Virus record (IMG/VR): IMGVR_UViG_3300036884_000676
Source of the DNA: a virus
Taxonomy: Duplodnaviria > Heunggongvirae > Uroviricota > Caudoviricetes
Strand: one strand, 5' to 3'
DNA length: 64,000 bases
Shown: piece after piece, positions 1 through 64,000 of the stretch
How the letters are laid out: each line of letters opens with the position of its first letter
How positions within the stretch are numbered: the first letter of the stretch is position 1
The notes under the pieces: generated by a model
What the model was told of the DNA's origin: nothing
What the model saw: only the letters and a program-made list of their open reading frames with translations
Database searches by the model: none
Translations under genes and position numbers: made by a program

Positions 1-7
1 TTTTGAT

Positions 8-352
8 ATGTTCTTTGACGATGAATTAAATTATAAATTAGAACATAATGGATTACCGGGTATTCAGAACGCTATTGAATCATCTGGTATGGAAAGGACA
101 TTCGCTGCCCTTGTTTTGAAAGTCGTTCTAAGGACAATTAACTTCAGATCTAAACCAGCATTCATTTTCTTAGATGAAGTGATAAATAGATTATATGGAG
201 AATCTGTTGATAAGTTCGTTGAACTATTAAATGTTATTAAGGAAAAAATTGATAAGATCGTAATCATTGAACACAATAATGAAATCATGGCTGATATGAT
301 TATTGATGTGAAAAAGGATAAAAACGGAATTTCAAGTTTTGAAATAATTTAA
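8..352 (+). CDS. C-terminal end of an SbcC/Rad50/T4 gp46-like recombination ATPase; frame is open to the window edge
   Basis: ABC signature-like SSGMERTF, Walker B IFLDE, H-loop IIEH. Confidence 0.8.
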   Translation: MFFDDELNYKLEHNGLPGIQNAIESSGMERTFAALVLKVVLRTINFRSKPAFIFLDEVINRLYGESVDKFVELLNVIKEKIDKIVIIEHNNEIMADMIIDVKKDKNGISSFEII

Positions 353-358
353 TATATA
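350..358 (+). promoter_or_regulatory. Recurrent TAATATATA motif, putative phage late promoter. Other copies: + 9013-9021 and 63981-63989; - 8699-8707, 21480-21488, 35297-35305, 45890-45898, 46582-46590, 54440-54448, 61786-61794; palindromic copy 57917-57930
   Basis: Same 9-mer found roughly 5-55 nt upstream of many starts; resembles the T4 late promoter TATAAATA. Confidence 0.6.
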
Positions 359-382
359 CAATAGAAAACAATAAATTATTTT

Positions 383-1132
383 ATGAAAAATTTTTGGTAC
401 AGACTCAGATTTTTATGGTTCGCTTATTTGACGAATTATTTTTATCAAGATCATTATCTATTAGGAACGACTAATCCAACACTTCTTGATGAAAAATTTC
501 CTGATAATAAATATACTTACACTTGGGATAGACCGAGTTGGTCAACTTGGAATAATATAATTTTTAAAAATTCTCAGGTTAAACTCATTAATAATGAAGT
601 TATCATGACAACAGATCATAATAATGTCCCAAATGAGCCAGCCATTATGAGTGGGGAAATAACCTCTGCTAATTTCTTAAATAGAACATATGGATATTAT
701 GAAGTAAATATGAAGCCTTGTGGATCATGGGATGCTACATGGCTTTTTCAGAGTGCTAATATTCCAGTAGGTATGGAACATTTTGAGATTGATTTCTCAG
801 AATTCGAATGTGATACAGATAGTGCTTTTACTTGTACGATTTGGACTTATGGTATAGACGGAAAAGGAATAAATGGTAAAACCTCAGAAATAATAGCATC
901 AAAGCGTTTTCAAGCAAAAAAGAATCTAACAAATAACTATCATATCTTTGGTTGTGATTGGCAATCGGGATATGTCGCTATTTATTTGGATAATAAATTA
1001 CTTTGGAAATATACTGGAAAAAAGATACCTAATACAAATATGTTTTTATGGGCTAATAACTCATATAAAGGTGGATCATTACCATCCTCTAATAGTACAA
1101 GAGCATTAAGAGTTAGTGAAAATAAATATTAA
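383..1132 (+). CDS. Glycoside hydrolase family 16-like protein
   Basis: EIDFSE catalytic ExDxxE motif, TYGYYEV, W.A.WL and YHIFGCDW segments. Confidence 0.75.
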   Translation: MKNFWYRLRFLWFAYLTNYFYQDHYLLGTTNPTLLDEKFPDNKYTYTWDRPSWSTWNNIIFKNSQVKLINNEVIMTTDHNNVPNEPAIMSGEITSANFLNRTYGYYEVNMKPCGSWDATWLFQSANIPVGMEHFEIDFSEFECDTDSAFTCTIWTYGIDGKGINGKTSEIIASKRFQAKKNLTNNYHIFGCDWQSGYVAIYLDNKLLWKYTGKKIPNTNMFLWANNSYKGGSLPSSNSTRALRVSENKY

Positions 1133-1328
1133 AATGAAAGATTTACTTACTAAAATTAATGAAGCTGCCAACTATATAGCTAAACATGAAAGGACAACAG
1201 GAGCCAATTATGTTGTGGTAAGTCCTAAGGTAGCTGATGCTTTTGAAGAAATCAAAATCATTCAAGATGCAAAAAATATCAATCAGGAAAGGTTCGAAAA
1301 ATTAAAGAAAATATTAGATGAAGATTGA
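1116..1328 (+). CDS. Hypothetical protein (likely start 1134) with C-terminal RxxKLKKIL motif
   Basis: ORF in co-oriented, overlapping gene string. Confidence 0.55.
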   Translation: MKINIKMKDLLTKINEAANYIAKHERTTGANYVVVSPKVADAFEEIKIIQDAKNINQERFEKLKKILDED

Positions 1329-1614
1329 TATAACATACAATCCATATGAAACTGGAAGTACATTAGTTAAAGTAGCACCTGATTTTCAAATCATTTCTAC
1401 ATTACAGAGAACGAATATCCAAGATCTATTGAAAGTTTATGATATGGATATTGTGAAAGAACTTGGAAGTATATTATCAGATGAACTTTCTAAAACAATT
1501 GATAAACAAATTATCAAAAATATGTTCGAAGAAACTTTAGAGGAAAGAAAGAAAAATATATGGAGAAAAATAGTATTGGGAAGAATTTTGGATGAACCCC
1601 CAAACATTCCATAA
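1318..1614 (+). CDS. Hypothetical protein with C-terminal RKIVLGRIL motif
   Basis: ORF overlapping upstream gene. Confidence 0.55.
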   Translation: MKIDITYNPYETGSTLVKVAPDFQIISTLQRTNIQDLLKVYDMDIVKELGSILSDELSKTIDKQIIKNMFEETLEERKKNIWRKIVLGRILDEPPNIP

Positions 1615-1677
1615 ATGGAAAAATCAAACATTTGGTTTTTTTATATATAGAATACATAGTAAAAAAGGCCGATATTC

Positions 1678-2154
1678 ATGAAGTTGATTCATAAAGATAT
1701 TATAAATGAGAGAGAAATTAATCATTATGATGAAGATTATTCATTTTCAAACAATGAATTAAGAGAATCTGAAAAAAATTTTTTTCAAATTTTCGAATTT
1801 AATCCATCTCCCATGTCTATTAATGACATAGATACTAATTTAATTATAGATGTCAATCGAGCCTTTGTAAAAATCATGGAAGTGGATTCTAAAAATGATT
1901 TGATAGGTAAAAATACAACAGAAAAGGAAGGATTAAATTTTCTTAAAGAAAAAGATAAATCATTTTTCTTCTCAGAATTAAAAAAGAATGGTATATTTGA
2001 AAATTATATTTTTTCTTTTAAAACAAAATCTGGAAAAAAACTAAAAGGCGTAGTTTCAGGGACTATTATTGAATTAAATAAAAAAAATTATTTATTAACT
2101 GTTTGTCAAATAATTAGTTCAAGATGTCTTATGAGATTTTTTAATTTATTATGA
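1678..2154 (+). CDS. Stand-alone PAS-domain protein
   Basis: LRESEKNFFQIFEFNPSPMSI...IIDVNRAF...DLIGKN...G.FENY...KTKSGK is a typical PAS S-box pattern; no kinase module. Confidence 0.75.
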   Translation: MKLIHKDIINEREINHYDEDYSFSNNELRESEKNFFQIFEFNPSPMSINDIDTNLIIDVNRAFVKIMEVDSKNDLIGKNTTEKEGLNFLKEKDKSFFFSELKKNGIFENYIFSFKTKSGKKLKGVVSGTIIELNKKNYLLTVCQIISSRCLMRFFNLL

Positions 2155-2504
2155 TGGAAAGTATTCACGATTCAAGAAAATATAACAATGTAAATATTAC
2201 TCCAAAGAAAAGTATAGAGCCGAGGAAGAATATTGATCAGCAAATTAGATTGAAAACAAGAACAGGGGAAGAACCACAAGTTCACCTGAGTATTCATGAT
2301 TCAAGAAAAAAAGGTGTTGAAACTTGGCCTTTTTCTAAAAGATTAATTTTGTTTTATCAAAATAATAGAAAAATCATCAAATGGTCATTTAGAGTTTGTG
2401 TTATTTTGATCATTGTATTGTTTCCTGTATGGTCAGGAACATTGATCGGTAATTGGATAAAGGATTTTATCGGATCAATTATACATATTGTTAAAACGAT
2501 TTAA
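2151..2504 (+). CDS. Hypothetical membrane protein; SIHDSRK occurs twice
   Basis: C-terminal hydrophobic helix; ATGA-type overlap. Confidence 0.55.
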   Translation: MMESIHDSRKYNNVNITPKKSIEPRKNIDQQIRLKTRTGEEPQVHLSIHDSRKKGVETWPFSKRLILFYQNNRKIIKWSFRVCVILIIVLFPVWSGTLIGNWIKDFIGSIIHIVKTI

Positions 2505-2742
2505 AATGATGAAAATTACTATGTCTACTACCAATAAGGGAGAAAGAAATAGACTTACCCAAATAAAATTTAAAAGAAGATTAAAAAGACTGAGAATTTT
2601 GGATAAGAGTGGTCAACCACAAGAAAATCAATATTGCTATAAAAGTCAAGGAAAACCATGTAGCTGCCGATTATGTTCCCCAGAGAAATATAAAAGAAAT
2701 ATTAAACATAAAGTAAGATATGACCGAGAAGAAGAAAAATGA
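2488..2742 (+). CDS. Basic hypothetical protein with PCSCxxC motif
   Basis: ORF with Cys cluster. Confidence 0.55.
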   Translation: MLKRFKMMKITMSTTNKGERNRLTQIKFKRRLKRLRILDKSGQPQENQYCYKSQGKPCSCRLCSPEKYKRNIKHKVRYDREEEK

Positions 2743-3022
2743 ATTAAATAGGGATTTCTATGTTAGTGAAATCGGTGTTTTAGATTGGTTATATGATGAA
2801 AATAAATTCCAGAAAATACGATTAGATCGTGCTGGTTGTTATCATTATAAATATAATAATCAATTACATAGAGTACAGGGACCAGCCATCGAATATTTTA
2901 ATGGTACTGGCAACCAATTTTACTTATTTGGTAAAAAGGTATCTTGGGAAGAACACACGAATAAAAAAAGAGATACTAATATAGATATATGTTTAATTCC
3001 ACCACCTACTCCAATTATTTAG
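2720..3022 (+). CDS. H(R/N)xxGPA-motif protein, related to the 5023-6765 array
   Basis: LHRVQGPAIEY...FYLFG. Confidence 0.65.
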   Translation: MTEKKKNELNRDFYVSEIGVLDWLYDENKFQKIRLDRAGCYHYKYNNQLHRVQGPAIEYFNGTGNQFYLFGKKVSWEEHTNKKRDTNIDICLIPPPTPII

Positions 3023-4451
3023 TTTTCTTTTCTTTCTCTTTGTGCCTTTCGTTATTAACCATCTTTTGAATAAATTGAGCTTTATTCCTGAAAACTCTCA
3101 CAATAAATTTATGTCTATCCTGATTTTTAGGGACCATAGTATCAACTAAGTGAATCAGATAGTTGGTAATTTCATCATCATTTGAATGTGATTTCATCGA
3201 ATCGGTTTCAGATACTACTTCCCATATTTCTTTATCATTTTCTTTGGTACTATTTGGGAACACCCCCGTATTTTTCTGTTTACAATGATAAGTATAACCA
3301 GAGTAGTAGACCATATCATCTATTTCATATTCCCATTCTTCAATCCATTCTGAACACATGGATTTAAGGAACTTAACGATATTTTCAATATGTATTTTCT
3401 CTAAAGTTTCAAGAGGAATAGCTTTCAAATTATTCATAAGTTCAGTTGTACGAGCCCTATTGAATGTAATAACATCCTCTTTTACTTCATCCCATCTTTC
3501 ATAAATATCTTTTATACTGACCTGAACAGTATCATTACAGTATCTTACAAATTCTTGAAGTGAAGATCCTACACATCCAGTTCCAACTGTTTGAAAATTG
3601 ATAGAAGAAACAACAGTAGCTAAATCTGGATTCTTTCCAAAGACAGTTAAGACATAATCAGAAAGATGTGTCCAACTACGAGCGGTAGCATATTGAAGAG
3701 TACCATCGGCGGGTGGTTTATAAATTTCGTCAGGATGACTAACGATATAATCCACTAACACATCCCAACAATGTTCTCTTGCGTATTCTCTTGCCCATTC
3801 ATCAGCTGTTAATTCGTGTTCGAGGATAATAAGACGATTTGAAAGAGCTAAATCCATTTCTTCGACTTCTGTTTTATCCATTTCACCGTAATTACCACTA
3901 GCCATCCAAAAAACATTCTTATTGAATTGAAAATTACTTCCAATTCTTTTTTCATTTAACAACTGGAGAGCTGCGTTACGAACCCTGATATCACAACGGT
4001 TTAATTCTTCGACATGAATAATAGATGGTGTAGTATTTGCTTTTATTGCCCAATCTGGGACAGCGAAACTTAAACTATCAATGTCATCTGAATTCAATAC
4101 GATCAGATATTTCTTTTTTACTTTTTCAAATTCATCTGGAGTAATTAGTCCAGCCTGAACTAATTGACTAAATCTGAGAATCTGTTCAAGTACATTTTTT
4201 AAAACTGGATAACTTCCTAAATCAGTTTCATCCTTATCAGATAATCGAAGATCAATATATTGAATTCCTAAATGTCTTTCTTTTTGAGGATCTTCATCAT
4301 CCCACCATATAATTTTTCGACATATTGCTTCTCCCATGGCTGATTTAGCTGATCCGGGAATACCCTGAAGGTATAATACTAATCCAGATCGCATTATATC
4401 GAAATACATTAATTGTAAAGGGGATAAATTAGATAGATCAAATTTTATCAT
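3015..4451 (-). CDS. MoxR-like AAA+ ATPase with two inserted modules
   Basis: Walker A GIPGSAKS, Walker B IHVEELNR, ASGN sensor, ALSNR arginine finger, TARSW. Confidence 0.85.
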   Translation of the reverse strand: MIKFDLSNLSPLQLMYFDIMRSGLVLYLQGIPGSAKSAMGEAICRKIIWWDDEDPQKERHLGIQYIDLRLSDKDETDLGSYPVLKNVLEQILRFSQLVQAGLITPDEFEKVKKKYLIVLNSDDIDSLSFAVPDWAIKANTTPSIIHVEELNRCDIRVRNAALQLLNEKRIGSNFQFNKNVFWMASGNYGEMDKTEVEEMDLALSNRLIILEHELTADEWAREYAREHCWDVLVDYIVSHPDEIYKPPADGTLQYATARSWTHLSDYVLTVFGKNPDLATVVSSINFQTVGTGCVGSSLQEFVRYCNDTVQVSIKDIYERWDEVKEDVITFNRARTTELMNNLKAIPLETLEKIHIENIVKFLKSMCSEWIEEWEYEIDDMVYYSGYTYHCKQKNTGVFPNSTKENDKEIWEVVSETDSMKSHSNDDEITNYLIHLVDTMVPKNQDRHKFIVRVFRNKAQFIQKMVNNERHKEKEKKTK

Positions 4452-4514
4452 AGTATATTTAGATATTAAGTTTATTGTGTTGTTAATATAATAAAAGGAA
4501 TTGTAAATAAAAAA

Positions 4515-5039
4515 TTATTCGGAGATTAATTGATCAAGAAGTTTCCACATATCTTCATATTCCCCAGCAACATAAAGCATTTCTTTGAAATGTTGATGTT
4601 CCTTTCTATACATATTTATAATTGTTTTCCTGTTAAGAATTCCTTGATTTACATTGGCTATTCTATCACACAATTTTATAAAGGTGGCATATTTGGTATT
4701 TCTTATCTTTCTGTAATATTCATCACTCATTCTTTCTTTACGAGTGCCCTCTCCAGTTGTTACAGCTTTTACAATCATAGCCACCCTTAGATTTGTTATT
4801 TTAACAAGATCTGCAAAACTACAAATATCTTTACAATCTTCGAGAGTATCGTGCTCCCAAGCTACAGCAAAAATATCATCCCTATCATCCTCTGGAATAT
4901 GATGTTGAAAAGTGAGTGCCATATCTTTTACCAGTTGAAGATGATATTCATAATCTTTATCATTATCATATTTATGATTTATCTTCTGGTGACATTCTAT
5001 AGCATGTTTCTTAGCTATTTCTTCAATCGTCTGTTTCAT
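4515..5039 (-). CDS. HD-domain hydrolase of RelA/SpoT-hydrolase (Mesh1-like) type
   Basis: YEYHL, WEHDTLED, IKLCDRIAN. Confidence 0.75.
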   Translation of the reverse strand: MKQTIEEIAKKHAIECHQKINHKYDNDKDYEYHLQLVKDMALTFQHHIPEDDRDDIFAVAWEHDTLEDCKDICSFADLVKITNLRVAMIVKAVTTGEGTRKERMSDEYYRKIRNTKYATFIKLCDRIANVNQGILNRKTIINMYRKEHQHFKEMLYVAGEYEDMWKLLDQLISE

Positions 5040-5364
5040 CGTCTAAAATACTTTTTAAAATTCTTTTTCTTAATTCATTTATATATTCTTCTTCTGTTTT
5101 ATACTTATCACCATCCAAATATAAAGCACCTTCCCCATTGAGATATATAATAGCCGGTCCATGTTCATTGTGCATTTTATATTTTTTTGTATAGATAATA
5201 AAATGACCGCCCTTTTTAACTTTCATTGATAATTTGAAATCTGGTTTTTTTAAAAATTCAAAATTTTCTTTTATAAATTTTTTCCATTCACCATGTTCAT
5301 CATCATTTATTTCAATAACGACATATTCAATATCATTCTCTATTTCAATACTGTAAGGTTTCAT
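5023..5364 (-). CDS. HNExGPA-family paralog 1
   Basis: MHNEHGPAII...LYLDG...EEEY...RKRILKSIL. Confidence 0.7.
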   Translation of the reverse strand: MKPYSIEIENDIEYVVIEINDDEHGEWKKFIKENFEFLKKPDFKLSMKVKKGGHFIIYTKKYKMHNEHGPAIIYLNGEGALYLDGDKYKTEEEYINELRKRILKSILDDETDD

Positions 5365-5713
5365 CCAATCTTATCTTTCTTAGCTCATTTTTAAATTCTT
5401 CTTCTTCACTATATTGTTCACCATTTAGATAGAAACTATTAAGAGTTTGCTCCCAAGTAAGAATATGACTTCTATTTCCAGTATTACTGGTATGATGAAT
5501 TTTAATTTTCATGAGGGCTCTACCATATTCATTATGAATCTTTCCATCTTTGAATACCATTTCCTTAATGAGTTTATCATTCTCGAATTTCCTAATAATC
5601 GTATATTGATGCGATTTTGTATACTCAATTAATGATGAACCTTTAATTTCTTGATCATAAACTTCAATTACATGGTATTCTATATCATTATATATTTCTT
5701 TGTATTCTTTCAT
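5345..5713 (-). CDS. HNExGPA-family paralog 2
   Basis: IHNEYGRA...FYLNG...RKIRLDETL. Confidence 0.7.
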   Translation of the reverse strand: MKEYKEIYNDIEYHVIEVYDQEIKGSSLIEYTKSHQYTIIRKFENDKLIKEMVFKDGKIHNEYGRALMKIKIHHTSNTGNRSHILTWEQTLNSFYLNGEQYSEEEEFKNELRKIRLDETLQY

Positions 5714-6048
5714 TATGATAAAATATCTTTTAATTTTTTATCCCTATCGTAATTAGTAAATTCTTCTTCACTTAAAGCATTTCCTTCGATATGATATAAT
5801 CCACCTTTTATTCCTTCATATTCACCATGAATAGATTGTCCATATTCATTATGGTATTTTCCATCCTTACCATAAGCAACAAAGTTATTTTTATTTTGTT
5901 TAAAAAATACATTCTTTCCAATCAATTTAACATACTTGTGTTTTTTAATAAATTCATCAAAAAAAGTTGGATTATCATCGAGATCTGTTTGTTCAAACTC
6001 GACTACATTATATTCGATTCCATTTTCTATTTCAATATATTCTTTCAT
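5713..6048 (-). CDS. HNExGPA-family paralog 3
   Basis: YHNEYGQS...YHIEG...RDKKLKDIL. Confidence 0.7.
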   Translation of the reverse strand: MKEYIEIENGIEYNVVEFEQTDLDDNPTFFDEFIKKHKYVKLIGKNVFFKQNKNNFVAYGKDGKYHNEYGQSIHGEYEGIKGGLYHIEGNALSEEEFTNYDRDKKLKDILS

Positions 6049-6413
6049 ATTAATATTTCATCAAGTCTGATTTTTCTTATTTCGTTTTTATATTCTTCTG
6101 TTTTTAGTTCCCTGTTATGATCCTTAAAAATTCCAAAGTAATAATATCTTTCACCATTCAACCACCAAGCTTTATAGAAATATTCTATAACAGCTGGCCC
6201 ACATTCATTATGTCTTTTCCCGTCCTTAAAAATTTCTATTCGGTGAAGTTTATCATCTTTATCAAGTTTTCTGACGATACAATTCATAAATCTCCTATGA
6301 TGTAATAAGGGTTTTACTACCTTTTCAACAAAATCATAAATATACAATTCATTCTTCCTAAGTTCAAAGACACTATATTCAATTCCATTATATGTCTCTT
6401 TGTATTCTTTCAT
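6045..6413 (-). CDS. HNExGPA-family paralog 4
   Basis: RHNECGPAV...WWLNG...RKIRLDEIL. Confidence 0.7.
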   Translation of the reverse strand: MKEYKETYNGIEYSVFELRKNELYIYDFVEKVVKPLLHHRRFMNCIVRKLDKDDKLHRIEIFKDGKRHNECGPAVIEYFYKAWWLNGERYYYFGIFKDHNRELKTEEYKNEIRKIRLDEILI

Positions 6414-6765
6414 TTAATGTCTCTTTCAATATTTTACTTCTCTTGTAATTTATTACATATTCCGTCCAGTTATTACCAGTATATTTTATTTTCTTACCAT
6501 CTAAATAGTATTCTCTGATCACATCAGATACGAGAATTCTTTCAATCGCTGGTTCGAATTCGTTATGAAATTTACCATCTTTGAAATACATGGTTTCATT
6601 AATCTTAGCTCCATCTGTCCTTGTAAATGTTGTCTTTACTTTTGAATATTCCTTATCTTTTACAAAAATTCTCCATTCTCTTTTCATTTGAGTATGAGAG
6701 AGTTTTTTATTATCCAAAATTAAAACTTCATATCTAATATCATTATATATTTCCTTAGATTTCAT
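6388..6765 (-). CDS. HNExGPA-family paralog 5
   Basis: FHNEFEPAI...YYLDG...RSKILKETL. Confidence 0.7.
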   Translation of the reverse strand: MKSKEIYNDIRYEVLILDNKKLSHTQMKREWRIFVKDKEYSKVKTTFTRTDGAKINETMYFKDGKFHNEFEPAIERILVSDVIREYYLDGKKIKYTGNNWTEYVINYKRSKILKETLNERIQRDI

Positions 6766-8090
6766 ATATCTTCTTCAGCTGGTAAATCATCTTGAATAAC
6801 AATCTGTTTAGGTGAACCTGCTATAATACCACATTCCTTTCCTATGGAAAGAATTAATGTTTTCTTTAATTTAGACACATCCAAATTATCAGTAAAACCA
6901 TCAGTAAGAATTACGGTATTCAATTGATTGATTTGACTACATCCTACTATAAAATCAATAGCTGGTTGGAGTGTTGTTCCACCACCACCTACTAATTGTA
7001 TCTTCTTAAATTCCCTTTTATTGTTAATAACGGTATAATCTCTTTTCCCCTGTCTTTTTACCTCTACATCACATTGAATCAGATTAATTTTAATTTTATT
7101 TTGAAAAATATAAGACAATACTCTTTGAAAATAACCACCCATTGAACCAGACACATCAAGTATAACATTTAATCCAAATCCGATTTTGAATCTACCTTTG
7201 ATTCCTTCTATTGATCGTCTGTTTCTTTTCGAAATACTTTTTTCTTTATTATATCCTCTTATAGATGATATAGCTGTTTTAATATCTCTCAGGTAATCTT
7301 TTCTTGATTTCTGTAATTTTTCCAAGGTTATTTTTATGTTAGCCTTTTCCAAACCACGACTTCTGAGATATCTTTGAACTCTACCAACTACTTCTTTTTT
7401 AAAATCATCAGATAGATCACAAGGTAAATGATTATCTAACCAATTTTTAATACCATCATCCATTCCATCAAAGACCTTCTTCAAATAATCACTTACTGGA
7501 CAATCCCCAGATTTTCCTTCCTTCCCACTACCTTGTCCTTGACAACTTCCACCTTTTTTCCATTCATTATATTTTCTCTTTTCCTGTTTTAACCATTCAT
7601 AAAGATCCTCGAATACATGCTGACCCTTATATTCCTTTGGCATCATAAGAACCCAAACATCATCAATTGTTTTATCTAAATAGCTAACCTTTTCCGTAGG
7701 AAGTTCGAGAAAATCTTTTGATGGTTTTGTAGTATCAATTAAATCGGAATAAATGGCTTGATTTATACACATATCCTGAGCTATATTACTCATTTCATGA
7801 TTGTATCCACCTCTACGGGTTCTTTTTGGATGATCAAACAATAAATGGAAAATTTCGTGAATGACAATGAAATTAATGTGCTTCTGAGGGGTAGAGTTGA
7901 CGAATTCTCTATTCCAATAACACACCATTCCATGAGTGTTCACAGTAACACCAATTCTTTCAACATGCTTTGATTCCTCGAAATTTATAAATTGACAAAA
8001 TTCACCATAGTAATAGAGCAATAATACCATATCACTCATCATTTCGTCAATACACTTAACTATTTTCGGATGTAGATTACTTCTATTCAT
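6762..8090 (-). CDS. Metallopeptidase-like (HExxH) plus VWA-like domain protein, usual partner of MoxR ATPases
   Basis: IHEIFH...NIAQDMCIN; MIDAS DVSGS; GGGGTTL; ILTDG. Confidence 0.85.
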   Translation of the reverse strand: MNRSNLHPKIVKCIDEMMSDMVLLLYYYGEFCQFINFEESKHVERIGVTVNTHGMVCYWNREFVNSTPQKHINFIVIHEIFHLLFDHPKRTRRGGYNHEMSNIAQDMCINQAIYSDLIDTTKPSKDFLELPTEKVSYLDKTIDDVWVLMMPKEYKGQHVFEDLYEWLKQEKRKYNEWKKGGSCQGQGSGKEGKSGDCPVSDYLKKVFDGMDDGIKNWLDNHLPCDLSDDFKKEVVGRVQRYLRSRGLEKANIKITLEKLQKSRKDYLRDIKTAISSIRGYNKEKSISKRNRRSIEGIKGRFKIGFGLNVILDVSGSMGGYFQRVLSYIFQNKIKINLIQCDVEVKRQGKRDYTVINNKREFKKIQLVGGGGTTLQPAIDFIVGCSQINQLNTVILTDGFTDNLDVSKLKKTLILSIGKECGIIAGSPKQIVIQDDLPAEEDI

Positions 8091-8119
8091 ATAAACTAAT
8101 ATAAGTAAAAATAATCAAA

Positions 8120-8677
8120 CTAAAAAATTATTCTGGAAGAAATTTTATTATAAATATCCAATGATATACCTTTATCAATGTGTACTTTTATTTTCATTTC
8201 TTCTCTCATGGATTTCTTAGGAGATTTAAAGGTTTTATCAAAATCTTCTGGATTTCTTTTCCCTATTTTTTTATTTAAATCTTTAAGTCTTTCGATTTCA
8301 AATTTATTAATAGTTCTTATCCTATTAGAGTATAAAGTTTTCAATGAATCTAATGCTTCTTCTTTATTACCAAATATCCATTGAAGAACATCCAAATTCT
8401 TTACCTCGACATCTGTTGATTTAACCTTGTAAAGAATTAATACACCTGTTCTGTTTATTGAATATTTCCTTCCTCTTATAGTAAAATTAATAAAATCCCC
8501 ATTCTTGGTAATATCCTTAACTTGATTTTCACCAATCATTTGTTTTATATAATCAATAAGGTTTGGTAAGGATTGATCTTTGGAAAAAACAATTCCGAGT
8601 TGTTGGTTAACAACCGAGTCGTAATAATGTTCTAAAATAGGAAAGCTATAATCATAGAAGTCCAACAAGAATTCCAT
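8120..8677 (-). CDS. Hypothetical protein
   Basis: 185-aa ORF after a TAATATATA motif. Confidence 0.6.
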   Translation of the reverse strand: MEFLLDFYDYSFPILEHYYDSVVNQQLGIVFSKDQSLPNLIDYIKQMIGENQVKDITKNGDFINFTIRGRKYSINRTGVLILYKVKSTDVEVKNLDVLQWIFGNKEEALDSLKTLYSNRIRTINKFEIERLKDLNKKIGKRNPEDFDKTFKSPKKSMREEMKIKVHIDKGISLDIYNKISSRIIF

Positions 8678-8725
8678 TCCATTTGATATATTTTTAGGTA
8701 TATATTAAAAATAAAAAAACAAAAA

Positions 8726-8943
8726 CTGTTATCTCATAGCCGCGATTCTGTTTCTACTCTTACATTTGTCTAATGCCTTTCGACATTCCCCGAAGGGTGC
8801 CCCAACCCGACCTCATAGGAAAACCGACATCCTCAGTCTGTTTGGGTTGCTACTTCCGCGGTTCAAACGACCTTACGGTCTCCCTCGTTAGGTTTTGTAG
8901 TCGCGAACTTCCTCTGGTTTCCCAGCGTAAGATCGAACAACAG
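8726..8943 (-). ncRNA. rnpB: Minimal (~218 nt) RNase P RNA
   Basis: GAGGAAGUUCGCGA and ACAGAAUCGCGGCU form a compensated P4; P1, P2, P3, P5, P6 and P15 with the L15 GGU are all identifiable by pairing. Confidence 0.88.
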
Positions 8944-8966
8944 TTTTTGTTCTAAGTTACAAAGTT

Positions 8967-8974
8967 ACAAAAGT
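8967..8974 (-). promoter_or_regulatory. Bacteroidota-type -7 element TAnnTTTG upstream of rnpB. Other copies: + 10835-10842, 21513-21520, 26346-26353, 30116-30123, 33556-33563, 40589-40596; - 45932-45939, 48821-48828
   Basis: Nine exact matches to the Bacteroidota primary-sigma -7 consensus, all intergenic and at operon starts. Confidence 0.75.
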
Positions 8975-9029
8975 ACAAATTATAATCTTACCAAAAAAAT
9001 CAATTGTCTTTTTAATATATATTAGTACT

Positions 9030-10387
9030 ATGATTACCAGTTTTAAAATATTCGAAAGTTCATTCAAACAATTATCTATTCCAGTAGTTAATAGATATGT
9101 TTATCATTCTTCTAATCCAATATTTAGGAAATCAATATTAGAAAAAGGTTTGATACCAAAAAAAGGGGACAAAGAATTGGAGAAGATCATTATGGTAAAG
9201 CTATATTTGTCACTAATTCAGATAAGAAAAAAGATTGGTTTGATTCGACCTATGATGACGATGTTTATAAGATTGATACAACAAAGACAAATAATTTATG
9301 GTATAAGGATCTAAATATGTATTCAAAAAGCATAGGATCTGATATTTATATTTTAACATTTGAACCTATTCCTCCAGAATCCATAGAATTAATTTATAAG
9401 GGGAGTGGAAATGATAAACTAAAAAGAAATTGGAGAAAAAATAGAATTGTTGAAGAATTAGATTTAAAATCAAATCCATTAATATTTTGGCACGGAACAG
9501 CTAGTCAAGATTTAAGAGGAGGACTTAGTGGTTTACACTTAGGTACTTATGAAGCAGCCAAGATAGCATTAGAAGCAACAATAGGGATTCCAGTAAAAGG
9601 AGAATGGGATGGGAAAAGAGAATATGGGAAAACAAAACTATCTGGTAAAAAAAGATTAAGAACAGGAGAAAAAGGTAAATATCGTATTTCTGGATATAAT
9701 TGTGACATACCAGATGATGATTTTTTTCCAGTAGATAATCCATATAAAGCAAAATATTCAAATGGAGAAGAAATTTCTTTGAAATGTAAACCAATTATTT
9801 TTCCTTGTAAAATTGTTGGACCAATGACAAACACGATTCACAATCCACATTCTGATGATATGGCCAATTCAATGATGAAAGGACAATTAAAAAAAGGGAA
9901 TGCTAAAAAAGGTTATTATTATATAAATGATGTGGAAGATTCAGGATCGATTTCAGTAGTAGTTCCAAATTATAAACATATAGAAATTATGAAAAATGTA
10001 TCGGAAAATGTTACACCAAAAACGAGGATTGAAGATGAAATAGATCGTCTGATGGATAAGGGGTATAAAAATCTTACTCCAGATGAACAGGATTTTTTAA
10101 AAAATCCATATAAATCAACTGAAGAACCAAAAGAAGAACCAAAAAAAGAAATTTTGAAATATTATAGTATAGCTGAAGATTTCTTTCGTAGAGTCTTATC
10201 AACAGATGTCAGGAACTATGAATTAAATGATAATCTTGATATTTTTGATATTGTAAAAGATGATAATGAAGCTTTTGATGTTGCCAATACAATCTATTAT
10301 AAATATGGTATTCAAATAGATCCTGAAAACAACGATGAATTTAAATTAGTTAATATATTCAAGAAAATTAATAGTAAAATCAAATAA
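9030..10387 (+). CDS. Multi-domain ART/Tpt1-like protein split by a -1 frameshift at A7G4 (9158-9168)
   Basis: YHSS...SILEKGL domain continues in the -1 frame (GQRIGEDHYGKAIF...) without a stop into ORF 9317; second FWHGT...GLHLGT domain. Confidence 0.65.
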
Positions 10388-10390
10388 AAA

Positions 10391-10502
10391 ACTCCAACAG
10401 GGTTGCACCCTGATTCTGGGAATGTTACTGGATTTCTCCACCCAGCATCACATCTTGCTGACTTTTCAGACCTTTGTAGTTTACCTGCAATTGGATTGGA
10501 GT
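10391..10502 (-). ncRNA. Unassigned GC-rich multi-hairpin RNA candidate
   Basis: Terminal ACUCCAA/UUGGAGU helix enclosing CUGA-AAAG-UCAG, CUGGG/CCCAG with UGGA-GAAA-UCCA, and CAGGG-UGCAA-CCCUG. Confidence 0.5.
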
Positions 10503-10509
10503 ATAATTT

Positions 10510-10686
10510 TTAACACAATCCCAATTTACCAGCATTTAGAATTTCAGTCTCAACCAATCTCAACCATTCTTTAAAATCATTAATCTCTTGAACAGTTAAT
10601 TTTTCATTGAGAGTATTACATACTATATTGGTCAGTTTCGAATTGTTTGAAACATGAACCATCTTTGATAATAAATTTCTATCCAT
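10510..10686 (-). CDS. 58-aa hypothetical protein MDRNLLSK...GKLGLC (below the ORF-track cutoff)
   Basis: Manual translation; AT-rich promoter-like region upstream. Confidence 0.55.
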   Translation of the reverse strand: MDRNLLSKMVHVSNNSKLTNIVCNTLNEKLTVQEINDFKEWLRLVETEILNAGKLGLC

Positions 10687-10859
10687 TGTCTTTATATTTT
10701 TTATAAAGGTAAAAACTTTAATTGAATAAAAAAAATTCGTCTTATACCATTATATATTTTTTTATCTCAGGGGATTGTTGTAATTTTGTACAGTAAACAT
10801 AAAAATTTCATTTTTTTATTCGAAAAATGTTTCATATATTTGTAAAAAATAACTAAAAG

Positions 10860-12080
10860 ATGGATAAGTATAGTTTCCTTGACCAAGACCAATACAAGTT
10901 TACGATGATGCAGGCCGTCATTCGACTTTTTCCAAATTTAATAGTCAGATACAAATTCATTAATCGTGGAAAGACAGTTTGGCCAGAGGGAATGGCTCAA
11001 AAACTCAGAGAACGATTGAAACGATTTTCCGAGGAAGCAATTCTTACAAAAGAAGAATTGGAATATCTTTCTGGAATCCGTTTTTTCCTTCCATTCTTCC
11101 TTTGGGTTCTTTCAAAATATCGTTTCGATGTAAGTGAAGTTCATGTTACCGATAATATTGACGATACCTATGTTGAGGGATACTGGTGGAGAACAATCCT
11201 TTGGGAATGTATATTTTTATCAATGTTATCTGAGTTATATCACGAGATGACAGGTCATAAACTTCCCGAAAGAAGTATCCTTACCAAACTTAATATGAGT
11301 AAAGGGTGGGATTTTTATAAAAACGACATCAATTTCGTTGAAGCTGGTTTCCGCCGTAGGTTTTCTTTCGATAACCAAGATTATGTTATCAATGATTTGA
11401 TTAAATCCTCAAAAAGTTGTCTTATCGGTACAAGTAATGTATATTTCGCTAAAAAATACAATCTGATACCAATCGGGACTGTCGCTCACGAATGGTACAT
11501 GGCTCATTCAGCTATGTTCGGATATCATGAAGCAAACCGTAAATCATTAGAAGATTGGATCAGGGTTTACAATGGAGATTTGGGTACGGTATTACCCGAC
11601 ACTTTCACATCAAAGGCATTTTTCAACATTTTCGATACACACTTCGCTAAATTGTTTGATGGGTTCAGACAAGATAGTGGTGATCCCTTTATCATCGGTC
11701 ATTTGGGTCTTGATAATTATTACAGGACAATTCATGATAAACATATAATTCAGTCAAAGTCAGTTATTTTTAGTAACGCCTTGGATAATCTCAAATCAAT
11801 CCTTGAAATCAGTGATGAATTCAAAAAAGAACTTATTACCCGTTTCATGATTGGAACTTGGTTAACTTGTGATATTCCTATCATTTCGGATGAATCGAAG
11901 TCTGTTGATTTTTCTACTATGGAAAAAATAAAACCATTAAACATTGTCATGAAATTATCTCATGTGTTTATTGATGGTGTATGGATTCCTGTTGTTAAAT
12001 TGGGAGATGGTAGTGGGGAGAAATATACAGGTGATCCCAATCAGATTGATTTAGCAAAAAGAATTTTAAATATTAAGTAA
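10860..12080 (+). CDS. pncB: Nicotinate phosphoribosyltransferase
   Basis: LDQDQYKFTM, EAGFRRRFS, GTSNV, GTVAHEW, PDTF, RQDSGDP, LNIVMK, KLGD. Confidence 0.92.
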   Translation: MDKYSFLDQDQYKFTMMQAVIRLFPNLIVRYKFINRGKTVWPEGMAQKLRERLKRFSEEAILTKEELEYLSGIRFFLPFFLWVLSKYRFDVSEVHVTDNIDDTYVEGYWWRTILWECIFLSMLSELYHEMTGHKLPERSILTKLNMSKGWDFYKNDINFVEAGFRRRFSFDNQDYVINDLIKSSKSCLIGTSNVYFAKKYNLIPIGTVAHEWYMAHSAMFGYHEANRKSLEDWIRVYNGDLGTVLPDTFTSKAFFNIFDTHFAKLFDGFRQDSGDPFIIGHLGLDNYYRTIHDKHIIQSKSVIFSNALDNLKSILEISDEFKKELITRFMIGTWLTCDIPIISDESKSVDFSTMEKIKPLNIVMKLSHVFIDGVWIPVVKLGDGSGEKYTGDPNQIDLAKRILNIK

Positions 12081-12081
12081 G

Positions 12082-12546
12082 ATGGAAAACTATTTAAGTC
12101 CAAAAACAGAAAAAATAATAGAAGTATTCGCTATTATTTTAACTTGTGTGTTCATGTTTGGTGTGATTCTTACACCAGTAATGATATCCTATTATTATTT
12201 TCATTTTGATACCTATTATATTGGTTTTTTAGTATCAGCTATAATTACAACAGAGATCAGTGTTGGTATCAAAATTTATGGAAAGAAAATAGAAAAAAAA
12301 GGAAAAATACCATTTAGAGAATATCTAAATCAATTAAAACCAAACATCATCACTGATATTTTTGTGATTCTCTCATCTTCCATACTACTTATGATTATAT
12401 GTGCAGTAATCACTTTTATTTTAGCTCTCTTTGATATCAATCATTTTACAAATGGTTTTCTAAATGGAATCATTTTGGCACTTGTGTTGATAGGAATTAA
12501 TAAATTGTATAAAAAAGAAATTAAAGGAAAATCTTTGTTGGTATGA
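12082..12546 (+). CDS. Four-helix membrane protein
   Basis: Four hydrophobic segments. Confidence 0.6.
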   Translation: MENYLSPKTEKIIEVFAIILTCVFMFGVILTPVMISYYYFHFDTYYIGFLVSAIITTEISVGIKIYGKKIEKKGKIPFREYLNQLKPNIITDIFVILSSSILLMIICAVITFILALFDINHFTNGFLNGIILALVLIGINKLYKKEIKGKSLLV

Positions 12547-12788
12547 TAATTACAAAACGAACACCATTTGGAGTTAATACAATGGACATTCCTATTACGG
12601 ATAGTCAATTGGATGAAATAGTGAATTCTGATAAACACATTCAATATATTTGTCCTGAATTACCTGCTTGTGAAAGGGAATTTCTTATTTCAGGAACTAC
12701 ACCTAAGGAATGGGAGAAAATGTTCGGTGGTTGTAGTAATCATTGTCAACCATGTAAATATAATGTAATTCAAATCAATGAACCATGA
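12543..12788 (+). CDS. Hypothetical protein with P.L...EREFLISG.TP.EW motif
   Basis: Coupled ORF. Confidence 0.6.
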   Translation: MIITKRTPFGVNTMDIPITDSQLDEIVNSDKHIQYICPELPACEREFLISGTTPKEWEKMFGGCSNHCQPCKYNVIQINEP

Positions 12789-13132
12789 AAAAAATATTAG
12801 AAAGAAAAGATTTTATCAAATTTACGCATCTGAAAAGTTATATAGAATCTGAGGTGATCGGATTAAATTTGGGTGATTACCCAAATACAGAATTCGATCA
12901 AACTAAATGGGGGGATTTGATTTTTAATCTAAAACTTATGTTTCATTGGTTGAACCATATGAATTCACATTCTTATACAGGAATGTATCATGGATCAACA
13001 GGATTCTTACATATCAATAAAATTAAAACTGTACCTAATTCAGAATTGAAAATTGTTATCAATGAGAACAACGACATTGAATTTCTTGTAGTAAAACGAA
13101 ATACTTATAAATTAAACTTATATAAATCTTAA
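12785..13132 (+). CDS. Hypothetical protein
   Basis: Coupled ORF. Confidence 0.55.
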   Translation: MKKILERKDFIKFTHLKSYIESEVIGLNLGDYPNTEFDQTKWGDLIFNLKLMFHWLNHMNSHSYTGMYHGSTGFLHINKIKTVPNSELKIVINENNDIEFLVVKRNTYKLNLYKS

Positions 13133-13136
13133 ACAA

Positions 13137-13367
13137 ATGAAAAAATCAAATGTTAAAAGGCTTGTTGTCTATTTAAACAACATTGGAAAAAACAAAGATT
13201 TTCATACAACTTACACATACAAAGATGTTGTTGATGAATCTGAAGCAATACGTGTTGTTTGGGCTATGCATTTAGGGCCAACAGATAACACAAGTGATGT
13301 GTTGTTAAAAATAAAAAAGGTCATCTTCAACAATAAACCACTTACTTCTTTTGAGAAAAAGATATAA
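13137..13367 (+). CDS. Hypothetical protein
   Basis: Coupled ORF. Confidence 0.55.
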   Translation: MKKSNVKRLVVYLNNIGKNKDFHTTYTYKDVVDESEAIRVVWAMHLGPTDNTSDVLLKIKKVIFNNKPLTSFEKKI

Positions 13368-14189
13368 ATGAGAACATATGGAAATACTTGGGGGGTTTTT
13401 GATAAGGATGATGTGAATGTTCAATCCCAATTAGTTCTTGCTAATTTAAGAAAAGGCGATAAACTGAAAATTGGTTCTATTGAATATGAAGTAACTGTCC
13501 AAACCAAGAAAACCCTAAGATTAAAATCCGATAAAAAATGTTATTCATTTAAAATTTGGATGTTGGAAGAATTTGGAAAGTGGTGTTGTAATGCGGGTAA
13601 AGGGTATGATCCAGCTGATAAAATATTGAGTGATATACAGGGTGATTTAATTCTGGATAGTATAAACTCTAATAACCCACTTCATGAATTGACCGATTCT
13701 GGGAAAATTTTATTGAGAGATCCGATTTATGAATTCTCAATAGGAATGAATACTTGGAAGAAAGCGATGGACAGAATACTTTCAGTAATAAAATGGCACA
13801 GCTTAGAAAATGATTTTAAAGATATTGTTATTGATAGTAAATTTATAACAGAAGCTAAACATATTTTTTCACTTCCCTTTGTAAAAGAAGAAATTATAAG
13901 ATATACCAAAGGATTCAAAGGTGAAGCAAAAGAATCAAAAGAGGCCTTTCTTATACTTGGTAAGTATATGAAAGGAGAAGATATAACGGAAGAAGAAAAG
14001 AACTTTTTTAAAGACCAGATGATTGACATTCTTAAAGGTATCGGGGTCATTCTTCCAATTCAATTAATACCATTACCTTTTGTGAGTACAATTCTACTTA
14101 TTGTTATGGATTATACACTAAAAAGTATGGGTATAAAAATTTTACCGAGTTCATTTTATGAGGAGGAAAAGAAAGATGAAAAATTATAA
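13368..14189 (+). CDS. Hypothetical protein with C-terminal hydrophobic hairpin
   Basis: 273-aa ORF; DILKGIGVILPIQLIPLPF segment. Confidence 0.55.
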   Translation: MRTYGNTWGVFDKDDVNVQSQLVLANLRKGDKLKIGSIEYEVTVQTKKTLRLKSDKKCYSFKIWMLEEFGKWCCNAGKGYDPADKILSDIQGDLILDSINSNNPLHELTDSGKILLRDPIYEFSIGMNTWKKAMDRILSVIKWHSLENDFKDIVIDSKFITEAKHIFSLPFVKEEIIRYTKGFKGEAKESKEAFLILGKYMKGEDITEEEKNFFKDQMIDILKGIGVILPIQLIPLPFVSTILLIVMDYTLKSMGIKILPSSFYEEEKKDEKL

Positions 14190-14439
14190 AGTATCTGATT
14201 TTAATCAGGGAGATAAAGTAAAGATTATTGGAAACATTGGATTTGCTCTATCTTCTGGTGGAACTTATCCCCCAAAAGATTCGAAAGAATATCCAATGGT
14301 CGGAATTATCGAGAAAAAATCACCATGTTTATTATCCTTGATCCCAATTGGTTATTCTATCACGGTAAATGGATATGGGTTTCGTTTGGATACTCTTATT
14401 AAGAATGATTTAATTGAAAAAATAGAAAATGAATCCTGA
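14158..14439 (+). CDS. Hypothetical protein
   Basis: Overlapping ORF string. Confidence 0.5.
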   Translation: MRRKRKMKNYKVSDFNQGDKVKIIGNIGFALSSGGTYPPKDSKEYPMVGIIEKKSPCLLSLIPIGYSITVNGYGFRLDTLIKNDLIEKIENES

Positions 14440-14656
14440 TGAATGTATCGCTTGTGGAAAATGTTGTAATAAACATTGGTTGGTAAAATTAACGAATGAC
14501 AGAGAAAAAAAGATGTTTAAAGGAAGTTTGGTTTCTGGTGAATTTATATGGACGAATGAATGTAAGTTTCTTTTAAAGAATGGTAAATGTAAAATTCACG
14601 GAGAAAAACAACCTTATAAATGTAAAGAATACTTTTGTGAGGGAAGAAAAATTTAA
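14429..14656 (+). CDS. YkgJ-like cysteine-cluster protein
   Basis: CIACGKCC...CKFL...CKIH...PYKCKEYFC. Confidence 0.7.
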   Translation: MNPDECIACGKCCNKHWLVKLTNDREKKMFKGSLVSGEFIWTNECKFLLKNGKCKIHGEKQPYKCKEYFCEGRKI

Positions 14657-14659
14657 GTT

Positions 14660-15175
14660 ATGAATTATCTAAGAATAATATTAAGTTGTTTCGTAATTTA
14701 TTTGTTTATTGTAGTAGCAATTAGATTATTCGGGAAAAAGGAATTGTCCCAATTATCGGTTGTTGACTTGGTATTCATTCTTCTTATAAGTAATGCGGTT
14801 CAAAACGCGATGGTAGGGTCTGATTCATCTCTTTTAGGTGGATTGATCGCCGCTAGTACCTTATTCATAGTAAATTATTTCTTTAAAATTTTCCTATTTA
14901 AATATCCCAGATTTAATAAACTGGTTCAGGGGAAACCTATACCACTTATCATACGGGGAGTTGTAAATGATGAAAATTTATTAAAGGCCAGAATGACTTT
15001 TGCTGAATTAAGAGAAACGATCCGTGAACATGGTATAGACCCGAATAATATAAAGAAAATTGATTTGGTGTTACTGGAGGTGGATGGTAATATAAGTGTC
15101 CTGACTAATAATTTTGAATCCAAATCAAAGAAAAGAAGATCACCACATAAAATGTTAAAAAAAGACGCAAATTGA
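14660..15175 (+). CDS. DUF421/YetF-like membrane protein
   Basis: RLFGKKELSQLSVVDLV, QGKP...G, LRE..REHG, LEVDGNISV. Confidence 0.85.
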   Translation: MNYLRIILSCFVIYLFIVVAIRLFGKKELSQLSVVDLVFILLISNAVQNAMVGSDSSLLGGLIAASTLFIVNYFFKIFLFKYPRFNKLVQGKPIPLIIRGVVNDENLLKARMTFAELRETIREHGIDPNNIKKIDLVLLEVDGNISVLTNNFESKSKKRRSPHKMLKKDAN

Positions 15176-15352
15176 AAAATATATTTTATTGGATTAACGA
15201 ACATATTTGGTACAAACACTTTTTTCAAGATGGTAAACAGATTTATCATATTGTTGAAATGAAAGGTATCAGAACATTTTTGGTTGATGGACAAGGGGGA
15301 CAAAGATCAACAATTACACCAATGATTAAAATAGGAAGAAATATATTATAAC

Positions 15353-16171
15353 ATGGAAACTTATAAACCAGCTTTACTTATTTGGATGGAAAAAATGTTT
15401 AAACATGCACGAGAAAGACAATGGTTTGAAACATACCATTGTTTTGATGTACATGGTGTTATTTCTAATCCAGATTATAGAAAAACCGAAAAGGTCGGAA
15501 AGGAATTTAAGATTAATTATTATCCTTGGGCCAAGGAAACCCTTCAATATCTTACAAAGAATCGTCCAGATATGATTCTATTTATTTATACATCATCGTA
15601 TAAAAAAGAAATAGAAAGATACATGGAACAATTCAAAAAAGATGGTATCCATTTTAAATATGTAAATGAAAATCCTGAAATTTCTGATGCCAAGGGAAGT
15701 TTTGGTTGTTACGATAAGAAACCTTACTGGAATTCTATATGGGAAGATAAAGCTGGTTTCGATCCAGAGATAGATTGGAAATCATTTTATGACTATTTCA
15801 CAACTTCAGATTATAAACCAGATCCGAGTTGGAGTTTTAAATCAGATGAATCTTATCATGAAAAAATAAAACCAATAAGTTATAAAGATTTGACTGATGA
15901 ACAATTGATAGAATTTGCTAAACTAAGAATTGATAATTCTCCTGAGTGGAAAAGTTATGGAAGATTATACTATGAAAAGCATGTGAATAAAAAAATTACT
16001 ATCAAAAAAATCACCATCGAGGACAAGCATAATTATGATTATTTTTGTGTGTCTTTTATTGTTAAAACAAAAGAATTTGCTGACGAAAGATTACCAATTC
16101 AATTTGATAGGTTTTATCCCAATGAAATATCATATCTTATTAAGTGTGGAATTAACTTTGAAATGTTATGA
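15353..16171 (+). CDS. HAD-like hydrolase domain protein
   Basis: FDVHGVI motif I-like, YTSS, YVNENPE, WEDKAGF. Confidence 0.55.
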   Translation: METYKPALLIWMEKMFKHARERQWFETYHCFDVHGVISNPDYRKTEKVGKEFKINYYPWAKETLQYLTKNRPDMILFIYTSSYKKEIERYMEQFKKDGIHFKYVNENPEISDAKGSFGCYDKKPYWNSIWEDKAGFDPEIDWKSFYDYFTTSDYKPDPSWSFKSDESYHEKIKPISYKDLTDEQLIEFAKLRIDNSPEWKSYGRLYYEKHVNKKITIKKITIEDKHNYDYFCVSFIVKTKEFADERLPIQFDRFYPNEISYLIKCGINFEML

Positions 16172-16467
16172 AAAATATTATATTATTTGTCCTTTTGTTT
16201 GTAGGAACACAAACGATGGCTCAAAAAATCGAATCAATCAGAGTAGATAGTTTACAATATAATTTTTACATACAGGGAATTCCGGGTGTAAAATATGAAT
16301 GGATATTTACTACCCCTCCCGACTATAATGATCAGTATATAATCACTAAGAAGGACACTACATATTTTCATTTTAGGTCGGTTGGGTCAGTCGCTGTTAT
16401 GGTGAGATATAAAGACAAAGAGGGTAAATGGTCGGACAATTTATTTACAAATATTAAAGTAAAATAA
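16168..16467 (+). CDS. Secreted small beta-sandwich protein
   Basis: Signal peptide MKNIILFVLLFVGTQTMA. Confidence 0.55.
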   Translation: MKNIILFVLLFVGTQTMAQKIESIRVDSLQYNFYIQGIPGVKYEWIFTTPPDYNDQYIITKKDTTYFHFRSVGSVAVMVRYKDKEGKWSDNLFTNIKVK

Positions 16468-16469
16468 TA

Positions 16470-17174
16470 ATGAATAAAAAAGACATTTTAAAAGGAAAAT
16501 TTGATAAGAAGTCAGTTGATTCTTTATCAACAAAAGAAAAATCAGATATGATTTATTCACTTCATTCTCCATGTACTAAAGAAGTAAGTGCAAGACTTAA
16601 ACCTCATCCATTGGAGGGAATCGGTGAATTTGGAATTGAAAATATTACCAAATTTTTAAAACTCTGTATGAAAACCAATCAGGATAATGTCGAATGGTTT
16701 TTACTTCATATTACTGATTTTATTAGATGTGATCATGATATGAAGAAATCTAAAAAGATTATTTCCGAATTTCAAAAAGTTAAAACTTTTAATATTCTTA
16801 GTAAATATTTAGCTAAAGATAAAGGAACGACACCTTGGAAATCTACTGAAATAGATAAATATAATGTATGGTTCAGTGGTAATTCTCTTTTTCCTCTGGA
16901 AGATGAAATTAAGAGGATCGAAGAAAAGAAGAAATCTGATACGAAGAAAGAAGAAGAGAAAACGAAAAAACGAGTTGTATCAGAAATGATTCAAAAAAAG
17001 GTTAGGAAAAATATCAAAAAATTTGAAGTTGATACTATCCTTTACCTTGATGAATTATTCAGTAAAGGACAAATCACAAAAGAATATTATAATACATTCG
17101 TTAAGAAGGTTCACATGATTGGTTATAAAACTACGAGTGTGGTTTTTAGTAATTTTGAAACATGGATGATATGA
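16470..17174 (+). CDS. Hypothetical protein
   Basis: 234-aa ORF. Confidence 0.55.
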   Translation: MNKKDILKGKFDKKSVDSLSTKEKSDMIYSLHSPCTKEVSARLKPHPLEGIGEFGIENITKFLKLCMKTNQDNVEWFLLHITDFIRCDHDMKKSKKIISEFQKVKTFNILSKYLAKDKGTTPWKSTEIDKYNVWFSGNSLFPLEDEIKRIEEKKKSDTKKEEEKTKKRVVSEMIQKKVRKNIKKFEVDTILYLDELFSKGQITKEYYNTFVKKVHMIGYKTTSVVFSNFETWMI

Positions 17175-17458
17175 ATGAAAATCTAATTATTGGTAATATT
17201 GTTTATTTCGCCAAAACAGAAGAATTTTGGGATAAACCCTTTGTAATGAAACGACACCATGTTTATGATACCAGAACCGTAATATTAAAAGGTAAAGTGA
17301 CTGAGATAAAAGGGGATGAATTTAAAGCCAAACTTATTGATAATAACGGATTCGAAAAAGATGGTGAAGAATTTGTATTTCATAAGAATTCCCTTTTAGT
17401 CAATCAAGATTTTAAAAATTTTAATTTACTTGGGAAGTGGAAAATAAATGACATATAA
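17162..17458 (+). CDS. Hypothetical protein
   Basis: Coupled ORF. Confidence 0.5.
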   Translation: MDDMNENLIIGNIVYFAKTEEFWDKPFVMKRHHVYDTRTVILKGKVTEIKGDEFKAKLIDNNGFEKDGEEFVFHKNSLLVNQDFKNFNLLGKWKINDI

Positions 17459-18529
17459 ATGAAAATACTAATTGGAATAACAGGTGGTATAGCGGCTTAT
17501 AAGACATTGGATGTCATATCCATTCTTCAAAAGAAAGGACACGAAGTTCATGTTATTATGAGTGAAAACGCAAAACATTTCGTTACAGAAGAAGTGGTAA
17601 ATGTTATCAGTAAAGAAAATCTGAAAACAGAAACATTCGGAGAAACAATTCATATCAAGGAATCAAAATGGTGTGATGCTTTTGTTCTTTGTCCAGCAAC
17701 AGCCAATTCCATCGCTAAAATAAATTATGGGATATCAGATAGTTTTCTGTTGTCTACTGTTTTGGCACTTCCTGATAAAATTCGAATTTGTTGTCCGGCC
17801 ATGAATACCAATATGTGGGAGAATCCCATCACCCAGCAAAATATTGATTCATTAAAGAAACATGGTTGGAAAATAATTTTTCCAGTTGAAGGTATGTTGG
17901 CTTGTAATGATTTCGGTATGGGTAAATTACCATCACCGAAAGTAATTGTTGAGAAAATCACTGATATTATCAATCCACTTCCAATGTGGTGTTCACCATT
18001 CAAAAATAATTTGAATTATAAAGGAACGACCATAGATTCATTTTCTTTCCTTGATTATGAATGGAGAAAAGAATTCGAAATCAATATGTTTCCTCATGTG
18101 GGGTCTTTTGGAGTACGCCGTAGACACGATGTTCATAAGGGTATAGATTTATATGCCGAAGTTGGAACTGAGGTCTATTCAGTAGAATTTGGTGAAATAG
18201 TAGACATTTGTTGGTTTACTGGTGAACCTCTGGGGATGCCTTGGTGGGAAGATACTAAGGCTGTTTATGTAAAGGGAAAATCTGGAATTGTGGTATATGG
18301 TGAAATCGAACCAAATCCCTCCTTAGAGATTGGTCAAACTTGGTGTTCTGAAATGTTGATCGGTACAGTGAAAAGAGTTCTCAAAAAGGATAATCACAGA
18401 CCATTATCCATGTTACATTTGGAATTACATCATCCAGATCACATTCACACTCCACAGTGGGAAATCGGTCAACCGAAACCAGTTGGCGTTCTTGATCCGA
18501 CCCCTTATTTGTTAAATATTTACAAATAA
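17459..18529 (+). CDS. coaC: Phosphopantothenoylcysteine decarboxylase (CoaC) flavoprotein fused to an M23-like peptidase domain
   Basis: ILIGITGGIAAYK, HI, PATANSIAK, PAMNTNMW, GMLAC; then HKGIDLY and LHLELH. Confidence 0.85.
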   Translation: MKILIGITGGIAAYKTLDVISILQKKGHEVHVIMSENAKHFVTEEVVNVISKENLKTETFGETIHIKESKWCDAFVLCPATANSIAKINYGISDSFLLSTVLALPDKIRICCPAMNTNMWENPITQQNIDSLKKHGWKIIFPVEGMLACNDFGMGKLPSPKVIVEKITDIINPLPMWCSPFKNNLNYKGTTIDSFSFLDYEWRKEFEINMFPHVGSFGVRRRHDVHKGIDLYAEVGTEVYSVEFGEIVDICWFTGEPLGMPWWEDTKAVYVKGKSGIVVYGEIEPNPSLEIGQTWCSEMLIGTVKRVLKKDNHRPLSMLHLELHHPDHIHTPQWEIGQPKPVGVLDPTPYLLNIYK

Positions 18530-18536
18530 AAATATC

Positions 18537-19250
18537 ATGAAAAAGATTTTAATTACTTCAGGTGGTACAAGAGAATATATTGATGAAGTTCGTGTACTCA
18601 CCAATATATCATCTGGTAAATTGGGTTCATTAATAGCGGATCAATTTTCGATATTTAATGGTCCTTATTCCGTTTCTCATAAGTGTAATTTATATGAAGT
18701 ACATTTCGTTTATGTGAAAGGTTCATTGAAACCATTTTTTGAGGGGGATGATGTTATATTACATGAAGTAACTGATGTTAAATCCGTTTATGATATAATG
18801 GAAAAACTCGTTCCAGAAATGGATGTGGTTATTCATCCGATGGCCGTATCAGACTTTGGATTTACCCCAATCAAAACAAAACTAAAAAGTAATGATCCAG
18901 AGGGTTTCATTCAAAGTATGAAAGAAAGAATTTATCAAACTCCAAAGATATTATCTCATATAAAAGAATGGAATCCCAATTGCTTTCTTATTTCTTTTAA
19001 ATTTGAAAATGAATTAACAAGAGATGAATTACTTTTCTCCGCTGAAGAATCGATGAAGAAGAATGGTTCTGATATTGTCATTGCTAATGATAAATCAGAA
19101 ATGAAAAAATTGGGTGTTCACAAGGCTTATGTTATCAGGAAAGAACCAGTACCAACTTATGGTGTTTATGGAAGATTGGATTGTGAATTAAATGGAAAAG
19201 ATGAAATAGCCAGAAAAATTTTTAAAATAGTAAACGAATTGAATGATTGA
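18537..19250 (+). CDS. coaB: Phosphopantothenate-cysteine ligase (CoaB)
   Basis: ILITSGGTREYIDEVRVLTNISSGKLG, AVSDF, ISFKFE, VIAND. Confidence 0.88.
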   Translation: MKKILITSGGTREYIDEVRVLTNISSGKLGSLIADQFSIFNGPYSVSHKCNLYEVHFVYVKGSLKPFFEGDDVILHEVTDVKSVYDIMEKLVPEMDVVIHPMAVSDFGFTPIKTKLKSNDPEGFIQSMKERIYQTPKILSHIKEWNPNCFLISFKFENELTRDELLFSAEESMKKNGSDIVIANDKSEMKKLGVHKAYVIRKEPVPTYGVYGRLDCELNGKDEIARKIFKIVNELND

Positions 19251-19782
19251 TTTTATAAAAATATTAGATCCTGAAACAGAATTAGAAAGAAAAATTTTAA
19301 TTGACCCTATTTTCATAAAAGGTGTTCAGTACGGTAGATCAAGACCCGGCCATCCCGAAGGACAAATCATATTTCATATTAGAGATATTTTTAGAAATAT
19401 TGATAATTGTAAATATGTTAACCCCGAAGAAAGAAGAAAACTCAGACTGATTGCTCTTTTTCATGACACTTGTAAATTTCAAGTGAATTACGATTTACCA
19501 AGAGTAGGTGATAATCATCATGGTTATTTGGCTCGCAAATTCGCTGAAAAATATATCACTGATGAAGATATACTCCAGATAATAGACCATCATGATGACG
19601 CTTATAACATATGGAAAAGATCCAGTAAGAGAAATGAATGGGATAAAGGTGAAAAAGATTTACTTAAACTCGTTGATAAAATAAATGATATAAATTTATA
19701 CTCTTGGTTTTATTTCTGTGATAATAGTACTGGAAACAAAAGTCAAGGTGATTATGAATGGTTTTTAAATATAACAGCATGA
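19243..19782 (+). CDS. HD-domain protein
   Basis: HPEG...H, LFHDTCK, HHG, HHDD, CDN. Confidence 0.7.
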   Translation: MIDFIKILDPETELERKILIDPIFIKGVQYGRSRPGHPEGQIIFHIRDIFRNIDNCKYVNPEERRKLRLIALFHDTCKFQVNYDLPRVGDNHHGYLARKFAEKYITDEDILQIIDHHDDAYNIWKRSSKRNEWDKGEKDLLKLVDKINDINLYSWFYFCDNSTGNKSQGDYEWFLNITA

Positions 19783-19901
19783 AAAAATTAGTATTCGTAT
19801 TTGTATCTTTTCTGGTATCATCATGTGTACATGAAAGATGTGCAGCGTATGGTGGTGAAAAAAGACACTATCAGATAGATTCCAGAAGTTTTAAAAAATA
19901 G
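19779..19901 (+). CDS. 40-aa micro-lipoprotein MKKLVFVFVSFLVSSCVHERCAAYGGEKRHYQIDSRSFKK
   Basis: Manual translation; lipobox VSSC; ATGA overlap with upstream gene. Confidence 0.7.
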   Translation: MKKLVFVFVSFLVSSCVHERCAAYGGEKRHYQIDSRSFKK

Positions 19902-19905
19902 TATC

Positions 19906-20046
19906 ATGAGAAAAATTATTTTTTTTCTACTATTCGTATTTGTATCTTTTTTGGTTTCATCCTGTGTGGTGGAACAACCGAAATGTTCAGCATATGGAGA
20001 AAAGCAAAGATATCAAAAAAATCCCAGTGATTGGGAAAGAAAATAA
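19906..20046 (+). CDS. 46-aa micro-lipoprotein paralog MRKIIFFLLFVFVSFLVSSCVVEQPKCSAYGEKQRYQKNPSDWERK
   Basis: Manual translation; shares FVFVSFLVSSC and CxAYG with the previous ORF. Confidence 0.7.
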   Translation: MRKIIFFLLFVFVSFLVSSCVVEQPKCSAYGEKQRYQKNPSDWERK

Positions 20047-20608
20047 TGGAATTATTGATTTTGAGGGTACAATTGTAAAACCAAATAAATCAGGTGTTTA
20101 CAAATGTCCATTTCATTGTGGTGATCCCCGTTATTCATTGCCAAAATGGAAAACCGAAAAAGGGTTCAGACAACATATGGAGAAATGTCCAAAAAGACCA
20201 TTTCATGTCAATTCTATAAAAGAAAAGGAAACTGTCATTAAGGAACTTTTCGATAAGATGAAAGAAGAACTTATTCCTACCTTACCTTATACAATCGGAC
20301 AAAAGTTAATCTATGTAAAAGAGATAATTCTGAAACCGACCCATGTTCAAAGAGGGAATAGAATGGTTAAAGTCAGATATGAGGCCGTTAAAGATTTTCA
20401 AGCAAGAGAAGAAGAATTAAAAACTATTGATGTCCGATGGCTTGGATTTGTACCAAAAAATTTGGAGGATATGAAACATTATATTCTTCTGAATAACCAT
20501 ATAAGTCCTTCGGAATTATGTAAAACTATGGAAGAAGCTGAGTTGAAAGCACGATCAGATAAAAAATCATATCAAGAAGATTGTGATTTTGCTTCCATGT
20601 GTAGATAA
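19940..20608 (+). CDS. Hypothetical Zn-finger-like protein; true start probably near 20025
   Basis: CPFHC...H...C motif; the annotated N-terminus overlaps the lipoprotein gene. Confidence 0.55.
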   Translation: MYLFWFHPVWWNNRNVQHMEKSKDIKKIPVIGKENNGIIDFEGTIVKPNKSGVYKCPFHCGDPRYSLPKWKTEKGFRQHMEKCPKRPFHVNSIKEKETVIKELFDKMKEELIPTLPYTIGQKLIYVKEIILKPTHVQRGNRMVKVRYEAVKDFQAREEELKTIDVRWLGFVPKNLEDMKHYILLNNHISPSELCKTMEEAELKARSDKKSYQEDCDFASMCR

Positions 20609-20609
20609 T

Positions 20610-21458
20610 TTATAAAGTGAATTGATATTTATTCTGTAAATATTTTTCGTAAATTTCTAAATTCTGTTTTATCTTCGGTAGTTTTTTAAGGAAAGATTCT
20701 ACACTTAAATTGGTATAAGATACTTTGAGTCTTTCATAATAATGTAAATCTTCATCGTCAACATCTCCCCTCATATTTTTATACATATTATCAATAGCTT
20801 TATTCCAAAGTTCGTCCTCTTCCTTTTGTTCTTCTGGTGTCGGTTCAATATATTGATCACTCAATGGATTACGATTCATATTAAATAACTGGTTTATTGG
20901 AGATGTACTTTCTTCACCGGGATCTTTTGGATTCTTTGGTTCTTTCATCATATTAAACAAATTATTATCTTTTTGGATTTTATTGATATGAGTTACGAAT
21001 AAAAGTTTTATTTTTCCTTTTTTATATCCTAAATAACTATCTCCCGGTTCAAGTTTGGCTCTGTATTGAACCCACATTTCTATACTGGCGGTATATCCTT
21101 TTTTCTTTTCAATTTCTTTCTCTTTTTTAAAATGTAAAGCATAATCCTTTTCGTGTTCGTACCCCGTATTACATTCAAAATTTTTAAATTGTGGAATTTC
21201 TTTTATTATCTTATGGTATAACATTTCAGCTATACCGTATGTTCCGCCAAATCTTTTTCTCATTGCATCAGACATTGACATATTTAAATCGACTGAAGCT
21301 GGACCAGAAAATAACTGATGCCTAAATCTCTTATATGGCTCCTTGAATGGAGAATCTGCTTTAGTCATCCCTTTTATTTCCTCAGGTGAAAATTTACCTA
21401 CAAGATCAGGTGAATCGGCCTGTTCGAAAAATTTTTTCCAATTTTTAAGATATTTCAT
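20610..21458 (-). CDS. Hypothetical protein with CTS-like N-terminus (MKYLKNWKKFFEQ)
   Basis: TAATATATA upstream; shared N-terminal motif. Confidence 0.6.
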   Translation of the reverse strand: MKYLKNWKKFFEQADSPDLVGKFSPEEIKGMTKADSPFKEPYKRFRHQLFSGPASVDLNMSMSDAMRKRFGGTYGIAEMLYHKIIKEIPQFKNFECNTGYEHEKDYALHFKKEKEIEKKKGYTASIEMWVQYRAKLEPGDSYLGYKKGKIKLLFVTHINKIQKDNNLFNMMKEPKNPKDPGEESTSPINQLFNMNRNPLSDQYIEPTPEEQKEEDELWNKAIDNMYKNMRGDVDDEDLHYYERLKVSYTNLSVESFLKKLPKIKQNLEIYEKYLQNKYQFTL

Positions 21459-21542
21459 TGAAACTATCCTCTTTTTGTTTATATATTATTTTTTTATTCC
21501 AGAAAAACTTCGTAATTTTGTTTAAAATTAAGTAGTATCCAT

Positions 21543-23315
21543 ATGAATAAGAACATTAAGATATCCCTCAACCAGATTAATACCGTAACTGGTGATATCA
21601 AAGGAAATTACAGTAAAATATTGGATCTTACCCATAAGGCTATTTCTGATGGAGCGGACATCATTGTATTTCCCGAAACATCGGTAACAGGATATTGTGT
21701 TGGTTCTCTGTGGGATAATGTAGATTTTATTTTTGAACAGGAAAATTGTATCAAAGATTTGATTAAAATTATTCCTCATGATAAAGCCCTTATCATTGGT
21801 TATATCAGTTATCATGGAGCTAAACCTGATGGTTTCCCATTACTTCGTAATAGTGTCGCTGTTATCAATCAAAATAAATTACAGAGGTACGACAAACAAC
21901 TTCTCGCCAACGCTGATCATCACGAGGATAGAAAATATTTTAAGCCGGGAAAGAAATCCAAAGTATTTGAACTTCATTTAAAAGATGGTGAAACCTTAAA
22001 GGTAGGTGTTCCTATTTGTGAAGATGCTTGGTATATGAATCATTTCCGTAATATTCCAAAAGAAATGATTAATTTGGGGGCCGAAATTTTGATTATTCCC
22101 AATCAATCTTATTTCTATTATGGTAAGGATTTACTCCGTGAAAAACTTTTCAGTACCATCGCTAATGAGTATCATATTCCAGTTATCACCCTCAATTCTG
22201 TTGGAATTGGTGATATTGTAAAGAACATCATCATATATGATGGAAGTTCAATGGTATTCAACGAAAACGGTGAAAAACTAAGACATTTCAAGAAATTCGG
22301 GGAACAATCTGATATTATTGATTTATTTACCAGTAAATCTTCTTTATATCATAATGAATACTTCGAAAATTATACCACAAAACCAAAATTTGAAGAAATC
22401 ATTGACGCTATCTGTTTTGAACAGAAAGAAATGTTTCGTCTGTTGGGTATAAAGAAGGCTCAGGTTCATCTTTCTGGTGGAATTGATAGTATCATAGTCG
22501 CGGTTCTTTGTATCCTCTCTATGGGGAAAGAAAACTGTGTTTTTATAACAAATCCGACTTCACTTAACACTAAAAGTCTGAAACTTGTTCATAAGATGGT
22601 TAAAACTCTTGGAGTTGACTTATACACCGATGAATTAGATGAAATTGTTAACGCTCTCAAAAAGGCTGATACCAAAGCATTCGGAGAAACCACATCCAAA
22701 ATTCAGGGTGAAATTGAAACAGTGTTTCACGCCGTTGGTAGGACAGTTCAGGGATTAGCGGCCACTCATCGTTTCGGTAGTGGTATAGTCGCCACAGGTA
22801 ATCATACAGAAATCGTTCTTGGTTGGTGTAACTTTCATGACATTGGTTCAATTGGAGTACATTCAATCATTGGTGATTTAACCAAATTGGAACTCTATCA
22901 ATTATCTCAGGTATTGAATGATAAATGTCGTGAGATGTACAATGGTGAGAATGTTATTCCTGAGGAATTGTTTAATGGAAAAGTTCTCCCCGCAGCTGAT
23001 TTACCAGATAGTAAACTTGACCCATTTGATTATTACATTCAGTCTGGATTATGTGCCGCTTACATTCGTGAAAGAAAATCCAGAAATCAGTTGATCGAAG
23101 ATTTTAAAAATCACAGATTGAATCCTGATTTCTTTCCCTCAAATGTATATGAGAAATATACTATGGAACAGTTTATCAAGGAAGTTGAAATCACAATGTC
23201 AAGAAGTAGAACTTCCGTATTCAAGGCCGCACAGCATGCACCTATTGTGATATTAAGTCCTCGTAGTAGGGGGTTCTCAAATCGTGAAACCATTTTGAAC
23301 AAATATATATCATGA
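21543..23315 (+). CDS. nadE: Glutamine-dependent NAD+ synthetase
   Basis: Nitrilase triad (FPET, YDKQLL, PICED) followed by LSGGIDS, TGNHTE, IGDLTK. Confidence 0.92.
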   Translation: MNKNIKISLNQINTVTGDIKGNYSKILDLTHKAISDGADIIVFPETSVTGYCVGSLWDNVDFIFEQENCIKDLIKIIPHDKALIIGYISYHGAKPDGFPLLRNSVAVINQNKLQRYDKQLLANADHHEDRKYFKPGKKSKVFELHLKDGETLKVGVPICEDAWYMNHFRNIPKEMINLGAEILIIPNQSYFYYGKDLLREKLFSTIANEYHIPVITLNSVGIGDIVKNIIIYDGSSMVFNENGEKLRHFKKFGEQSDIIDLFTSKSSLYHNEYFENYTTKPKFEEIIDAICFEQKEMFRLLGIKKAQVHLSGGIDSIIVAVLCILSMGKENCVFITNPTSLNTKSLKLVHKMVKTLGVDLYTDELDEIVNALKKADTKAFGETTSKIQGEIETVFHAVGRTVQGLAATHRFGSGIVATGNHTEIVLGWCNFHDIGSIGVHSIIGDLTKLELYQLSQVLNDKCREMYNGENVIPEELFNGKVLPAADLPDSKLDPFDYYIQSGLCAAYIRERKSRNQLIEDFKNHRLNPDFFPSNVYEKYTMEQFIKEVEITMSRSRTSVFKAAQHAPIVILSPRSRGFSNRETILNKYIS

Positions 23316-23557
23316 ATAAAAAAATTGAAATATTCGATGAACTTATTGAATTAACTCAAAATGAGATTGATAAAATTCAGAAAGATATATACAAAATAGA
23401 AGATAAGAATCTTTCAAAAAAATCCAAAAGATATTTTATATCCAATTTAGAAAAGCAAATTAAAAAATTGGAGAGAAATATAAAGAACATCGAAGAAATA
23501 AAAAAGGACTTAAAAGATTATTATAAACTGAAAAAGAAAAACAAAAAGAATATTTAA
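23312..23557 (+). CDS. Coiled-coil hypothetical protein
   Basis: Coupled ORF. Confidence 0.5.
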   Translation: MNKKIEIFDELIELTQNEIDKIQKDIYKIEDKNLSKKSKRYFISNLEKQIKKLERNIKNIEEIKKDLKDYYKLKKKNKKNI

Positions 23558-23584
23558 TTATATAATCTAAAAAGAAACTCTGAT

Positions 23585-24307
23585 ATGAACTTAGAATTTA
23601 CAGAAATCGACAATGTGATAATTGTACCCGAATGTACAGCATCAATGAATGTAGATCCACAAAAAGGATTTACTCCATTATGTCCTGAAGAACTTCCTGT
23701 TCCAGAAGGTGACAAAATTGTCAATGAATTGAATGGTCAAAACTCTATCACTAAATATAAACTTGTGTCTAAGGATGTTCATCCTAAAAACGCAGCTTGG
23801 ATCGCTACACCAGAGAATCCCCAATTATCAGTTGTCGGACTTCCTGATGTTGATGTTCGTTGGAACAGACATTGTGAATCTGGTACTCGTGGAATGGAAC
23901 TTCTTGATGGATTACCAAAAATGACAGAATACGACTTTTTTGTTGGTAAGGGTTTCGAACCGAATCTTCATCCATATTCAGCTTGTTATCATGATGTGGC
24001 AAAAACAATATCTACTGGTGTCATTGAATGGTTGAATCAACATAATATTTTAACGGTTATTGTTGGTGGATTGGCACTTAATGTAGAAGAAACCCCTCTT
24101 TGCGTTGGTCATACAGTAATTGATCTCGCTGAGGCTGGTTTTCAGGTCGTTCTTAATTTAGGAGCTGTTCGTGGACTTGGAACAATTGAAGGTCAGGAAA
24201 AATTTATTGAAATGTTGAAAAATAAATATAATGTATTTGTTGTTAATTCTTATAAAGATATTAGCACCAATCTTACATTTGATTTACCATATACTGGAAC
24301 AGTTTAA
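23585..24307 (+). CDS. pncA: Nicotinamidase
   Basis: VDPQKGF, KDVH, WNRHC, GKG, YSA, GLA...CV..T. Confidence 0.88.
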   Translation: MNLEFTEIDNVIIVPECTASMNVDPQKGFTPLCPEELPVPEGDKIVNELNGQNSITKYKLVSKDVHPKNAAWIATPENPQLSVVGLPDVDVRWNRHCESGTRGMELLDGLPKMTEYDFFVGKGFEPNLHPYSACYHDVAKTISTGVIEWLNQHNILTVIVGGLALNVEETPLCVGHTVIDLAEAGFQVVLNLGAVRGLGTIEGQEKFIEMLKNKYNVFVVNSYKDISTNLTFDLPYTGTV

Positions 24308-24318
24308 TATTCTGTATT

Positions 24319-24606
24319 ATGAACTCAACTGAAAAAATAGAACAGTTACAATCTGAAATCGAGAAAGAACAACAAAAGATTAAGAATTGTAAACACACAT
24401 GGGGTAAAGTGAAATATGATCCATATACAATAAAAGAACCAACTTTTTCACATTTCATTCCACATGGTTCAGACCCAGAACCAGTTTATAACTGGTCAAA
24501 TAAAACTGTTTCAAGATGGAGTAGGACTTGTACTGAATGTGGACATACTGAATATACAGAAAAAACGGGTCCTGTTGAACCTCTAAAAAATGAACCAAAA
24601 TTTTAA
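24319..24606 (+). CDS. Hypothetical protein with CxH and CxxC motifs
   Basis: CKHTW...RTCTECG. Confidence 0.55.
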   Translation: MNSTEKIEQLQSEIEKEQQKIKNCKHTWGKVKYDPYTIKEPTFSHFIPHGSDPEPVYNWSNKTVSRWSRTCTECGHTEYTEKTGPVEPLKNEPKF

Positions 24607-25238
24607 TGTTTGATATAAATAATTTCTTAGAAGGATATGACTTTCTTCTCAATAAAATGTTTCAAATCTTCGAATTAAAAAAGAAATACTCAACAAAAGT
24701 ATTACTTAATTTGGATTTGAAAGACGCCTATCTTACTTTTGATAAACATCCCAACGGTAAAATTGAAATTAATCTAAGGAATAAGCAATTCGGGGGAGCC
24801 CCTGTTTGTGGTGTATTCAATGATGAAATAGATCAGCCATTGGAGATTTTTGAAAAGAATTTAAAAGAATTTCAAGAGGATTTTCTAAAAAAGAAAAAAG
24901 AAGAAGAAGCTGATATTACCAAAAAGGGATTTACTGAATTACAGTCAATTACAATCGGATTAAAAACTTATCCACAAATTAAGATTATAAAGAGTACTGG
25001 TATAATTGATTTTAGAACCAGTAAAATGATAAAATGTTCTTGGGAAAGACCAATTGAGAAATCAACGGCTGATAAATTATTGAAACTAAAAAAAAGAGAT
25101 CTGGTTTTAACCGATGGTGATGTGAATTTTATTTGTCATAAGATAAGTAAAATCGAATTAATAACAAATAAAACATCAGCAGGAACGAATGTTTGTTTCG
25201 GTATGACCATTGAATTTAAAAATGGAGAAAGGAAATGA
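24606..25238 (+). CDS. Hypothetical protein
   Basis: Coupled ORF. Confidence 0.55.
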   Translation: MFDINNFLEGYDFLLNKMFQIFELKKKYSTKVLLNLDLKDAYLTFDKHPNGKIEINLRNKQFGGAPVCGVFNDEIDQPLEIFEKNLKEFQEDFLKKKKEEEADITKKGFTELQSITIGLKTYPQIKIIKSTGIIDFRTSKMIKCSWERPIEKSTADKLLKLKKRDLVLTDGDVNFICHKISKIELITNKTSAGTNVCFGMTIEFKNGERK

Positions 25239-25241
25239 TGT

Positions 25242-25643
25242 ATGGACAACAGGAGAGAAATATTAGAACAGAGGATTGAAGAACTTAAAAAGAAAAGAGG
25301 GGTTGATTGGGTAAGTCCTTATGATCCTGAACTTGGATTTGTAACAGAAGCTGATGAAATTAGAAAAATTGTTTTAAATGCTCATAAAACAGGTGATACT
25401 TCCGAATTGAATAAAATTCATCCAGATAGAGATTTTGTGGGATTATATCCTGAGGAAATGAAAACTTATGATAAGGATGGTAAAATAATTGATTTAAAAG
25501 ATCTTCTCAAAAAAGATCCTTTCTTAGCTATACTTCTTAAAGATAGAAAAAGACTTAAAGAAAAATTAATAGAGGATGAACAACAAATAGAAAAATTACA
25601 AAAAGAACTGAACGATCTCAAAGAACAGTTAAAAAAACAATAA
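25242..25643 (+). CDS. Hypothetical coiled-coil protein
   Basis: ORF in operon. Confidence 0.55.
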   Translation: MDNRREILEQRIEELKKKRGVDWVSPYDPELGFVTEADEIRKIVLNAHKTGDTSELNKIHPDRDFVGLYPEEMKTYDKDGKIIDLKDLLKKDPFLAILLKDRKRLKEKLIEDEQQIEKLQKELNDLKEQLKKQ

Positions 25644-25650
25644 ACGAAAT

Positions 25651-26322
25651 ATGGACGAATTCACAAAATATGCTACCCGACATATGGGTATTAACAGTTT
25701 AACACTGGATAAATATAAATCAATAGCCTCAAATTACATTTCACCAACTATTATTGAAGAAAGACAACTCAATGTTGTTACGATGGATGTGTTTTCACGA
25801 TTGATGATGGATAGAATTATTTTTTTGGGTGTTCCCATTGATGATTATGTTGCTAATATCATTCAAGCACAATTATTATTCTTAGAATCGGTTGATAGTG
25901 GTAAAGATATTCAAATTTATCTTAACAGTCCGGGTGGATCTGTTTACGCTGGACTTGGTATCTACGATACAATGCAATATATCAACTCAGAGGTTGCTAC
26001 TATTTGTACAGGTATGGCCGCCTCAATGGCCGCCATTCTTTTATGTGCCGGAACAAATGGTAAGAGAACTGCTTTACAACATTCTCGTATTTTGATCCAT
26101 CAACCTATGGGAATGGCTGAAGGTCAAGCATCAGATATGGAGATCACAGTTAAAGAAATTAATAAACTCAAAAAAGAGTTATACGAAATCATAGCTTTAC
26201 ATTCTGGTCAGACTTTTAAAAAAGTGGAGAAAGATTCGGATCGTGATTATTGGATGACTTCAATCGAAGCTAAGAATTATGGTATTATTGATGAAATCCT
26301 TGAGAAGAAAATAGTCGGATAA
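25651..26322 (+). CDS. clpP: Clp protease proteolytic subunit with a Bacteroidota-type N-terminus
   Basis: DVFSRLMMDRIIFLG, INSPGGSV, AASMAA, IHQP, DSDRDYWM. Confidence 0.96.
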   Translation: MDEFTKYATRHMGINSLTLDKYKSIASNYISPTIIEERQLNVVTMDVFSRLMMDRIIFLGVPIDDYVANIIQAQLLFLESVDSGKDIQIYLNSPGGSVYAGLGIYDTMQYINSEVATICTGMAASMAAILLCAGTNGKRTALQHSRILIHQPMGMAEGQASDMEITVKEINKLKKELYEIIALHSGQTFKKVEKDSDRDYWMTSIEAKNYGIIDEILEKKIVG

Positions 26323-26369
26323 TTTTTTTATTCAATAATATTTCTTATATTTGAGGAAATAAGAAAATT

Positions 26370-26678
26370 ATGAAGATAAGAATTCAAGTGATTGAAAATA
26401 GTAATGAGTCACTATCAATATCCTATACTTTACAGAAACTAACCTTAGTTGGTTGGGTTAATTTACAATTATCTGATGTCTGGAAAGAAAAACTTCCCTA
26501 TTTAGATGGAATTTCACCCATCCGATTCTTCGGAAAGGCCGGGAGTAGTTGTACTGATTCAGAAAAAGCTAAAACAGTCAAGACTTTTTTGAATAAATCC
26601 AAATATCTTGATGATTCTATGTACGAACTAATTTTTGGTTATAAACCTATACATAAGAAAGTTAGTTATCTCTATTAA
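26370..26678 (+). CDS. Hypothetical protein
   Basis: ORF after TATATTTG promoter. Confidence 0.55.
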   Translation: MKIRIQVIENSNESLSISYTLQKLTLVGWVNLQLSDVWKEKLPYLDGISPIRFFGKAGSSCTDSEKAKTVKTFLNKSKYLDDSMYELIFGYKPIHKKVSYLY

Positions 26679-27018
26679 GATGAAAAAAGAACCAATTCTT
26701 ATTACAGAAGATGGTGTACCATACTATGATGAAAATAAGTTGGTCTGGGATACACATGATTTTTCCTCTGGTGATCCTGCTATAATAGTTAATCCTACAT
26801 TTTTAGATCAAACACCTGTAAAATATGCTAAAAATATTGATCGAATGTTTTTTCATAGTAAGAAAAAAGCATTGGAATATATGAAAGATAACATAAGATT
26901 TTTAGCTTTGACTGACATTGATAAACTATCAAATGGTATTAATGAAGGAAATATAATTATCAATAGAAAAGATTTAATAAAATTACTCAGAAAAAGAATA
27001 AACGATGAAAACTGTTAG
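26635..27018 (+). CDS. Hypothetical protein
   Basis: ORF string. Confidence 0.5.
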   Translation: MVINLYIRKLVISIKMKKEPILITEDGVPYYDENKLVWDTHDFSSGDPAIIVNPTFLDQTPVKYAKNIDRMFFHSKKKALEYMKDNIRFLALTDIDKLSNGINEGNIIINRKDLIKLLRKRINDENC

Positions 27019-27295
27019 TATACCAGCTAATGTTCATTTACCCAAGGTCGAAGTCGAAATCGATCCACTTGATGTCTTAAAAGAATTAGAGGAAGAATTT
27101 TTAGATAAATATGGATGGATTGAAAAAAAAGGAAAGAAATATTTTTTAATGTATCCAGAACTCAGCTTTGATGAAAAGAGTTATCAAGTACGTCAAGTAT
27201 CTACGAATGAAGTGAAATTTATTGATGCTATTCATACGATGCAAACTTTTTTACAAGAAAAAAATAAGAAATCAAAATCAAAACCAAAATCTTAA
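27005..27295 (+). CDS. Hypothetical protein
   Basis: ORF string. Confidence 0.5.
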   Translation: MKTVSIPANVHLPKVEVEIDPLDVLKELEEEFLDKYGWIEKKGKKYFLMYPELSFDEKSYQVRQVSTNEVKFIDAIHTMQTFLQEKNKKSKSKPKS

Positions 27296-27308
27296 CAAAA
27301 AACTCACA

Positions 27309-29354
27309 ATGAAAAAACTCGCAATTATTTTTATGTCATTACTATTTGTAGTAATGGTTGGTTATTCTCAGAAATTCAATCCTGATTCGGGATACAGATT
27401 AACAAAGGATACCTTACAATTAAATGAGGTTACTATCAGTTCCTTTCTTCCATACCAAGCAACAACCTTGATGCCAATCACTTTTAAGAATTTATATAAA
27501 GCTGATTTGGGATTGAAAAATTATGGTCAAGAACCAAGTAGGATTTTAAATACCACTCCATCTATAACCACTTATTCGGAATCAGGTGGTGATTGGGGTT
27601 ATTCTTATATAAGATTAAGAGGTATTGATCAAACCAGAATAAACACCACTCTTAATGGTGTTCCAATGAATGAACCAGAGGATCAAGGATGTTATTTCTC
27701 AAATTATCCTGATTTTCTTCAGTCTGTTGATATGTTACAAATACAGAGAGGAACAGGAATGACTAAAAATGGGTCAGCCAGTTATGTTGGAAGTATGAAT
27801 TTCGAATCATATAAACCATCTACATCAAGTGTAGGGGCCTTTTTCGGAGCTGGATCATTCGGATCAACCAAAATTTCAATGAATACTGAACAAAATTGGA
27901 AAAAAGGTGGGTTATATGCTTCATTTTCTGACCTTGAAACAAAAGGTTATAAATATCATTCTGGTAATCATTCCAGAAGTGCTTTTCTTGTGGGAAATTA
28001 TACAACTGGAAGAAATCAATTTAAATTTGTTGGTTTTGCTGGTGAACAAATGAACCAATTAGCTTGGTTGGGTGTTCCAATAGATAGTATCAATTTAGAC
28101 CGTAGATATAACACTTGTACCACTCGTGAAAATGATCATTTTAATCAATATCATTTGCAATTTCATCACACCTATATTATAGATAATAAATCCAGATTTA
28201 ATTATTGTGTCTATTATAATTATTTGAATGGTTTCTATACTTATGATGGAATTCATAATGGAACATGGGATACTATATCATCTGGTAAATATAATTTATA
28301 TGCATATCATCTTTATTCTAACTTCTTAGGTACTAATGTAAACTATTATATTAAACTTGGACCATTGGATTTTTATACAGGGGTTAATGGTTCTAAGTAT
28401 GATAGGGAACATCATGGAACAACAAATGATATCTATACTTACAAAAATACAGGATTCAGAGATGATTTAAGTGGATTTGTTAAAGGTATTTTAAACGCTG
28501 GAAGTTTCAATTTTTATGGTGATGTTCAATATCGTTATACTACTTTTGTTTATAATGGTGATGTTTATCTACAACATTTTATTTGGAATTTTCTGAATTA
28601 TAGTGTTGGTGTTGAATATAAAGCCAAACACAACATCCTTTATTATTCCATTGGTAAAACACATCGAGAACCTATTCGTAATGATATGTTTGGTGGTTAT
28701 GATAATCTATCGTCTGATCCTCTTGGAAAAGCTGTTTTTTATGATTTAAAACCAGAATCAGTATTGGATCAGGAATTTGGCTATCGTTATATCATAGGAA
28801 ATTTAAATTTGAACATCAATCTATATTATATGTTATTCAAAGATGAATTAGTATTAACGGGAGCTTACGGGCCAACAGGATTACCACTTCATGAAAATGT
28901 AGATAACAGTTTCAGGTCAGGATTTGAATTCGATTTTAAATACAGATGGAAATTTGGATTAACATTACTTCAAAATGTATCCTATAATTATAGTAAAATA
29001 ACATGGACAAATAAACAAACAACTCCTGTCTTAACACCAGAATGGCTATCAAATACTGAAGTAAATTATAATTACAAATGGTTTATAATCGGTTTGAGTG
29101 GTAGGTATCAAAGTTGGTCTTATATTGATCAAAGAAACAACTTCACCATTCCAAGTTTTTATACACTGAATGCTATGATTGGATTAAAATGGTCATGGGG
29201 AGAATGGGATATTTATTTGAATAACATAACTGATCAAAAAACTTTATCGAGTGGTATGGTTTCTGGTGATGGGACTCCTTATAATCAATTTATTCCTCTG
29301 TATTATGTGAATGCACCATTTAATTTCTTTACTGGACTTAAATTTAAAATGTAA
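27309..29354 (+). CDS. TonB-dependent outer-membrane receptor
   Basis: Signal peptide, TonB-box-like LNEVTIS, plug IRLRGIDQTRINTTLNGVPMN, C-terminal FFTGLKFKM. Confidence 0.9.
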   Translation: MKKLAIIFMSLLFVVMVGYSQKFNPDSGYRLTKDTLQLNEVTISSFLPYQATTLMPITFKNLYKADLGLKNYGQEPSRILNTTPSITTYSESGGDWGYSYIRLRGIDQTRINTTLNGVPMNEPEDQGCYFSNYPDFLQSVDMLQIQRGTGMTKNGSASYVGSMNFESYKPSTSSVGAFFGAGSFGSTKISMNTEQNWKKGGLYASFSDLETKGYKYHSGNHSRSAFLVGNYTTGRNQFKFVGFAGEQMNQLAWLGVPIDSINLDRRYNTCTTRENDHFNQYHLQFHHTYIIDNKSRFNYCVYYNYLNGFYTYDGIHNGTWDTISSGKYNLYAYHLYSNFLGTNVNYYIKLGPLDFYTGVNGSKYDREHHGTTNDIYTYKNTGFRDDLSGFVKGILNAGSFNFYGDVQYRYTTFVYNGDVYLQHFIWNFLNYSVGVEYKAKHNILYYSIGKTHREPIRNDMFGGYDNLSSDPLGKAVFYDLKPESVLDQEFGYRYIIGNLNLNINLYYMLFKDELVLTGAYGPTGLPLHENVDNSFRSGFEFDFKYRWKFGLTLLQNVSYNYSKITWTNKQTTPVLTPEWLSNTEVNYNYKWFIIGLSGRYQSWSYIDQRNNFTIPSFYTLNAMIGLKWSWGEWDIYLNNITDQKTLSSGMVSGDGTPYNQFIPLYYVNAPFNFFTGLKFKM

Positions 29355-29647
29355 TGAAAACGGAAGAAGCCATTAAAATTATAAAGTTAAATGAAAGAAA
29401 ACCGAGATTCACCAAGAAAGGTGGTTTTATGGTTTCTTTTGAGAAAAAAGAGGGTCATATTTTAGCATCTCATCATTTTCCTGATAAACATACTGGTGAA
29501 CCATTGATTCGAACTGAGGAAGAAGCTTGGAATTTAGCTAAAAGATTTGCCACATCTACTGATGATTCATATGTAAATATATATGTAACCGATAGTGAAT
29601 GGCGTCCAGTAAAAGGATATTACGAAAAAACAATCAGGAGATATTAA
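29354..29647 (+). CDS. Hypothetical protein
   Basis: TAATG coupling. Confidence 0.55.
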   Translation: MKTEEAIKIIKLNERKPRFTKKGGFMVSFEKKEGHILASHHFPDKHTGEPLIRTEEEAWNLAKRFATSTDDSYVNIYVTDSEWRPVKGYYEKTIRRY

Positions 29648-29841
29648 TGATGGAGAAAACATGGAAAGATCTCAACGAAGATCAAAAAATAAAATACAAA
29701 GAATATTGTGATAACAAATATGGTAAAACCGTTGTATTTTGTGAAACAGGTGAGCCTTTGTATTTTGATGAAAATATAAATTTAAGAATGTCATGGGTCG
29801 TTATCGAATTACTCTTTGGTAATTTAGAACCATTATTTTAA
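29647..29841 (+). CDS. Hypothetical protein
   Basis: TAATG coupling. Confidence 0.5.
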   Translation: MMEKTWKDLNEDQKIKYKEYCDNKYGKTVVFCETGEPLYFDENINLRMSWVVIELLFGNLEPLF

Positions 29842-29872
29842 TTGAAACTTCGTTCTAAAAATATATATAATT

Positions 29873-29956
29873 GGCTGGGTGGCGGAACTGGTAGACGCGC
29901 GGGACTTAAAATCCCGTTCCTGTATGGGAGTGTGGGTTCAATTCCCATCCCGGCTA
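29873..29956 (+). tRNA. tRNA-Leu(UAA), canonical class II
   Basis: Full cloverleaf, loop CU-UAA-AA, long variable arm. Confidence 0.93.
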
Positions 29957-29957
29957 C

Positions 29958-30068
29958 AATCTCTGACATGGCACCCACTCTAAGGGACCAATACGAAAAG
30001 TTTGGGAGCTATCTGGAACAAGGCCGGAAGGCAGAAGGGATGGTAGTGGGGAGCCTAAATCAGAGATT
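29958..30068 (+). ncRNA. SRP (4.5S)-like hairpin RNA
   Basis: Long rod closed by AAUCUCUGA/UCAGAGAUU, apex CAAG-GCC-GGAA-GGC-AGAA versus canonical CAGG-UCC-GGAA-GGA-AGCA. Confidence 0.45.
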
Positions 30069-30125
30069 TTTTAAATATTTTTATCAAATAATTTTTTTTA
30101 TTCAGAAATTTGACATAATTTTGTA

Positions 30126-30535
30126 GTCCCTTGTTTGATAAAGAGTGTGAGTCAAAGGAAACAATAAAGATTTTTAAGTCTTGAGTTCCGGCTGTAAAGG
30201 TAGCATACTCTTGTTCTTTGATTTAATGATGAAAAAGTTAGTTCTCGAAGATTAACGGCACCAGAAAGGTGTACGACACTCGTTGAGAGTGTACGATACT
30301 AAGAGGTGTATCAGAATCTTTGAAACGGGTATAAACCCGTTTGGGGAGGCGAGCAGCCGAACCAAATACAAACTCATATAACTCCGGCCCGCAAGTCGGA
30401 TGAAAATTGAGTATTCAGTTTTGCGGAACTGTTGGGATAGCTAACATAAATTTATTTGTTGTGGTGATAAGTCCAAATCGATATGATTTAGTTCAGGAAG
30501 TATCGGACTAATTTGGTGAAAAACAAACACAACAA
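30126..30535 (+). ncRNA. Large structured RNA candidate
   Basis: ORF-free, starts after a TAATTTTG promoter; contains a pseudoknot, a four-way junction and many hairpins. Confidence 0.6.
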
Positions 30536-30538
30536 CAC

Positions 30539-30600
30539 GGACAGGTAGCTTAAGAGAGAGCCGTATCAACGAGACGGTGGTTTAAACCCACCTCTGTCCA
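30539..30600 (+). ncRNA. 62-nt tRNA-like RNA with a truncated anticodon arm
   Basis: Acceptor GGACAGG/UCUGUCC-A, D-arm-like GCUU/GAGC, T arm GGUGG-UUUAAAC-CCACC, anticodon arm only CGU-AUCA-ACG. Confidence 0.6.
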
Positions 30601-30773
30601 CAATATAAAGGGTGCAAAACTTGTTTTAACAATGTTTTTCGGGACGGTTTAGTTAAATCGGTTATTCTTAACCAGCCCTTCTTAGAAAATTAGAAGAATC
30701 TGATACCCGATGGTGTATAGGATACCCGAAGTACAAGGGATGATCGGTGGCAACACAATCAACTTCTTTTAAC

Positions 30774-30904
30774 GAGTGTATTAGTGTAACGAAAGCACAG
30801 GCTGTTTGATGTTAGAGTAAGTTTTAGACGGCGGTCTTGGTCATTAGATTGACAAAACTGAAATATCGTAGGTCGGATGAGGGTTCAAATCCCTCATACA
30901 TTCC
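30774..30904 (+). ncRNA. tRNA-like RNA whose anticodon loop is replaced by a ~55-60-nt structured insert
   Basis: 8-bp acceptor GAGUGUAU/AUACAUUC, D arm GUG/CAC, T arm GAGGG-UUCAAAU-CCCUC; no assignable anticodon. Confidence 0.65.
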
Positions 30905-31080
30905 AAAAGGTGATGTGATGGAATAGTTTTTTCCATCCTGTTTTAAGGAGAGAACATTTGAGGATAAAGCGAGCCTACATCACAAACAGGATCACCAAAT
31001 AAGGTGAGGGAAACAAAGTAGAGTACCTTTTCTTCGGATTGAGGCCTTCGGGCCGAGGGAAATGACCTGTTCTCCCTCAA
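30905..31080 (+). ncRNA. Double-pseudoknot structured RNA candidate
   Basis: At least seven 6-8-bp complementary pairs, two of them crossing; ends at a U-run. Confidence 0.55.
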
Positions 31081-31176
31081 CTTTTTTAAAAAACGAAATT
31101 AAATTAAACTTTTTGAAAAAAAAGTTCTAAAATAGAAAAAAGAGACTTTATAAGTTAAATATATAATAAAAAAACA

Positions 31177-31249
31177 TATCCAGTAGGAACGTAAGTTCCG
31201 TTTTGGGACGCTCAGCGACCCAGAGGGGAAAACTCCCCGCAACTGGATA
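31177..31249 (+). promoter_or_regulatory. GC-rich four-way-junction RNA at the 5' end of the rplL-tRNA transcript
   Basis: UAUCCAGU/ACUGGAUA closing GGAAC-GUAA-GUUCC, UGGG..CCCA and GGGG-AAAA-CUCCCC arms. Confidence 0.55.
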
Positions 31250-31260
31250 AACTTTTTGAA

Positions 31261-31431
31261 ATGATTATGACACAGAACATCCAAAATATGATTATTAATC
31301 AGATACCCGGTAAAAATACCGATTGGATGAACTTTGTCTATAACGAATATAGAAAAAACCCAATCGGAAACGATTGGGTTTTTTTGTTTTATATGTCCAC
31401 CATAGTTTTTAACTGGTGTTCTTTGAAATAA
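31261..31431 (+). CDS. Met/Ile/Gln/Asn-rich leader peptide (MIMTQNIQNMIINQIPGK...)
   Basis: 14 of the first 15 codons encode M, I, Q or N; overlaps antiterminator and terminator. Confidence 0.75.
   Translation: MIMTQNIQNMIINQIPGKNTDWMNFVYNEYRKNPIGNDWVFLFYMSTIVFNWCSLK
31358..31385 (+). terminator. Attenuator terminator ACCCAAUCG-GAAA-CGAUUGGGU plus U-run
   Basis: Perfect 9-bp stem; competing strand CCGAUUGG at 31319-31326. Confidence 0.85.
31417..31428 (+). promoter_or_regulatory. boxA-like antitermination element TGTTCTTTGAAA; also 31878-31888 (+) and 45368-45378 (-)
   Basis: Matches rrn boxA consensus; found only at tRNA operons in this window. Confidence 0.55.
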
Positions 31432-31508
31432 TGATAAATCATATTCGGATTATAAGTTCAAAACTGATAATCTGAACATAAAATGTAAATAAAAATAAAT
31501 TAGAAACT

Positions 31509-31886
31509 ATGGAAGATTTAAAAAAATTAGCGGATGATCTGAGTAATCTCACCGTATTAGAGTGTTACCAGTTAGCTAAGATAATGAAAGAAGAATACGG
31601 AATAGAATCAAATACAAAAATTGTTGGTGTGAATGTATCACCAGTTCCAACTAAGGTAGTTGAAATTGAAAAAACAAGTTTTGATGTGATTCTAAAATCA
31701 GCAGGAACAACCAACAAACTTGGTGTTATCAAATCCATCAAAGAAATGACAGGACAAAGTTTATTGGAAATTAAGAATCTCGTTGATAATGCACCAGCGA
31801 AACTAAAAGAAAATGTAAGTAAAGATGAAGCTATGTCTTTACTGAATATTCTGAAAGAATTAGGTGCAGAAATTGAAGTTCTTTGA
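31509..31886 (+). CDS. rplL: Ribosomal protein bL12 (L7/L12)
   Basis: LSNLTVLE...LAK.MKEEYGI; EKTSFDVIL; KLGVIK; KE.VSKDEA...LKELGAEIEV. Confidence 0.95.
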   Translation: MEDLKKLADDLSNLTVLECYQLAKIMKEEYGIESNTKIVGVNVSPVPTKVVEIEKTSFDVILKSAGTTNKLGVIKSIKEMTGQSLLEIKNLVDNAPAKLKENVSKDEAMSLLNILKELGAEIEVL

Positions 31887-31899
31887 AAATAATAAAAAA

Positions 31900-32025
31900 T
31901 GTAGTAGCGAGTTTGAGTGTTACTTCGTAGCTCAACAGTCGAGCATCAATCAGTTAAATTGAAAGTTGTGGGTGCGATTCCCACCGAACCCGAAAGGGTA
32001 ATATCACTCAATGATTATCTCTACA
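31900..32025 (+). ncRNA. tRNA-Asn(GUU)-like domain whose acceptor is embedded in a long closed stem
   Basis: D, anticodon (UCAAU-CAGUUAA-AUUGA) and T arms present; 3' acceptor strand interrupted by a CCC-GAAA-GGG hairpin. Confidence 0.6.
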
Positions 32026-32035
32026 TTTTTTTAAT

Positions 32036-32113
32036 GGGTGTGTAGCTCAGTAGCGTTAGAGCGCGACACTGATAATGTCGAGGTCGTAGGTTCAAGTCCT
32101 ACCATACCCACCA
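32036..32113 (+). tRNA. tRNA-Ile(GAU), canonical, CCA encoded
   Basis: Full cloverleaf. Confidence 0.95.
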
Positions 32114-32123
32114 AAAATAACAC

Positions 32124-32205
32124 TGTGTCGTACGCAGCCGATCCTGATAAGATCGAGAACTTGTAACTGGTGTTGAAAATGTGGGTTCGAATCCCACCGG
32201 CACAA
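32124..32205 (+). tRNA. D-armless tRNA-Ile(GAU)-like RNA with long variable region
   Basis: Acceptor UGUGUCG/CGGCACA-A, anticodon arm CGAUC-CUGAUAA-GAUCG, T arm; only 8 nt where the D arm should be. Confidence 0.7.
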
Positions 32206-32214
32206 CAAAAATTT

Positions 32215-32286
32215 GGGTTGGTAGTACTAATGAAAAACGGCGGCCTGTTAAGCCGCGAGATGTGGGTTCAAGTCCCACCCGGCCCT
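32215..32286 (+). tRNA. tRNA-Asn(GUU) with a weak D arm lacking GG
   Basis: GCGGC-CUGUUAA-GCCGC; GGGUUGG/CCGGCCC. Confidence 0.8.
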
Positions 32287-32295
32287 CAATATTAT

Positions 32296-32369
32296 TCCTC
32301 AGTAGCTCAGCTGGTTAGAGCATTTGACTGTTAATCAAAGGGTCACAGGTCCAAATCCTGTCTGGGGAG
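32296..32369 (+). tRNA. tRNA-Asn(GUU); T-loop is UCCAAAU
   Basis: Full cloverleaf. Confidence 0.9.
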
Positions 32370-32375
32370 CAAAAT

Positions 32376-32451
32376 TCGGAATGTTTGTCTGTGATTGGGT
32401 GCACCACACAGATAATAAAGGAAAAATGTGGTTCAATTCCACCATTCCGAG
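32376..32451 (+). ncRNA. tRNA-like RNA with acceptor and T arm plus one long central hairpin; no anticodon assignable
   Basis: UCGGAAU/AUUCCGA, GUGG-UUCAAUU-CCAC, UCUGUG/CACAGA. Confidence 0.5.
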
Positions 32452-32459
32452 CAAAAATA

Positions 32460-32551
32460 GGGAGTGTAGCTGATTTGGTTTAGCGGCAGACCGTTAATCT
32501 GTGACTGAAAATATTGAAATAAAGTTGGTTCGACCCCATCCTCTCCCGCCA
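32460..32551 (+). tRNA. tRNA-Asn(GUU) with a 21-nt AU-rich variable region, CCA encoded
   Basis: GCAGA-CCGUUAA-UCUGU then GACUGAAAAUAUUGAAAUAAA. Confidence 0.8.
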
Positions 32552-32559
32552 GTACATAT

Positions 32560-32638
32560 TGTGGTGTATCCCCCATGTCTTATAAACATGCATTAAAAGG
32601 GTAATAGCGTGTATGTGGGTTCGAGTCCCACCACCACA
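32560..32638 (+). tRNA. D-armless tRNA-Ile(UAU)-like RNA with long variable region
   Basis: UGUGGUG/CACCACA-A, CAUGU-CUUAUAA-ACAUG, T arm; 6-nt D replacement UAUCCC. Confidence 0.7.
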
Positions 32639-32644
32639 ACAAAT

Positions 32645-32716
32645 GGTCGGGTAAGCTAACGGTTAAACTGGATGTCTTATACACATCTTTTAAGAGTTCG
32701 AATCTCTTCCTGACTA
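32645..32716 (+). tRNA. tRNA-Ile(UAU)
   Basis: Cloverleaf, GAUGU-CUUAUAC-ACAUC. Confidence 0.88.
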
Positions 32717-32721
32717 CAAAT

Positions 32722-32797
32722 GGCGAGATAGCTCAGACGGTTTTAGAGCGTCGGATTCATAACCCGGAGGTCGAGGGTTCAACTCCCTCTCTCGCTA
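32722..32797 (+). tRNA. tRNA-Met(CAU), elongator-like
   Basis: Cloverleaf, UCGGA-UUCAUAA-CCCGG. Confidence 0.9.
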
Positions 32798-32805
32798 CCC
32801 AAAAT

Positions 32806-32877
32806 AGTCCTATGGCGTAACGCGAAGCGTGACTCCCCTTGAAGGAGATGGTACTGGTTCGAATCCAGTTAGGACTG
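32806..32877 (+). tRNA. tRNA-Gln(UUG)
   Basis: AGUCCUA/UAGGACU-G; loop CCUUGAA. Confidence 0.82.
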
Positions 32878-32882
32878 CAAAT

Positions 32883-32968
32883 ATCAATGTGAACGGAATG
32901 GTTATCGTAGAGGTCTCATAAGCCTTTCAACTCGTTGAGTTGTGGTGGTTCGAATCCACTCATTGATA
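32883..32968 (+). tRNA. tRNA with CAU anticodon (Met or Ile2) and a long variable arm
   Basis: GAGGU-CUCAUAA-GCCUU plus CAACUC-GUU-GAGUUG arm. Confidence 0.8.
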
Positions 32969-32974
32969 CAAAAT

Positions 32975-33045
32975 AGTCCTGTGGTGTAACGGTAGCATGC
33001 GAGCCTTTGAAGCTTTGGGTACAGATTCGAATTCTGTCAGGACTG
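32975..33045 (+). tRNA. tRNA-Gln(UUG)
   Basis: Cloverleaf, loop CUUUGAA. Confidence 0.85.
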
Positions 33046-33051
33046 CAAAAT

Positions 33052-33124
33052 TGTTCTGTCGTATAATTGGCAGTACAGCACCCTCTGAAGGTGTATGGTG
33101 TAGGTTCGAGTCCTACTGGAACAG
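33052..33124 (+). tRNA. tRNA-Gln(CUG)
   Basis: GCACC-CUCUGAA-GGUGU. Confidence 0.9.
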
Positions 33125-33129
33125 CAAAT

Positions 33130-33201
33130 GGTTCTGTGGTGTAATGCGTAGCACGAGTGATTCTGAATCACTTGGTTAAGGTTCGAATCCTTACAGAACT
33201 A
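33130..33201 (+). tRNA. tRNA-Gln(CUG)
   Basis: AGUGA-UUCUGAA-UCACU. Confidence 0.9.
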
Positions 33202-33202
33202 C

Positions 33203-33517
33203 ATGAAAAAGGACATAAGAAAGACATTTCGTAAAGAGGTATTCACCAGAGATAAGTATACTTGTAAAGGATGTGATCAAAAACTTGATGAATCTGAATT
33301 GGATGCACATCACATCACTGACCGCAATGAAATGCCAAATGGTGGATATGTGAAAGAGAACGGTATAACTCTTTGTAAGAAAGATTGTCATATAAAAGCT
33401 GAAAAATTTCATATAACAGATGGAAAAGAATGGGTAGAGGGATTTCATCCAGATGACTTATACGAGAAGATTGATTCATCTAAGGGGAAGGCTGTTTTAA
33501 TGTCTCAAATTATTTAG
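33203..33517 (+). CDS. HNH endonuclease
   Basis: RDKYTCKGC...DAHHI...NGITLC...CH. Confidence 0.8.
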   Translation: MKKDIRKTFRKEVFTRDKYTCKGCDQKLDESELDAHHITDRNEMPNGGYVKENGITLCKKDCHIKAEKFHITDGKEWVEGFHPDDLYEKIDSSKGKAVLMSQII

Positions 33518-33584
33518 AATAATGAGAAATAATTTTTTTATTGATTTAATTTTTGTATCTTTGTATTGTATAAATTTAAATTAT

Positions 33585-33857
33585 ATGAAACAGTTTATTA
33601 AACCATCAACATTCAAAGAAAGAAAAAAAAGACCAGATAAAACGAAAGTTGATGAATTTATCGAAAAGTTCAACAAACTTATAAAAAAGGGAGAATTAGA
33701 GGCTAATGATGTACTCAATAAACTCCCATACTTAAATGAATCTGAGTTTAATCTGGCTGTTGCTATTGCTCGTGAAAATGGTTGGCAATTAACTCAATTT
33801 GAAGATAATTACAACACGACATCTTACCAACTTACAGAAATAAAACTTTCTGTTTAA
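33585..33857 (+). CDS. Hypothetical protein
   Basis: ORF after TATCTTTG promoter. Confidence 0.55.
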   Translation: MKQFIKPSTFKERKKRPDKTKVDEFIEKFNKLIKKGELEANDVLNKLPYLNESEFNLAVAIARENGWQLTQFEDNYNTTSYQLTEIKLSV

Positions 33858-33883
33858 AAAACAATATATAATCATTGTTGTAT

Positions 33884-33954
33884 TGTCCTATGGTGTAATG
33901 GCAACACGTGGGTTTTTGGAGCCTTAGTTCTAAGTTCGAATCTTAGTAGGACAA
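33884..33954 (+). tRNA. tRNA-Gln(UUG)
   Basis: UGUCCUA/UAGGACA; loop UUUUGGA. Confidence 0.85.
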
Positions 33955-34049
33955 CTCTATCACAATATACAAGAAGTCAACTACGATGGGAATCGAGGCC
34001 AACACGACAAGGATCAAACTTCGTTATAAAGATATTGTGGATTTTTTCT

Positions 34050-34075
34050 CCCAACCCGAAAGGGTTGGGTTTTTT
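34050..34075 (+). terminator. Intrinsic terminator CCCAACCC-GAAA-GGGUUGGG-U6
   Basis: Perfect 8-bp stem plus U-run. Confidence 0.85.
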
Positions 34076-34096
34076 ATTAAATTAATTATGATTAAC

Positions 34097-34312
34097 ATGA
34101 GTACAATTTTAGAACAGAGAATCAAGATGGATAACGATGTCTTAAAACGAATAAGACGCGAGATCTTAAAGAGTGCCAAGAAAGGTAATTTATATTACTA
34201 TTGGGAAGTTACTGGATTGAATGAATCCACTATCAGATATATTGTTGATATATTGGAATCTGAGGGAAAAATGTTTAAGAATAAAGGAAGTTGTAAGATT
34301 ATCAGGTGGTAA
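34097..34312 (+). CDS. Hypothetical protein (start MSTILEQ)
   Basis: The ORF-track start at 33986 runs through the terminator; internal ATG preferred. Confidence 0.55.
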   Translation: MSTILEQRIKMDNDVLKRIRREILKSAKKGNLYYYWEVTGLNESTIRYIVDILESEGKMFKNKGSCKIIRW

Positions 34313-35294
34313 TTGGTTGTTTATTACTATATTCATTTTTTAAAATATTCATCATATCTATATGATTATGAACAGTTTTTATCTGATAAATATGGTCTAA
34401 TCCGTATTCCTTTATTATATTATCTATTCTTTCCTTTTCCATTCCATGCGAACTATAATCACTTACTCTTCTTCCACCTTCTTCTTTAAAATATAAAATA
34501 CTTCCCTTTGGGATCTTGAATGATTTATCATTAACAGCCCATTCTCCCTCAGTTTCGAATGTTACACTATTTATTTCAAAGGCTTTTGAAAAAAGTTTCC
34601 TCAGTTCAGGAAATTCTAATTTGTCTTTTATGTAATCTTCAATTGGTTTCCAATTTTTCCAAGGATAATCCTTTGTCATTGGATAATCAACAACATATTC
34701 TTTTAGCATTTCCAAAATTATCTTGACAAAATCATCAAGATTATTTATATGTAATTGACCTAAATGATAAAGATCATCTATTTTTTCCGACAAAGTATAA
34801 TGAATATCCTGAATATAATTAATTATACCGTTTTTATCATGATAAGTATCAAATTTAAGTCCACCATCTCTTTTTTTCTTAATATTTCTATAAGCTAAAT
34901 TTTGAAACAATTTATCTAATGCCCCAGTGAAGGTTATATCTCTTTTACGGCCATTTTTATATTCGATAAATTGTGGATCATTCATTACTAATCTTCTCCA
35001 GTACTTAAAATTTTGTTTACAAAAGAAATCTGGATTGAAGTATTCTATGGGTTCTAAGTTTTTATTCAATTTCAAGACTTCAGAACCATTCATTATGACA
35101 AGCAACTCTCTGATGTCAAACCAGTGTTTTGCTATCCCATAATGGTCTGAAATTCCCTTTAAATTCAAAAATTCCATCCTCATTAAAGAATCCCACACTT
35201 TATCATCTCCAACTCTTAAAACTAAATAGAACCAATTAGGTTCATTCTTGGGAATCCATTTCTTTTCGAATATTTGAAAATCAGTAATCATCAA
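34302..35294 (-). CDS. Hypothetical protein with CTS-like N-terminus (MITDFQIFEK)
   Basis: TAATATATA upstream. Confidence 0.6.
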   Translation of the reverse strand: MMITDFQIFEKKWIPKNEPNWFYLVLRVGDDKVWDSLMRMEFLNLKGISDHYGIAKHWFDIRELLVIMNGSEVLKLNKNLEPIEYFNPDFFCKQNFKYWRRLVMNDPQFIEYKNGRKRDITFTGALDKLFQNLAYRNIKKKRDGGLKFDTYHDKNGIINYIQDIHYTLSEKIDDLYHLGQLHINNLDDFVKIILEMLKEYVVDYPMTKDYPWKNWKPIEDYIKDKLEFPELRKLFSKAFEINSVTFETEGEWAVNDKSFKIPKGSILYFKEEGGRRVSDYSSHGMEKERIDNIIKEYGLDHIYQIKTVHNHIDMMNILKNEYSNKQPITT

Positions 35295-35319
35295 TGTATA
35301 TATTATTTTTTATGGGCAC

Positions 35320-35342
35320 AAAAAAACCGTGAATTCACGGTT
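35320..35342 (-). terminator. Intrinsic terminator
   Basis: AACCGUG-AAUU-CACGGUU plus U-run on the minus strand. Confidence 0.75.
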
Positions 35343-35364
35343 TAATGTTATATTATATTAGAAG

Positions 35365-35994
35365 TTAAAAGTTAATACCAGTATAATCAATAAGATCTTT
35401 CATATGTTCATTCTTATGTCCTTCGGCGTGTTCCATAGCTTCAAAGATATCTGTCTTACTTCTTTCAGTTTTGAATCCATTTGTAATTATATCAACATAT
35501 TTAGGATCTGTCCAACTTTTAAATCCAGTTCCATTGATTGCATATGGGTTGAATCCCCAATGAGCTTTACACTCAACACCATCTTCAATTGTTGGTTGAA
35601 AAAAATCCAAAGATCCATAATTTCCAACAAAAAATCTTTTCTTTGTTAGTTTATCTTCAAACATCAATCTATATACATTCTTTAAGTCTATCCAATAATA
35701 TCCGTAGCAAATTCTATATCCGTATTTTTGGGTTTCGCTGAATTTATTTGGATTGAATGAAACATTTATCTTTTTTGGATTTTTTGCTTCTATTACTTTA
35801 TAGTAATTGTCGAATGTAATTCCAATCTCATGAAATTGACCATCTATTAATCCTGCATAAGATCTCCAACCCAGACCAAAAGCACAATCATACCAATCCC
35901 ATTCACGGGCAGGGATATTCTCTTTATAAAGTGGTTGAACGACTAACTTTCCTTTACGGATAGTCAGTCTTTCAATCGGATTTATTGTTTTCAT
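35365..35994 (-). CDS. Hypothetical protein (start MKTINP)
   Basis: ATGA coupling to upstream gene. Confidence 0.55.
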   Translation of the reverse strand: MKTINPIERLTIRKGKLVVQPLYKENIPAREWDWYDCAFGLGWRSYAGLIDGQFHEIGITFDNYYKVIEAKNPKKINVSFNPNKFSETQKYGYRICYGYYWIDLKNVYRLMFEDKLTKKRFFVGNYGSLDFFQPTIEDGVECKAHWGFNPYAINGTGFKSWTDPKYVDIITNGFKTERSKTDIFEAMEHAEGHKNEHMKDLIDYTGINF

Positions 35995-36176
35995 TTTCTG
36001 ACGGCTAAAAGAATGATACCGAAAATAATTATAATTACTGCAAAAGGAATCCACAATGGAGAAGTAACCCACCACCATGACCATGTTATAGCACCTGTTA
36101 ATTTAAGAATTAGGAATACGATGAACAATACTGTTCCGAAACTCATTCCACCACTTGCTGTTGAATTTTTTGACAT
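35991..36176 (-). CDS. Small two-helix membrane protein
   Basis: LFIVFLILKLTG.ITWSWWWVTSPLW, a common phage membrane family pattern. Confidence 0.7.
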   Translation of the reverse strand: MSKNSTASGGMSFGTVLFIVFLILKLTGAITWSWWWVTSPLWIPFAVIIIIFGIILLAVRK

Positions 36177-36187
36177 AATATTAATTT

Positions 36188-36694
36188 TTAATTGTTATTA
36201 CTTAATAATTGTTGATAATAATTATATTTGTATTTATCATAGTTATCTTTTGTCATAAAAAGTAGATATATTGTTCCTTTATTAATATTTTTGATTAACC
36301 AACGATATACAAATGTATTTCCTTTTGGTTCTTTCCATATATTATTTTTCTTGTCAAAATTATCAGCATCCGTAGAATTAATAAAGGCTCTTAGATATTT
36401 ATTGTCGTAATCTTCAATATAAAGTTTGAAAAGGTCAGTATTATACTCCATCATAATTATATAGAAGTAACAAAAATCACTCTTAGTAAAATAATATAAA
36501 TTTGTACTCGATTGAAATTTAATCACTATGGAATAATAACCACTATCTATTTTTTCGGGTTTACTAATAGAAATAGAAATTGGTTTCAATTGTTTCAGAA
36601 TGTTTTTTTTGGTTTCACCTATAAATGATTGTGAAAATACGAAATTGAACATTACAATACCAACGAGTGTTAAAAATAGTTTTTTCATTATCAT
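36188..36694 (-). CDS. Secreted hypothetical protein
   Basis: Signal peptide MKKLFLTLVGIVMFNFVFS. Confidence 0.55.
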   Translation of the reverse strand: MIMKKLFLTLVGIVMFNFVFSQSFIGETKKNILKQLKPISISISKPEKIDSGYYSIVIKFQSSTNLYYFTKSDFCYFYIIMMEYNTDLFKLYIEDYDNKYLRAFINSTDADNFDKKNNIWKEPKGNTFVYRWLIKNINKGTIYLLFMTKDNYDKYKYNYYQQLLSNNN

Positions 36695-36700
36695 TTGATT

Positions 36701-37567
36701 TTAGATTCCTAATAAATGTTTTGCTAGTGAAACCTCTGGGATATGTTGAAAATAGTACATTACTCCGAATAAAGATAGAGCCAATGAAAAGAAGAAAAAC
36801 AAAGCCCATCCAATTTGTTTGTGGGTCATACTTTGATAATTATGTAATTTTTTCCATTCGAACCAAATTTCGATAACTCCCAGAATCATAAGTAAAGCAA
36901 ATAATCCTATTTTTAACCAGAAAAACAGAACAGTTGAAGCTAATAGTCCAAATGATAAAATTCCCAATCCCAACCAAGATTTTAATGAGAAACCAATTGA
37001 TTTAAATATTCTTCCACCATCCAATGGACTTATTGGTAAAAGGTTGAATAAATTTACAAAGGCCATCCATCCGGCTATCGCCGCGAATAATGGATTCAGA
37101 GTAATAAAATATACTATTCCAGTAATAATAGTTAGGGCAAATCCCCAAACTGGTCCCATTATAGCAACAACGAATTCCGTATTTCTTGATTTGAAATCAT
37201 TCTCAATAACAGCGGCACCACCAATGAATGGTATAAAATAAATGCCCTTAACTTTTAATCCATGTCTTTTGGCAGCCCATATATGACCAGATTCATGAAC
37301 AAATAAACAAACCATGATAGCTATGGCGAATGTCCAAGTAGTGAGAAATGCATAACTCACAACACTTCCAACGGCCAAACCTATTTTTACCACCTTTGCC
37401 CCTTTTAATAATTTTGTTACAACTGGAATGGCTTTAGATCCAATTTTTCCAAGAGCCACAAAAAATCCTACAAAGATATTTTTCTTCTTCGGTTTTTCTT
37501 CAATCTTTGGTTGATAATTATAAGATGCTTTTACAAAAATTTTTTCTGGTTTTTCTCCAATCATCAT
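36701..37567 (-). CDS. Site-2 protease (peptidase M50)
   Basis: HESGH, IPFIGGA, MGP, NLFNLLPISPLDGGRI. Confidence 0.9.
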   Translation of the reverse strand: MMIGEKPEKIFVKASYNYQPKIEEKPKKKNIFVGFFVALGKIGSKAIPVVTKLLKGAKVVKIGLAVGSVVSYAFLTTWTFAIAIMVCLFVHESGHIWAAKRHGLKVKGIYFIPFIGGAAVIENDFKSRNTEFVVAIMGPVWGFALTIITGIVYFITLNPLFAAIAGWMAFVNLFNLLPISPLDGGRIFKSIGFSLKSWLGLGILSFGLLASTVLFFWLKIGLFALLMILGVIEIWFEWKKLHNYQSMTHKQIGWALFFFFSLALSLFGVMYYFQHIPEVSLAKHLLGI

Positions 37568-38178
37568 AATGTAACTTTTTTGAGGTTATAAATTTTTATC
37601 CAGTTTATAAATCCATAAATTGCCGTTCCTGTAAAAATCAATGATTCTATAGCGACAAGGTATATTCCACTAAATCCAAACAAAAAAACACAAACTATAT
37701 CACTTATTATCCAGACTAACCAAGATTCAATGTATTTAAAGGATAGTAGGTTGACACCAAGGATACTGAGAACTGTTACTGTGATGTCTAAGAATAGGTT
37801 TGCTGACTGTTTTTCTACTGGAAGTATCTGTCGAACTATGAAATCAATAACAAAAATGGAAATTATAGTAATTATACTCCAAATTAGACGCTGTTTATTC
37901 GTCAACCATCTTAATCCCTTACCTTCGTTTTTATCTGTTTTTCTCCAATAAAATATGGCAACAATACAGATGTAAGTAAAGTAAATTTGTAGAATGGCAT
38001 TAGCGTAAAGTGAATTATTCCAGAAAAGAAAGAAGAAACACACTTGACCGATAATACTACAAATCCAATTCCACCAATTAGCTTTTGTGGCAAATATAAC
38101 GGAAACAAAATTGAAAATCGATCCGATCAATTCCAAGTAAGTTAAATGATAACCATATATTGTTAAGGCTGTTTCCAT
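37564..38178 (-). CDS. pnuC: PnuC-family nicotinamide riboside transporter
   Basis: LELIGSI, WNWICSII, ANAILQIYF, DITVTVLSI, ESWLVWIISD. Confidence 0.85.
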   Translation of the reverse strand: METALTIYGYHLTYLELIGSIFNFVSVIFATKANWWNWICSIIGQVCFFFLFWNNSLYANAILQIYFTYICIVAIFYWRKTDKNEGKGLRWLTNKQRLIWSIITIISIFVIDFIVRQILPVEKQSANLFLDITVTVLSILGVNLLSFKYIESWLVWIISDIVCVFLFGFSGIYLVAIESLIFTGTAIYGFINWIKIYNLKKVTL

Positions 38179-38182
38179 TATA

Positions 38183-38509
38183 TTAAGTTAAATTCATAAA
38201 TTTTTCTCGTAAAGATTCTTCCATATTTTGTAGAAAAATTTGTTTGTTTTGTAAAACCCATTCAACAGCTTCCTGTGATGATGTGAAATAATCCTTTTCG
38301 AGTACAAGATCTTTAATATCCATTATCATATATCGTTTAGGTAATGAATATAAAGCTCCATTTCTATCATAACAATTAGATCCCTGAATATTATAATCTG
38401 CCACTAAAATGTGTCTCCACACACCATCATCTGATGGTTTCCCAAAAATTGTATTACTCCATGCTGGTAAACCAATATTATAAATCTCTAATTCACAAAA
38501 ATTATTCAT
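38183..38509 (-). CDS. Hypothetical protein (start MNNFCE)
   Basis: ORF in minus-strand operon. Confidence 0.5.
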   Translation of the reverse strand: MNNFCELEIYNIGLPAWSNTIFGKPSDDGVWRHILVADYNIQGSNCYDRNGALYSLPKRYMIMDIKDLVLEKDYFTSSQEAVEWVLQNKQIFLQNMEESLREKFMNLT

Positions 38510-38667
38510 TTTTGAATTTTCAGAAAATATAAAATATTGACATAACCCACAAACAATGCCACAATAGAAATACTGAAAACAACCAAAAAGGATGAAAGAA
38601 ATCACCATCTAAATATGATTTTTCACCCGGTATAATCATAAATCCACCAAAGATTGGTATCCAAAAT

Positions 38668-39465
38668 TTAATTTTTTCCATTTTCTTTTATAAATTCATC
38701 AATATGTTTAAGTCCACATTGGGTTTGTAATATATCATTGATATCCATGTTGAAATTGGCATAATCCCTATGACTATGATCTTCATTTAATAATTTAGTA
38801 ATTAATTCAATACAATAATTACCCCATACCCTTTTAATCTCCTTTACTCTCCAACTATCATTGAGGGCTTTATTATATTCAAATTCTCGTTTTTCTATCA
38901 ATGAATTGAATTTCTCTGATAAATCATTTTCATCGAACTTGACTTTTTTTGACTGTTCGATTTCCCAGAGATAATAATATACAGTATCTAAGTGTGATTT
39001 TATTATATCAGAAGAAGAAACCCAATTCCATTTCTCTTTTTTCCATTCATGTTGACAATCATTACATTTGTTAACTTCATTCGTATCCATTTCTCCGTGC
39101 ATACTACCACTCATACTACCAGAAAATAAGAAAAAATCTCCTTCCACATGACCATCTACCTGACCTTGAACTCTCTTTATTCTATCGTTTACTTTCGAAC
39201 TACCACATTTGGGACATTTATTATTGTGTCTGTTAGCATAACCTTTGTCCTTTTCCTCTTTCTCTGAAGCTTCATTTTTACAAATTTCATCGAATGATTG
39301 ATATTGATTCTTTAAAACAGCCAATCTTTTTTCCTTAATAACAGGATCGACAGATTCGAGTTCTATTTTCTGAAAAGATCTTTTAATTGAATGCCAAACA
39401 CCATACCAATTAGTAGTGAATATAATGAATAATACTACTACAGCAACAATAAAAATATATTCCAT
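38668..39465 (-). CDS. Membrane-anchored Zn-ribbon protein
   Basis: N-terminal TM, CPKCGS...CNDCQHEW. Confidence 0.6.
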   Translation of the reverse strand: MEYIFIVAVVVLFIIFTTNWYGVWHSIKRSFQKIELESVDPVIKEKRLAVLKNQYQSFDEICKNEASEKEEKDKGYANRHNNKCPKCGSSKVNDRIKRVQGQVDGHVEGDFFLFSGSMSGSMHGEMDTNEVNKCNDCQHEWKKEKWNWVSSSDIIKSHLDTVYYYLWEIEQSKKVKFDENDLSEKFNSLIEKREFEYNKALNDSWRVKEIKRVWGNYCIELITKLLNEDHSHRDYANFNMDINDILQTQCGLKHIDEFIKENGKN

Positions 39466-39521
39466 AATTATTTAGTTTATCAATTTTACTAAATGTATGA
39501 AAAATAAGTGGAATAAAAAAA

Positions 39522-39761
39522 TTAAATTTGGATAAATTTACCAGTAATCATCCCTTTGCGAATCCATCTCATTAGGGTAATAGATTTGAATGTTGGAGTA
39601 AAATATATATCTTTGTTCTCTTTCTCGTCAAGAGTATCAATTTGTAATTCATAATAAGTATCGTCTACCTTTATATGATAGTAAACCCATCCATTACAAA
39701 TATGAGATAATTTAGCTGTTGTTCCGTTTACTATTTCAGTTAGTGTGTGTTTATAGTCCAT
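39522..39761 (-). CDS. Hypothetical protein
   Basis: Coupled ORF. Confidence 0.55.
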   Translation of the reverse strand: MDYKHTLTEIVNGTTAKLSHICNGWVYYHIKVDDTYYELQIDTLDEKENKDIYFTPTFKSITLMRWIRKGMITGKFIQI

Positions 39762-40114
39762 TACTTTTTTGCTAATTTTTTGGTATATTTAATGATATTT
39801 TTTGTGTTGTTATTTAATCTTTTAATTTCGTCTGGAGACATTTTAATCAACATCTGTTCTGGTGTCCATTCGGTAATTCTCCTTATAACCTCGACATCTT
39901 CTACTATATAATTATATTTGGGTATTTCCTGTTTTAACATTTCTATTTGATGTTGAATATCTCGTTCCTTTTTAGCGTCATCACAATCACATTCCCAATA
40001 TTCATCATAATCATCCCATTTTTTCTTTTCTTCTTCACCACAATATAAGCAAATATGACTTATATAACCTATTTCATCGATGAATTTTCTTTCATTTTTT
40101 CTTAGCTTTCTCAT
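39761..40114 (-). CDS. Hypothetical Cys-containing protein
   Basis: CLYCG...CDC. Confidence 0.55.
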   Translation of the reverse strand: MRKLRKNERKFIDEIGYISHICLYCGEEEKKKWDDYDEYWECDCDDAKKERDIQHQIEMLKQEIPKYNYIVEDVEVIRRITEWTPEQMLIKMSPDEIKRLNNNTKNIIKYTKKLAKK

Positions 40115-40347
40115 AAATCTATGTTGTATTTCTCTTTGATTTCTTCTTTGGTATATAGGTGATAATTACAATCCTCATATTCTCCCCATTCCAATATACA
40201 ATGATAAAGTTGAGGTTCGCTCCATCCAGATTTAATAATCTTCAAACCAACTATATTTTGAGTATCAATATAAGATCTAACAAGTTGTTCAGAACTTTTT
40301 TCAAAATTGAGTTTTATTACATCTAATCCGTCATTCAATCCTGACAT
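40111..40347 (-). CDS. Hypothetical protein
   Basis: Coupled ORF. Confidence 0.5.
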   Translation of the reverse strand: MSGLNDGLDVIKLNFEKSSEQLVRSYIDTQNIVGLKIIKSGWSEPQLYHCILEWGEYEDCNYHLYTKEEIKEKYNIDL

Positions 40348-40535
40348 ACTTCATCCTCCTCTTCTCCATTATTAAATCCTTTGCCATAAAATGGGCCACT
40401 GGTTTCATCGGTTTCGATTTTTTCATCATCTTCTAAACCGTTATTAAAACCTTTACCATAAAAAGGACCAGATTGTTCATCTACTGGTTTCTTTTTCTTT
40501 TTAGGTTCATCTTCTTCGTATTTTCCATACCACAT
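40335..40535 (-). CDS. Acidic 66-aa peptide with duplicated SGPFYGKGFNNG
   Basis: Direct repeat at both protein and DNA level. Confidence 0.55.
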   Translation of the reverse strand: MWYGKYEEDEPKKKKKPVDEQSGPFYGKGFNNGLEDDEKIETDETSGPFYGKGFNNGEEEDEVCQD

Positions 40536-40615
40536 ACTATTTATATATGATTTTTCAAGGAAAGTTTTTTTATTTCACTATTTTTTCGTACTTTTGTAGT
40601 CTAATAAATTCTCTT

Positions 40616-40882
40616 ATGAAAATAGATAAGGTAATACATGGATTTACTTTCAGGTACAATGTATCTCTTATTCCGAATACGATGAAATGTAAGGTCTATT
40701 TCTTATCAAAGGATGAAGAAGTAATCGGAGAAATAAGCCCTGATTTCAAATATATTATCCTACCCGATACTTACACCAGCCCATATATAACTGATTATGG
40801 TAATGTGAAAGTCGGAAAATTAAAGATGAATAAGTTTCAACAGGCAGATGCTCGTGATTACAATTCCATAAATACAAAATGA
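40616..40882 (+). CDS. Hypothetical protein
   Basis: ORF after TACTTTTG promoter. Confidence 0.55.
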   Translation: MKIDKVIHGFTFRYNVSLIPNTMKCKVYFLSKDEEVIGEISPDFKYIILPDTYTSPYITDYGNVKVGKLKMNKFQQADARDYNSINTK

Positions 40883-41274
40883 AAATAAGTGATTTTTTAA
40901 AAGGACAAGGTGTTTTCAGTAATGAAATTAAAGCCAGATTCCAAAACGGACAAATCAAAATAAATGGGGAGTCCGTTAAGGAAGATATTGATTTGAATGT
41001 GAAAAAACAAATTCCAGATCCAAAAGTTGATGATATTCCATTTGAAGCTGGAGATTGGATTTTTCACAATTTAATAACTTCGTTATCAGAGGATAAAAAG
41101 AAAAAACTATTTCTCATTACTACCTTATTTGATATTGAAACTCTGTTCTCAGGTGGATGTCAGATTAACGACAAACCAGTTGAAGATATTTTACCAGAAT
41201 TGAATATTATGAAAGGTCATATATTTTTAAAAACTTCCAAAAAACAATGTTTCATCCTAAAACTTAACAAATAA
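40879..41274 (+). CDS. Hypothetical protein with S4-like N-terminus
   Basis: SDFLKGQGVFSNEIKARFQNGQIKING. Confidence 0.45.
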   Translation: MKISDFLKGQGVFSNEIKARFQNGQIKINGESVKEDIDLNVKKQIPDPKVDDIPFEAGDWIFHNLITSLSEDKKKKLFLITTLFDIETLFSGGCQINDKPVEDILPELNIMKGHIFLKTSKKQCFILKLNK

Positions 41275-41282
41275 AAACTAAT

Positions 41283-42272
41283 ATGACTAACAAAAAAGAT
41301 AAAAAAATAGGACTTGTATTTGGAAAGTTCATGCCCCTTCATAATGGACACATGGCCTTGATTCGATTTGCACAATCTCAGTGTGATAAACTATATGTAT
41401 TGTTATGTGAGGCTAATGATGAACCAATATGTGGAAAAATTCGATTAGGATGGTTATTGGACACATTCAAAGATGATTTGAACATAGAAGTGAGAATTAC
41501 TGATGTTCAATTACCATTAGTTCCCTATTCATCTAAATTAATAGCTAAAATGTGGGCCAAATTTTTCAAGGAAGAATTTCCTGATGTGAATATTCTATTT
41601 ACTTCGGAAAGATATGGTGATTTCACAGCAGAATTCATGGGTATAAAACATATACTTTTTGATAATGACAGAGAAGAAGTTTTTGTATCAGCCACCAAGA
41701 TTCGTAATCATCCACTCATTTATTGGGATTATATTCCCGACATTGTAAAACCGTACTTTGTTAAGAAAATTTGTATTTGTGGAACAGAATCAACGGGAAA
41801 AAGTATATTAACCGAAAAACTTGCTAAGAGATTTCATACTAACTTTGTTCCAGAATGGGGTAGAACTTTATGTCCGTCTACAACTGAATGTACCATAGAT
41901 ATAATTAAACAAATCGGTAAATCCCACGCTACTGACATTCACAATAAAATACAATTCTCACATAAATTTTTATTTTCAGATACCGACCTGAATACAACAA
42001 AAATGTATTCCTATTTCTTATTCAATGAAATACCGAAATTTGATGATTGGATTGAACAAGAAAATAAGTTCGATTTGTACATTTTTCTTGAAAACGATGC
42101 CCCTTTTATTCAGGATGGAACACGACTGACAAAAGAAAGAAGGGATGAACTACGAGATTACCATTACGACTACCTTATATCTCAAGGATGTAAAGTTGAA
42201 ATTGTAACTGGTAGTGATTGGGAAATCAGGTATGAAAAAGCTGTCAGAATAATTGAGGAAAATTTCGGATAA
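41283..42272 (+). CDS. nadR: NadR-type bifunctional NMN adenylyltransferase / ribosylnicotinamide kinase (no HTH)
   Basis: FGKFMPLHNGH; ISAT-like VSATKIR; Walker A GTESTGKS; SDTD; DGTR. Confidence 0.92.
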   Translation: MTNKKDKKIGLVFGKFMPLHNGHMALIRFAQSQCDKLYVLLCEANDEPICGKIRLGWLLDTFKDDLNIEVRITDVQLPLVPYSSKLIAKMWAKFFKEEFPDVNILFTSERYGDFTAEFMGIKHILFDNDREEVFVSATKIRNHPLIYWDYIPDIVKPYFVKKICICGTESTGKSILTEKLAKRFHTNFVPEWGRTLCPSTTECTIDIIKQIGKSHATDIHNKIQFSHKFLFSDTDLNTTKMYSYFLFNEIPKFDDWIEQENKFDLYIFLENDAPFIQDGTRLTKERRDELRDYHYDYLISQGCKVEIVTGSDWEIRYEKAVRIIEENFG

Positions 42273-42277
42273 GAATC

Positions 42278-42568
42278 ATGAGAAATTACAAATTAGAAAA
42301 ATTACAAGCCGGAGAAAGTTTCGTTACCAGTGAAAAAGGTAATTCCATGTCACCAATTATTAAGTCGGGACAAAAACATAAACTTGTTCCCGCCACTTGG
42401 AGAGATGTAGATGTAGATGATATAGTCTATTGTAAAGTCAAAGGAAACTTCTACACTCACCTTGTAAAAGCAAAAAATGAAGATAAGGGTTGCTTAATAG
42501 GTAACAACAAAGGTGGAGTTAACGGATGGACTAAACAAGTCTATGGTAAGGTTGTAAAAATCCTTTAA
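42278..42568 (+). CDS. S24/S26 peptidase-like small protein
   Basis: GNSMSPIIKSG...DIV....H.VK. Confidence 0.65.
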   Translation: MRNYKLEKLQAGESFVTSEKGNSMSPIIKSGQKHKLVPATWRDVDVDDIVYCKVKGNFYTHLVKAKNEDKGCLIGNNKGGVNGWTKQVYGKVVKIL

Positions 42569-43824
42569 ATATAAATATTCAGAATTTCATTCAGTTTAAT
42601 TTTGGTTTCCTCATTCAGTGATTTCCCCTTATTTTCATTATACAGAATCATAAAGGAACTTACCACTTTATTGAATTTGAAACTATCCGTATAACCAAAT
42701 ACAGTTTCCTTAAACTTTTCAATATCAACAGTTTCCTTACCAGTTCTTGACATCCATTCATCCCATTTTTTGAAGAATCTGATGATACCATTGATGTTCT
42801 GGTCTGACCATTGACCACCATCGAAATAATGTCCGATGAACATCAGATAAAACCTCAGAACCTTTGGATCATAGTTATCTGGATTAACAATATTTCCTTT
42901 ACTTTTGGCCATCTTGATTCCATTATTCAGAATCATTCCCTGATGCACCACTTTTTTAAAAGGTTCTTCCTCACTGATCATCCCAATATCATACAGGAAC
43001 ATATTAATAAAACGAGCATATATCAGGTGCATGCAAGCGTGTTCACTTCCCCCGATGTACAGATCAACTTGTTTATATTTATCTTTACTACACAGTTCAT
43101 TTTCGTTGTACGAATCACAATAACGGATAAAATAGAAACTACTATCTACGAAAGTATCCAGAGTATCAGTCTCACCTTCAATTGGAATAGGACATCCCCA
43201 ACTTCTTTGTCTACTGACACACCAATCATGTTGATTCTCCAGCCAATCTCTTTGAGAATTGATTGTTTTCTTTGGGTAATCAATCCAATCCAGATTTTTT
43301 ATCAGTCGGTCTTTATATTCGGTGATTTTAAAATACCATTGTTCCATTTGACGAATTTCAATGGTCGTATTACATCTATCACATTTACCATCTTTGACCT
43401 GTTCACGAGCCAGAACAGTTCCACAACTTGGACACCAATTTACTTCACCCCAAGCTTTGTAAGCCAGTCCATGTTCTTTCAGTTTGATAAATATCCATTG
43501 TGTCCACTTCTGGTAAGATGGATCTGAAGTAATTACTTTTTCTTCAAAAGAAGTGTCCATTCTTTCCATCTGTTTACGGAAATTCTCAATGTTTTCATAG
43601 GTAACTTCTCTGGGATCTCTATTGACTGATTTGGCGTAATTTTCAGCTGGAAGTCCAAAGGAATCATACCCAAACGGTTGAAAAACTTTAACTCCTTTAT
43701 ATCTTTGGTATCGACAATAACTGTCTACGATAGCGTAATTATAATAATGTCCGATGTGCAGTCCGTTTCCGCTCGGATAAGGAAACATGACAACCACCAT
43801 TTTTTCATTTTTTATGTCGTTCAT
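42565..43824 (-). CDS. leuS: Minimal leucyl-tRNA synthetase (419 aa)
   Basis: MFPYPSG..LHIGH, FGLPAEN, WCPSC..VLA.EQV, DWCVSRQRSWG, DTFVDSS, YIGG.EHA.MHL.YARF, KMAKSKGN; CP1, Leu-specific and C-terminal domains absent. Confidence 0.9.
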   Translation of the reverse strand: MNDIKNEKMVVVMFPYPSGNGLHIGHYYNYAIVDSYCRYQRYKGVKVFQPFGYDSFGLPAENYAKSVNRDPREVTYENIENFRKQMERMDTSFEEKVITSDPSYQKWTQWIFIKLKEHGLAYKAWGEVNWCPSCGTVLAREQVKDGKCDRCNTTIEIRQMEQWYFKITEYKDRLIKNLDWIDYPKKTINSQRDWLENQHDWCVSRQRSWGCPIPIEGETDTLDTFVDSSFYFIRYCDSYNENELCSKDKYKQVDLYIGGSEHACMHLIYARFINMFLYDIGMISEEEPFKKVVHQGMILNNGIKMAKSKGNIVNPDNYDPKVLRFYLMFIGHYFDGGQWSDQNINGIIRFFKKWDEWMSRTGKETVDIEKFKETVFGYTDSFKFNKVVSSFMILYNENKGKSLNEETKIKLNEILNIYI

Positions 43825-44584
43825 TGTCTTTTAATTTGTTTGAGAAATGTTCAATTGAGATATTATGTTTTTTGATTGTTTTATAAATAAGACTTCTATT
43901 ACTTTCGTTATATTCCATATTTAAATTTTTCATAATATCTCTATAAGATTTTGATTTAGAAATAATCCCTTTAAAAAGATTAATATCATAATCGAAATAA
44001 TCATAATTTCTTTTATTTGTGAAATCTTTCCAATCATCTTTTTCAATTATTTCCTTATCTTCGTATCTAAAATAACACCCACCAGCCGTCCCTTTCAATT
44101 GACAACTAAATTTAATTTGTTGTCTAAAAATACCTGTTTCTCTTTCAGCTCCTCGAAGGCTAATGAATTTTTTTAAAGGAGTAAAATTTTTATCATACAT
44201 TATAATTGATTTCTTATTTGGATTGGATATTTTCATTAGTTTTTTACTTTTATCAGAATGTTTTTTTCCTGTCCAATCTACACCATCTCCACCATCTGTA
44301 CTATTCTTCAATCTAAATCCCCAGCATTTAAATTGAGAAATCCAATATCTTTCTAATGAATCAATATTATTTTTATCACCGATATCAAGTATTTCTATTA
44401 TTGGTGAAAGATTTTTATTTTTGAGATATTTTAACCATTTATTTTTTCTTGTCCAAGGTTCTTGACGGATACTCCAATTTGACATATGTCCCCTCAATCT
44501 TTTTTCTAAATTTTTGGTCTTACCTACATATTTTATAATTTTATCTTCTGGGTCTGTTAATGTATAAATATAAAATTCCATCAT
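43805..44584 (-). mobile_element. Free-standing GIY-YIG homing endonuclease with NUMOD-like repeats
   Basis: YIYTL...YVGKT...R...H; ERYWI..F; N.TDGGDG; KHSDKSKKLM. Confidence 0.85.
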
Positions 44585-44633
44585 AGATTTTTATTTCTAT
44601 ATATAAAAATTTATGTGTAATGTTTCATAGTTG

Positions 44634-44707
44634 TAACCCCACCCGGACTTGAACCGAGATATTTAGTTTCTAAAACTAACGCCGCTAACCAATTAGGCCA
44701 TGGGGTC
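44634..44707 (-). tRNA. tRNA with Leu(UAG) anticodon but no variable arm
   Basis: UUAGU-UUUAGAA-ACUAA, 4-nt variable loop, A73. Confidence 0.85.
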
Positions 44708-44717
44708 ATTATTTTAG

Positions 44718-44791
44718 TAGTTCTGTTCGGACTTGAACCGAAATATTTGGTTTTTGAAACCAACGCCGCTAACCAATTAGGCCACAGAACC
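44718..44791 (-). tRNA. tRNA with Leu(CAA) anticodon but no variable arm
   Basis: UUGGU-UUCAAAA-ACCAA, 4-nt variable loop, A73. Confidence 0.85.
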
Positions 44792-44796
44792 TTTTG

Positions 44797-44881
44797 TATC
44801 GATGGTGGGACTCGAACCCACACCCTCGTAATGAGGAACGGCTTCTGAGGCCGTCGCGTCTACCAATTCCGCCACACCGAC
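44797..44881 (-). tRNA. tRNA-Leu(CAG), class II
   Basis: Canonical cloverleaf. Confidence 0.93.
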
Positions 44882-44933
44882 AAATTTCAAATATTTACCA
44901 GTTTTTTGAAAAACTGTTCAAAATTTGATTTTG

Positions 44934-45007
44934 TAGCACCTGTCGGATTCGAACCGACAAACTTGGATTTTAAGACCAATATGGTTGCTCTATTACATCA
45001 AGGTGCC
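44934..45007 (-). tRNA. tRNA with Leu(UAA) anticodon but no variable arm
   Basis: UUGGU-CUUAAAA-UCCAA, 4-nt variable loop, A73. Confidence 0.82.
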
Positions 45008-45012
45008 ATTTG

Positions 45013-45096
45013 TAGCCTCTGTGGGAATCGAACCCACACGGTCTTTCGACCACTGGATTTTGAGTCCAGAGCGTCTACCAATTCCGCCAAGAGGCC
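45013..45096 (-). tRNA. tRNA-Leu(CAA), class II
   Basis: Canonical cloverleaf. Confidence 0.94.
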
Positions 45097-45101
45097 ATTT
45101 G

Positions 45102-45186
45102 TGGGAGTTGATGGAGTTGCACCACCCGAGCCCTGAGGACAACAGATTTACAGTCTGCCCCGCTACTACTTACGGAATAAACTCCC
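45102..45186 (-). tRNA. tRNA-Tyr(GUA), class II
   Basis: CAGA-CUGUAAA-UCUG, long variable arm. Confidence 0.9.
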
Positions 45187-45190
45187 AAAG

Positions 45191-45275
45191 TGACCAAGGT
45201 GGGATTCGAACCCACACGGGCGTAAAGCCCAACGGATTTTAAGTCCGTCGCGTCTACCAGTTCCGCCACAAGGCC
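45191..45275 (-). tRNA. tRNA-Leu(UAA), class II, with two U-U mismatches in the acceptor stem
   Basis: Cloverleaf. Confidence 0.88.
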
Positions 45276-45283
45276 AATTTCAG

Positions 45284-45365
45284 TGTCCATAGGGGGACTC
45301 GAACCCCCACGCCTTTCGACAATAGTTTCTTAGGCTATCGCGTCTACCAGTTCCGCCATACGGAC
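45284..45365 (-). tRNA. tRNA-Leu(AAG), class II
   Basis: AUAGC-CUAAGAA-ACUAU; A34. Confidence 0.88.
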
Positions 45366-45382
45366 AATTTCAAAGAACTCAG

Positions 45383-45454
45383 TGGGAATAGAAGGATTCG
45401 AACCTACAAATCACGATTTTACAGACCGCTGAGCGACCACTGCTCAATATTCCC
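45383..45454 (-). tRNA. tRNA with Tyr(GUA) anticodon but short variable loop
   Basis: GCGGU-CUGUAAA-AUCGU, 5-nt variable loop. Confidence 0.82.
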
Positions 45455-45459
45455 GTTTG

Positions 45460-45532
45460 TGGAAGTACAAGGATTCGAACCTCGAATACACGGTGTTACA
45501 AGCCGCTGAGCGACCATCCGCTCACTACTTCC
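45460..45532 (-). tRNA. tRNA with Tyr(GUA) anticodon but short variable loop
   Basis: GCGGC-UUGUAAC-ACCGU, 5-nt variable loop. Confidence 0.82.
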
Positions 45533-45533
45533 T

Positions 45534-45689
45534 TGGTGGGGGTGGATGGAATTTCACACATCGGATGATAAGTTTACAGCTTACGAAGTAACTGTTTTAC
45601 ATCACTACAATTGATTGGCCTTCGATAAAGGAAACAGTCCAATTCAGAATCCTTATCAATCGAGATACTTTGGTACAGTAATCACCCCC
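45534..45689 (-). ncRNA. 156-nt tRNA-Tyr(GUA)-like RNA with a giant D-arm domain, CCA encoded
   Basis: GGGGGUG/CACCCCC-A-CCA, GUAAG-CUGUAAA-CUUAU, T-like arm; ~95 nt in place of the D arm. Confidence 0.7.
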
Positions 45690-45720
45690 TTTTATTTTCA
45701 ATATGTTTAAGAACATGCAA

Positions 45721-45752
45721 CAAAAAACCCATCACTTTTTCAAGGACGGGTC
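45721..45752 (-). terminator. Attenuator terminator ACCCGUC...GAUGGGU plus U-run
   Basis: 7-bp stem followed by U-run; competing strand GGAUGGGUU at 45799-45807. Confidence 0.85.
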
Positions 45753-45780
45753 TTTCTGATTCTATGATAATATTTAAAGT

Positions 45781-45867
45781 TTATCTTTCAGCAATACTAA
45801 CCCATCCTCGATTTTGATAGAGGTATAAATACAAATAATATAGGTTAATATTTACTCTGTTTTTCAT
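45781..45867 (-). CDS. 28-aa Leu/Tyr leader peptide MKNRVNINLYYLYLYLYQNRGWVSIAER
   Basis: Manual translation; nine consecutive Leu/Tyr codons; stops 28 nt before the terminator. Confidence 0.88.
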   Translation of the reverse strand: MKNRVNINLYYLYLYLYQNRGWVSIAER

Positions 45868-45963
45868 AACTTTTATTCTTTCTGAAAATTATATATTAAA
45901 TAATTTTAGTCTGTTTTTTCTATTTATACGACAAAGGTATGTAAAAGTTTTAAAATAAAAAAA

Positions 45964-46575
45964 TTATTTTGAAGTTTTCTTGAAATAGTCTATCACTTCT
46001 TTGAATTTAACATCAGATTTTATTTCATTAAAATCTAAATCATAGATGTCATATACATATTCTTTTGTGTTGTTTTGGTCTACATATATATAAACTATAA
46101 ACTTGGGATTAACAAGTCTAACATCGAATATGACCTGTGATTCTTTATCTTGATCGTTATAGGATTTTATTGCCTCTGGTGAAGTGAATACTAATCCATA
46201 TCTACCATAAGAACCCAGATTCTTAGTGTATCTACTGTCCATTTTCTTAGTAGTACAATCCCAAGCCACACTGAAATTACCTGATTGTACTTCTTTCATT
46301 CCTGTTTTGGTTTTAGTCAGGGATGAATACCAAGAACCGATACCTCTGAATCCTGTTTTAAGGATTCCCTCGATATTTTCTTTTTTGGTAAAGTGTATAA
46401 TGGGTGAATCGGATGGTAATTTTTTAGAACCTATCCAAGAAAATCCTCTTTGTGGTCTTTTATTCTCAAAAGAAAGGATACAATTATGAAAATCATCGAT
46501 TGTTTCGATTCTTTGGATGACTTCCTTATTCTTTCTGGTAAACTCAGTGAAATTATCCATATACTGAAGGTTCAT
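45964..46575 (-). CDS. CTS-like N-terminus plus ART/Tpt1-like domain
   Basis: MDNFTEF; IHFT...GILKTGF; QESQVIF-like DKESQVIF. Confidence 0.55.
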   Translation of the reverse strand: MNLQYMDNFTEFTRKNKEVIQRIETIDDFHNCILSFENKRPQRGFSWIGSKKLPSDSPIIHFTKKENIEGILKTGFRGIGSWYSSLTKTKTGMKEVQSGNFSVAWDCTTKKMDSRYTKNLGSYGRYGLVFTSPEAIKSYNDQDKESQVIFDVRLVNPKFIVYIYVDQNNTKEYVYDIYDLDFNEIKSDVKFKEVIDYFKKTSK

Positions 46576-46587
46576 TTTCAGTATATA

Positions 46588-46797
46588 TTAAATCAAATTG
46601 AATGGTTTATTTTCAATTTCCTTATACCATTCGAGTATTATTTCAGCGTTTCTTTTATTAGAATATCCTTCAAAACTATCAGCTATCTTCCATGAATAAC
46701 CAGCAGCACCGCCCGAAAGAATAGTTCGCCATCTCCATCTTATTTTTATCTGAGGATAAAACATACCACCTTTCTCACGGATTCTACTTTTTCTCAT
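46588..46797 (-). CDS. Hypothetical protein
   Basis: ORF string. Confidence 0.5.
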   Translation of the reverse strand: MRKSRIREKGGMFYPQIKIRWRWRTILSGGAAGYSWKIADSFEGYSNKRNAEIILEWYKEIENKPFNLI

Positions 46798-46799
46798 AA

Positions 46800-47024
46800 T
46801 TAATTTTTTGAGGCCTGATCATTCTCCATATTTTTTTTAAGACTTGGAATGAGAACATCTTTGGTGAATTCTCGTACCTTATCGGCCAATAACCCGGCTT
46901 GTCCAGAAAGAATTGAACCACCCAAAGAATGAATAACGATCAAAAAATTAGGATCATTATATTTTTTCTCCAGTTCTTCCAAGTCTTGAATAATAAATTT
47001 TTCCTGATCTGTCATGATTTCCAA
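46800..47024 (-). CDS. Hypothetical protein
   Basis: ORF string. Confidence 0.5.
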   Translation of the reverse strand: MEIMTDQEKFIIQDLEELEKKYNDPNFLIVIHSLGGSILSGQAGLLADKVREFTKDVLIPSLKKNMENDQASKN

Positions 47025-47497
47025 TTTTTGAATGGGATTTTAGCTAAATTACAATTATAATATTTACTATCCCCTGTAACTTCTTCTTTAATCCAATCTG
47101 GTTTTTCAAATGATTCATTTTCAGAATCCAGTTCAATCTCAGCTACTATTAATCCACCGTTATGTCCAAAAAACACATCAACTTCCCAAGTATGTCCTTT
47201 GTATGGAATGATGTATCTCGATTTGACAATGAAATTTTTCTCACAATAGTCTACGATAAGATCAACGGCATCCCCAAAAGGAATTTCATATTCATATTCT
47301 TTTCGTGATATAAGTCCAGATCCTTTGACAGTCATGAATCCTTTCTTTCCAAAAGTTCTAATTCGAACTAATTTTTCATTATCTTCGAACATGAAACCTT
47401 GACGAACCTCCACAGATTTATATTTATCTTTAATCTGTAAAAACTTTTCTTCGTCAACAAGAAATTTTCTTTCGATTTCTAAATTTTTATTTTTCAT
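47012..47497 (-). CDS. CYTH-domain protein (triphosphatase/adenylate cyclase family)
   Basis: EIERKFLV, QG, VRIR, KG, EYEYEIP, WEVDVF, VAEIEL, P.W..EVTGD.KY.N. Confidence 0.9.
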   Translation of the reverse strand: MKNKNLEIERKFLVDEEKFLQIKDKYKSVEVRQGFMFEDNEKLVRIRTFGKKGFMTVKGSGLISRKEYEYEIPFGDAVDLIVDYCEKNFIVKSRYIIPYKGHTWEVDVFFGHNGGLIVAEIELDSENESFEKPDWIKEEVTGDSKYYNCNLAKIPFKNWKS

Positions 47498-47910
47498 AAT
47501 CTGTCGAGCTCATCTTCTAAGAAAGAGATTGATCCATATAATACTCCGAGTAAAGTGGAATTTAAAATAAAGGCCCTTTGTTCTGATTTACTTCCGTGTT
47601 TAACTGGTGTAATTTTTCTACGAATTAATTCCTTTTTTTCATCGATATAATCAGAATATGAATAAATATCATATTTTTTAAATTTATTCAGAATATATGA
47701 TGACGATGATTGATCTCTTATAGTGGATGATAGGAAGAAATCAAGAATTTCTAAATCAATTGATTTTTCGATTCCATGTTCCAAACGGCTTCTAATAATC
47801 TTTAAACCTTCAACAGTAAGATTAGGATTTTCATCTTTTCCAAGATGTCTATCGGTATCTTCGTGTTTTTTCGAAGAAAAACATTTTAAAATTGACATAG
47901 TATTAATCAA
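47494..47910 (-). CDS. Hypothetical protein, weak histidine-phosphatase-like features
   Basis: RHLG...LT.EG, SST, H. Confidence 0.45.
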   Translation of the reverse strand: MINTMSILKCFSSKKHEDTDRHLGKDENPNLTVEGLKIIRSRLEHGIEKSIDLEILDFFLSSTIRDQSSSSYILNKFKKYDIYSYSDYIDEKKELIRRKITPVKHGSKSEQRAFILNSTLLGVLYGSISFLEDELDRL

Positions 47911-48748
47911 TAAAAGCGTTGATAGTATTATTTGAATTGTTTTCAGTAGAGAGATGAATTTCGTGCCATCCGATAAGTTCGATTGTATGATGATCAGGAT
48001 GTTTTACTTTACCACGACCAAGAACCCTTGCTCCACTAACTCTTTGGGTGTATCCTATACGATCAAATGGTTTAAGTTTGTTGTATTGGAGTACGGAAAT
48101 AATCGAATCCCCTTTAACATAGACTGTTTCACCACCAGAACGAACAACTTCAGCTACATAGTGAGGTTTTCCACCAGTAGGTCTTGAAATAGGTTCATTT
48201 TTATGAATGATAGTGTTTTTATCGGGTTCGAAATGTACAGGAACGAAAAACCATTCACCCTGACGGACAAATCCTTTGTTTTTACGTTTTCTCCATTCTT
48301 TGGTTTTAACACCTTTCTGTTGCATTGCCACGGTTACGGCTTTTGGACGAAGTAAGGAGAAAGCTTCACGAATATTTTTAGCCACGGTAACACCTGCGAC
48401 AAACCAGTGCATTTCATCACGACCAACCAGAAGTCTTTCGGTTGTCGTATCACCATGTTTGAAATCTTTTACTCTTTCAGTGATCATATGACCACCAGAC
48501 CATCTTTGATTCATTCTTGGTGAACGAACAAGAAGTAACATTTGTCTTAATTTCGGATCGTAATCGAGAACATTGATATTAATTTCGGAATCATCAATAT
48601 CGGGATGAATAGTGAGAGTAAAATGTTCACCTTGTTTATCGGTGGCAACATTTAATCTCAGAATACCACCTCTTGGTGAAGTACCTTTGCGGATGGTGAT
48701 TCTTGCTCCCATCTTCTCGAATTGTTTTTCTAACCAATTTCTTTCCAT
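47903..48748 (-). CDS. Hypothetical protein
   Basis: 281-aa ORF; GRDEMHWFVA, RQGEWFFVP, H. Confidence 0.6.
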   Translation of the reverse strand: MERNWLEKQFEKMGARITIRKGTSPRGGILRLNVATDKQGEHFTLTIHPDIDDSEININVLDYDPKLRQMLLLVRSPRMNQRWSGGHMITERVKDFKHGDTTTERLLVGRDEMHWFVAGVTVAKNIREAFSLLRPKAVTVAMQQKGVKTKEWRKRKNKGFVRQGEWFFVPVHFEPDKNTIIHKNEPISRPTGGKPHYVAEVVRSGGETVYVKGDSIISVLQYNKLKPFDRIGYTQRVSGARVLGRGKVKHPDHHTIELIGWHEIHLSTENNSNNTINAFID

Positions 48749-48851
48749 GACACTATATATTGTAACAAATTTATCTTAAATTTCCATTTTCATTTAAAAA
48801 TATTTCTTTTCCATGAGTTACAAAGATAAGAAATACTTTCAAATAAAAAAA

Positions 48852-49142
48852 TTATAAATCAACTTTTTCGAACAACTTCTTATTAAGTTCCAAAAACTTA
48901 GTTTCAAAAAGAGCCTTCACATATACTCCATCATTTTTAAGGAACACTTCGTTTTCGAAACAAATTAATGTCGTGCCGGGTTTAGCGGTGATGTGATTTG
49001 AATCATCAACTGGTATATTAAAAAATTGAGTTGTCTTATATACCTTAATGTCTCTTTCTGTTTTTGAAACTTTCTGTGCTTCAATTGGTCTCCTACTTTC
49101 GTTTATAAATTCCATAGGTGATTTAATATTTTTATAATCCAT
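48852..49142 (-). CDS. Hypothetical protein
   Basis: ORF. Confidence 0.5.
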   Translation of the reverse strand: MDYKNIKSPMEFINESRRPIEAQKVSKTERDIKVYKTTQFFNIPVDDSNHITAKPGTTLICFENEVFLKNDGVYVKALFETKFLELNKKLFEKVDL

Positions 49143-49293
49143 TCCATATTATTATTTTTTTGTAAGAAAGTCTACGATATCACTCACTGAGTTCTTAGCT
49201 GTTTTGTAAGCACTTTCTGAATCAAAACCTAATGACTGTATATATTCATAATAATTGTACCTCTTTTTATTGAAGATGTACCAAAAACAAATA

Positions 49294-49554
49294 TTAATCT
49301 TTTTCATCTATTCTATCGTTTAAAAATTTAGCTAATTTTTTAGCTTCCTCAGATTCCAAAACAATTTGATCATCATATATTCTACCAGTAAAAAGATGAT
49401 AAAAAGCGTATCTGATACGACCAAAAATCAAACTCCTTATAGTCTGTTGACCATTAGTATATATGGCAATGTAAAACAATTTATCTTCTTCATCGTACTG
49501 AATTTGGATCAAATGAGTTCCACAACTACACTCTGATACATGCTTCGTTTTCAT
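49294..49554 (-). CDS. Hypothetical protein
   Basis: ECSCGTH motif. Confidence 0.55.
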   Translation of the reverse strand: MKTKHVSECSCGTHLIQIQYDEEDKLFYIAIYTNGQQTIRSLIFGRIRYAFYHLFTGRIYDDQIVLESEEAKKLAKFLNDRIDEKD

Positions 49555-49621
49555 GTTGAATAAATTTTTATGGTTTTATATTATATCCTTGAATATAGTG
49601 AAATGTTTCGAAATAAAAAAT

Positions 49622-50584
49622 TTATTTGATTTCTATTTTTATGTTTGGTATGAAAATATTTACTTTATCAAGATCATCTATTAAATCTTTCTTGTATAAT
49701 TTAGGATACCAATTTGAATCATATTCGATACCAATTATATATTTATTAATACCTTTTATACAATCAAAATTATTTGATGGATCATATTTCAAATTAAGTT
49801 CAGTATGAGAATTACATTCTACTCTTTCTTCAGCTTCGTGTTTAAAATATGGATCTTTATGATATAAATGAGATCTAATTTTAAAATGATGGCTCATTCT
49901 ATCACCATCGAATGTTATTTTAACTGGATGGTTATTATAATTTAGATTTTTATTTCTCGAAAAAGATATAAAATGAAATAAGGAAATCATTCTATCATCT
50001 TTTAAAATATTCTTCAAATTATCCAAAGTTGTCCAATGATATAAGAATCCAACCTGTTTTGACTCTTTTAATTCACAACCCCAATTATAATTTCTCTCCC
50101 TTTGATATTGTTTTATTATTTCAACTAAACTTGACCAAAAGACAACAGCTGTAGTTCCTACCCCTTCTTTAAATTTTATTGAATCGTATCCTTTCTTTTT
50201 AAGTTTGGGAACTATATGATATTCCCTATCCAATATTTCTAAAACTTTATATGGTGAAAAATAATCATAACCATAGAATCTTTGTTTCCTCATAAGATCA
50301 TTTAATTCTGTTTCGGGTATAGGTAACGATCTCAATAATTTTTCATAATTATCAATTCCTTGCTCTCCATAAGGTGTTAAATCCAATGTTTTTTCCAAGT
50401 GAAGTTTAACTACATAGATATATTTTCCATATCTTTTCGATTCCTTTTCCGTATCGGAGAAATATATTCCCATTCTACTTTTTGTAGTATCTCGTCTGGT
50501 TTTAAATGATGTAATATCATCATTATAACTTCCATGATACCAAATTTCATTATCATTATTGAATTTTTCAAAAGTGGTTAACAT
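49622..50584 (-). CDS. CTS-like N-terminus plus two ART-like domains
   Basis: WYHGS...GIYFS...GYDSI; linker ELKE; LYHWT...ISFSR...EAEE. Confidence 0.65.
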   Translation of the reverse strand: MLTTFEKFNNDNEIWYHGSYNDDITSFKTRRDTTKSRMGIYFSDTEKESKRYGKYIYVVKLHLEKTLDLTPYGEQGIDNYEKLLRSLPIPETELNDLMRKQRFYGYDYFSPYKVLEILDREYHIVPKLKKKGYDSIKFKEGVGTTAVVFWSSLVEIIKQYQRERNYNWGCELKESKQVGFLYHWTTLDNLKNILKDDRMISLFHFISFSRNKNLNYNNHPVKITFDGDRMSHHFKIRSHLYHKDPYFKHEAEERVECNSHTELNLKYDPSNNFDCIKGINKYIIGIEYDSNWYPKLYKKDLIDDLDKVNIFIPNIKIEIK

Positions 50585-50593
50585 ATGATGTAT

Positions 50594-51229
50594 TTATCTT
50601 TTCTTTCTATCTGGTTGATCATATGGAATGACATATCCAATCTTATTCTTATCATCATATACACCGAATACGAATCCGAATTGCTTTATCATATCTAAAT
50701 ATGGAATATGCTGATTCTTTTCATCATTTACCCAAGAATGTCCACAACTAAAAAATCTACAATTTTGGATAGCCTTATCATATTCTTCTTTACTATGAAC
50801 GACTGTAACCTGTGGATGCTTTTTTAAATGTTCCTCGGCTATTTTATAACCATAAATATCACTTTCAACTCTTAATTCTGGATGTTCGTTTGTTCCGATT
50901 TCAGGAAATTCGAGTAATCCCGGCATTGGTTTTTGACCCAACATTAAATCTTCATTTGTTTCATCCTCTAAATCAAAAACAACATCATATAATAATTCTC
51001 TGACATATTCTATTTCTTTTGGATATAAATAAGTTCTGTATTTAAAAAGAACTTGTCTTACAATCTTTTTGAATTTATTATAATCATCATCATTCATTAT
51101 CATAGCCCCAATATATGGCTGAATTTGTGGATCTTGTTTAATTCTTTCAAACCATTTTTTGGCTCTTTCGTAGGTGAAAACAGGTTCATCTTCAAATCTT
51201 TCATTAACAAATTCTTGAAACTTTTTCAT
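50594..51229 (-). CDS. Putative head-packaged protein (MKKFQEFVNE)
   Basis: N-terminus nearly matches the T4 capsid-targeting sequence MKTYQEFIAE. Confidence 0.65.
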   Translation of the reverse strand: MKKFQEFVNERFEDEPVFTYERAKKWFERIKQDPQIQPYIGAMIMNDDDYNKFKKIVRQVLFKYRTYLYPKEIEYVRELLYDVVFDLEDETNEDLMLGQKPMPGLLEFPEIGTNEHPELRVESDIYGYKIAEEHLKKHPQVTVVHSKEEYDKAIQNCRFFSCGHSWVNDEKNQHIPYLDMIKQFGFVFGVYDDKNKIGYVIPYDQPDRKKR

Positions 51230-51259
51230 GATGTTGTTTTTTATTGATATATATAAAAT

Positions 51260-51281
51260 AAAAAAACCGGATGTTATCCGG
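51260..51281 (-). terminator. Intrinsic terminator
   Basis: CCGGAU-AAC-AUCCGG plus U-run. Confidence 0.7.
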
Positions 51282-51282
51282 C

Positions 51283-51567
51283 TCAAATGTAAAGATCATA
51301 TATTAATAACATATGATCTCTAAAATTTTCTCGATCCACACTATCACCAGCAAATTCGTGTTTCTTGATATATTTATTATACCATCCATTAAATAAATCA
51401 TTAACCATTTTTCGAGTTAATTGATTTCGGAAAATATCACTATGAACTTTCCCTTTACAATAAAACTCACATACATAATCAATAAACTCTTTTTTCATTT
51501 CTGGTGAAAGATCTGAATTTTCATTTAAAGACTGAGAGAAAGATTCAAAAGTTTTTAAGTTTTTCAT
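51283..51567 (-). CDS. Putative head-packaged protein (MKNLKTFESFSQSLNE)
   Basis: CTS-like N-terminus. Confidence 0.6.
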   Translation of the reverse strand: MKNLKTFESFSQSLNENSDLSPEMKKEFIDYVCEFYCKGKVHSDIFRNQLTRKMVNDLFNGWYNKYIKKHEFAGDSVDRENFRDHMLLIYDLYI

Positions 51568-51569
51568 TC

Positions 51570-52655
51570 TTATTTTTTCTTCTTTTTTTCTTCTGGTATT
51601 GATGGTGGAAAATATTCCAATAACCAAGAATCTAAATTATCAGCAGATGGTTTATAATTATGTTTTGAATATAAATGACGAACCTTATCGAATTCATCAT
51701 CAGTTACTTTTGTTCCACAATCTGTACATTCAACTGTCTTGGCTGGTTTTGGAACTGAATTTTCAACAAGTTCATCTTCAATATTGATATCAATATCATC
51801 AATATTTATATCTTCTTCGATAGTATCTGGTTTTATATGAAGTCTATTCATTATAAAATCTGAAAATTTTTCTATCTTAATTTCTTTTTTTTCACCAATA
51901 TCATCACTATCATGATTTCTTCCGAGATATTCTTCTTCTGGTTCACCATTTATCATCAAAATAACATCCTCACCAGCAGCTCTTCCGTGTCCTGATTTAG
52001 ATTGTTCCACATATTCTTGATATGTTTTTCTTGCCTCTTCTTCTGTATCACAAGGAATATTACCGATGTTTCCTACATTTACAATGAATTCATCTGGAAC
52101 AATCACTTTTTCTTCGATAGGTTTTTCAACTGATTCTAAGATTTCATCTTCTTCAACTTCCTTAATAGCCTTAACGGTATTAGCCGCGAAATTTTCCCAT
52201 TTCTTTTCCCAAAGTTGTTTTTCCTCAGACTTTTTTTCATTCAGGTTTAATATTTTACTTAAAAGATCTTTATCGGTTTCATTTAATTCTGGTTGTTTTA
52301 CTTCCTCTACATTAATAGTAGATTCATAAGTTTTTTCTGCATCCTTCTTTTCTTTCTTATAAGCTTTATGAAACTCTTTTAAAAATTCGGGTAATGAATA
52401 TTCTTTGATTTCTTTACTCAATCTATCTTCTACATAAACGATACTATCTTTTACACTTTTGATTATACCATCTATCTTATCGGTTGTAATTTGGCGACCT
52501 CTAATACCTAAATTATCAAGAGGATCTAAATCACCCCTATTGATGGTCTGTCTTGGAGATGGTTTGATAAATAAATCAGTATCACCACCAACACCCTTAC
52601 CTTTATTTTCGGTACTTTCTTTCATGAAATCTTCAAATTTTTTAATATTCTTCAT
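51570..52655 (-). CDS. Acidic multi-module putative head protein (MKNIKKFEDFMKE)
   Basis: CTS-like N-terminus; internal KIEKFSDF and many xxE sites. Confidence 0.6.
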   Translation of the reverse strand: MKNIKKFEDFMKESTENKGKGVGGDTDLFIKPSPRQTINRGDLDPLDNLGIRGRQITTDKIDGIIKSVKDSIVYVEDRLSKEIKEYSLPEFLKEFHKAYKKEKKDAEKTYESTINVEEVKQPELNETDKDLLSKILNLNEKKSEEKQLWEKKWENFAANTVKAIKEVEEDEILESVEKPIEEKVIVPDEFIVNVGNIGNIPCDTEEEARKTYQEYVEQSKSGHGRAAGEDVILMINGEPEEEYLGRNHDSDDIGEKKEIKIEKFSDFIMNRLHIKPDTIEEDINIDDIDINIEDELVENSVPKPAKTVECTDCGTKVTDDEFDKVRHLYSKHNYKPSADNLDSWLLEYFPPSIPEEKKKKK

Positions 52656-52712
52656 TTTGTTATTCTTTCTTTTTAGACTATATATTGAAATAATTAGTCC
52701 TCATCTTCCCAC

Positions 52713-53027
52713 TTATATCCCCTTTTTCGTGTAATTTTTAATATCATCTATCCAAGTTTGGATTTTCCCCTCATCTTCGGTTGCATCTGCTGCCTCTTGA
52801 AGCCTTCTCAATAAAATATCAACCTCTGATTTATGAAAATTGAAAACATATCTATGACCATTTTTAAAAAAATTTGATTTTACAAAACCTTCTAAATGAG
52901 AATCAATTCCTTTATTAATCATATCTTTAAACAACTTAAAATCATCAGATCCGATGGGAGTTGTTATTTCCATGAACTCACTTTCGTTCTCTTTTTCTTC
53001 TTTTATAAAATCTTTAAATCTTTTCAT
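52713..53027 (-). CDS. Putative head-packaged protein (MKRFKDFIKE)
   Basis: CTS-like N-terminus. Confidence 0.6.
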   Translation of the reverse strand: MKRFKDFIKEEKENESEFMEITTPIGSDDFKLFKDMINKGIDSHLEGFVKSNFFKNGHRYVFNFHKSEVDILLRRLQEAADATEDEGKIQTWIDDIKNYTKKGI

Positions 53028-53487
53028 TATTTATAATGACTTATTTTACCAGTTAAAGCATTTCTTCCACCAGATGATTTCATAGATTTATTTTTTCCTG
53101 ATTTCTTTCCCAACTTTTTAATTTTCTTTACTGTCGAACTTCTTGGTAAAGCTGGTGAATTTGGTGATCCCGTGCCGATGCAGCTACATCTCCACTTCCA
53201 CCTCCACCACCTCCGGCACATTCTTGAACACCCTCTTCTTCTCTTTCAATAATTAATCGAAATGGGACACCCATGTATTTAAAAGTGATTTCCGCTGTTT
53301 CCATATCCAGAGTATTATCTTCTACCTGAGAAGTACTAAATGTATCTCCACCATTATTCATGATAGTGTCGTAAATCAATTCTATCATTTTTAATTTACT
53401 GATAGGATCATCATTACGATAATCATTATCTGTCAATTTCTCAACTAATTCTTCGAATGTTTTCAAATATTTCAGCTTCGTATTCAT
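53027..53487 (-). CDS. Putative head-packaged protein with a probable single-base frameshift near 53170
   Basis: KYLKTFEELVE; the -1 frame continues TGSPNSPALP... to a TAATG overlap with the next gene. Confidence 0.55.
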
Positions 53488-53488
53488 A

Positions 53489-54025
53489 TTATTTTAATCT
53501 TTTATGTTGTTCAGGATCACCTAATAAACCAAGTGATCTTAAATGTTTACAGGAACGAACTCCATTTCTTGCATTTCTCCATCCCGGACAATCACAACCC
53601 CACTCACCAGTTTTTTTATTCTGTGCAACTGTGTAAACTCTATCACTGGTTTCTGATTCGATTTCAAATCTATTTGTCCATAGAGCATTATCATCTAATT
53701 TATGTTTACCTCTTAAAGATGCTGGTACTGGATAGTTATGTTCATGTTCTTCATCGTGCTCTTTCACGATGTCTAAACCAACCTCAGTACGCTTTGTTTT
53801 CTTTTGATCTTCGGGTTCCCATTCCTTTTCAAAATTTTCGAAATCCAAGAGATTATTTAATTTTTTGTCAATGCCACCTTTTAAATCAGAAACTGCGATT
53901 CCCGGTTCATTTTCTTCCTTAACAATGTCTAAACCAACTTCAGTTCTTTTGGTTTTCTTTTGTTCTTCGGGTTTCCAATCTTTTGAAAATTCATCGAAGT
54001 TTAATAAATTGTTGAGCTTTTCCAT
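53489..54025 (-). CDS. Two ~35-aa repeat modules plus a SWIM zinc finger
   Basis: KLNNLLxFxxF...KKTKRTEVGLDIVKE twice; WGCDCPGW...CKHL. Confidence 0.7.
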   Translation of the reverse strand: MEKLNNLLNFDEFSKDWKPEEQKKTKRTEVGLDIVKEENEPGIAVSDLKGGIDKKLNNLLDFENFEKEWEPEDQKKTKRTEVGLDIVKEHDEEHEHNYPVPASLRGKHKLDDNALWTNRFEIESETSDRVYTVAQNKKTGEWGCDCPGWRNARNGVRSCKHLRSLGLLGDPEQHKRLK

Positions 54026-54035
54026 TTTTTATTTT

Positions 54036-54434
54036 TTATTTTTTAACAACTTCTAAACCACTCGTATTGGTATCAGTTGATTTAGGCATTTTCTTTGGGT
54101 CTTTTTCTGGGATATCAGTTGGTACTGGTTTTTTATCATCATCCACAGTATAACCTAAACTCTTTCGAGCATCATTTTTAACAAAATCTTCATAAGAACA
54201 AATATATCTATCAATTGGATTATCCCACCAGAATAAATTATTTTGTTGATGTTTTTTTAAATCAGAAATTACCCTATCACCAATATCAGAATGCATCGTT
54301 TTGGTTTCTGGACCAATTTTTACTTCTTGATTCCCCATGATTTCTGCACGAATTCTTTTCAACTGATCAACAGTTGATTGTCTTGGTAAACTTTCATACA
54401 ATTTATCTCTAAATATGCTAAATTTTGCAATCAT
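54036..54434 (-). CDS. Hypothetical protein with CTS-like N-terminus
   Basis: MIAKFSIFRDKLYE; TAATATATA upstream. Confidence 0.55.
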   Translation of the reverse strand: MIAKFSIFRDKLYESLPRQSTVDQLKRIRAEIMGNQEVKIGPETKTMHSDIGDRVISDLKKHQQNNLFWWDNPIDRYICSYEDFVKNDARKSLGYTVDDDKKPVPTDIPEKDPKKMPKSTDTNTSGLEVVKK

Positions 54435-54453
54435 ATGGGTATATATTAATTTT

Positions 54454-55092
54454 TTAAATCAAATATTCGTAATCTATTCTATCAGTAGTATCTATATCAA
54501 ATCCAGTAACAACACTAATCCAAAATAAGATATCACCAATTTGAACATCTCCATCATTCACTCTTGCTTGAGATGGATCTCCATTAGCTGACACTGAAGT
54601 GAAATAAGTTCCTATTTTTCCCCAAGGTCCATCTGGAATACCAGCATATACTTGACCTCCAGAATTAACGATAATCTTAACTCTCGATTTTGGTTTTTGT
54701 AAAACTGGAGCATTTCCGTACAAAGCAGGTGTTCCACCACTAACAAACATAGGTGTAATACCTGATGTTGATTGACAAATCATTTGAATGTTCAATGTAT
54801 TAAATGTAGGTCTTTCTCCTTCCACCATTTCACCAGTTTGAACAAGTAATGTTTTTCTTATAGATTCTAATTTATCCAATGCAAGTTGGGCCGTTTCACG
54901 AGAATCGAAACTCAACATAATATCATTTCGATTAGTAATTTTGATAACCACACAATTATTCTTAACAAACCAATGAGATAAATCCAGAATAATACTATAT
55001 CTGAAATTCCCATCCTTATCCACTATAATTATTCTGGTTGTATCTCCATTTGGAATTGAAACAAAATTCTCTAATTTGTAATTGTATGTCAT
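54454..55092 (-). CDS. Putative virion structural protein
   Basis: Beta-rich; ends D.TDRIDYEY like tail/baseplate-associated proteins. Confidence 0.5.
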   Translation of the reverse strand: MTYNYKLENFVSIPNGDTTRIIIVDKDGNFRYSIILDLSHWFVKNNCVVIKITNRNDIMLSFDSRETAQLALDKLESIRKTLLVQTGEMVEGERPTFNTLNIQMICQSTSGITPMFVSGGTPALYGNAPVLQKPKSRVKIIVNSGGQVYAGIPDGPWGKIGTYFTSVSANGDPSQARVNDGDVQIGDILFWISVVTGFDIDTTDRIDYEYLI

Positions 55093-55113
55093 TCTTTTTT
55101 ATTTTTTAATTTT

Positions 55114-55671
55114 TTATTTCATCATCGGAATAATTTCACTATCTTCCCCTACTGTTGATACTATTTGCCATCCCATCTTTAACCAAGATTTTAACTCCGC
55201 TTCCAATTCTTCCACTTCTTTTAATACATCTTTTAATTCATATTCACCAACTGGTAATCTTAAATAAGTGGAATTAAATCTCAAACCTTCATTAATAGAT
55301 TTGGACTCTTTTATAATGTCTTTAAATCTTTTTACTTTATAACTCTCTTTATGTATATCTGAATCACTACTTCTATGATTCTGATGTGGTTTAAATCCCA
55401 TTTCGAAATCCAAAATTCTGGCATATTTATTAAATAACATTTTTTCATCACCCTCTAAATATTTCCAAAGTTCATCGTCATAAGCGTCCATTCCACCAAT
55501 AGAACCTTCGTGCCCACTTCCATGTAAATCATCATTCAATAACTTTAGAGCTTTTCTTCTAAGTTCTCTATATTTTATTCTGAGTTCGTCTTTATCGAAA
55601 CTTTTGAGTTTAAGATATTCATCATAATACTCTTTATCCCTTTTGAAAAATTCATCATCTATCATATTCAT
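55114..55671 (-). CDS. Hypothetical protein with an internal CTS-like segment
   Basis: KVKRFKDIIKESKSINE. Confidence 0.55.
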   Translation of the reverse strand: MNMIDDEFFKRDKEYYDEYLKLKSFDKDELRIKYRELRRKALKLLNDDLHGSGHEGSIGGMDAYDDELWKYLEGDEKMLFNKYARILDFEMGFKPHQNHRSSDSDIHKESYKVKRFKDIIKESKSINEGLRFNSTYLRLPVGEYELKDVLKEVEELEAELKSWLKMGWQIVSTVGEDSEIIPMMK

Positions 55672-55684
55672 TTAATTATTTTTA

Positions 55685-56878
55685 TTAAACACTAATATAA
55701 ACCGTTACCCATGTTGTACTGTTTGCCCAATAACCAGTTATCCATTGTCCACCAACATATGTGGCTATAACTATATATTTTTGTTCTGTCCTGAAATTAT
55801 TTGCTAAATCGTTTATTTCAAAATACACATCATAAATTCCAATATCTGTCATTCCAGTTATTGGAACTAAATCATTATACCCATATATCGTGATAACAGA
55901 ATCATATTTACTAATTATTCCATCTACATTATCTGTTATTCCAGAAATAAATATATCTTGAAGATTAATTGAATTATATGTTGTTCCACTTGTAAGAATA
56001 AAAGCGGTTGTTGAACCACTGGTGATTCCAGTTGTTACCCCAGAAAGAACAGGATTCCATGTAAAAACAGGTGGAGTAGTATCAATTGGAGGATTATTAA
56101 TAGTTAAGTTTCTATATCTTTCAGATCTCAATACCCAATTTATTCTACTATTTGCTTGGTCTGTATTAAATTCACTTAGGAATTGCAATTTCACTTTTTC
56201 TTCTGTATCTAAACCAATCAATAATGTCAAAGCATCAATTTTTTCAATGGTTCTGATATTAGCATATGGTATATAAATTAATGAATTACCATCTATATCA
56301 ATAACTTTTAATTCGGTAGAACCAGTTGAGGTTGGGATTGTATAATTAACATAATCAGATATAATTGAATTGTAATAAAGTCCACTGAAGAAACTTGTTC
56401 TTTTGAATTGATCAGGATTTGATAGTGAACTTTGTCCAAGGTTTGCCATAAGTATTTCCAAAACCACTTTGTTCTTCGTTGATTTATTATTGAAATAAAT
56501 TTGTGGAATTCTTTTAGCACTATTACCAGTTAAAACTAACATTTGACCCATTGTTCTTATTTGAGTTGGATCATCAGCGTAATAATATTCTATGTATTGT
56601 TCGGTTTCTTGAACCCACATCGGATCTATTGGAGTATATTTTGCTCTAACCATTAAAAAAGTTATATTATTACCCAAGAATCCATATAAAAGTGGTTGAT
56701 CAGAAGATTCAGGATTTAATATCATTTGAGCCAGATTAAAATTTTCATAATGAAACTCTAATCCCTCTAAATTTAATTTACCTTTTAAGTTAGGTCCTTC
56801 TACCACAATCATTGCACATTCATAAGGTCTAATAATCTTATCAGCGGCGTAGAACATATTTGGTTGTATATATGGCAT
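55685..56878 (-). CDS. Putative virion protein with C-terminal Ig-like DTTPP domain
   Basis: DTTPPVF...DNVDG...GIYDVYFEINDLANN. Confidence 0.6.
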   Translation of the reverse strand: MPYIQPNMFYAADKIIRPYECAMIVVEGPNLKGKLNLEGLEFHYENFNLAQMILNPESSDQPLLYGFLGNNITFLMVRAKYTPIDPMWVQETEQYIEYYYADDPTQIRTMGQMLVLTGNSAKRIPQIYFNNKSTKNKVVLEILMANLGQSSLSNPDQFKRTSFFSGLYYNSIISDYVNYTIPTSTGSTELKVIDIDGNSLIYIPYANIRTIEKIDALTLLIGLDTEEKVKLQFLSEFNTDQANSRINWVLRSERYRNLTINNPPIDTTPPVFTWNPVLSGVTTGITSGSTTAFILTSGTTYNSINLQDIFISGITDNVDGIISKYDSVITIYGYNDLVPITGMTDIGIYDVYFEINDLANNFRTEQKYIVIATYVGGQWITGYWANSTTWVTVYISV

Positions 56879-56889
56879 TTTATTTTAAT

Positions 56890-57279
56890 TTATTTTTTAT
56901 TTGGATTTTTTTGGGCCCATTCAACTCCAGCTTTAAAAGTATCTACTATCATATGTTCTAAATAAGTTGGATGCATTTCTTTCATATCCGGTCCCGTCTC
57001 TTTTCTCACATGATTAATTTGAACATTATCAACTAATAAATCTTTACAATAATTCCAAGCAGCTCCCTGTGAATTTCCAGCTGATAGAGTTTCTGGTGTT
57101 AATTCTTCTTTAATTACATCAAGACCAGTTTCAGTCCTCTTAGTCTTTTTTTGTTCTTCTGGATTCCATGTTTTTTCGAAATCTTCAAAATCCATAAGAT
57201 TGTTCAATTTTTTATCAGAACCAGCTTTCATTTGAGAAACTTCGATTCCCGGTTCATTACACTCATTCTTTATTTTCAT
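56890..57279 (-). CDS. Protein carrying a third copy of the 35-aa module
   Basis: KKLNNLMDFEDFEKTWNPEEQKKTKRTETGLDVIKE. Confidence 0.6.
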   Translation of the reverse strand: MKIKNECNEPGIEVSQMKAGSDKKLNNLMDFEDFEKTWNPEEQKKTKRTETGLDVIKEELTPETLSAGNSQGAAWNYCKDLLVDNVQINHVRKETGPDMKEMHPTYLEHMIVDTFKAGVEWAQKNPNKK

Positions 57280-57291
57280 TTTTATTTTAAT

Positions 57292-57654
57292 TTATTTTTG
57301 ATCACCGAATAAAACATTATCTATAAGTGGATTATACGGATGAAAGTTTACATCAATAATTGTTTCTCCTTTATATATATTTCCAATTAAATACTTTAAT
57401 TTAGCCTTTTCAAATTGTCCCTTTGTATTCAATAGTATTCTGATACTTCCAAATCTGATATCAAATGGTTTATCGGGATGATTTGTCGAAAATTCTTTCT
57501 TAGTTCTGTCTGTAACTATTAAGCAAACCCATTTCTTTCCTATCTTTCTTCGTATCTTTTGATACTCTTTTGCATATGCAGTCATCTTAGGCTTTTTCGG
57601 TTTCTTCAATTTCTTTTTTTCTAATAAGAATTCATCAAATCTTAATATTATCAT
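57292..57654 (-). CDS. Basic putative head protein (MIILRFDEFLLE)
   Basis: CTS-like N-terminus. Confidence 0.55.
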   Translation of the reverse strand: MIILRFDEFLLEKKKLKKPKKPKMTAYAKEYQKIRRKIGKKWVCLIVTDRTKKEFSTNHPDKPFDIRFGSIRILLNTKGQFEKAKLKYLIGNIYKGETIIDVNFHPYNPLIDNVLFGDQK

Positions 57655-57666
57655 ATTCGTATAATT

Positions 57667-57897
57667 TTATTTTCCCCAATCTTTTCCCTCAGGTGAAATT
57701 TTTACCAGTTCTTTAATTCTTGTTATTGCTTTATCAAAACAATCAAAGAGCTCATCGTCACCTACTAAATTATAGAGTTCACCCTTTAAAGATTCTATTG
57801 TTTTAATATAAGACTTAGCCACTTTTTGTTCTTCTGGATTTTTGGGTAATGCCCATGTTCCTTCATTAACAAACTCATTAAATTTCTTCATTTTCAT
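57667..57897 (-). CDS. Putative head-packaged protein (MKMKKFNEFVNE)
   Basis: CTS-like N-terminus. Confidence 0.6.
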   Translation of the reverse strand: MKMKKFNEFVNEGTWALPKNPEEQKVAKSYIKTIESLKGELYNLVGDDELFDCFDKAITRIKELVKISPEGKDWGK

Positions 57898-57950
57898 GGA
57901 TTTTGATTTCTTTTCTTTAATATATATTAAAAAACTAAAATACTTTTTCA

Positions 57951-60419
57951 ATGAATTATCTTCTTAGTAAAAAATATGATGGAACATTCACTATTAACTT
58001 TATCGGAACTGAAATGTTAAGCCAAACAGGTAATACTTTGAAATTGGTTACTACAGCTCCAATTAGTGGAATAAAGGATATATATCTAACAGGGGCAACG
58101 ATTGATGGGTCTAATAGTTATCAATATTTGAAGATATTCTTTAAATATAAAAATATACCAGATATAAATGATCTAAAATGTGGAGATTGTTGGAGTGATT
58201 TAATACCGATTGAACAAATAACAGGTATAACTTTCAGTGAAAGTGTTCCTTTTAACATCGAATTATACATATATCGAATTGATGATGGTCCTTTTGATAG
58301 TTTTCATCCGAGATCGTCCATTTACATTTCAAACATAACTTTATATGGTGATTACGATTTGAATTATACTGATGGGGCATTTACCATAAGTGGAACAACA
58401 GAATCAATCATTCTAAAACCAAAAGATATCTATAAAGTATTTTCAGTATCAGATTTTCAAGTTATCGGAAATTTAAATATTTCAAACCTTGATATTAAAT
58501 GGCGTGTTACACAAACTGATGGAAGAACATTCTCACAATGGGAGCCATTAACAAAAGAAAATATATCTTCATATAAATTCAATGAATTGAGATTTGCACA
58601 GGTTCAATATCTTATAACTCCACTAACCAATGATCCTGAACCAGCAAATATTTACGATATTATATTAATCGGTGATTTTCAGAATGTATCGGCCAATTAT
58701 TTAAAAACTAATAAATATGGATTAAGAGAAGATTGTTTAACAACATATTTACAAGCAACTGGAACAACACAAATTTGTGGCTTGAATGTACAATCAACTG
58801 ATCCGAATGATCCTTCAAATTGGAATACAGTAAAACCAGCCAATGCACCTCTTAGTGATCGTGAATTAAACTTGAATGCTTATACACAAGGATTGAGTTG
58901 TTATAGTAATCCAGACGCTAATGTGGAGGGTGCTTTAACGGCTGAAAATACAGCCAACTCTTCTACTTTTTGGCAACCGTATAATATAGATGCAATAACG
59001 GCCTATTATAATTCATTAGCCAATCAAGTAAGTCAATTATTTGGATGGAATGTTGACTACCACTTGACAGATCCAGATAGAAATGGTATAGATTATATCT
59101 TACACGAATACCAGTTGAAGAATATTATTGATGTAAAAACTATAAGAGTAATTGTTCCAGAAAATAAATTTCCAGAAAATCAACCAAGAGCAAATACGGT
59201 TTATTTAGATTTATTTGACAAATTCGAAATTCATATATTAAAAGATGAATTCAAAAGTAAATTCGGTGTTCATCGCCGTCCAAGTGAAGATGATATTATC
59301 TTTTTCTGTCCTTTAAATAGGTTATATTATGTTTCAAGTTCAAATGTATACAGAGATGTTATGAACGCTGGAATATATTATAAAGTCATGTTAGAAAAAT
59401 ACGAACAGAAAGCCAATATTCTTAATCTTTCCGCTGAAAGTAAAGCCAAATTGGGAGATCTTACAAGAAGTACAACAATGGAAGAATTATTTGGTCAGGA
59501 AATTAAAGAAGATTCCGACAAAATAGCAAATAAAGATCAATTCAAACCATTTACCTTCGATGTAATGAGATATATTGTGAATAATAAGGTAATTCGTGTA
59601 AAGCAAGACATTTGGAATGGGAATATAAACTATGCGGTGAATTATTATAACTTTAAAGATGCCATCAGTAAACAATGTGTTTTATACAAAAAAACAGATA
59701 ACTCAGTTAAGGTATCAGATAACAGAAGTTTCACTTTATGGTTTAATTTTAATAATGGTTGGGATGCTTTGAATCCAGCCAGAAATGCTTGGAAACAATA
59801 TGACATAGACCAGACTACTAATTTCCAATTGTTGAATAATTTTGATGAAACAAATAAATTGGGATATAGAATTTGGTATTTCAAAAAAGATATCAATTTC
59901 CAAATCAACAATTCATTTTATAAATTACAAAATCTGTCATTACTAACAAATATTTGGTATGGATTAGTTGTCATGTTAGATAACAGACAAAGAGTAGTTG
60001 AATTGAAATTATACCAGAGAGATAATGATTATGATATTACTTTCATTGAACCTAACAGTTATCAGGTCGAAACTATTTCTTGGATGGATACAACTGGTTA
60101 TACTTCATTAATAAGTAGTGGGTTTAAACCAGTTAATAATACAGAACTTCATTCAGTAAATACAACATTCAAGACGATAAACGAAACATTTTATGATGGA
60201 TTTGATCCATTTAGTTTTGATCATGATGTTGATATTCAAATTTTGGGAAGTAATATAAAATATACGAATCTCAGAATATTTAACGATGTTATTCCTACTG
60301 ATGAAATTAATAATACATTGAATGAAAATATTATCAGGAATGCCGATAAGTTGATATTGGCAGATAATGCGGATAAGAATATTTACGCTGAAAACTTTGT
60401 AAATCTTAATTGGGTGTAA
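57951..60419 (+). CDS. Large virion protein with a central T4 gp14 neck-like segment and C-terminal LamG-like region
   Basis: Q.FGW.V.Y...D...I.KDEF...PSEDDIIFFCPLNRLY.V; FTLWF...W.GLVV. Confidence 0.55.
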   Translation: MNYLLSKKYDGTFTINFIGTEMLSQTGNTLKLVTTAPISGIKDIYLTGATIDGSNSYQYLKIFFKYKNIPDINDLKCGDCWSDLIPIEQITGITFSESVPFNIELYIYRIDDGPFDSFHPRSSIYISNITLYGDYDLNYTDGAFTISGTTESIILKPKDIYKVFSVSDFQVIGNLNISNLDIKWRVTQTDGRTFSQWEPLTKENISSYKFNELRFAQVQYLITPLTNDPEPANIYDIILIGDFQNVSANYLKTNKYGLREDCLTTYLQATGTTQICGLNVQSTDPNDPSNWNTVKPANAPLSDRELNLNAYTQGLSCYSNPDANVEGALTAENTANSSTFWQPYNIDAITAYYNSLANQVSQLFGWNVDYHLTDPDRNGIDYILHEYQLKNIIDVKTIRVIVPENKFPENQPRANTVYLDLFDKFEIHILKDEFKSKFGVHRRPSEDDIIFFCPLNRLYYVSSSNVYRDVMNAGIYYKVMLEKYEQKANILNLSAESKAKLGDLTRSTTMEELFGQEIKEDSDKIANKDQFKPFTFDVMRYIVNNKVIRVKQDIWNGNINYAVNYYNFKDAISKQCVLYKKTDNSVKVSDNRSFTLWFNFNNGWDALNPARNAWKQYDIDQTTNFQLLNNFDETNKLGYRIWYFKKDINFQINNSFYKLQNLSLLTNIWYGLVVMLDNRQRVVELKLYQRDNDYDITFIEPNSYQVETISWMDTTGYTSLISSGFKPVNNTELHSVNTTFKTINETFYDGFDPFSFDHDVDIQILGSNIKYTNLRIFNDVIPTDEINNTLNENIIRNADKLILADNADKNIYAENFVNLNWV

Positions 60420-60450
60420 ACATTTTTCTTATTTTTTGATATAATATATT

Positions 60451-61257
60451 ATGATAAAGAAATTTAATGCCTATAAATCATTGACATTGAAATACATGAT
60501 ATTTGATTGGGATAACAACATTCTACATATGCCCACTCCAATTCATATCGAAGTCTTAAAAAAAGGCAAATGGATTCCAAAAGATATACTACCAGAAGAA
60601 TTTGCCAAAATAAGAACAAATGAAAATTGGAGAAACAGGAATAATGATTTTGTATTGACATTTCAAGAATTTAGAGATACAGGGCCAAGGGGTAATAAAT
60701 CTTTTCTCGAAGATGCTAAGAAATCTGTTTTGAGGGGTAATTTTGGTCCCTGTTTTCAAGATTTTATCAAAACATTAATCAATGGTAATATTTTTCTTAT
60801 TATTACCGCTCGTGGTCATGAACCAGAAACAATAAAACATTTTGTTAAATGGCTGATTTGTAATTATTTGACTCCAGAACAAAGAATAAAAATGAAAAAA
60901 AATCTGGAGAAATTTCAAAAACTTTTTAATTCAAAAGATTCCACCATTCATTCTTATTTGGATACTTGTGAGTTTATTGGTATTATGTCTCAATATTTTA
61001 GAAATAGATTTGGATTGGACTTTGAGAATACCCAAAATGTTGAAGAGGGTAAGGAATTGGCCATTGATTCATTCTTGATTAGATTACAAAATTTTGCCAC
61101 TAAAATCGGAGCTAAATTAAAAGTAGGTTTCTCCGATGATGATGAAAATACTGTAAGACATATGACAGATTTCTTTAAAGAGAAAGATCTTGATGTCGCT
61201 GTTGATTATTATATTTTCAATACTTCAAATAAGGGGAAAGAAAAAGTTAAGATATAA
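60451..61257 (+). CDS. HAD-superfamily hydrolase
   Basis: IFDWDNNIL, IITARGH, K, GFSDDD. Confidence 0.7.
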   Translation: MIKKFNAYKSLTLKYMIFDWDNNILHMPTPIHIEVLKKGKWIPKDILPEEFAKIRTNENWRNRNNDFVLTFQEFRDTGPRGNKSFLEDAKKSVLRGNFGPCFQDFIKTLINGNIFLIITARGHEPETIKHFVKWLICNYLTPEQRIKMKKNLEKFQKLFNSKDSTIHSYLDTCEFIGIMSQYFRNRFGLDFENTQNVEEGKELAIDSFLIRLQNFATKIGAKLKVGFSDDDENTVRHMTDFFKEKDLDVAVDYYIFNTSNKGKEKVKI

Positions 61258-61780
61258 CCTCTATTTTCAATATATCTGAATAAAAAGTATCAAACACTAA
61301 TATTTCTTTTTCTGAATTATATTCAGACCATCCAGAGATTTGTGATCTGGTTATTGGATTTGTTATTAATTTTTTTTGTCTTTCAGTTATTTTATCCATA
61401 ACCAAATCCAAAGATACTGGATATTTAACATCTTTTAAGTCTAAGGTATATAAGTAAGAAAACATATCTTCCGAATCTGGTTCAATAAAACCCATGGCAA
61501 TTTCCTTTTCGTATGACCAAGATATACCAGCGTTGTTCTTAGGTGAAAATCTAATTGGTTTCGTTATTTCATAATCTCTTGATTCTCCCCTATAAACTAA
61601 AGTATTTTTTGTCATTTCTTTAACTAAGTTATAACTTTCCTGAAACAAATTTGAAGGTATTTTGTTTACATCTTCAATAAACTTTATAGTTTGTTGTGCA
61701 AAGAAATCCATAAACCAGATGGCTAATTCATCTGGTATTGATTCTTTCATTCCCTCAAATACTTTAAAATTTACAATCAT
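61247..61780 (-). CDS. CTS-like N-terminus plus R-S-E type ADP-ribosyltransferase-like domain
   Basis: MIVNFKVFE; VYRG...ISWS...SEKEIL. Confidence 0.65.
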   Translation of the reverse strand: MIVNFKVFEGMKESIPDELAIWFMDFFAQQTIKFIEDVNKIPSNLFQESYNLVKEMTKNTLVYRGESRDYEITKPIRFSPKNNAGISWSYEKEIAMGFIEPDSEDMFSYLYTLDLKDVKYPVSLDLVMDKITERQKKLITNPITRSQISGWSEYNSEKEILVFDTFYSDILKIEVIS

Positions 61781-61950
61781 AGATTTATATATTAAAATCC
61801 ACAATTATTTTCTTATCGTCTGGACTGAATTCGATATTCACTGAATGAATATGATTTTTTAATTCCTCTGTTAATTCCAAAACTCTTTTCATTATTTTTG
61901 ATTTAATCTGATCGTTGTTCATTTTATCTTTTTATTTTTATATATAGAAA

Positions 61951-63507
61951 GTGATGAAGTTAGACAAAGAAACATATGAGAAAATCATTCATTCCAAAGA
62001 GTTTAAGGATTGGTTTGGTGATTGGGAACATCCGAATAAAAAGACCAGTAAAATAGTGGATAAAAATGGTAAACCATTGGTAGTTTATCATGGAAGCCCT
62101 TATAAATTCACAGAATTCAAATATGGTATGAATGATACTTCTGGTCAGATGGGTGCTGAATATGCTTTTTGGTTTTCAAACCTGAATGTTGCAACACATT
62201 ATTCACAATGTTATCCAAGATCGTATTACAATGAAAGGAATGAGGTTAACGAGAAATATAACGAGAAAATAGAAAAAGACAAGATTGAATTTTTAAAGAC
62301 GGTAGATATGTCGGTATGGGATGGAATGTTATCTTTCATAGAAAAGGAGTATGGTAAGTCTACTGGTTATTATAATTTAAGTAGTTGGGTGAAATCAGAT
62401 AATTGGAAAGAAGTATCAAAGACATTGATGGATTTATTGTTTTGGATAGGTAAGAAGAACATAGATGAAATCAGTCCAAAACTAAGTGAATTTGTACACT
62501 TGGATAAAAAATACGATATTGAATTGAATAAGGAATTGGAAGAAATTCAAAGTAAATACGACAATCAAGAGGGTTACATATATCCATGCTTTATAAAAGC
62601 GACAATTATTGAGGAAGAAGATGGGGAGAATGTAGGTGTGGGTTTAAATCGAGTTCCAGATAGTAGTATTCATTGTAAAATAATCAGGAATGCGGACACT
62701 GGAGCACAGTTCGCTGATGAATATGTGGTAACAAATCCTAAACGAATAAAAATAGCAACTGGTGAAAACACAACTTTCAATGGAAAGAGTAAAAATATTT
62801 ATGAAAATCATCATAGAATGATAATCAATTTTGGAGAATTTGAATTTGTATTATTAGAGAAGAATAATGAATCGATAGATGGTCAGACTATGTATAACAA
62901 GTTAATAAAAAGGTTTCCTGAAATTAACATTGACAGACCAGAAGGTATAAGTGGTGAATCCATAACGATATGGGGTATTTATAAAGGTCATGATAAATAT
63001 GAAGATATTTACAAGTGGTATGAAGATTTAGATGATAAAGAGTTTATTGACAAGTTATTGAAATACATAAACAAATTTGGTTGGTATTCAAGGGCATCAA
63101 TGACAAGGATTAAGAACACACATACATTAAGTATTTCTCCGAAGTGGAGTAAGGGGTATGTATTAATTCCAGATACATTATATCATGCTTGTCCAATGTC
63201 CAGATTAAATGATATTTTGAAACATGGTTTAAAATCCAAGTCGGAAGATATTCGACACAAGTACCCACCGAGAATCTATATGTCTACGAACAAAGAGGTT
63301 TTATATTCATTAATAAAGGAATTAAAAGTATGGAAGCAGATAGATAAAACAGATAAAGAACCATATGCGATTGTGGGTATAAATACAGATGATTTGAATT
63401 TAGGTATATTATATAAAGACCAAATGAGTTTATTTACAGGTAATTGTTACATACAAGGAAAGAGCATACCAGCTAAATACTTATGGGTAGTTGATAAAAA
63501 TATATAA
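61951..63507 (+). CDS. Multi-domain protein: ART-like domain plus internal CTS-like linker plus Tpt1-like domain
   Basis: FKDWFGDW...PLVVYHGS...FWFS; MIINFGEFEFVLLE; LYHAC...ILKHGL...RIYMS. Confidence 0.65.
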   Translation: MMKLDKETYEKIIHSKEFKDWFGDWEHPNKKTSKIVDKNGKPLVVYHGSPYKFTEFKYGMNDTSGQMGAEYAFWFSNLNVATHYSQCYPRSYYNERNEVNEKYNEKIEKDKIEFLKTVDMSVWDGMLSFIEKEYGKSTGYYNLSSWVKSDNWKEVSKTLMDLLFWIGKKNIDEISPKLSEFVHLDKKYDIELNKELEEIQSKYDNQEGYIYPCFIKATIIEEEDGENVGVGLNRVPDSSIHCKIIRNADTGAQFADEYVVTNPKRIKIATGENTTFNGKSKNIYENHHRMIINFGEFEFVLLEKNNESIDGQTMYNKLIKRFPEINIDRPEGISGESITIWGIYKGHDKYEDIYKWYEDLDDKEFIDKLLKYINKFGWYSRASMTRIKNTHTLSISPKWSKGYVLIPDTLYHACPMSRLNDILKHGLKSKSEDIRHKYPPRIYMSTNKEVLYSLIKELKVWKQIDKTDKEPYAIVGINTDDLNLGILYKDQMSLFTGNCYIQGKSIPAKYLWVVDKNI

Positions 63508-63518
63508 TACAACTTTCA

Positions 63519-63983
63519 ATGGAAAGAGAAAAAATATTTATGAAAAATCATATGATAACAAAATTTAAAATGTTTGAATATCACGAAGAAAATATAAATA
63601 AAATATTGGATAAAATAAACAAACACGGTAAAGATTCTTTAACGGATTTTGAAAAAGAAATACTTCAGAATCAGGGTGATATAAAGATACAAAAATATTA
63701 TGAAAAAGGACATTTTGAATTTGATTATGACTCTACAAAAAATGAGGATAAAAAAATAATTGTCAATGGAACTTTAAAATATAAAGGAAAAGAATATCAT
63801 GGTTGTTTCACCTATCCCCAAGAAATAGAACATGAATCGTCAATAGATGATAAATTTTATAGTGCATCTTATGGATTCTGGAAATTCTTTGATGAAAGAA
63901 ATCTTGAATTTGAACCAGATGATGATGATTTTTATGATTTAGATGATTTGATGCAGGAAGTAGAAGCCAACTTTGTAAATTAA
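63519..63983 (+). CDS. Putative head-packaged protein (MITKFKMFEY)
   Basis: CTS-like segment; INKILDKI..G..SLT..E motif shared with ORF 9317. Confidence 0.55.
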   Translation: MEREKIFMKNHMITKFKMFEYHEENINKILDKINKHGKDSLTDFEKEILQNQGDIKIQKYYEKGHFEFDYDSTKNEDKKIIVNGTLKYKGKEYHGCFTYPQEIEHESSIDDKFYSASYGFWKFFDERNLEFEPDDDDFYDLDDLMQEVEANFVN

Positions 63984-64000
63984 TATATACATTCATGATA

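Follow-up and report, generated by a model that had tools for sequence, protein, structure and literature searches.

RNase P is a universal ribozyme with a textbook two-domain design. In bacteria, the specificity (S) domain lies inside P7, is ∼145 nt long and docks onto the T/D elbow of the tRNA; in type A RNAs, a single-stranded GGU at L15 pairs with the tRNA 3' RCCA, and the protein-binding regions of the RNA are P2/P3, CR-IV and CR-V. Yeast mitochondrial RPM1 and plastid rnpB are of bacterial descent and have lost peripheral elements, and organellar RNase P RNAs in general are AT-rich and often lack some helices of the catalytic (C) domain together with activity of the RNA alone. To our knowledge, S-domain-free forms are known only as laboratory constructs and from a few archaea (type T).

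Two of these forms bear closely on the RNA described here. The E.coli C domain alone ('Eco CP RPR') cleaves its substrates, ∼120-fold more slowly (PMC5839562; Mao et al. 2018), and this C-domain-only ribozyme requires a P6-type pairing and can dispense with P18 (PMC5839562). The archaeal type T RNase P RNA of Pyrobaculum/Thermoproteaceae (Lai et al. 2010; PMC3579882) is, as summarised in PMC5839562, ∼200 nt in length, with a degenerate S domain, a C domain that is kept and a P6 that has been modelled.

We analysed a 64,000-nt stretch of DNA from a huge peat phage (the window), which corresponds to positions 124,537-188,536 of a 210,983-bp IMG/VR record estimated to be 71% complete. To judge from homology and structure, the minus strand at 8726-8943 almost certainly encodes a miniature RNase P RNA that is related by descent to the type A RNAs of bacteria.

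The RNA gene and its catalytic domain

The RNA gene is ∼220-234 nt long, with an ORF-free core of 218 nt at 8726-8943 on the minus strand, and the 210,983-bp record holds one copy. It occupies a 350-bp gap between the ORFs 8120-8677 (minus) and 9030-9314 (plus), where it forms a GC island of 0.49-0.52 in surrounding DNA of ∼0.25. The gene probably extends from about 8718 to 8951 with a lengthened P1, because in the window copy P1 can be drawn as an uninterrupted helix of 16 bp (8951-8936 / 8733-8718) that is followed by a U-run. The elements are as follows, in the order in which they would be transcribed.

8960-8975, minus: two tandem TAnnTTTG words just upstream of the RNA gene, from a sequence word search
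8718-8951, minus: probable whole RNA gene, 234 nt with extended P1; the RF00010 alignment covers 8721-8944
8936-8951, minus: P1 5' strand (inner part 8943-8936, outer part 8951-8944), pairing with 8733-8718
8927-8932, minus: P2 5' strand UCUUAC, pairing with GUAAGA (covariation, also RNAalifold)
8914-8925, minus: P3 hairpin CUGG-GAAA-CCAG, read from the sequence
8901-8914, minus: CR-I / J3-4 and P4 5' strand, GAGGAAGU(U)CGCGA, with the bulged U at 8906
8897-8900, minus: P5 5' strand CUAC, pairing with GUAG at 8853-8850 (covariation, RNAalifold)
8891-8895, minus: P6 5' strand AAACC, forming a pseudoknot with 8825-8821
8857-8887, minus: S-domain remnant, a P7-like helix (8887-8883/8861-8857) enclosing 21 nt (8882-8862)
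8844-8850, minus: J5/15 GCAA and P15 5' strand CCC; the G, the C and the second A are invariant
8809-8838, minus: P16 (8838-8835/8812-8809), P17 (8832-8830/8820-8818) and the loop with the P6 3' strand (8825-8821)
8801-8808, minus: unpaired GGGUU (L15 / J16-15 GGU, 8808-8804), then P15 3' GGG
8775-8797, minus: P18-region insert of two small hairpins, CCC-UUCG-GGG (8797-8788) and GUC-GAAA-GGC (8784-8775), read from the sequence
8758-8772, minus: CR-IV UAGACAAAUG and P2 3' strand GUAAGA; A187, G188, A193 and U194 are invariant
8737-8757, minus: J2/4 and CR-V, GUAGAAACAGAAUCGCGGCUA, with the P4 3' strand at 8745-8738
8707-8733, minus: P1 3' strand (8733-8718), then the U-run (8717-8707), read from the sequence

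The type A catalytic domain is complete in this RNA, comprising P1-P5, the P4 pseudoknot with its bulged U, P6, P15-P17, the unpaired L15 GGU, CR-I, CR-IV and CR-V. The inner strands of P1 are CUGUUGUU and GAUAACAG (8943-8936 / 8733-8726), and the CR-IV motif AGNNNNAU is present in J18/2. A preliminary description of this DNA had placed P1, P2, P3, P4 (GU(U)CGCGA at 8908-8901 with UCGCGGC at 8745-8739), P5 and AGACAAAU exactly where we read them. Against the P4 strands of E.coli M1 RNA, GGAAAGUCCGGGC and ACAGAACCCGGCUUA, the phage strands GGAAGUUCGCGAC and ACAGAAUCGCGGCUA keep eight pairs and the bulged U by way of four compensatory changes.

Two other helices had to be redrawn. P6 had been proposed at 8896-8891/8825-8820; its location is right but the helix is 5 bp long (8895-8891/8825-8821), since U8820 belongs to the 3-bp P17. 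P15 had been given as CAACCC/GGGUUG, a register that we rule out: it shows no compensatory change, and each of its two variable positions is left without a pair in 20 of the 61 aligned sequences. The alternative, CCC 8846-8844 with GGG 8803-8801, is paired in 98.9% of cases, with 26-31 double changes at each of two variable pairs. In this register GGGUU (8808-8804) is left single-stranded, at the place where type A RNAs have their RCCA-binding GGU.

Signals outside the RNA are less distinct. The U-run at 8717-8707 after P1 is a possible termination signal that a simple terminator scan did not call, and a scan of the minus strand for sigma-70 promoters and hairpin terminators returned nothing convincing. 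The TAnnTTTG pair at 8960-8975 is a weak lead to a -7 promoter element of the Bacteroidota type, and the window shows no enrichment of this word, with 117 occurrences against 100.7 ± 9.6 expected. The region 8400-9300 has no cover in three peat metatranscriptome contig sets (assembled contigs) and full cover in a DNA run from what may be the source sample. As a single sequence, the RNA has a minimum free energy that is not exceptional (z = -1.44) under a fold model that leaves pseudoknots out.

The neighbouring genes give no clue to function. Searches of Pfam and PHROGs assigned no family to the ORFs 8120-8677 (minus), 9030-9314 (plus), 9317-10387 (plus) and 6388-6765 (minus). A 185-aa basic protein is encoded downstream of the RNA and has only weak homologs, ∼1 kb from the RNA in two relatives, and several family members have a DUF2201-type gene downstream of the RNA. 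Peat metagenomes from 12 studies contain near-identical DNA, and no RNA data set was among the sources listed for the stretch.

Conservation of a minimal architecture among phages

Relatives of the RNA were found by blastn in published huge-phage genomes, namely LR756501/LR756503 (735 kb; 77% identity, confined to the RNA) and LR745206 (635 kb). IMG/VR was then searched with two degenerate patterns that covered the halves of the RNA separately and returned 23 and 73 stretches; ∼70 of the 73 were judged real matches in viral contigs. An early loose DNA pattern was discarded, its matches being mostly chance. With nhmmer we obtained 91 matches in 90 loci, reducing to 70 distinct sequences, many of them on contigs of 100-490 kb. 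Relatives match the three-sequence seed at E 1e-50 to 1e-5; the E value of 2.5e-70 for the window RNA is a match by construction, as this RNA is one of the seed sequences. In 596 Gb of cellular genomes, a far bigger set than the viral contigs, the pattern for the 5' half matched at 41 places. Only 2-3 of these are real, and they lie on small MAG contigs; the other 38-39 are due to chance and fall, for instance, in coding sequence of Variovorax and Psychrobacillus. The distribution of the family is therefore essentially viral. A cultured carrier is Stenotrophomonas phage DLP6, which infects S.maltophilia D1571 and in whose GenBank entry the gap holding the RNA is unannotated. The DLP6 copy is at about 105,767-106,016 of KU682439.2, 10 nt upstream of tRNA-Arg.

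We aligned the 61 full-length distinct sequences with MAFFT and mapped the structure of the window RNA onto the alignment; as MAFFT takes no account of structure, pairs are under-counted in the helices of variable length (outer P1, P3, the stub hairpin and P18). Overall, 82.6% of 3,711 cells form standard pairs, compared with 35-45% when the 3' partners are slid by 1-3 columns, and the covariation score is 0.541, compared with 0.09-0.145 for the slid partners. None of 500 column shuffles reached the observed values. RNAalifold, which was supplied with no structure and does not model pseudoknots, independently recovers P2, P5, P15, P16 and P17.

The individual helices follow the same trend. P2 is 97.3% paired, with compensatory changes at six of six pairs, and P4, with eight pairs and the bulged U 8906, is 99.0% paired, with double changes at six of the eight. 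P5 is paired in 98.8% of cells. P16 (99.2%) and P17 (89.4%) are well maintained; P6 is 79.7% paired and inner P1 74.5%, with double changes at all five pairs of P6 and at all nine of P1. The P3 region varies in length from 10 to 42 nt, and the P18 region is present in 22 and absent from 39 of the 61 family members.

The invariant columns coincide with the universal RNase P core: GAG-AA-UC (CR-I), GC-A (J5/15), ACAG, CGGGU, AG...AU (CR-IV) and CA..A....G...A (CR-V). Across the 61 sequences there is no variation at G44, A45, G46, A48, A49, U52 and C53 of CR-I/P4, at G108, C109 and A111 of J5/15, or at C208, A209, A212, G217 and A221 of CR-V, and CGGGU is present in 61/61. Some of this invariance is imposed by the retrieval patterns, each of which fixed one half of the molecule only. 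The family signature, which the window RNA fits, consists of a length of 188-255 nt, a GAGGAAGUUCG-type CR-I, a P7-like stub of 18-63 nt, GCAAnnCAAACAG and CGGGUUG around P15, and location on viral contigs. Compensatory changes across no fewer than 61 distinct sequences from phages show that the architecture is under purifying selection.

The specificity domain is strongly reduced in this architecture, with P8-P14 and the elbow-docking CR-II/CR-III missing. The preliminary description had proposed an RNase P RNA with an almost deleted S domain and had counted 43 nt between the P5 strands. Both observations hold, as the RNA has a full C domain and 21 nt inside a helix of 5 bp (8887-8883/8861-8857). 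This helix corresponds to P7 by its order along the RNA, since it is the next helix after P5 and the 5' strand of P6. The enclosed 21 nt consist of an internal loop, GA / GUUUGAA, and a hairpin, GACC-GUAA-GGUC (8880-8869). In the alignment, the P7-like helix is 78.4% paired and the stub hairpin, one of the under-counted helices, 71.3% paired; G78, C89, G90, A96 and C97 are 89-97% conserved, suggesting that the stub is not a mere scar. The reduction extends throughout the family. Relatives have 18-63 nt inside the P7-like helix (median 22), 41-85 nt between the P5 strands (median 48) and a core of 188-255 nt (median 216), compared with 21, 43 and 218 nt in the window, and none of the family members that we found has a full S domain.

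The Rfam model of bacterial class A RNase P (RF00010) matches the RNA from end to end. In a 241-nt scan (8715-8955), the glocal alignment covers model positions 1-367 with 22.1 bits (E 2.2e-5); it is the top match in this interval and the sole match from the RNase P clan. The alignment matches P1-P5, GCAA-P15-AAACAG, CGGGU, UAGAnnAAUG and ACAGAA...GGCUA, and collapses 110 + 15 model positions of the S domain to 18 + 20 nt. The expectation that an RNase P model would recognize this RNA is thus borne out in the targeted scan, but the score is below the gathering score of 100, the threshold for membership, and the match is absent from wider scans. At gathering thresholds the whole window yields 23 tRNA matches and no RNase P, a permissive Rfam scan of 900 nt gave no RNase P match, and RF00010 found nothing at E <= 10 in the whole 210,983-bp record. 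L193, a distant member of the family, scores 41.1 bits with RF00010 (E 8.6e-12); there, 50 nt take the place of 160 model positions, and again this is the sole RNase P-clan match. The copies in LR756501, the nearest relative, and in DLP6 have no match to RF00010, although both are clear members by nhmmer and alignment. The covariance-model evidence from RF00010 is real but modest.

tRNA genes and the proposed protein partner and function

The family is closely associated with tRNA genes, which lie within 50 nt of the RNA in 35 of 90 loci and within 1 kb in 55 of 90; tRNA proximity is its main functional association. Neither the window copy nor its nearest relatives have a tRNA gene in their loci; these RNA genes are solitary. 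The tRNA gene nearest to the window copy starts at 29,873, 21 kb away. The window has 22-24 tRNA genes in total. In its standard cloverleaf mode, ARAGORN reports 22 tRNAs whose D arms are normal and whose T loops read GTTCRA, and most of the Rfam tRNA matches span the full model with 48-71 bits. At least 20 of ∼24 genes are canonical, leaving only ∼3-4 that are odd.

30775-30903: tRNA-like gene with an insert, ∼130 nt, anticodon UUA
31924-31988: tRNA-like gene with a 4-bp acceptor stem, D arm present
32460-32548: long tRNA-like gene
32560-32639: tRNA-like gene, folding without a recognisable D arm

The D-armless mode of ARAGORN finds a D arm in the short gene 31924-31988 and nothing in the other odd genes.

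A gene for the RNase P protein RnpA (PF00825) was found neither in the record that holds the window (71% complete) nor in the complete 735-kb relative LR756501. A homolog above the Pfam cut-off and with the RNR motif is encoded by LR745206 and by two ∼480-kb genomes, that is, by 3 of 53 carrier records, or 2 of 15 among records that are at least 90% complete. These three genomes are in keeping with an RNA that acts together with a protein of bacterial type. Most carrier phages, including that of the window, probably rely on RnpA of the host.

We consider it likely that the phage RNA, as a miniature type A RNase P RNA, acts in tRNA 5' processing. The RNA would be transcribed as its own unit, as suggested by the solitary gene in a divergent intergenic gap and by the U-run after P1. 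It would then assemble with an RnpA-type protein, presumably that of the host in the phage of the window, as its record has no rnpA. The ribozyme would remove the 5' leaders of pre-tRNAs, chiefly those of the phage's own tightly packed tRNA arrays, and would recognize its substrates through the acceptor stem, the nucleotides at the cleavage site and the 3' end rather than the elbow, as in engineered C-domain-only ribozymes. The likely benefit would be extra or host-independent capacity for tRNA maturation during infection. For the family as a whole, the evidence tips somewhat towards an active C-domain-only ribozyme of large phages that works in vivo with host RnpA, or in a few cases with phage RnpA, to mature phage tRNA arrays.

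The principal alternatives concern the substrate and the activity of the RNA. An active ribozyme might act mainly on RNAs other than ordinary tRNAs, its lack of an S domain admitting hairpins or tRNA-like structures of phage transcripts, be they operon mRNAs, regulatory RNAs or the products of odd genes such as 31924-31988 and 32560-32639, and thus serve phage-specific RNA processing. The solitary, tRNA-free loci of the window copy and its nearest relatives would fit this idea, as would the few non-canonical tRNA-like genes in the window and the ability of C-domain-only ribozymes to cleave model hairpin substrates (PMC5839562). We regard it as unlikely, however, given that the strongest context of the family is tRNA arrays, with 35/90 loci within 50 nt, and that the invariant L15 GGU points to a tRNA-like 3' end. 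Slightly less probable again is a decoy that binds host RnpA or pre-tRNAs without productive catalysis and titrates host RNase P during takeover. Such a role would suit the conserved protein-binding regions (P2/P3, CR-IV and CR-V) and the scarcity of rnpA among carriers (3/53 records; 2/15 of those at least 90% complete), but a decoy has no need for the P4 bulged U, the J5/15 adenines, the CR-V ACAGAA, the L15 GGU and P6, all of which are invariant or covarying, and a phage-encoded RnpA, as found in some carriers, makes little sense for a sponge.

The preliminary description had seen the minimal form as a specific adaptation to D-armless or expanded tRNAs of this phage. Loss of elbow docking should in principle relax the requirements for tRNA shape, and the window does contain a gene that folds without a normal D arm (32560-32639) and one with a large insert (30775-30903). 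Nevertheless, at least 20 of the ∼24 tRNA genes are canonical, the D-armless mode of ARAGORN finds a D arm in one odd gene and nothing in the rest, and the same minimal form recurs at ∼90 loci of diverse phages whose tRNAs are ordinary; one of these phages is DLP6, with 30 tRNAs annotated in the usual manner. The minimal architecture is thus a family trait rather than a response to the tRNAs of this phage, and we find the adaptive reading very improbable. The least credible proposal, to which we give almost no weight, is that a bacterial rnpB was captured and is now decaying, its remnant having no function. The size of the deletion relative to bacterial rnpB would suggest such decay, but the covariation data contradict it: in 61 diverged sequences, pairing in the core helices stands at 97-99% and compensatory cells number in the hundreds, the catalytic bases are invariant and the size is uniform (188-255 nt, median 216). 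Processing of phage tRNA 5' ends by a minimal RNase P remains our preferred reading.

Comparison with described RNase P RNAs

The preliminary description had allowed that phage rnpB genes might already be reported. We found no such report: the full-text literature searched, in which most subscription journals are missing, describes no RNase P RNA encoded by a phage or other virus. This holds also for the paper in which the huge-phage genome LR756501 was released and for those on the DLP6 genome and on rnpB annotation. Wording such as 'phage RNase P' is absent from every paper in that literature. RNase P RNA is itself well known; a viral and apparently naturally S-domain-less form of the bacterial type has not previously been described in the literature searched.

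If large phages do carry an active C-domain-only ribozyme, no earlier RNase P would be known from a virus, and no natural RNase P RNA of bacterial type would be smaller; nature would also have shown that biological function can do without recognition of the elbow by the S domain. It would further mean that viruses carry part of the tRNA-processing machinery beside tRNAs, tRNA synthetases and ribosomal proteins. The family would offer natural sequence variation for minimal ribozymes of ∼200 nt, and it would raise the testable questions of how substrates are chosen without elbow docking and whether host RnpA is borrowed or competed for. Since these genes do not reach the Rfam gathering score and the gap in DLP6 is unannotated in GenBank, standard annotation misses them, which suggests that phage genomes are systematically under-annotated for such RNAs. 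The cultured carrier DLP6 makes the function directly testable.

Compared with bacterial type A rnpB (E.coli M1 RNA, RF00010), the phage RNA has the whole C domain in common but is ∼220-234 nt rather than 350-400 nt in length and is without P8-P14 and CR-II/CR-III. Bacterial rnpB is cellular, whereas the phage family is almost absent from cellular genomes. In the bacterial RNA P18 docks on P8; in the phage RNAs the P18 region is an optional element and, where it does occur, lacks a P8 for docking. The presence of P15-P16-P17 and of the P6 pseudoknot places the phage RNA with type A rather than type B. The family mirrors the E.coli C-domain construct in that P6 is kept and P18 is missing in 39/61 members. 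Engineered C-domain-only ribozymes are laboratory deletions, however, whereas the phage RNA is a natural, selected gene with a conserved P7-like stub and putative activity. Organellar RNAs differ from it in another way, as the phage C domain is complete and GC-rich.

Among the type T criteria that we tested, a degenerate S domain is the sole feature that the phage RNA has in common with the archaeal RNAs, and no RNase P-clan family other than RF00010 matched the window RNA. Type T RNAs are archaeal, work with archaeal proteins and are without P18, whereas the phage copy in the window has a P18-region insert. To judge from the bacterial sequence signature of the phage RNAs and their occasional RnpA partner, reduction of the S domain in these phages is independent of that in type T, the two being convergent.

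Genes around the mini RNase P RNA and in the tRNA arrays

Two protein-coding genes of the window are listed here, the first of which lies downstream of the mini RNase P RNA gene.

Window 6762-8090, minus strand: DUF2201 metallopeptidase/VWA-like gene
Window 10860-12080, plus strand: nicotinate phosphoribosyltransferase (NAPRTase) gene

A DUF2201-type gene is also found downstream of the mini RNA in the relatives L177, L186, L093 and L134 (36-63% identity), and this placement beside the RNA gene is a conserved synteny among diverged huge phages. The NAPRTase gene is an NAD-salvage auxiliary gene. The tRNA arrays of the window are rich in same-anticodon copies (six for Gln, eight for Leu and three for Asn by ARAGORN), and they include three non-canonical tRNA-like genes. 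These are listed below after a longer tRNA-like gene of the window.

Window 30775-30904, plus strand: tRNA-like gene of roughly 130 nt (ARAGORN; Rfam tRNA model, 30.5 bits)
Window 31924-31988, plus strand: tRNA-like gene with a 4-bp acceptor stem
Window 32460-32548, plus strand: tRNA-like gene of about 90 nt
Window 32560-32639, plus strand: tRNA-like gene of 80 nt without a recognisable D arm

ARAGORN assigns the longest gene the anticodon UUA ('tRNA-Stop'), with an insert adjoining the anticodon. One possibility is that the gene encodes an intron-containing ochre-suppressor tRNA, which would be relevant to the genetic code of the phage.

Interrupted copies of the RNA gene

In two relatives, L130 and L129, an insert of ∼490 nt splits the mini RNase P RNA gene within the P16/P17-P6 loop.

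L130 8618-9283, minus strand: interrupted mini RNase P RNA gene (IMGVR_UViG_3300033069_001170)
L130 8704-9114, minus strand: 136-aa ORF inside the insert, with an HNH-type motif (HRIVAEVFHG...EVDHKN)

An Rfam search of the insert returned no intron families. The gene is either a disrupted copy or a ribozyme gene that hosts a mobile intron or an intervening sequence.

Carriers of the family and phage-encoded RnpA

The only clear family members found in the cellular-genome collection are L210, on a 3-kb contig of a Candidatus Roizmanbacteria MAG, and L213, on a 2.3-kb contig of an Actinomycetes MAG; both contigs are very short and probably represent phage DNA that was mis-binned. The cultured Stenotrophomonas phage vB_SmaS-DLP_6 carries an unannotated member (nhmmer E = 5.5e-37), which goes unmentioned in the genome paper (PMC5349666).

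L250 1154-1403 (KU682439.2, about 105,767-106,016): DLP6 family member, by nhmmer

This copy lies within the phage tRNA array, with tRNA-Arg(CCG) lying 10 nt downstream.

Three huge phages that have the mini RNA (L206, L207 and L208) also encode an RnpA homolog (PF00825, 46-49 bits), and the RNR motif (AVDRNRIKRL) is present in the homologs.

L206 1465-1812 (LR745206.1, about 76,408-76,755), plus strand: RnpA homolog (PF00825)
L208 1498-1797, minus strand: RnpA homolog (PF00825)

Each of these three genomes would encode both RNase P subunits, RNA and protein.

Follow-up and report, generated by a model that had tools for sequence, protein, structure and literature searches.

The window analysed here, a stretch of 64,000 nucleotides, is part of a 211-kb fragment of a huge (giant) peat-soil phage, whose nearest relative is the 735-kb LR756501. 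The 211-kb genome carries 67 tRNAs and five tRNA arrays (A-E), which jointly cover all 20 amino acids, and a leader ORF, an antiterminator segment and an intrinsic terminator precede all five. Together with a promoter-like box, a variant in the case of array C, these form a common cassette at each array. Arrays D (+ strand) and E (- strand) lie inside the window and their features are collected in Table 1; tRNAs were called by ARAGORN and Rfam.

Table 1. Features of operons D and E and their surroundings (positions within the window)
Feature	Position	Strand	Basis or detail
tRNA-Leu(UAA), 85 nt, class II	29873..29957	+	ARAGORN/Rfam
Operon D promoter-like box	31135..31166	+	GAAAAAA-N2-GAC-N12-ATATATAA; pattern search
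88-nt insert in operon D 5' UTR	31167..31254	+	predicted three-way junction; fold -36.3 kcal/mol
Leader ORF D	31261..31431	+	regulatory block codons 1-15, 31261-31305, MIMTQNIQNMIINQI
Region 2 of D, antiterminator strand	31318..31327	+	pairs with terminator 5' arm 31359-31367
Attenuator D intrinsic terminator	31352..31385	+	stem CCCAATCG/CGATTGGG, A/U-pair extension, then U7
rplL, ribosomal protein bL12, 125 aa	31509..31886	+	downstream of attenuator D
tRNA array D	31924..33202	+	only Ile, Asn, Met and Gln tRNAs
HNH endonuclease ORF	33203..33517	+	adjoins array D 3' end; PF01844, 2.8e-5
tRNA-Gln(UUG)	33884..33955	+	final tRNA ahead of the likely operon-end terminator; ARAGORN/Rfam
Strong terminator-like hairpin and U-run	34050..34075	+	terminator scan
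Truncated bacterial-type leucyl-tRNA synthetase, 419 aa	42565..43824	-	profile search and alignment
GIY-YIG endonuclease ORF, 259 aa	43805..44584	-	between array E and LeuRS gene; profile match
tRNA array E	44633..45531	-	only Tyr and Leu tRNAs
tRNA-like RNA, about 155 nt	45534..45689	-	between terminator E and first tRNA; fold -38.9 kcal/mol, z -2.0
Attenuator E terminator hairpin and U6	45722..45750	-	-10.2 kcal/mol
Leader ORF E, 28 codons	45781..45867	-	regulatory block LYYLYLYLY at 45843-45817
Region 2 of E, antiterminator strand	45798..45811	-	within leader ORF; duplex prediction
Operon E promoter-like box	45889..45920	-	motif as in D; pattern search

Leader D starts with MIMTQNIQNMIINQI, at which Met, Ile, Gln and Asn account for 14 of 15 codons and every Ile, Gln and Asn codon is present. 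Compared with the related L013, it has one extra C at 31306-31308 and therefore, unlike in its relatives, the ORF runs across the terminator to 31431; in both L013 and LR756501 the leader stops at an in-frame TGA in region 2 (31328-31330 here). A relative's contig is one base short at 31306 and omits precisely the 88-nt insert, for which no second copy was found in the 211-kb genome or the fetched loci. The duplex of region 2 with the terminator 5' arm is predicted at -13.4 kcal/mol, and none of 1000 shuffles was as good. The identity of rplL rests on PF00542 (1e-20), PF16320 and TIGR00855 (93.9 bits, exceeding the 84.4 cut-off), and its position is the same in L013 and LR756501. Array D is composed of Ile(GAU), Asn(GUU) x3, Ile(UAU), Met(CAU) x2, Gln(UUG) x2 and Gln(CUG) x2, with weaker tRNA-like pieces at 31924-31988 and 32560-32639; its Asn-92 and Met-87 tRNAs have long variable regions. 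The hairpin at 34050-34075 is likely to mark the end of the operon.

In its regulatory block leader E draws on four of the Leu codons and on both codons for Tyr, and its region 2 is predicted to pair with the terminator 5' arm at -19.9 kcal/mol (0 of 1000 shuffles as good). The terminator stem contains one G-U pair and one bulge, and it was not listed by a simple terminator scanner. The RNA lying ahead of the first tRNA combines an acceptor-like stem of 7 bp with several arms, encodes ACCA at its 3' end and matched no Rfam family. Array E holds three Tyr(GUA) tRNAs of 71 nt (weak), 73 nt (class I shape) and 86 nt (class II), class II Leu tRNAs of 83-86 nt (AAG, UAA, CAA, CAG) and class-I-shaped Leu tRNAs of 75 nt (UAA, CAA, UAG), the short Leu tRNAs scoring 51.7-58.8 bits on the tRNA model and the canonical ones 50.1-58.7. 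The synthetase retains the HIGH and a KMSKS-like motif, but both the CP1 editing domain and the C-terminal portion are missing; it matches TIGR00396 (9e-114) with 381 bits, under the 548 cut-off, and in its alignment to 1h3n residue 227 is followed directly by 418. In LR756501 the order array, GIY-YIG, LeuRS is kept, with a GIY-YIG copy 74% identical in the same place.

Most of what a sequence-only reading had claimed for these two operons held. This applies to arrays sorted by amino acid (Asn/Ile/Met/Gln on +, Leu/Tyr on -), both confirmed by ARAGORN and Rfam; to leaders made of the arrays' own amino acids; to a terminator with a competing antiterminator at both operons, supported by a GC hairpin with U-run and by duplex strength against shuffles; to structurally altered tRNA copies, seen as 73-75-nt Leu/Tyr tRNAs beside 83-86-nt class II ones and as the long-variable-region Met/Asn tRNAs; and to rplL in operon D (Pfam, TIGR00855). 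The claim that the Leu/Tyr array leads into a mini-LeuRS held only partly, the LeuRS core being real and the GIY-YIG ORF intervening. The attenuated operon does not include the tRNA-Leu(UAA) at 29873, with which the proposed system began; this gene precedes the operon D promoter box.

Leaders and arrays are matched throughout the 211-kb genome. Every leader contains a block of 9-20 codons built from the amino acids of its own array; a leader with RIGMDCGRDDR stands ahead of an Asp/Arg/Gly/Cys/Met array, one with PRPERPTEVTTIVVEETAFA ahead of a Glu/Arg/Pro/Thr/Val/Ala array and one with KHSKHFSSSSKWF ahead of a His/Phe/Ser/Lys/Trp array. In the five leaders the top 10-residue window reaches 9-10 against the leader's own set and only 2-6 against the others, and of 120 possible assignments only 1 attains the observed total. 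Among the 2301 small ORFs (12-70 aa) of the genome every leader comes first or second, and chance is excluded for leaders D and E, each the single best of the 2301 for its own array's set. The match extends to codons: AGA occurs three times in leader A, whose array includes Arg-UCU, and CGA and AGG occur in leader B, whose array includes Arg-ACG and Arg-CCU. Almost the full range of synonymous codons is represented in leaders B, D and E (47 distinct against 41.3 expected, P about 0.013).

The predicted alternative pairings are likewise shared. Duplexes between region 2 and the terminator 5' arm range from -13.4 to -19.9 kcal/mol, with 0 of 1000 shuffles reaching them for A, C, D and E; leader B's antiterminator only modestly beats shuffles (57 of 1000 reach it). 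A second predicted pairing, of region 2 with the regulatory codons, exists in 4 of 5 leaders; for leader C the 1:2 pairing is weak (33%). Within the 211-kb genome, the strict and loose promoter-box patterns match only before leaders A, B, D and E; in LR756501 the same box is found before tRNA arrays and also before the major head gene. A conserved box, GTTCTTTrAmAT, lies 3' of every terminator and, if it is a promoter, could conceivably bypass the attenuators. The box-using polymerase has not been identified; were it phage-type, it might ignore the terminators or lack ribosome coupling. An Rfam search of the window gave no T-box (RF00230) match, and the leaders belong to no Rfam leader family, the top match being Thr_leader, whose 24.3 bits fall short of the 55-bit cut-off.

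Correspondence between leaders and arrays in related phages, proposed by the earlier reading as a check, was found, and leaders change as arrays differ. LR756501 partitions the amino acids differently among its arrays and its leaders follow: YNDYCIND precedes an Ile/Cys/Asp/Asn/Tyr array, IINMIQEQMQQIQ a Met/Gln/Ile/Glu array, a Leu-rich leader an array of Leu only, and GTGTGTGT, with T/P/A/V/R, an Arg/Thr/Val/Ala/Gly/Pro array. The same co-variation is seen in LR756502 and LR745206. Across 25 non-redundant IMG/VR leader-array pairs the match was 8.3 for the own array against 4.2 for other arrays, and 0 of 20,000 pairing shuffles attained the observed sum; these are not 25 independent events, because many relatives share ancestry. 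The antiterminator co-varies with its own terminator across these phages: duplexes with the own terminator average -12.4 kcal/mol, those formed across loci -7.1 +/- 2.7 kcal/mol. In every locus region 2 is found ahead of the leader stop or, in one of them, across it. In the cellular-genome control, tRNAs follow only 5 of 122 motif sites. At three of the five, located on two contigs, both a terminator and a fitting leader are present (YQLQQLLSLQ ahead of Gln/Leu tRNAs, YEYYYEE ahead of Tyr/Glu tRNAs), and the other two are ordinary bacterial tRNA operons in which both terminator and matching leader are absent.

We consider it likely, in the absence of expression data, that ribosome-mediated transcription attenuators of the trp/his/ilv type gate these phage tRNA operons. 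Transcription would start from the phage promoter box and a ribosome would translate the short leader while RNA polymerase proceeds. When codons are read fast, the ribosome would move onto region 2, which lies in the leader ORF just before its stop, and by covering it would let the terminator hairpin form, so that transcription stops before the array. When charged tRNA for the regulatory block runs short, slow reading would stall the ribosome upstream of region 2, which would then pair with the terminator 5' arm, allowing polymerase to read into the tRNA genes. Since each operon would yield exactly those tRNAs that had been too scarce to prevent stalling, this would close a negative-feedback loop, with supply on demand; if true, five such loops together supply tRNAs for all 20 amino acids here. 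The bL12 of operon D and the GIY-YIG endonuclease and editing-less LeuRS of operon E would therefore answer the same signal. The arrangement of the parts, the statistics, the co-variation between phages and the predicted competing pairings are shown; leader translation, conditional termination and the direction of the response are inferred, there being no RNA, Term-seq or ribosome-profiling data; none of the RNA runs examined contains this phage. The core inference of the earlier reading, that translation of a leader senses how particular codons are decoded and thereby gates the corresponding tRNA operon, is supported, and beyond its two original cases.

Perhaps the same attenuators are triggered by host defence, with anticodon nucleases or other systems depleting specific host tRNAs, the leaders detecting the loss and the architecture-swapped tRNAs acting as nuclease-resistant replacements or decoys. 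This remains possible. Class-I-shaped Leu/Tyr and long-arm Met/Asn tRNAs do stand beside canonical ones, the short Leu tRNAs score as well as canonical ones on the tRNA model, and phage tRNAs can offset tRNA-targeting defences. However, the sequence gives no pointer to a nuclease trigger, coverage extends to all 20 amino acids rather than only to those that nucleases usually target (such as Lys and Arg), and the promoter box shared by the LR756501 major head gene fits bulk-translation supply. The nuclease trigger and decoy role, both put forward in the earlier reading, remain hypotheses. It is unlikely that the leaders merely report host amino-acid starvation or general translation stress, with the arrays as cargo and no tRNA feedback loop. 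A stalled ribosome cannot distinguish a missing from an uncharged tRNA, and the design is that of amino-acid operons; yet extra tRNA is useless where the amino acid itself is lacking, and a general stress signal would have no use for a match that reaches down to Arg isoacceptor codons or for leaders that co-vary when amino acids change array.

For operon D of this genome only, the logic may have been lost or reversed, an unstalled ribosome trailing the polymerase melting the hairpin and giving read-through whenever translation is active. In favour are the extra C, with the stop at the region 2 TGA in L013 and LR756501, the missing base in the relative's contig, and the report that close coupling of ribosomes to polymerase keeps terminator hairpins from forming (PMC5021804); a closely coupled ribosome on a leader crossing the terminator could in principle suppress termination whatever the tRNA supply. 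We nevertheless regard this reversal as very improbable, given that the extra C may be an assembly error (though DNA runs hold 97-100% of the stretch's sampled words) that the remaining attenuator parts are intact, and that ribosome stalling would still leave region 2 free to pair. That the small ORFs and hairpins arose by chance or merely terminate the preceding genes, with no regulatory link to the arrays, is all but excluded: AT-rich DNA is indeed rich in small ORFs, but the leaders' ranks among the 2301, the pairing shuffles, the antiterminator-terminator co-variation and the lack of such features in motif-matched ordinary bacterial tRNA operons speak against it.

Attenuation of the tRNA operons by codon-matched leaders, which the earlier reading had thought new, has no published account in the literature searched. 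Large phages such as T4, T5 and the huge phages have tRNA gene clusters too. For huge phages, which carry up to 67 tRNAs, Al-Shayeb et al. 2020 (PMC7162821) describe large tRNA sets accompanied by genes for aaRS and for ribosomal protein L7/L12, in a text from which the words leader and attenuat are absent. Endonuclease genes also occur inside phage tRNA regions, as in T4. To our knowledge, codon-matched leaders have not been described as regulating large-phage tRNA arrays. T-box riboswitches likewise read through a terminator in response to a specific uncharged tRNA and control aminoacylation-related genes; however, the T-box binds uncharged tRNA directly and needs no translation, whereas the phage leaders are ORFs. 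In E. coli pheST, the pheM leader controls phenylalanyl-tRNA synthetase by attenuation. This is leader-peptide control of the translation apparatus, and operon E similarly puts LeuRS behind a Leu/Tyr leader, yet pheM responds to one amino acid and governs a synthetase only, while the main cargo of the phage operons is tRNAs. Enterobacterial multivalent attenuators (ilvGMEDA for Ile/Leu/Val, thr for Thr/Ile, with trpL, hisL, leuL and pheL) share a short translated multi-amino-acid leader, alternative 1:2, 2:3 and 3:4 hairpins with an intrinsic terminator, a region 2 covered by the ribosome finishing the leader and, as would be the case here, a response to charged tRNA. In contrast to them, the phage attenuators are phage-encoded and carry tRNA genes (with bL12 and LeuRS) rather than biosynthetic enzymes, each leader would sense up to 6-7 amino acids, the leader set partitions all 20 amino acids, and the product would relieve the stall directly.

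The window belongs to a 210,983-bp IMG/VR virus record (~30% GC); among database entries, the 735-kb huge phages LR756501 and LR756503 are most closely related to it. We have identified 67 tRNAs in this record, organized in five arrays (A to E, of which only D and E lie inside the window), and all five are preceded by a cassette composed of a promoter-like box, a short leader ORF, an antiterminator segment and an intrinsic terminator. Together, the five array sets account for 20 of 20 amino acids, and each leader carries a regulatory block, the codons matching the amino acids of the array behind it.

Leaders, arrays and associated elements in the studied genome, LR756501 and contig L204 (numbers without a genome name are window positions)
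Feature	Position	Strand	Description
Leader A block	outside window		RIGMDCGRDDR; array of Asp, Leu, Arg, Gly, Cys, Met
Leader B block	outside window		PRPERPTEVTTIVVEETAFA; array of Glu, Arg, Pro, Thr, Ala, Val
Leader C block	outside window		KHSKHFSSSSKWF; array of His, Phe, Ser, Lys, Trp and one doubtful Arg call
Leader ORF D	start 31261	+	first 15 codons are MIMTQNIQNMIINQI
Terminator D	31352-31385	+	GC hairpin, then U-run
GTTCTTTrAmAT box	31419-31432	+	copy after terminator D
rplL (bL12)	between terminator D and array D		PF00542/PF16320; TIGR00855, 93.9 bits vs 84.4 cut-off
Array D	31924-33202, extra Gln at 33884	+	Ile, Asn, Met, Gln tRNAs only
Leader ORF E	45867-45781	-	28 codons, including LYYLYLYLY
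Terminator E	45750-45722	-	GC hairpin, then U-run
GTTCTTTrAmAT box	45713-45700	-	copy after terminator E
Array E	45531-44633	-	Tyr and Leu tRNAs only
LR756501 leader			YNDYCIND, again with bL12; array of Ile, Cys, Asp, Asn, Tyr
LR756501 leader			IINMIQEQMQQIQ; array of Met, Gln, Ile, Glu
LR756501 leader			LHINLLNSLCLL; array of Leu only
LR756501 leader			TPAPAVAFRRGTGTGTGT; array of Arg, Thr, Val, Ala, Gly, Pro
L204 tandem leaders	L204 3395-5400		YQLQQLLSLQ before Gln/Leu, then YEYYYEE before Tyr/Glu

The best 10-residue window of each leader holds 9-10 residues from its own set, that is, the amino acids carried by the tRNAs of its array, versus 2-6 from any other set. Among the genome's 2301 ORFs that start with ATG and encode 12-70 aa, every leader took first or second place when scored for its own set, and a single leader-to-array assignment out of 120, the true one, attained the observed total. 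The match extends to the codon level: leader A contains AGA three times and array A encodes Arg-UCU, while CGA and AGG in leader B meet Arg-ACG and Arg-CCU in array B. Synonymous codons are spread as well, with all four Thr codons in leader B, all Ile, Gln and Asn codons in D and four different Leu codons in E. Overall, block codon diversity was 47 versus 41.3 predicted from genome codon usage (P ~0.013), a signal that comes mainly from leader B and weakly from D and E; the diversity of leaders A and C was not above expectation. Codons 1-9 of leader B (genome 73662-73636, outside the window), which precede its own block, read MLMINQILN, with all residues from the array D and E sets. As this stretch lies far from the antiterminator strand, a stall there would favour termination, which may hint at a hierarchy between arrays.

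Three criteria of an attenuator were satisfied: a short ORF with a run of regulatory codons upstream of the regulated genes, an intrinsic terminator between leader and array, and an antiterminator mutually exclusive with that terminator. The five terminator hairpins have energies of -7.3 to -13.9 kcal/mol and are followed by U6-U7, although terminator E departs from the canonical form more than the other four do and is absent from the list of a stricter scanner. In all five leaders, a segment complementary to the terminator 5' arm, hereafter region 2, is found 2-13 nt beyond the regulatory block, overlapping the last 3 nt of the block in leader B. Out of 1000 shuffles, none attained the resulting duplex energies (-13.4 to -19.9 kcal/mol) in A, C, D and E, and 57 did in B. 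Region 2 of A, B, C and E lies within the leader ORF, 6-23 nt ahead of the stop; thus, a ribosome completing the leader would cover it. In the absence of a ribosome, 71-92% of region 2 bases in A, B, D and E, and 33% in C, are predicted to fold back and pair with the regulatory codons. These predicted pairings suggest the classical 1:2, 2:3 and 3:4 attenuator design, an inference made from sequence alone.

Within the window, ARAGORN and Rfam were concordant on the two tRNA arrays; an ARAGORN run allowing introns at low threshold gave mostly false positives and was kept only for extra calls within arrays. The sequence-only reading had described both arrays with their leaders and hairpins, rplL and a mini-LeuRS following array E, and all of this held, except that an endonuclease gene separates array E from the LeuRS gene. 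Leader D deserves caution. In this genome it reads CCC, versus CC in L013, a locus fetched from a relative. The TGA with which the L013 leader ends, at the region 2 edge, and which also closes the LR756501 leader of the bL12 array, is out of frame here, the ORF continuing through its own terminator. The contig of one relative is also one base short at 31306. The extra C thus shifts the frame, and no stop codon is positioned for a finishing ribosome to cover region 2; this could make the copy leaky, unless the extra base is an assembly error.

Several unusual pieces surround the two operons. The ~1.2 kb (29958-31134) that separate a tRNA-Leu(UAA) from the promoter box of operon D have GC above the surroundings and contain no ORF of at least 100 codons and no match to Rfam families other than tRNA. 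Within this stretch lies a tRNA match of 129 nt that includes a large insertion (30775-30903, 30.5 bits); relaxed ARAGORN reads it as an intron-bearing tRNA with a UUA anticodon, and the anticodon call is doubtful. Leader D and its promoter box are set apart by an 88-nt insert (31167-31254), which is predicted to form a three-way junction (-36 kcal/mol) and is single-copy in the genome and absent from the relative's contig, L013 and LR756501. On the minus strand, terminator E is separated from the first Tyr tRNA by a tRNA-like RNA of ~155 nt (45534-45689) that has additional arms, an acceptor-like stem of 7 bp and an encoded ACCA end, and arrays A, B and C likewise open with oversized tRNA-like pieces resembling it. 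Elsewhere in this phage genome, a 710-aa ORF (27222-29354, plus strand) contains the barrel and plug domains of a TonB-dependent receptor. A minimal RNase P RNA had been proposed at 8726-8943; the Rfam scan of the whole window at gathering threshold returned tRNAs only, so no RNase P family is present at cut-off, and a much reduced form could escape it.

The decisive evidence comes from relatives. LR756501 has 66 tRNA matches in several clusters, with the same cassettes and a different amino-acid distribution: Tyr, Glu and Gly belong to other arrays than in the studied genome, and the leaders are shifted accordingly. In LR756502 and LR745206, leaders rich in N, L, T, V and I stand ahead of Asn/Leu/Val/Ile/Thr arrays. 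A promoter-box scan of IMG/VR yielded at least 129 sites, 29 of them with two or more downstream tRNAs; a leader ORF was present at 29 of 29 and a terminator was detected at 28, as in leader LSLHSSLSYLLSYH before a Tyr/Ser/His/Leu array or FKHISIFSHKWSSIFS before a Trp/Ile/Lys/His/Phe array. For 25 non-redundant pairs the mean score was 8.3 against the own array versus 4.2 against other arrays, and none of 20,000 pairing shuffles attained the observed sum. Region 2 stood ahead of the leader stop in every pair, overlapping it in one locus; counting A, B, C and E together with all 25 relatives, the gap from the end of region 2 to the stop was 0-35 nt, or an overlap. Moreover, region 2 paired with its own terminator arm at a mean of -12.4 kcal/mol versus -7.1 +/- 2.7 with the arms of other loci, which indicates that antiterminator and terminator co-vary. 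Since many of these phages are related, the 25 pairs are not 25 independent events, and it is the differing partitions among relatives that make the comparison informative. The leader/array correspondence in related phages, whose absence the sequence-only reading had named as a refutation, therefore held in LR756501, LR756502, LR745206 and the 25 IMG/VR pairs. LR756501 also encodes two adjacent tRNAs with CUA anticodons, amber suppressors (690585-690737; L012 1586-1739), and no leader was seen upstream of them in the piece fetched; the pair suggests that TAG is read through or recoded in this phage.

In the 211-kb fragment, the promoter-like box GAAAAAA-N2-GAC-N12-ATATATA(A) is found only before the leaders of arrays A, B, D and E, and leader C is preceded by a variant. 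An array-specific promoter is nonetheless rejected, because LR756501 also has this box ahead of its major head protein gene (phrog_138, 9e-23) and of further protein-coding genes without a leader. We infer that it represents a general phage promoter class, probably late or strong, read by a polymerase that remains unidentified, on top of which the attenuators would add tRNA-specific control. A second conserved box, GTTCTTTrAmAT(n)TTGAAAT, lies 3-35 nt after each of the five attenuator terminators, recurs within the arrays (12 of 31 genome matches) and also follows LR756501 terminators. Possible roles are processing, protein binding and internal promotion of transcription; in the last case the attenuation model would be weakened. 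When cellular genomes were scanned with the promoter motif as a control, only 5 of 122 sites had downstream tRNAs. Two were ordinary bacterial tRNA operons matched by chance, with neither terminator nor matching leader. The other three were further examples with matching leaders and terminators on two contigs, which are likely phage DNA inside metagenome bins. One of these, L204, an 86-kb contig binned as Cellvibrionaceae, carries two tandem attenuators in one tRNA cluster, showing that a single cluster can be divided into separately gated sub-operons.

The protein genes of both operons recur in relatives. The window's bL12 has both the N-terminal dimerisation and the C-terminal domain and qualifies as a TIGR00855 member, and bL12 also lies between attenuator and array in L013 (85% identical) and LR756501 (64%). 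Array E is followed 3' by a GIY-YIG endonuclease ORF and then by a 419-aa protein, a bacterial-type LeuRS catalytic core with HIGH and KMSKS-like motifs, closest to LeuRS (TIGR00396, 9e-114) at a score of 381, under the full-length cut-off of 548. Aligned to T. thermophilus LeuRS (1h3n), it skips residues 228-417 and ends near 690 of 878; the jump from 227 to 418 means that the CP1 editing domain is missing, as are the C-terminal domains. Judged from sequence alone, this protein is a truncated LeuRS relative and not a full-length enzyme. LR745206 has an ortholog of 425 aa (74% identical), and in LR756501 a GIY-YIG gene (74%) and a 520-aa LeuRS-like gene (45-48%) lie directly 3' of the Leu-only array, so that the gene order of the Leu operon is conserved. 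No terminator-like site was detected by the scanner between array E and the LeuRS gene; co-transcription is plausible and has not been shown. As for the tRNAs, array E mixes class-II Leu and Tyr tRNAs (83-86 nt) with class-I-shaped ones (73-75 nt), all with A73, and the short Leu tRNAs equal the long ones in tRNA-model scores. Array D includes one Met with a long variable arm and one Asn with an AT-rich 20-nt insertion.

In the mechanism that we propose, slow decoding of any block codon would stall the ribosome, leaving region 2 free to block the terminator and allowing the array to be transcribed; the newly made tRNAs would then relieve the stall, the net effect being a negative-feedback loop of tRNA supply for each amino-acid group. 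The anatomy, statistics and covariation are shown, while leader translation, the conditional nature of termination and the sign of the response are inferences that rest on analogy with trp/his/ilv attenuation. Whether shortage usually arises from translational load, host tRNA decay or host defence cannot be distinguished from the sequence. DNA of the studied phage occurs in peat metagenomes; searches of sequencing runs found no RNA runs containing it, and three metatranscriptomes of the same study plus one unlabelled run gave only short matches to 29800-46000, to conserved tRNA parts of other organisms.

Perhaps a bolder reading, which taken jointly is no more than a possibility, would see here a codon-resolved homeostat serving a decoding set that is complete and largely independent of the host. 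A few attenuator-gated operons would divide the 20 amino acids and fire from the promoter class of the head gene, with bL12 and an editing-less LeuRS co-regulated. This LeuRS, lacking the domains that grip a long variable arm, might be specific for charging the class-I-shaped tRNA-Leu, with which it would make up a natural orthogonal pair, and the architecture-swapped tRNAs might be invisible to host enzymes or nucleases.

Why and when phages use their tRNAs is an open question, usually answered by codon-usage matching, compensation of host tRNA decay or escape from tRNA-targeting defence. If our model is true, huge phages go beyond simple expression and adjust the supply of each isoacceptor group to the real speed of decoding, and the leaders become natural reporters of the tRNAs running short in infection, which makes the question testable. 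As compact, modular sensors of decoding rate for chosen codons, the leaders may be useful in synthetic biology, and the truncated LeuRS and the neighbouring tRNA-Leu genes without a variable arm are candidates for a natural orthogonal pair.

Large tRNA sets, aaRS genes and L7/L12 have already been described in huge phages (PMC7162821), with no mention of leaders or attenuation. In the open-access literature searched, including the huge-phage papers, control of tRNA genes by leader peptides is not described; papers available only by subscription lay outside the search. Within that scope, this would be the first known leader-peptide attenuation of tRNA genes, extending a textbook mechanism to a new target class and to viruses. 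Rfam scans of the window at gathering threshold and of both operons at E<=1 returned only tRNA matches and sub-threshold noise, with no known leader family, no L10 leader and no T-box riboswitch (RF00230); among the Thr, His, Leu and Trp leader families, none of which matched, Thr_leader scored 24.3 bits against a 55-bit cut-off. The attenuation mechanism is itself known, whereas its target, the multi-amino-acid, codon-matched leaders and the genome-wide partition are new in the literature searched. Classical amino-acid operon leaders control biosynthesis enzymes, while those described here stand before tRNAs, rplL and a LeuRS.

Follow-up and report, generated by a model that had tools for sequence, protein, structure and literature searches.

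A candidate leader-peptide attenuator ahead of rplL and a tRNA array in an uncultivated megaphage

Leader-peptide attenuators are known from trpL, hisL, leuL, thrL, pheL and ilvGMEDA, in which a translated leader rich in control codons is combined with alternative hairpins and a terminator with a U-tract. The ilv and thr leaders sense several amino acids at once, and in the leaders of the amino-acid operons the stop codon is positioned such that a ribosome terminating on it covers the antiterminator strand. The pheM leader attenuator of E. coli, which is chromosomal and senses one amino acid, controls pheST, encoding the phenylalanyl-tRNA synthetase. T-box riboswitches likewise couple genes with roles in translation to the state of a particular tRNA by choosing between terminator and antiterminator. 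Here we describe a phage locus in which the same parts, namely an ORF with a start codon, control codons, a terminator and an antiterminator, are found at the sequence level, the exception being the position of the leader stop codon. The locus is likely to be a ribosome-mediated (leader-peptide) transcription attenuator that gates an operon of rplL and Ile, Asn, Met and Gln tRNA genes.

The phage and the organization of the locus

The window, i.e. the whole 64,000-nucleotide stretch of DNA that was analysed, corresponds to bases 124537-188536 of a 210,983-base IMG/VR virus record and has a G+C content of approximately 30%. The source phage is an uncultivated megaphage from peat metagenomes, many runs of which contain near-identical contigs; no RNA data set was among the public runs listed for these contigs. 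The nearest public phage is its relative LR756501, which is uncultivated as well, is 735 kb long and shows about 73% DNA identity over the locus. The predicted hosts of this group of phages are Bacteroidota. In the 211-kb record ARAGORN finds 67 tRNA genes in five arrays. The features of the locus and the five leader–array units are listed in Table 1. The window also encodes a 710-aa TonB-dependent receptor-like protein (27222-29354) with Plug and beta-barrel domains and a signal-peptide-like N terminus; the surrounding DNA is phage-like and uniform in composition.

Table 1. Features of the rplL–tRNA locus (window coordinates) and the leader–array units of the genome
Feature	Position	Strand	Description
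Promoter-like box	31132..31166	+	A-rich element ending in GACT (31144-47), 10 nt, AATATATAA (31158-66)
Cloverleaf-like structured insert, 5′ UTR	31177..31249	+	73 nt, between promoter box and leader ATG
Leader ORF as it stands	31261..31431	+	56 codons; ends at TAA inside the post-terminator box
Control codons	31261..31305	+	Met/Ile/Gln/Asn in 14 of 15
Region 1 (CATCCAA)	31278..31284	+	Predicted to pair with 31323-31329 when no ribosome is present (MFE folds); duplex about -9 kcal/mol
CCC run	31306..31308	+	One extra C relative to all seven orthologues (alignments)
Region 2, antiterminator 5′ strand, CCGATTGG	31319..31326	+	8 bp with 31360-67
TGA ending the leader in all relatives	31328..31330	+	Out of frame (+1) in the window
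Intrinsic terminator	31352..31385	+	5′ arm 31352-66, GAAA loop, 3′ arm 31371-85, U7 at 31379-85
Post-terminator box, GTTCTTTGAAATAA	31418..31431	+	Conserved; invariant in L007 and LR756501
rplL (bL12, 125 aa)	31509..31886	+	First gene behind the putative attenuator; Pfam Ribosomal_L12 1e-20, Ribosomal_L12_N 1.4e-9
tRNA array	31924..33202	+	Ile, Asn x3, Ile, Met, Gln, Met, Gln x3 and tRNA-like genes missed by ARAGORN
Unit			Leader M/I/Q/N (31261-31305); rplL and array Ile/Asn/Met/Gln
Unit			Leader RIGMDCGRDDR; array Asp/Arg/Gly/Cys/Met
Unit			Leader PRPERPTEVTT..VVEETA; array Glu/Arg/Pro/Thr/Val/Ala
Unit			Leader KHSKHFSSSSKWF; array His/Phe/Ser/Lys/Trp
Unit			Leader LYYLYLYLY; array Tyr/Leu

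The product of rplL, bL12, is the ribosomal stalk protein that recruits aminoacyl-tRNA complexes, and the position of the gene is the same in all orthologous loci. The tRNAs encoded downstream are Ile(GAU, UAU), three Asn(GUU), two Met(CAU) and five Gln(UUG, CUG). The true tRNA count is probably higher, because the array has tRNA-like segments that are called neither by ARAGORN nor by Rfam, e.g. 32125-32205 and 32377-32455. Two tRNAs of the array are over-long, a 92-nt Asn (32460-32551) and an 87-nt Met (32883-32969). A search of the + strand from 31386 to 34050 revealed no terminator-like site, and the interval from the putative attenuator to the array is free of further copies of the phage promoter box. 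An ORF for an HNH endonuclease (Pfam 2.8e-5, 33203-33517) lies within the tRNA operon; behind it come a small ORF and another tRNA-Gln, which has a AATATATAA box of its own at 33863. Just upstream of the promoter-like box, Rfam detects a tRNA of 129 nt (30.5 bits, 30775-30903), which contains a weak tmRNA-like match at 30827-30896 and whose length a large insertion may explain. At the matching place, L007, the nearest relative of the locus, has a tRNA-Thr(UGU).

The 211-kb genome has exactly five copies of the promoter-like arrangement GACT-N10-AATATATAA, one ahead of each leader and tRNA array, and these copies lie 20-95 nt upstream of a short ORF, an antiterminator/terminator pair and the array. 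The box is conserved in L007, LR756501 and other phages, and it is presumed to act as a promoter, with a predicted start site in its vicinity. The element AATATATAA alone has 49 sites genome-wide, many of them 10-30 nt before an ATG (e.g. at 5087, 21487 and 63499 in the window). It looks like a general promoter element of the phage, to which the tRNA operons add the upstream GACT. Between the box and the leader, the 5′ UTR insert folds at -35.8 kcal/mol (z = -5.5) into an 8-bp closing stem with three hairpins. It is absent from L007, L051-L056 and LR756501, has no second copy in the genome and matches no Rfam family; a tRNA-like role in processing or stabilisation is conceivable.

Searches with the bL12 of the phage and with the promoter motif retrieved orthologous and analogous units from IMG/VR, JGI metagenomes and LR756501. 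Seven loci (L007, L051, L052, L054, L055, L056 and LR756501) have promoter, leader, terminator, rplL and tRNAs in the same order. A tblastn search of GenBank phages with the phage bL12 yielded only LR756501 and LR756503 as true relatives, and a scan of IMG/VR with a conserved 17-mer of region 2 returned only unrelated loci and the contig of L007. In L057 and L058 (Ga0268276 and Ga0268279), a related phage bL12 gene with 61-64% identity stands behind an ordinary ORF, and no leader or terminator precedes it. The link between rplL and the attenuator is thus not universal.

The leader and its match to the tRNA genes

The leader begins with the codons ATG ATT ATG ACA CAG AAC ATC CAA AAT ATG ATT ATT AAT CAG ATA. 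The first-pass annotation had described 14 of these 15 codons as Met, Ile, Gln or Asn codons, and the ORF listing bears this out: ACA (Thr) is the sole outlier, and all three Ile, both Gln and both Asn codons are used. In six frames of the 211-kb genome, 31261-31305 is the only stretch in which at least 14 of 15 codons are of this kind; about 0.0016 such stretches are expected per 64-kb window, and none occurred in 50 shuffles. The annotation had further equated the leader codons with the downstream tRNA set. This also holds, since the array consists of Ile, Asn, Met and Gln tRNAs and the leader samples six of its six anticodon species. The conserved start codon is ATG 31267, whose equivalent is used by the relatives (seven orthologues), and ATG 31261 is specific to the source phage.

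The substitutions among the relatives in the control codons are mostly synonymous (CAG/CAA, AAC/AAT, ACA/ACT), and the Val codon that follows the control block appears as GTA, GTT or GTG among eight aligned orthologues. This pattern is the signature of a translated frame, and the leader is therefore likely to be translated. It bears on the idea of a switch that works without translation, through RNA alone or a protein, either by T-box-like binding of tRNA or by a phage antiterminator protein. The leader codons could in principle pair with anticodons in the manner of T-box specifiers, which would suit such a switch. Against it stand the synonymous substitutions and the variable Val codon, the ATG start present in all leaders at a short and fixed distance from the promoter, and the Rfam searches: no T-box was matched at the gathering score or at E up to 1, and at gathering and permissive thresholds only tRNAs were returned, plus a sub-threshold Thr_leader match. 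We regard a switch without translation as very improbable. The Thr_leader match (RF00506) covers 31304-31387 with 24.3 bits, and at a gathering score of 55 the locus is not a member of this family.

The other units of the genome were first found by a genome search with the promoter–leader region, which detected partial copies. Each of the five tRNA arrays stands behind the same rare promoter-like motif, a leader ORF that spells the array, an antiterminator and a terminator, and jointly the arrays cover all 20 amino acids. Over the five units, 37 of the 40 anticodon species are sampled by the leader of the array to which they belong, and the cognate assignment of leaders to arrays ranks first of 120 permutations.

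The correspondence extends to other phages. In the close clade (L007, L051, L052 and L054) leader and arrays are both of the M/I/Q/N type. In the second clade (L055, L056 and LR756501), whose units have the same promoter and also stand ahead of rplL, the leader core reads YN(D)YCIND and the arrays carry Ile/Cys/Asp/Asn(/Tyr). Other groupings of tRNAs are mirrored by the leader in L033 (R/T/N/L/V/I/C), L017 (T/A/R/P/V/G) and L034 (F/S/K/H/I/W), and also in L009. Over ten units, the match between leaders and arrays was reached by 1 of 200,000 random pairings. Compared with L007, the leader and attenuator are identical at 117 of 120 positions (97.5%); the other three are accounted for by a synonymous change of a Gln codon, the C indel and a change from A-U to G.U in the terminator. 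The identity to L007 is 85.8% in rplL, 81% in the promoter region and 65% in the spacer between the terminator and rplL, which is the least conserved segment.

It has to be considered whether the promoter, the mini-ORF and the terminator form a separate small gene or a decoy transcript, with rplL and the tRNA genes being transcribed from a promoter further downstream. A conserved box after the terminators speaks in favour of such an arrangement. The box GTTCTTTRAAATA, whose sites in the genome include 13193(-), 73467(-), 88908(+), 156414(+), 70735(-) and 169914(-), is found after four of the five attenuator terminators, and the fifth is followed by a variant of it. Further copies are present inside the arrays between tRNA genes and at the end of rplL, and the box may serve in RNA processing or as part of a promoter. 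In addition, a weak sigma-70-like match of 9/12 lies at 31457-31484, in the spacer ahead of rplL, although matches of this kind are no commoner in the sequence than in shuffles. Together, this match and the box at 31418-31431 leave room for an internal promoter before rplL, which counts against the attenuator reading. However, separate transcription would leave unexplained the agreement of leader and tRNA set, which is seen in all units and in different phages, and the copy of the terminator 3′ arm that lies inside the leader in most units. The spacer ahead of rplL is, moreover, poorly conserved. We consider the absence of a regulatory link improbable.

The proposed switch and the extra C in the leader

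The terminator has a stem of 15 bp, in which the cores of regions 3 and 4 lie at 31359-67 and 31371-78, respectively. The first-pass annotation had proposed a competing pairing of 31319-26 with 31360-67. The two segments, CCGATTGG and CCAATCGG, are indeed perfect complements. The RNA from the leader to the terminator folds at -40.2 kcal/mol (z = -5.8). For the folding analysis, the transcript was truncated ahead of the terminator 3′ arm, and a stalled ribosome was mimicked by masking the control codons. In the unmasked truncated RNA, 31278-84 pairs with 31323-29 (1:2 pairing). Masking of the control codons in this RNA, which lacks region 4, yields the 2:3 antiterminator as the MFE structure with -14.1 kcal/mol, so that the model agrees with the earlier suggestion that a ribosome stalled in these codons would leave region 2 free. 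When region 2 is masked as well, the 2:3 antiterminator is abolished and the terminator has no competitor. In equilibrium folds the terminator is invariably favoured, which means that regulation, if any, would have to be kinetic like that of the classical attenuators. The model accordingly depends on the kinetics and the coupling of transcription and translation in the host, which is a point against it.

In the eight sequences compared, 100% of the cells of the 2:3 helix are paired, with one double change from C-G to U-A, and 93.8% of the cells of the terminator (3:4) helix are paired, with double changes in two pairs. One set of three positions changes together, in region 2 (C/U), region 3 (G/A) and region 4 (C/U). 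The covariation of the helices is modest, because essentially one evolutionary split between two clades lies behind the co-changes. The 1:2 pairing is confined to the clade of the window and L007 and is not conserved in the second clade; it is thus weaker evidence than the other two helices. Units from several phages, 15 in all, were examined for the upstream segment that pairs best with the terminator 5′ arm; in 11 of them this segment is located in the 3′ part of the leader and outperforms at least 99% of random genomic segments. A small hairpin at 31308-31321 was also considered and rejected, as it is not conserved and is broken in L051.

The following mechanism is proposed. Transcription would start just past the AATATATAA box, and a ribosome would translate the leader from AUG 31261 or 31267. 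Slow decoding of any AUU, AUC, AUA, AUG, CAA, CAG, AAU or AAC codon would make the ribosome wait within 31267-31305. Region 2 would then be free to pair with region 3 once the latter is made, the terminator would be blocked, and RNA polymerase would continue into rplL and the tRNA genes. With fast decoding, the ribosome would reach region 2 first, where in all relatives it would park on the UGA. As region 2 would be covered, region 3 would pair with region 4, and transcription would end at the U7 tract. The phage thus probably makes these tRNAs only when ribosomes decode Met, Ile, Gln and Asn codons slowly. Since the output would consist of the tRNAs that read the test codons and of bL12, the circuit would form a negative feedback loop on decoding capacity. 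The composition of the leader, the anatomy of the switch, its conservation, its five-fold repetition and the covariation of leaders with arrays all support the attenuator reading of the first-pass annotation at the level of sequence. From this anatomy, repetition, conservation and covariation we infer that the promoter is active and the leader translated, as well as the kinetics and the response of the switch.

The same mechanism might report amino-acid starvation, with uncharged tRNA as the signal, rather than a shortage of tRNA. A stalled ribosome cannot distinguish a missing tRNA from an uncharged one, and all leader-peptide attenuators known to us respond to charging. Starvation would nevertheless be a puzzling signal for this operon, which encodes tRNAs and bL12 and not biosynthetic enzymes, as extra tRNA brings no relief of starvation. 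Moreover, the leaders sample the codons of individual isoacceptors, rare ones included, and match the arrays anticodon by anticodon, which fits the sensing of tRNA species. Starvation is for these reasons the unlikely one of the two signals.

The stop codon of the leader is the part in which the window departs from its relatives. The seven orthologues read ...ATA CCG GTN AAA ATA CCG ATT GGA TGA, giving leaders of 20-22 codons, and their TGA overlaps the antiterminator strand. A ribosome terminating there would cover region 2 and free region 3. The window has CCC at 31306-08 where the relatives have CC. The frame therefore skips the TGA at 31328-30 and continues to the TAA in the post-terminator box, and a stop positioned for masking the antiterminator strand is present in seven of seven relatives and absent from the window copy. 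The first-pass annotation had correctly noted that the ORF passes through the terminator (56 aa, 31261-31431) and had suggested that one extra A would end it earlier. Its arithmetic is right (TAA 31341-43, 27 aa), but no relative uses that TAA, and all use the TGA at 31328-30. A missing A as the explanation of the long ORF is at odds with the equivalent of this TGA in the seven orthologues and with the difference between CCC and CC.

An assembly error at the C run was rejected as well. Contigs of the runs X2, X11 and X14 match the window without an indel, and two of these three runs carry no flag as a potential source of the DNA, although contigs cannot reveal minority variants at the C run. 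As the same CCC is seen in the contigs of three runs, the extra C is a real, derived variant. Because it removes the parking stop, ribosomes that do not stall would translate on past the terminator. To judge from its sequence, the switch should still terminate when the polymerase leads the ribosome, and the window copy may be leakier under tight coupling. This weakens the attenuator reading for the window copy in two respects: a ribosome close behind the polymerase could prevent termination even during fast decoding, as the leader stop is missing, and ribosomes on terminated transcripts of the source phage would have no stop codon.

It follows that the attenuator family could be real and the copy of the source phage crippled, with ribosomes following the polymerase past the terminator and the operon being largely constitutive. 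Such a copy would be a regulatory mutant or a step towards the loss of control. All seven orthologues end at ATT GGA TGA and CCC is found only in the window; the variant is real in several runs, and the 73-nt structured insert in the 5′ UTR is a second lineage-specific change at the same locus. These facts make a crippled copy conceivable. The rest of the switch is, however, kept at 97.5% identity, and the terminator would still form whenever the ribosome is more than about 40 nt behind the polymerase. CCC followed by G is a known context prone to +1 shifts; speculatively, a +1 shift at CCC before G could return some ribosomes to the TGA frame. In E. coli pheL, about 15% of ribosomes shift +1 at CCC_UGA and translate beyond the stop (PMC3082878). 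Salmonella pheL mutants with increased or decreased frameshifting, in which about 2%-27% of ribosomes pass the stop, had no measurable alteration of pheA expression (PMC3082878), which also argues against a crippling effect of the lost stop. On balance, we hold a crippled copy to be a doubtful though serious alternative to the working attenuator.

Relation to described attenuators

The element bears on the reasons for which large phages possess tRNA genes by the dozen and on the timing of their use. We are inclined, somewhat less firmly than for the single locus, to the wider reading that megaphages of this group run a genome-wide tRNA homeostat, in which the tRNA genes are distributed over a small number of operons that stand behind test peptides sampling the codons of their own tRNAs. 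Five such sensors would cover 20 amino acids, and a shortage of any species, caused by a mismatch in codon usage, host shut-off or host anticodon nucleases, would switch on the exact replacement set, here together with bL12. A leader attenuator with matching codons would be the first transcriptional control on record to gauge decoding capacity and to respond by making tRNA, and phage tRNAs would be an on-demand system of repair and supplementation and not a constitutive patch for codon usage. Leader-peptide attenuation would reach beyond amino-acid and synthetase genes and take in RNA genes as well as viruses. The leaders would further provide a natural read-out of the codons that the phage treats as limiting, and ready parts for sensing the supply of individual tRNAs.

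Full-text searches of the literature turned up no account of tRNA genes controlled by leader-peptide attenuation, and the huge-phage paper makes no mention of attenuators or leaders. The phage element resembles the leaders of the amino-acid operons in its control-codon-rich leader, its alternative hairpins and its U-tract terminator. In the phage relatives the stop codon is positioned in the same way for a terminating ribosome to cover the antiterminator strand, and the phage leader would sense several amino acids at once as the ilv and thr leaders do. Unlike in those operons, genes making the sensed amino acids are not found downstream; the element would control tRNA genes and a ribosomal protein instead of biosynthetic enzymes. 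As the controlled genes are tRNAs, the sensed quantity and the product would be the same kind of molecule. The phage leaders also differ in sampling up to six or seven amino acids codon by codon, matching the anticodon set, and in being phage-borne and present five times per genome, with the window copy lacking the leader stop. With pheM the element would share leader-peptide attenuation of a gene of the translation apparatus, but pheM acts on a synthetase, senses a single amino acid and is chromosomal. T-box riboswitches make a similar choice of terminator or antiterminator according to the state of tRNA, but they bind uncharged tRNA directly, are untranslated and contain conserved sequence motifs. 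The phage element differs from all described attenuators known to us in its putative targets, tRNA genes and bL12.
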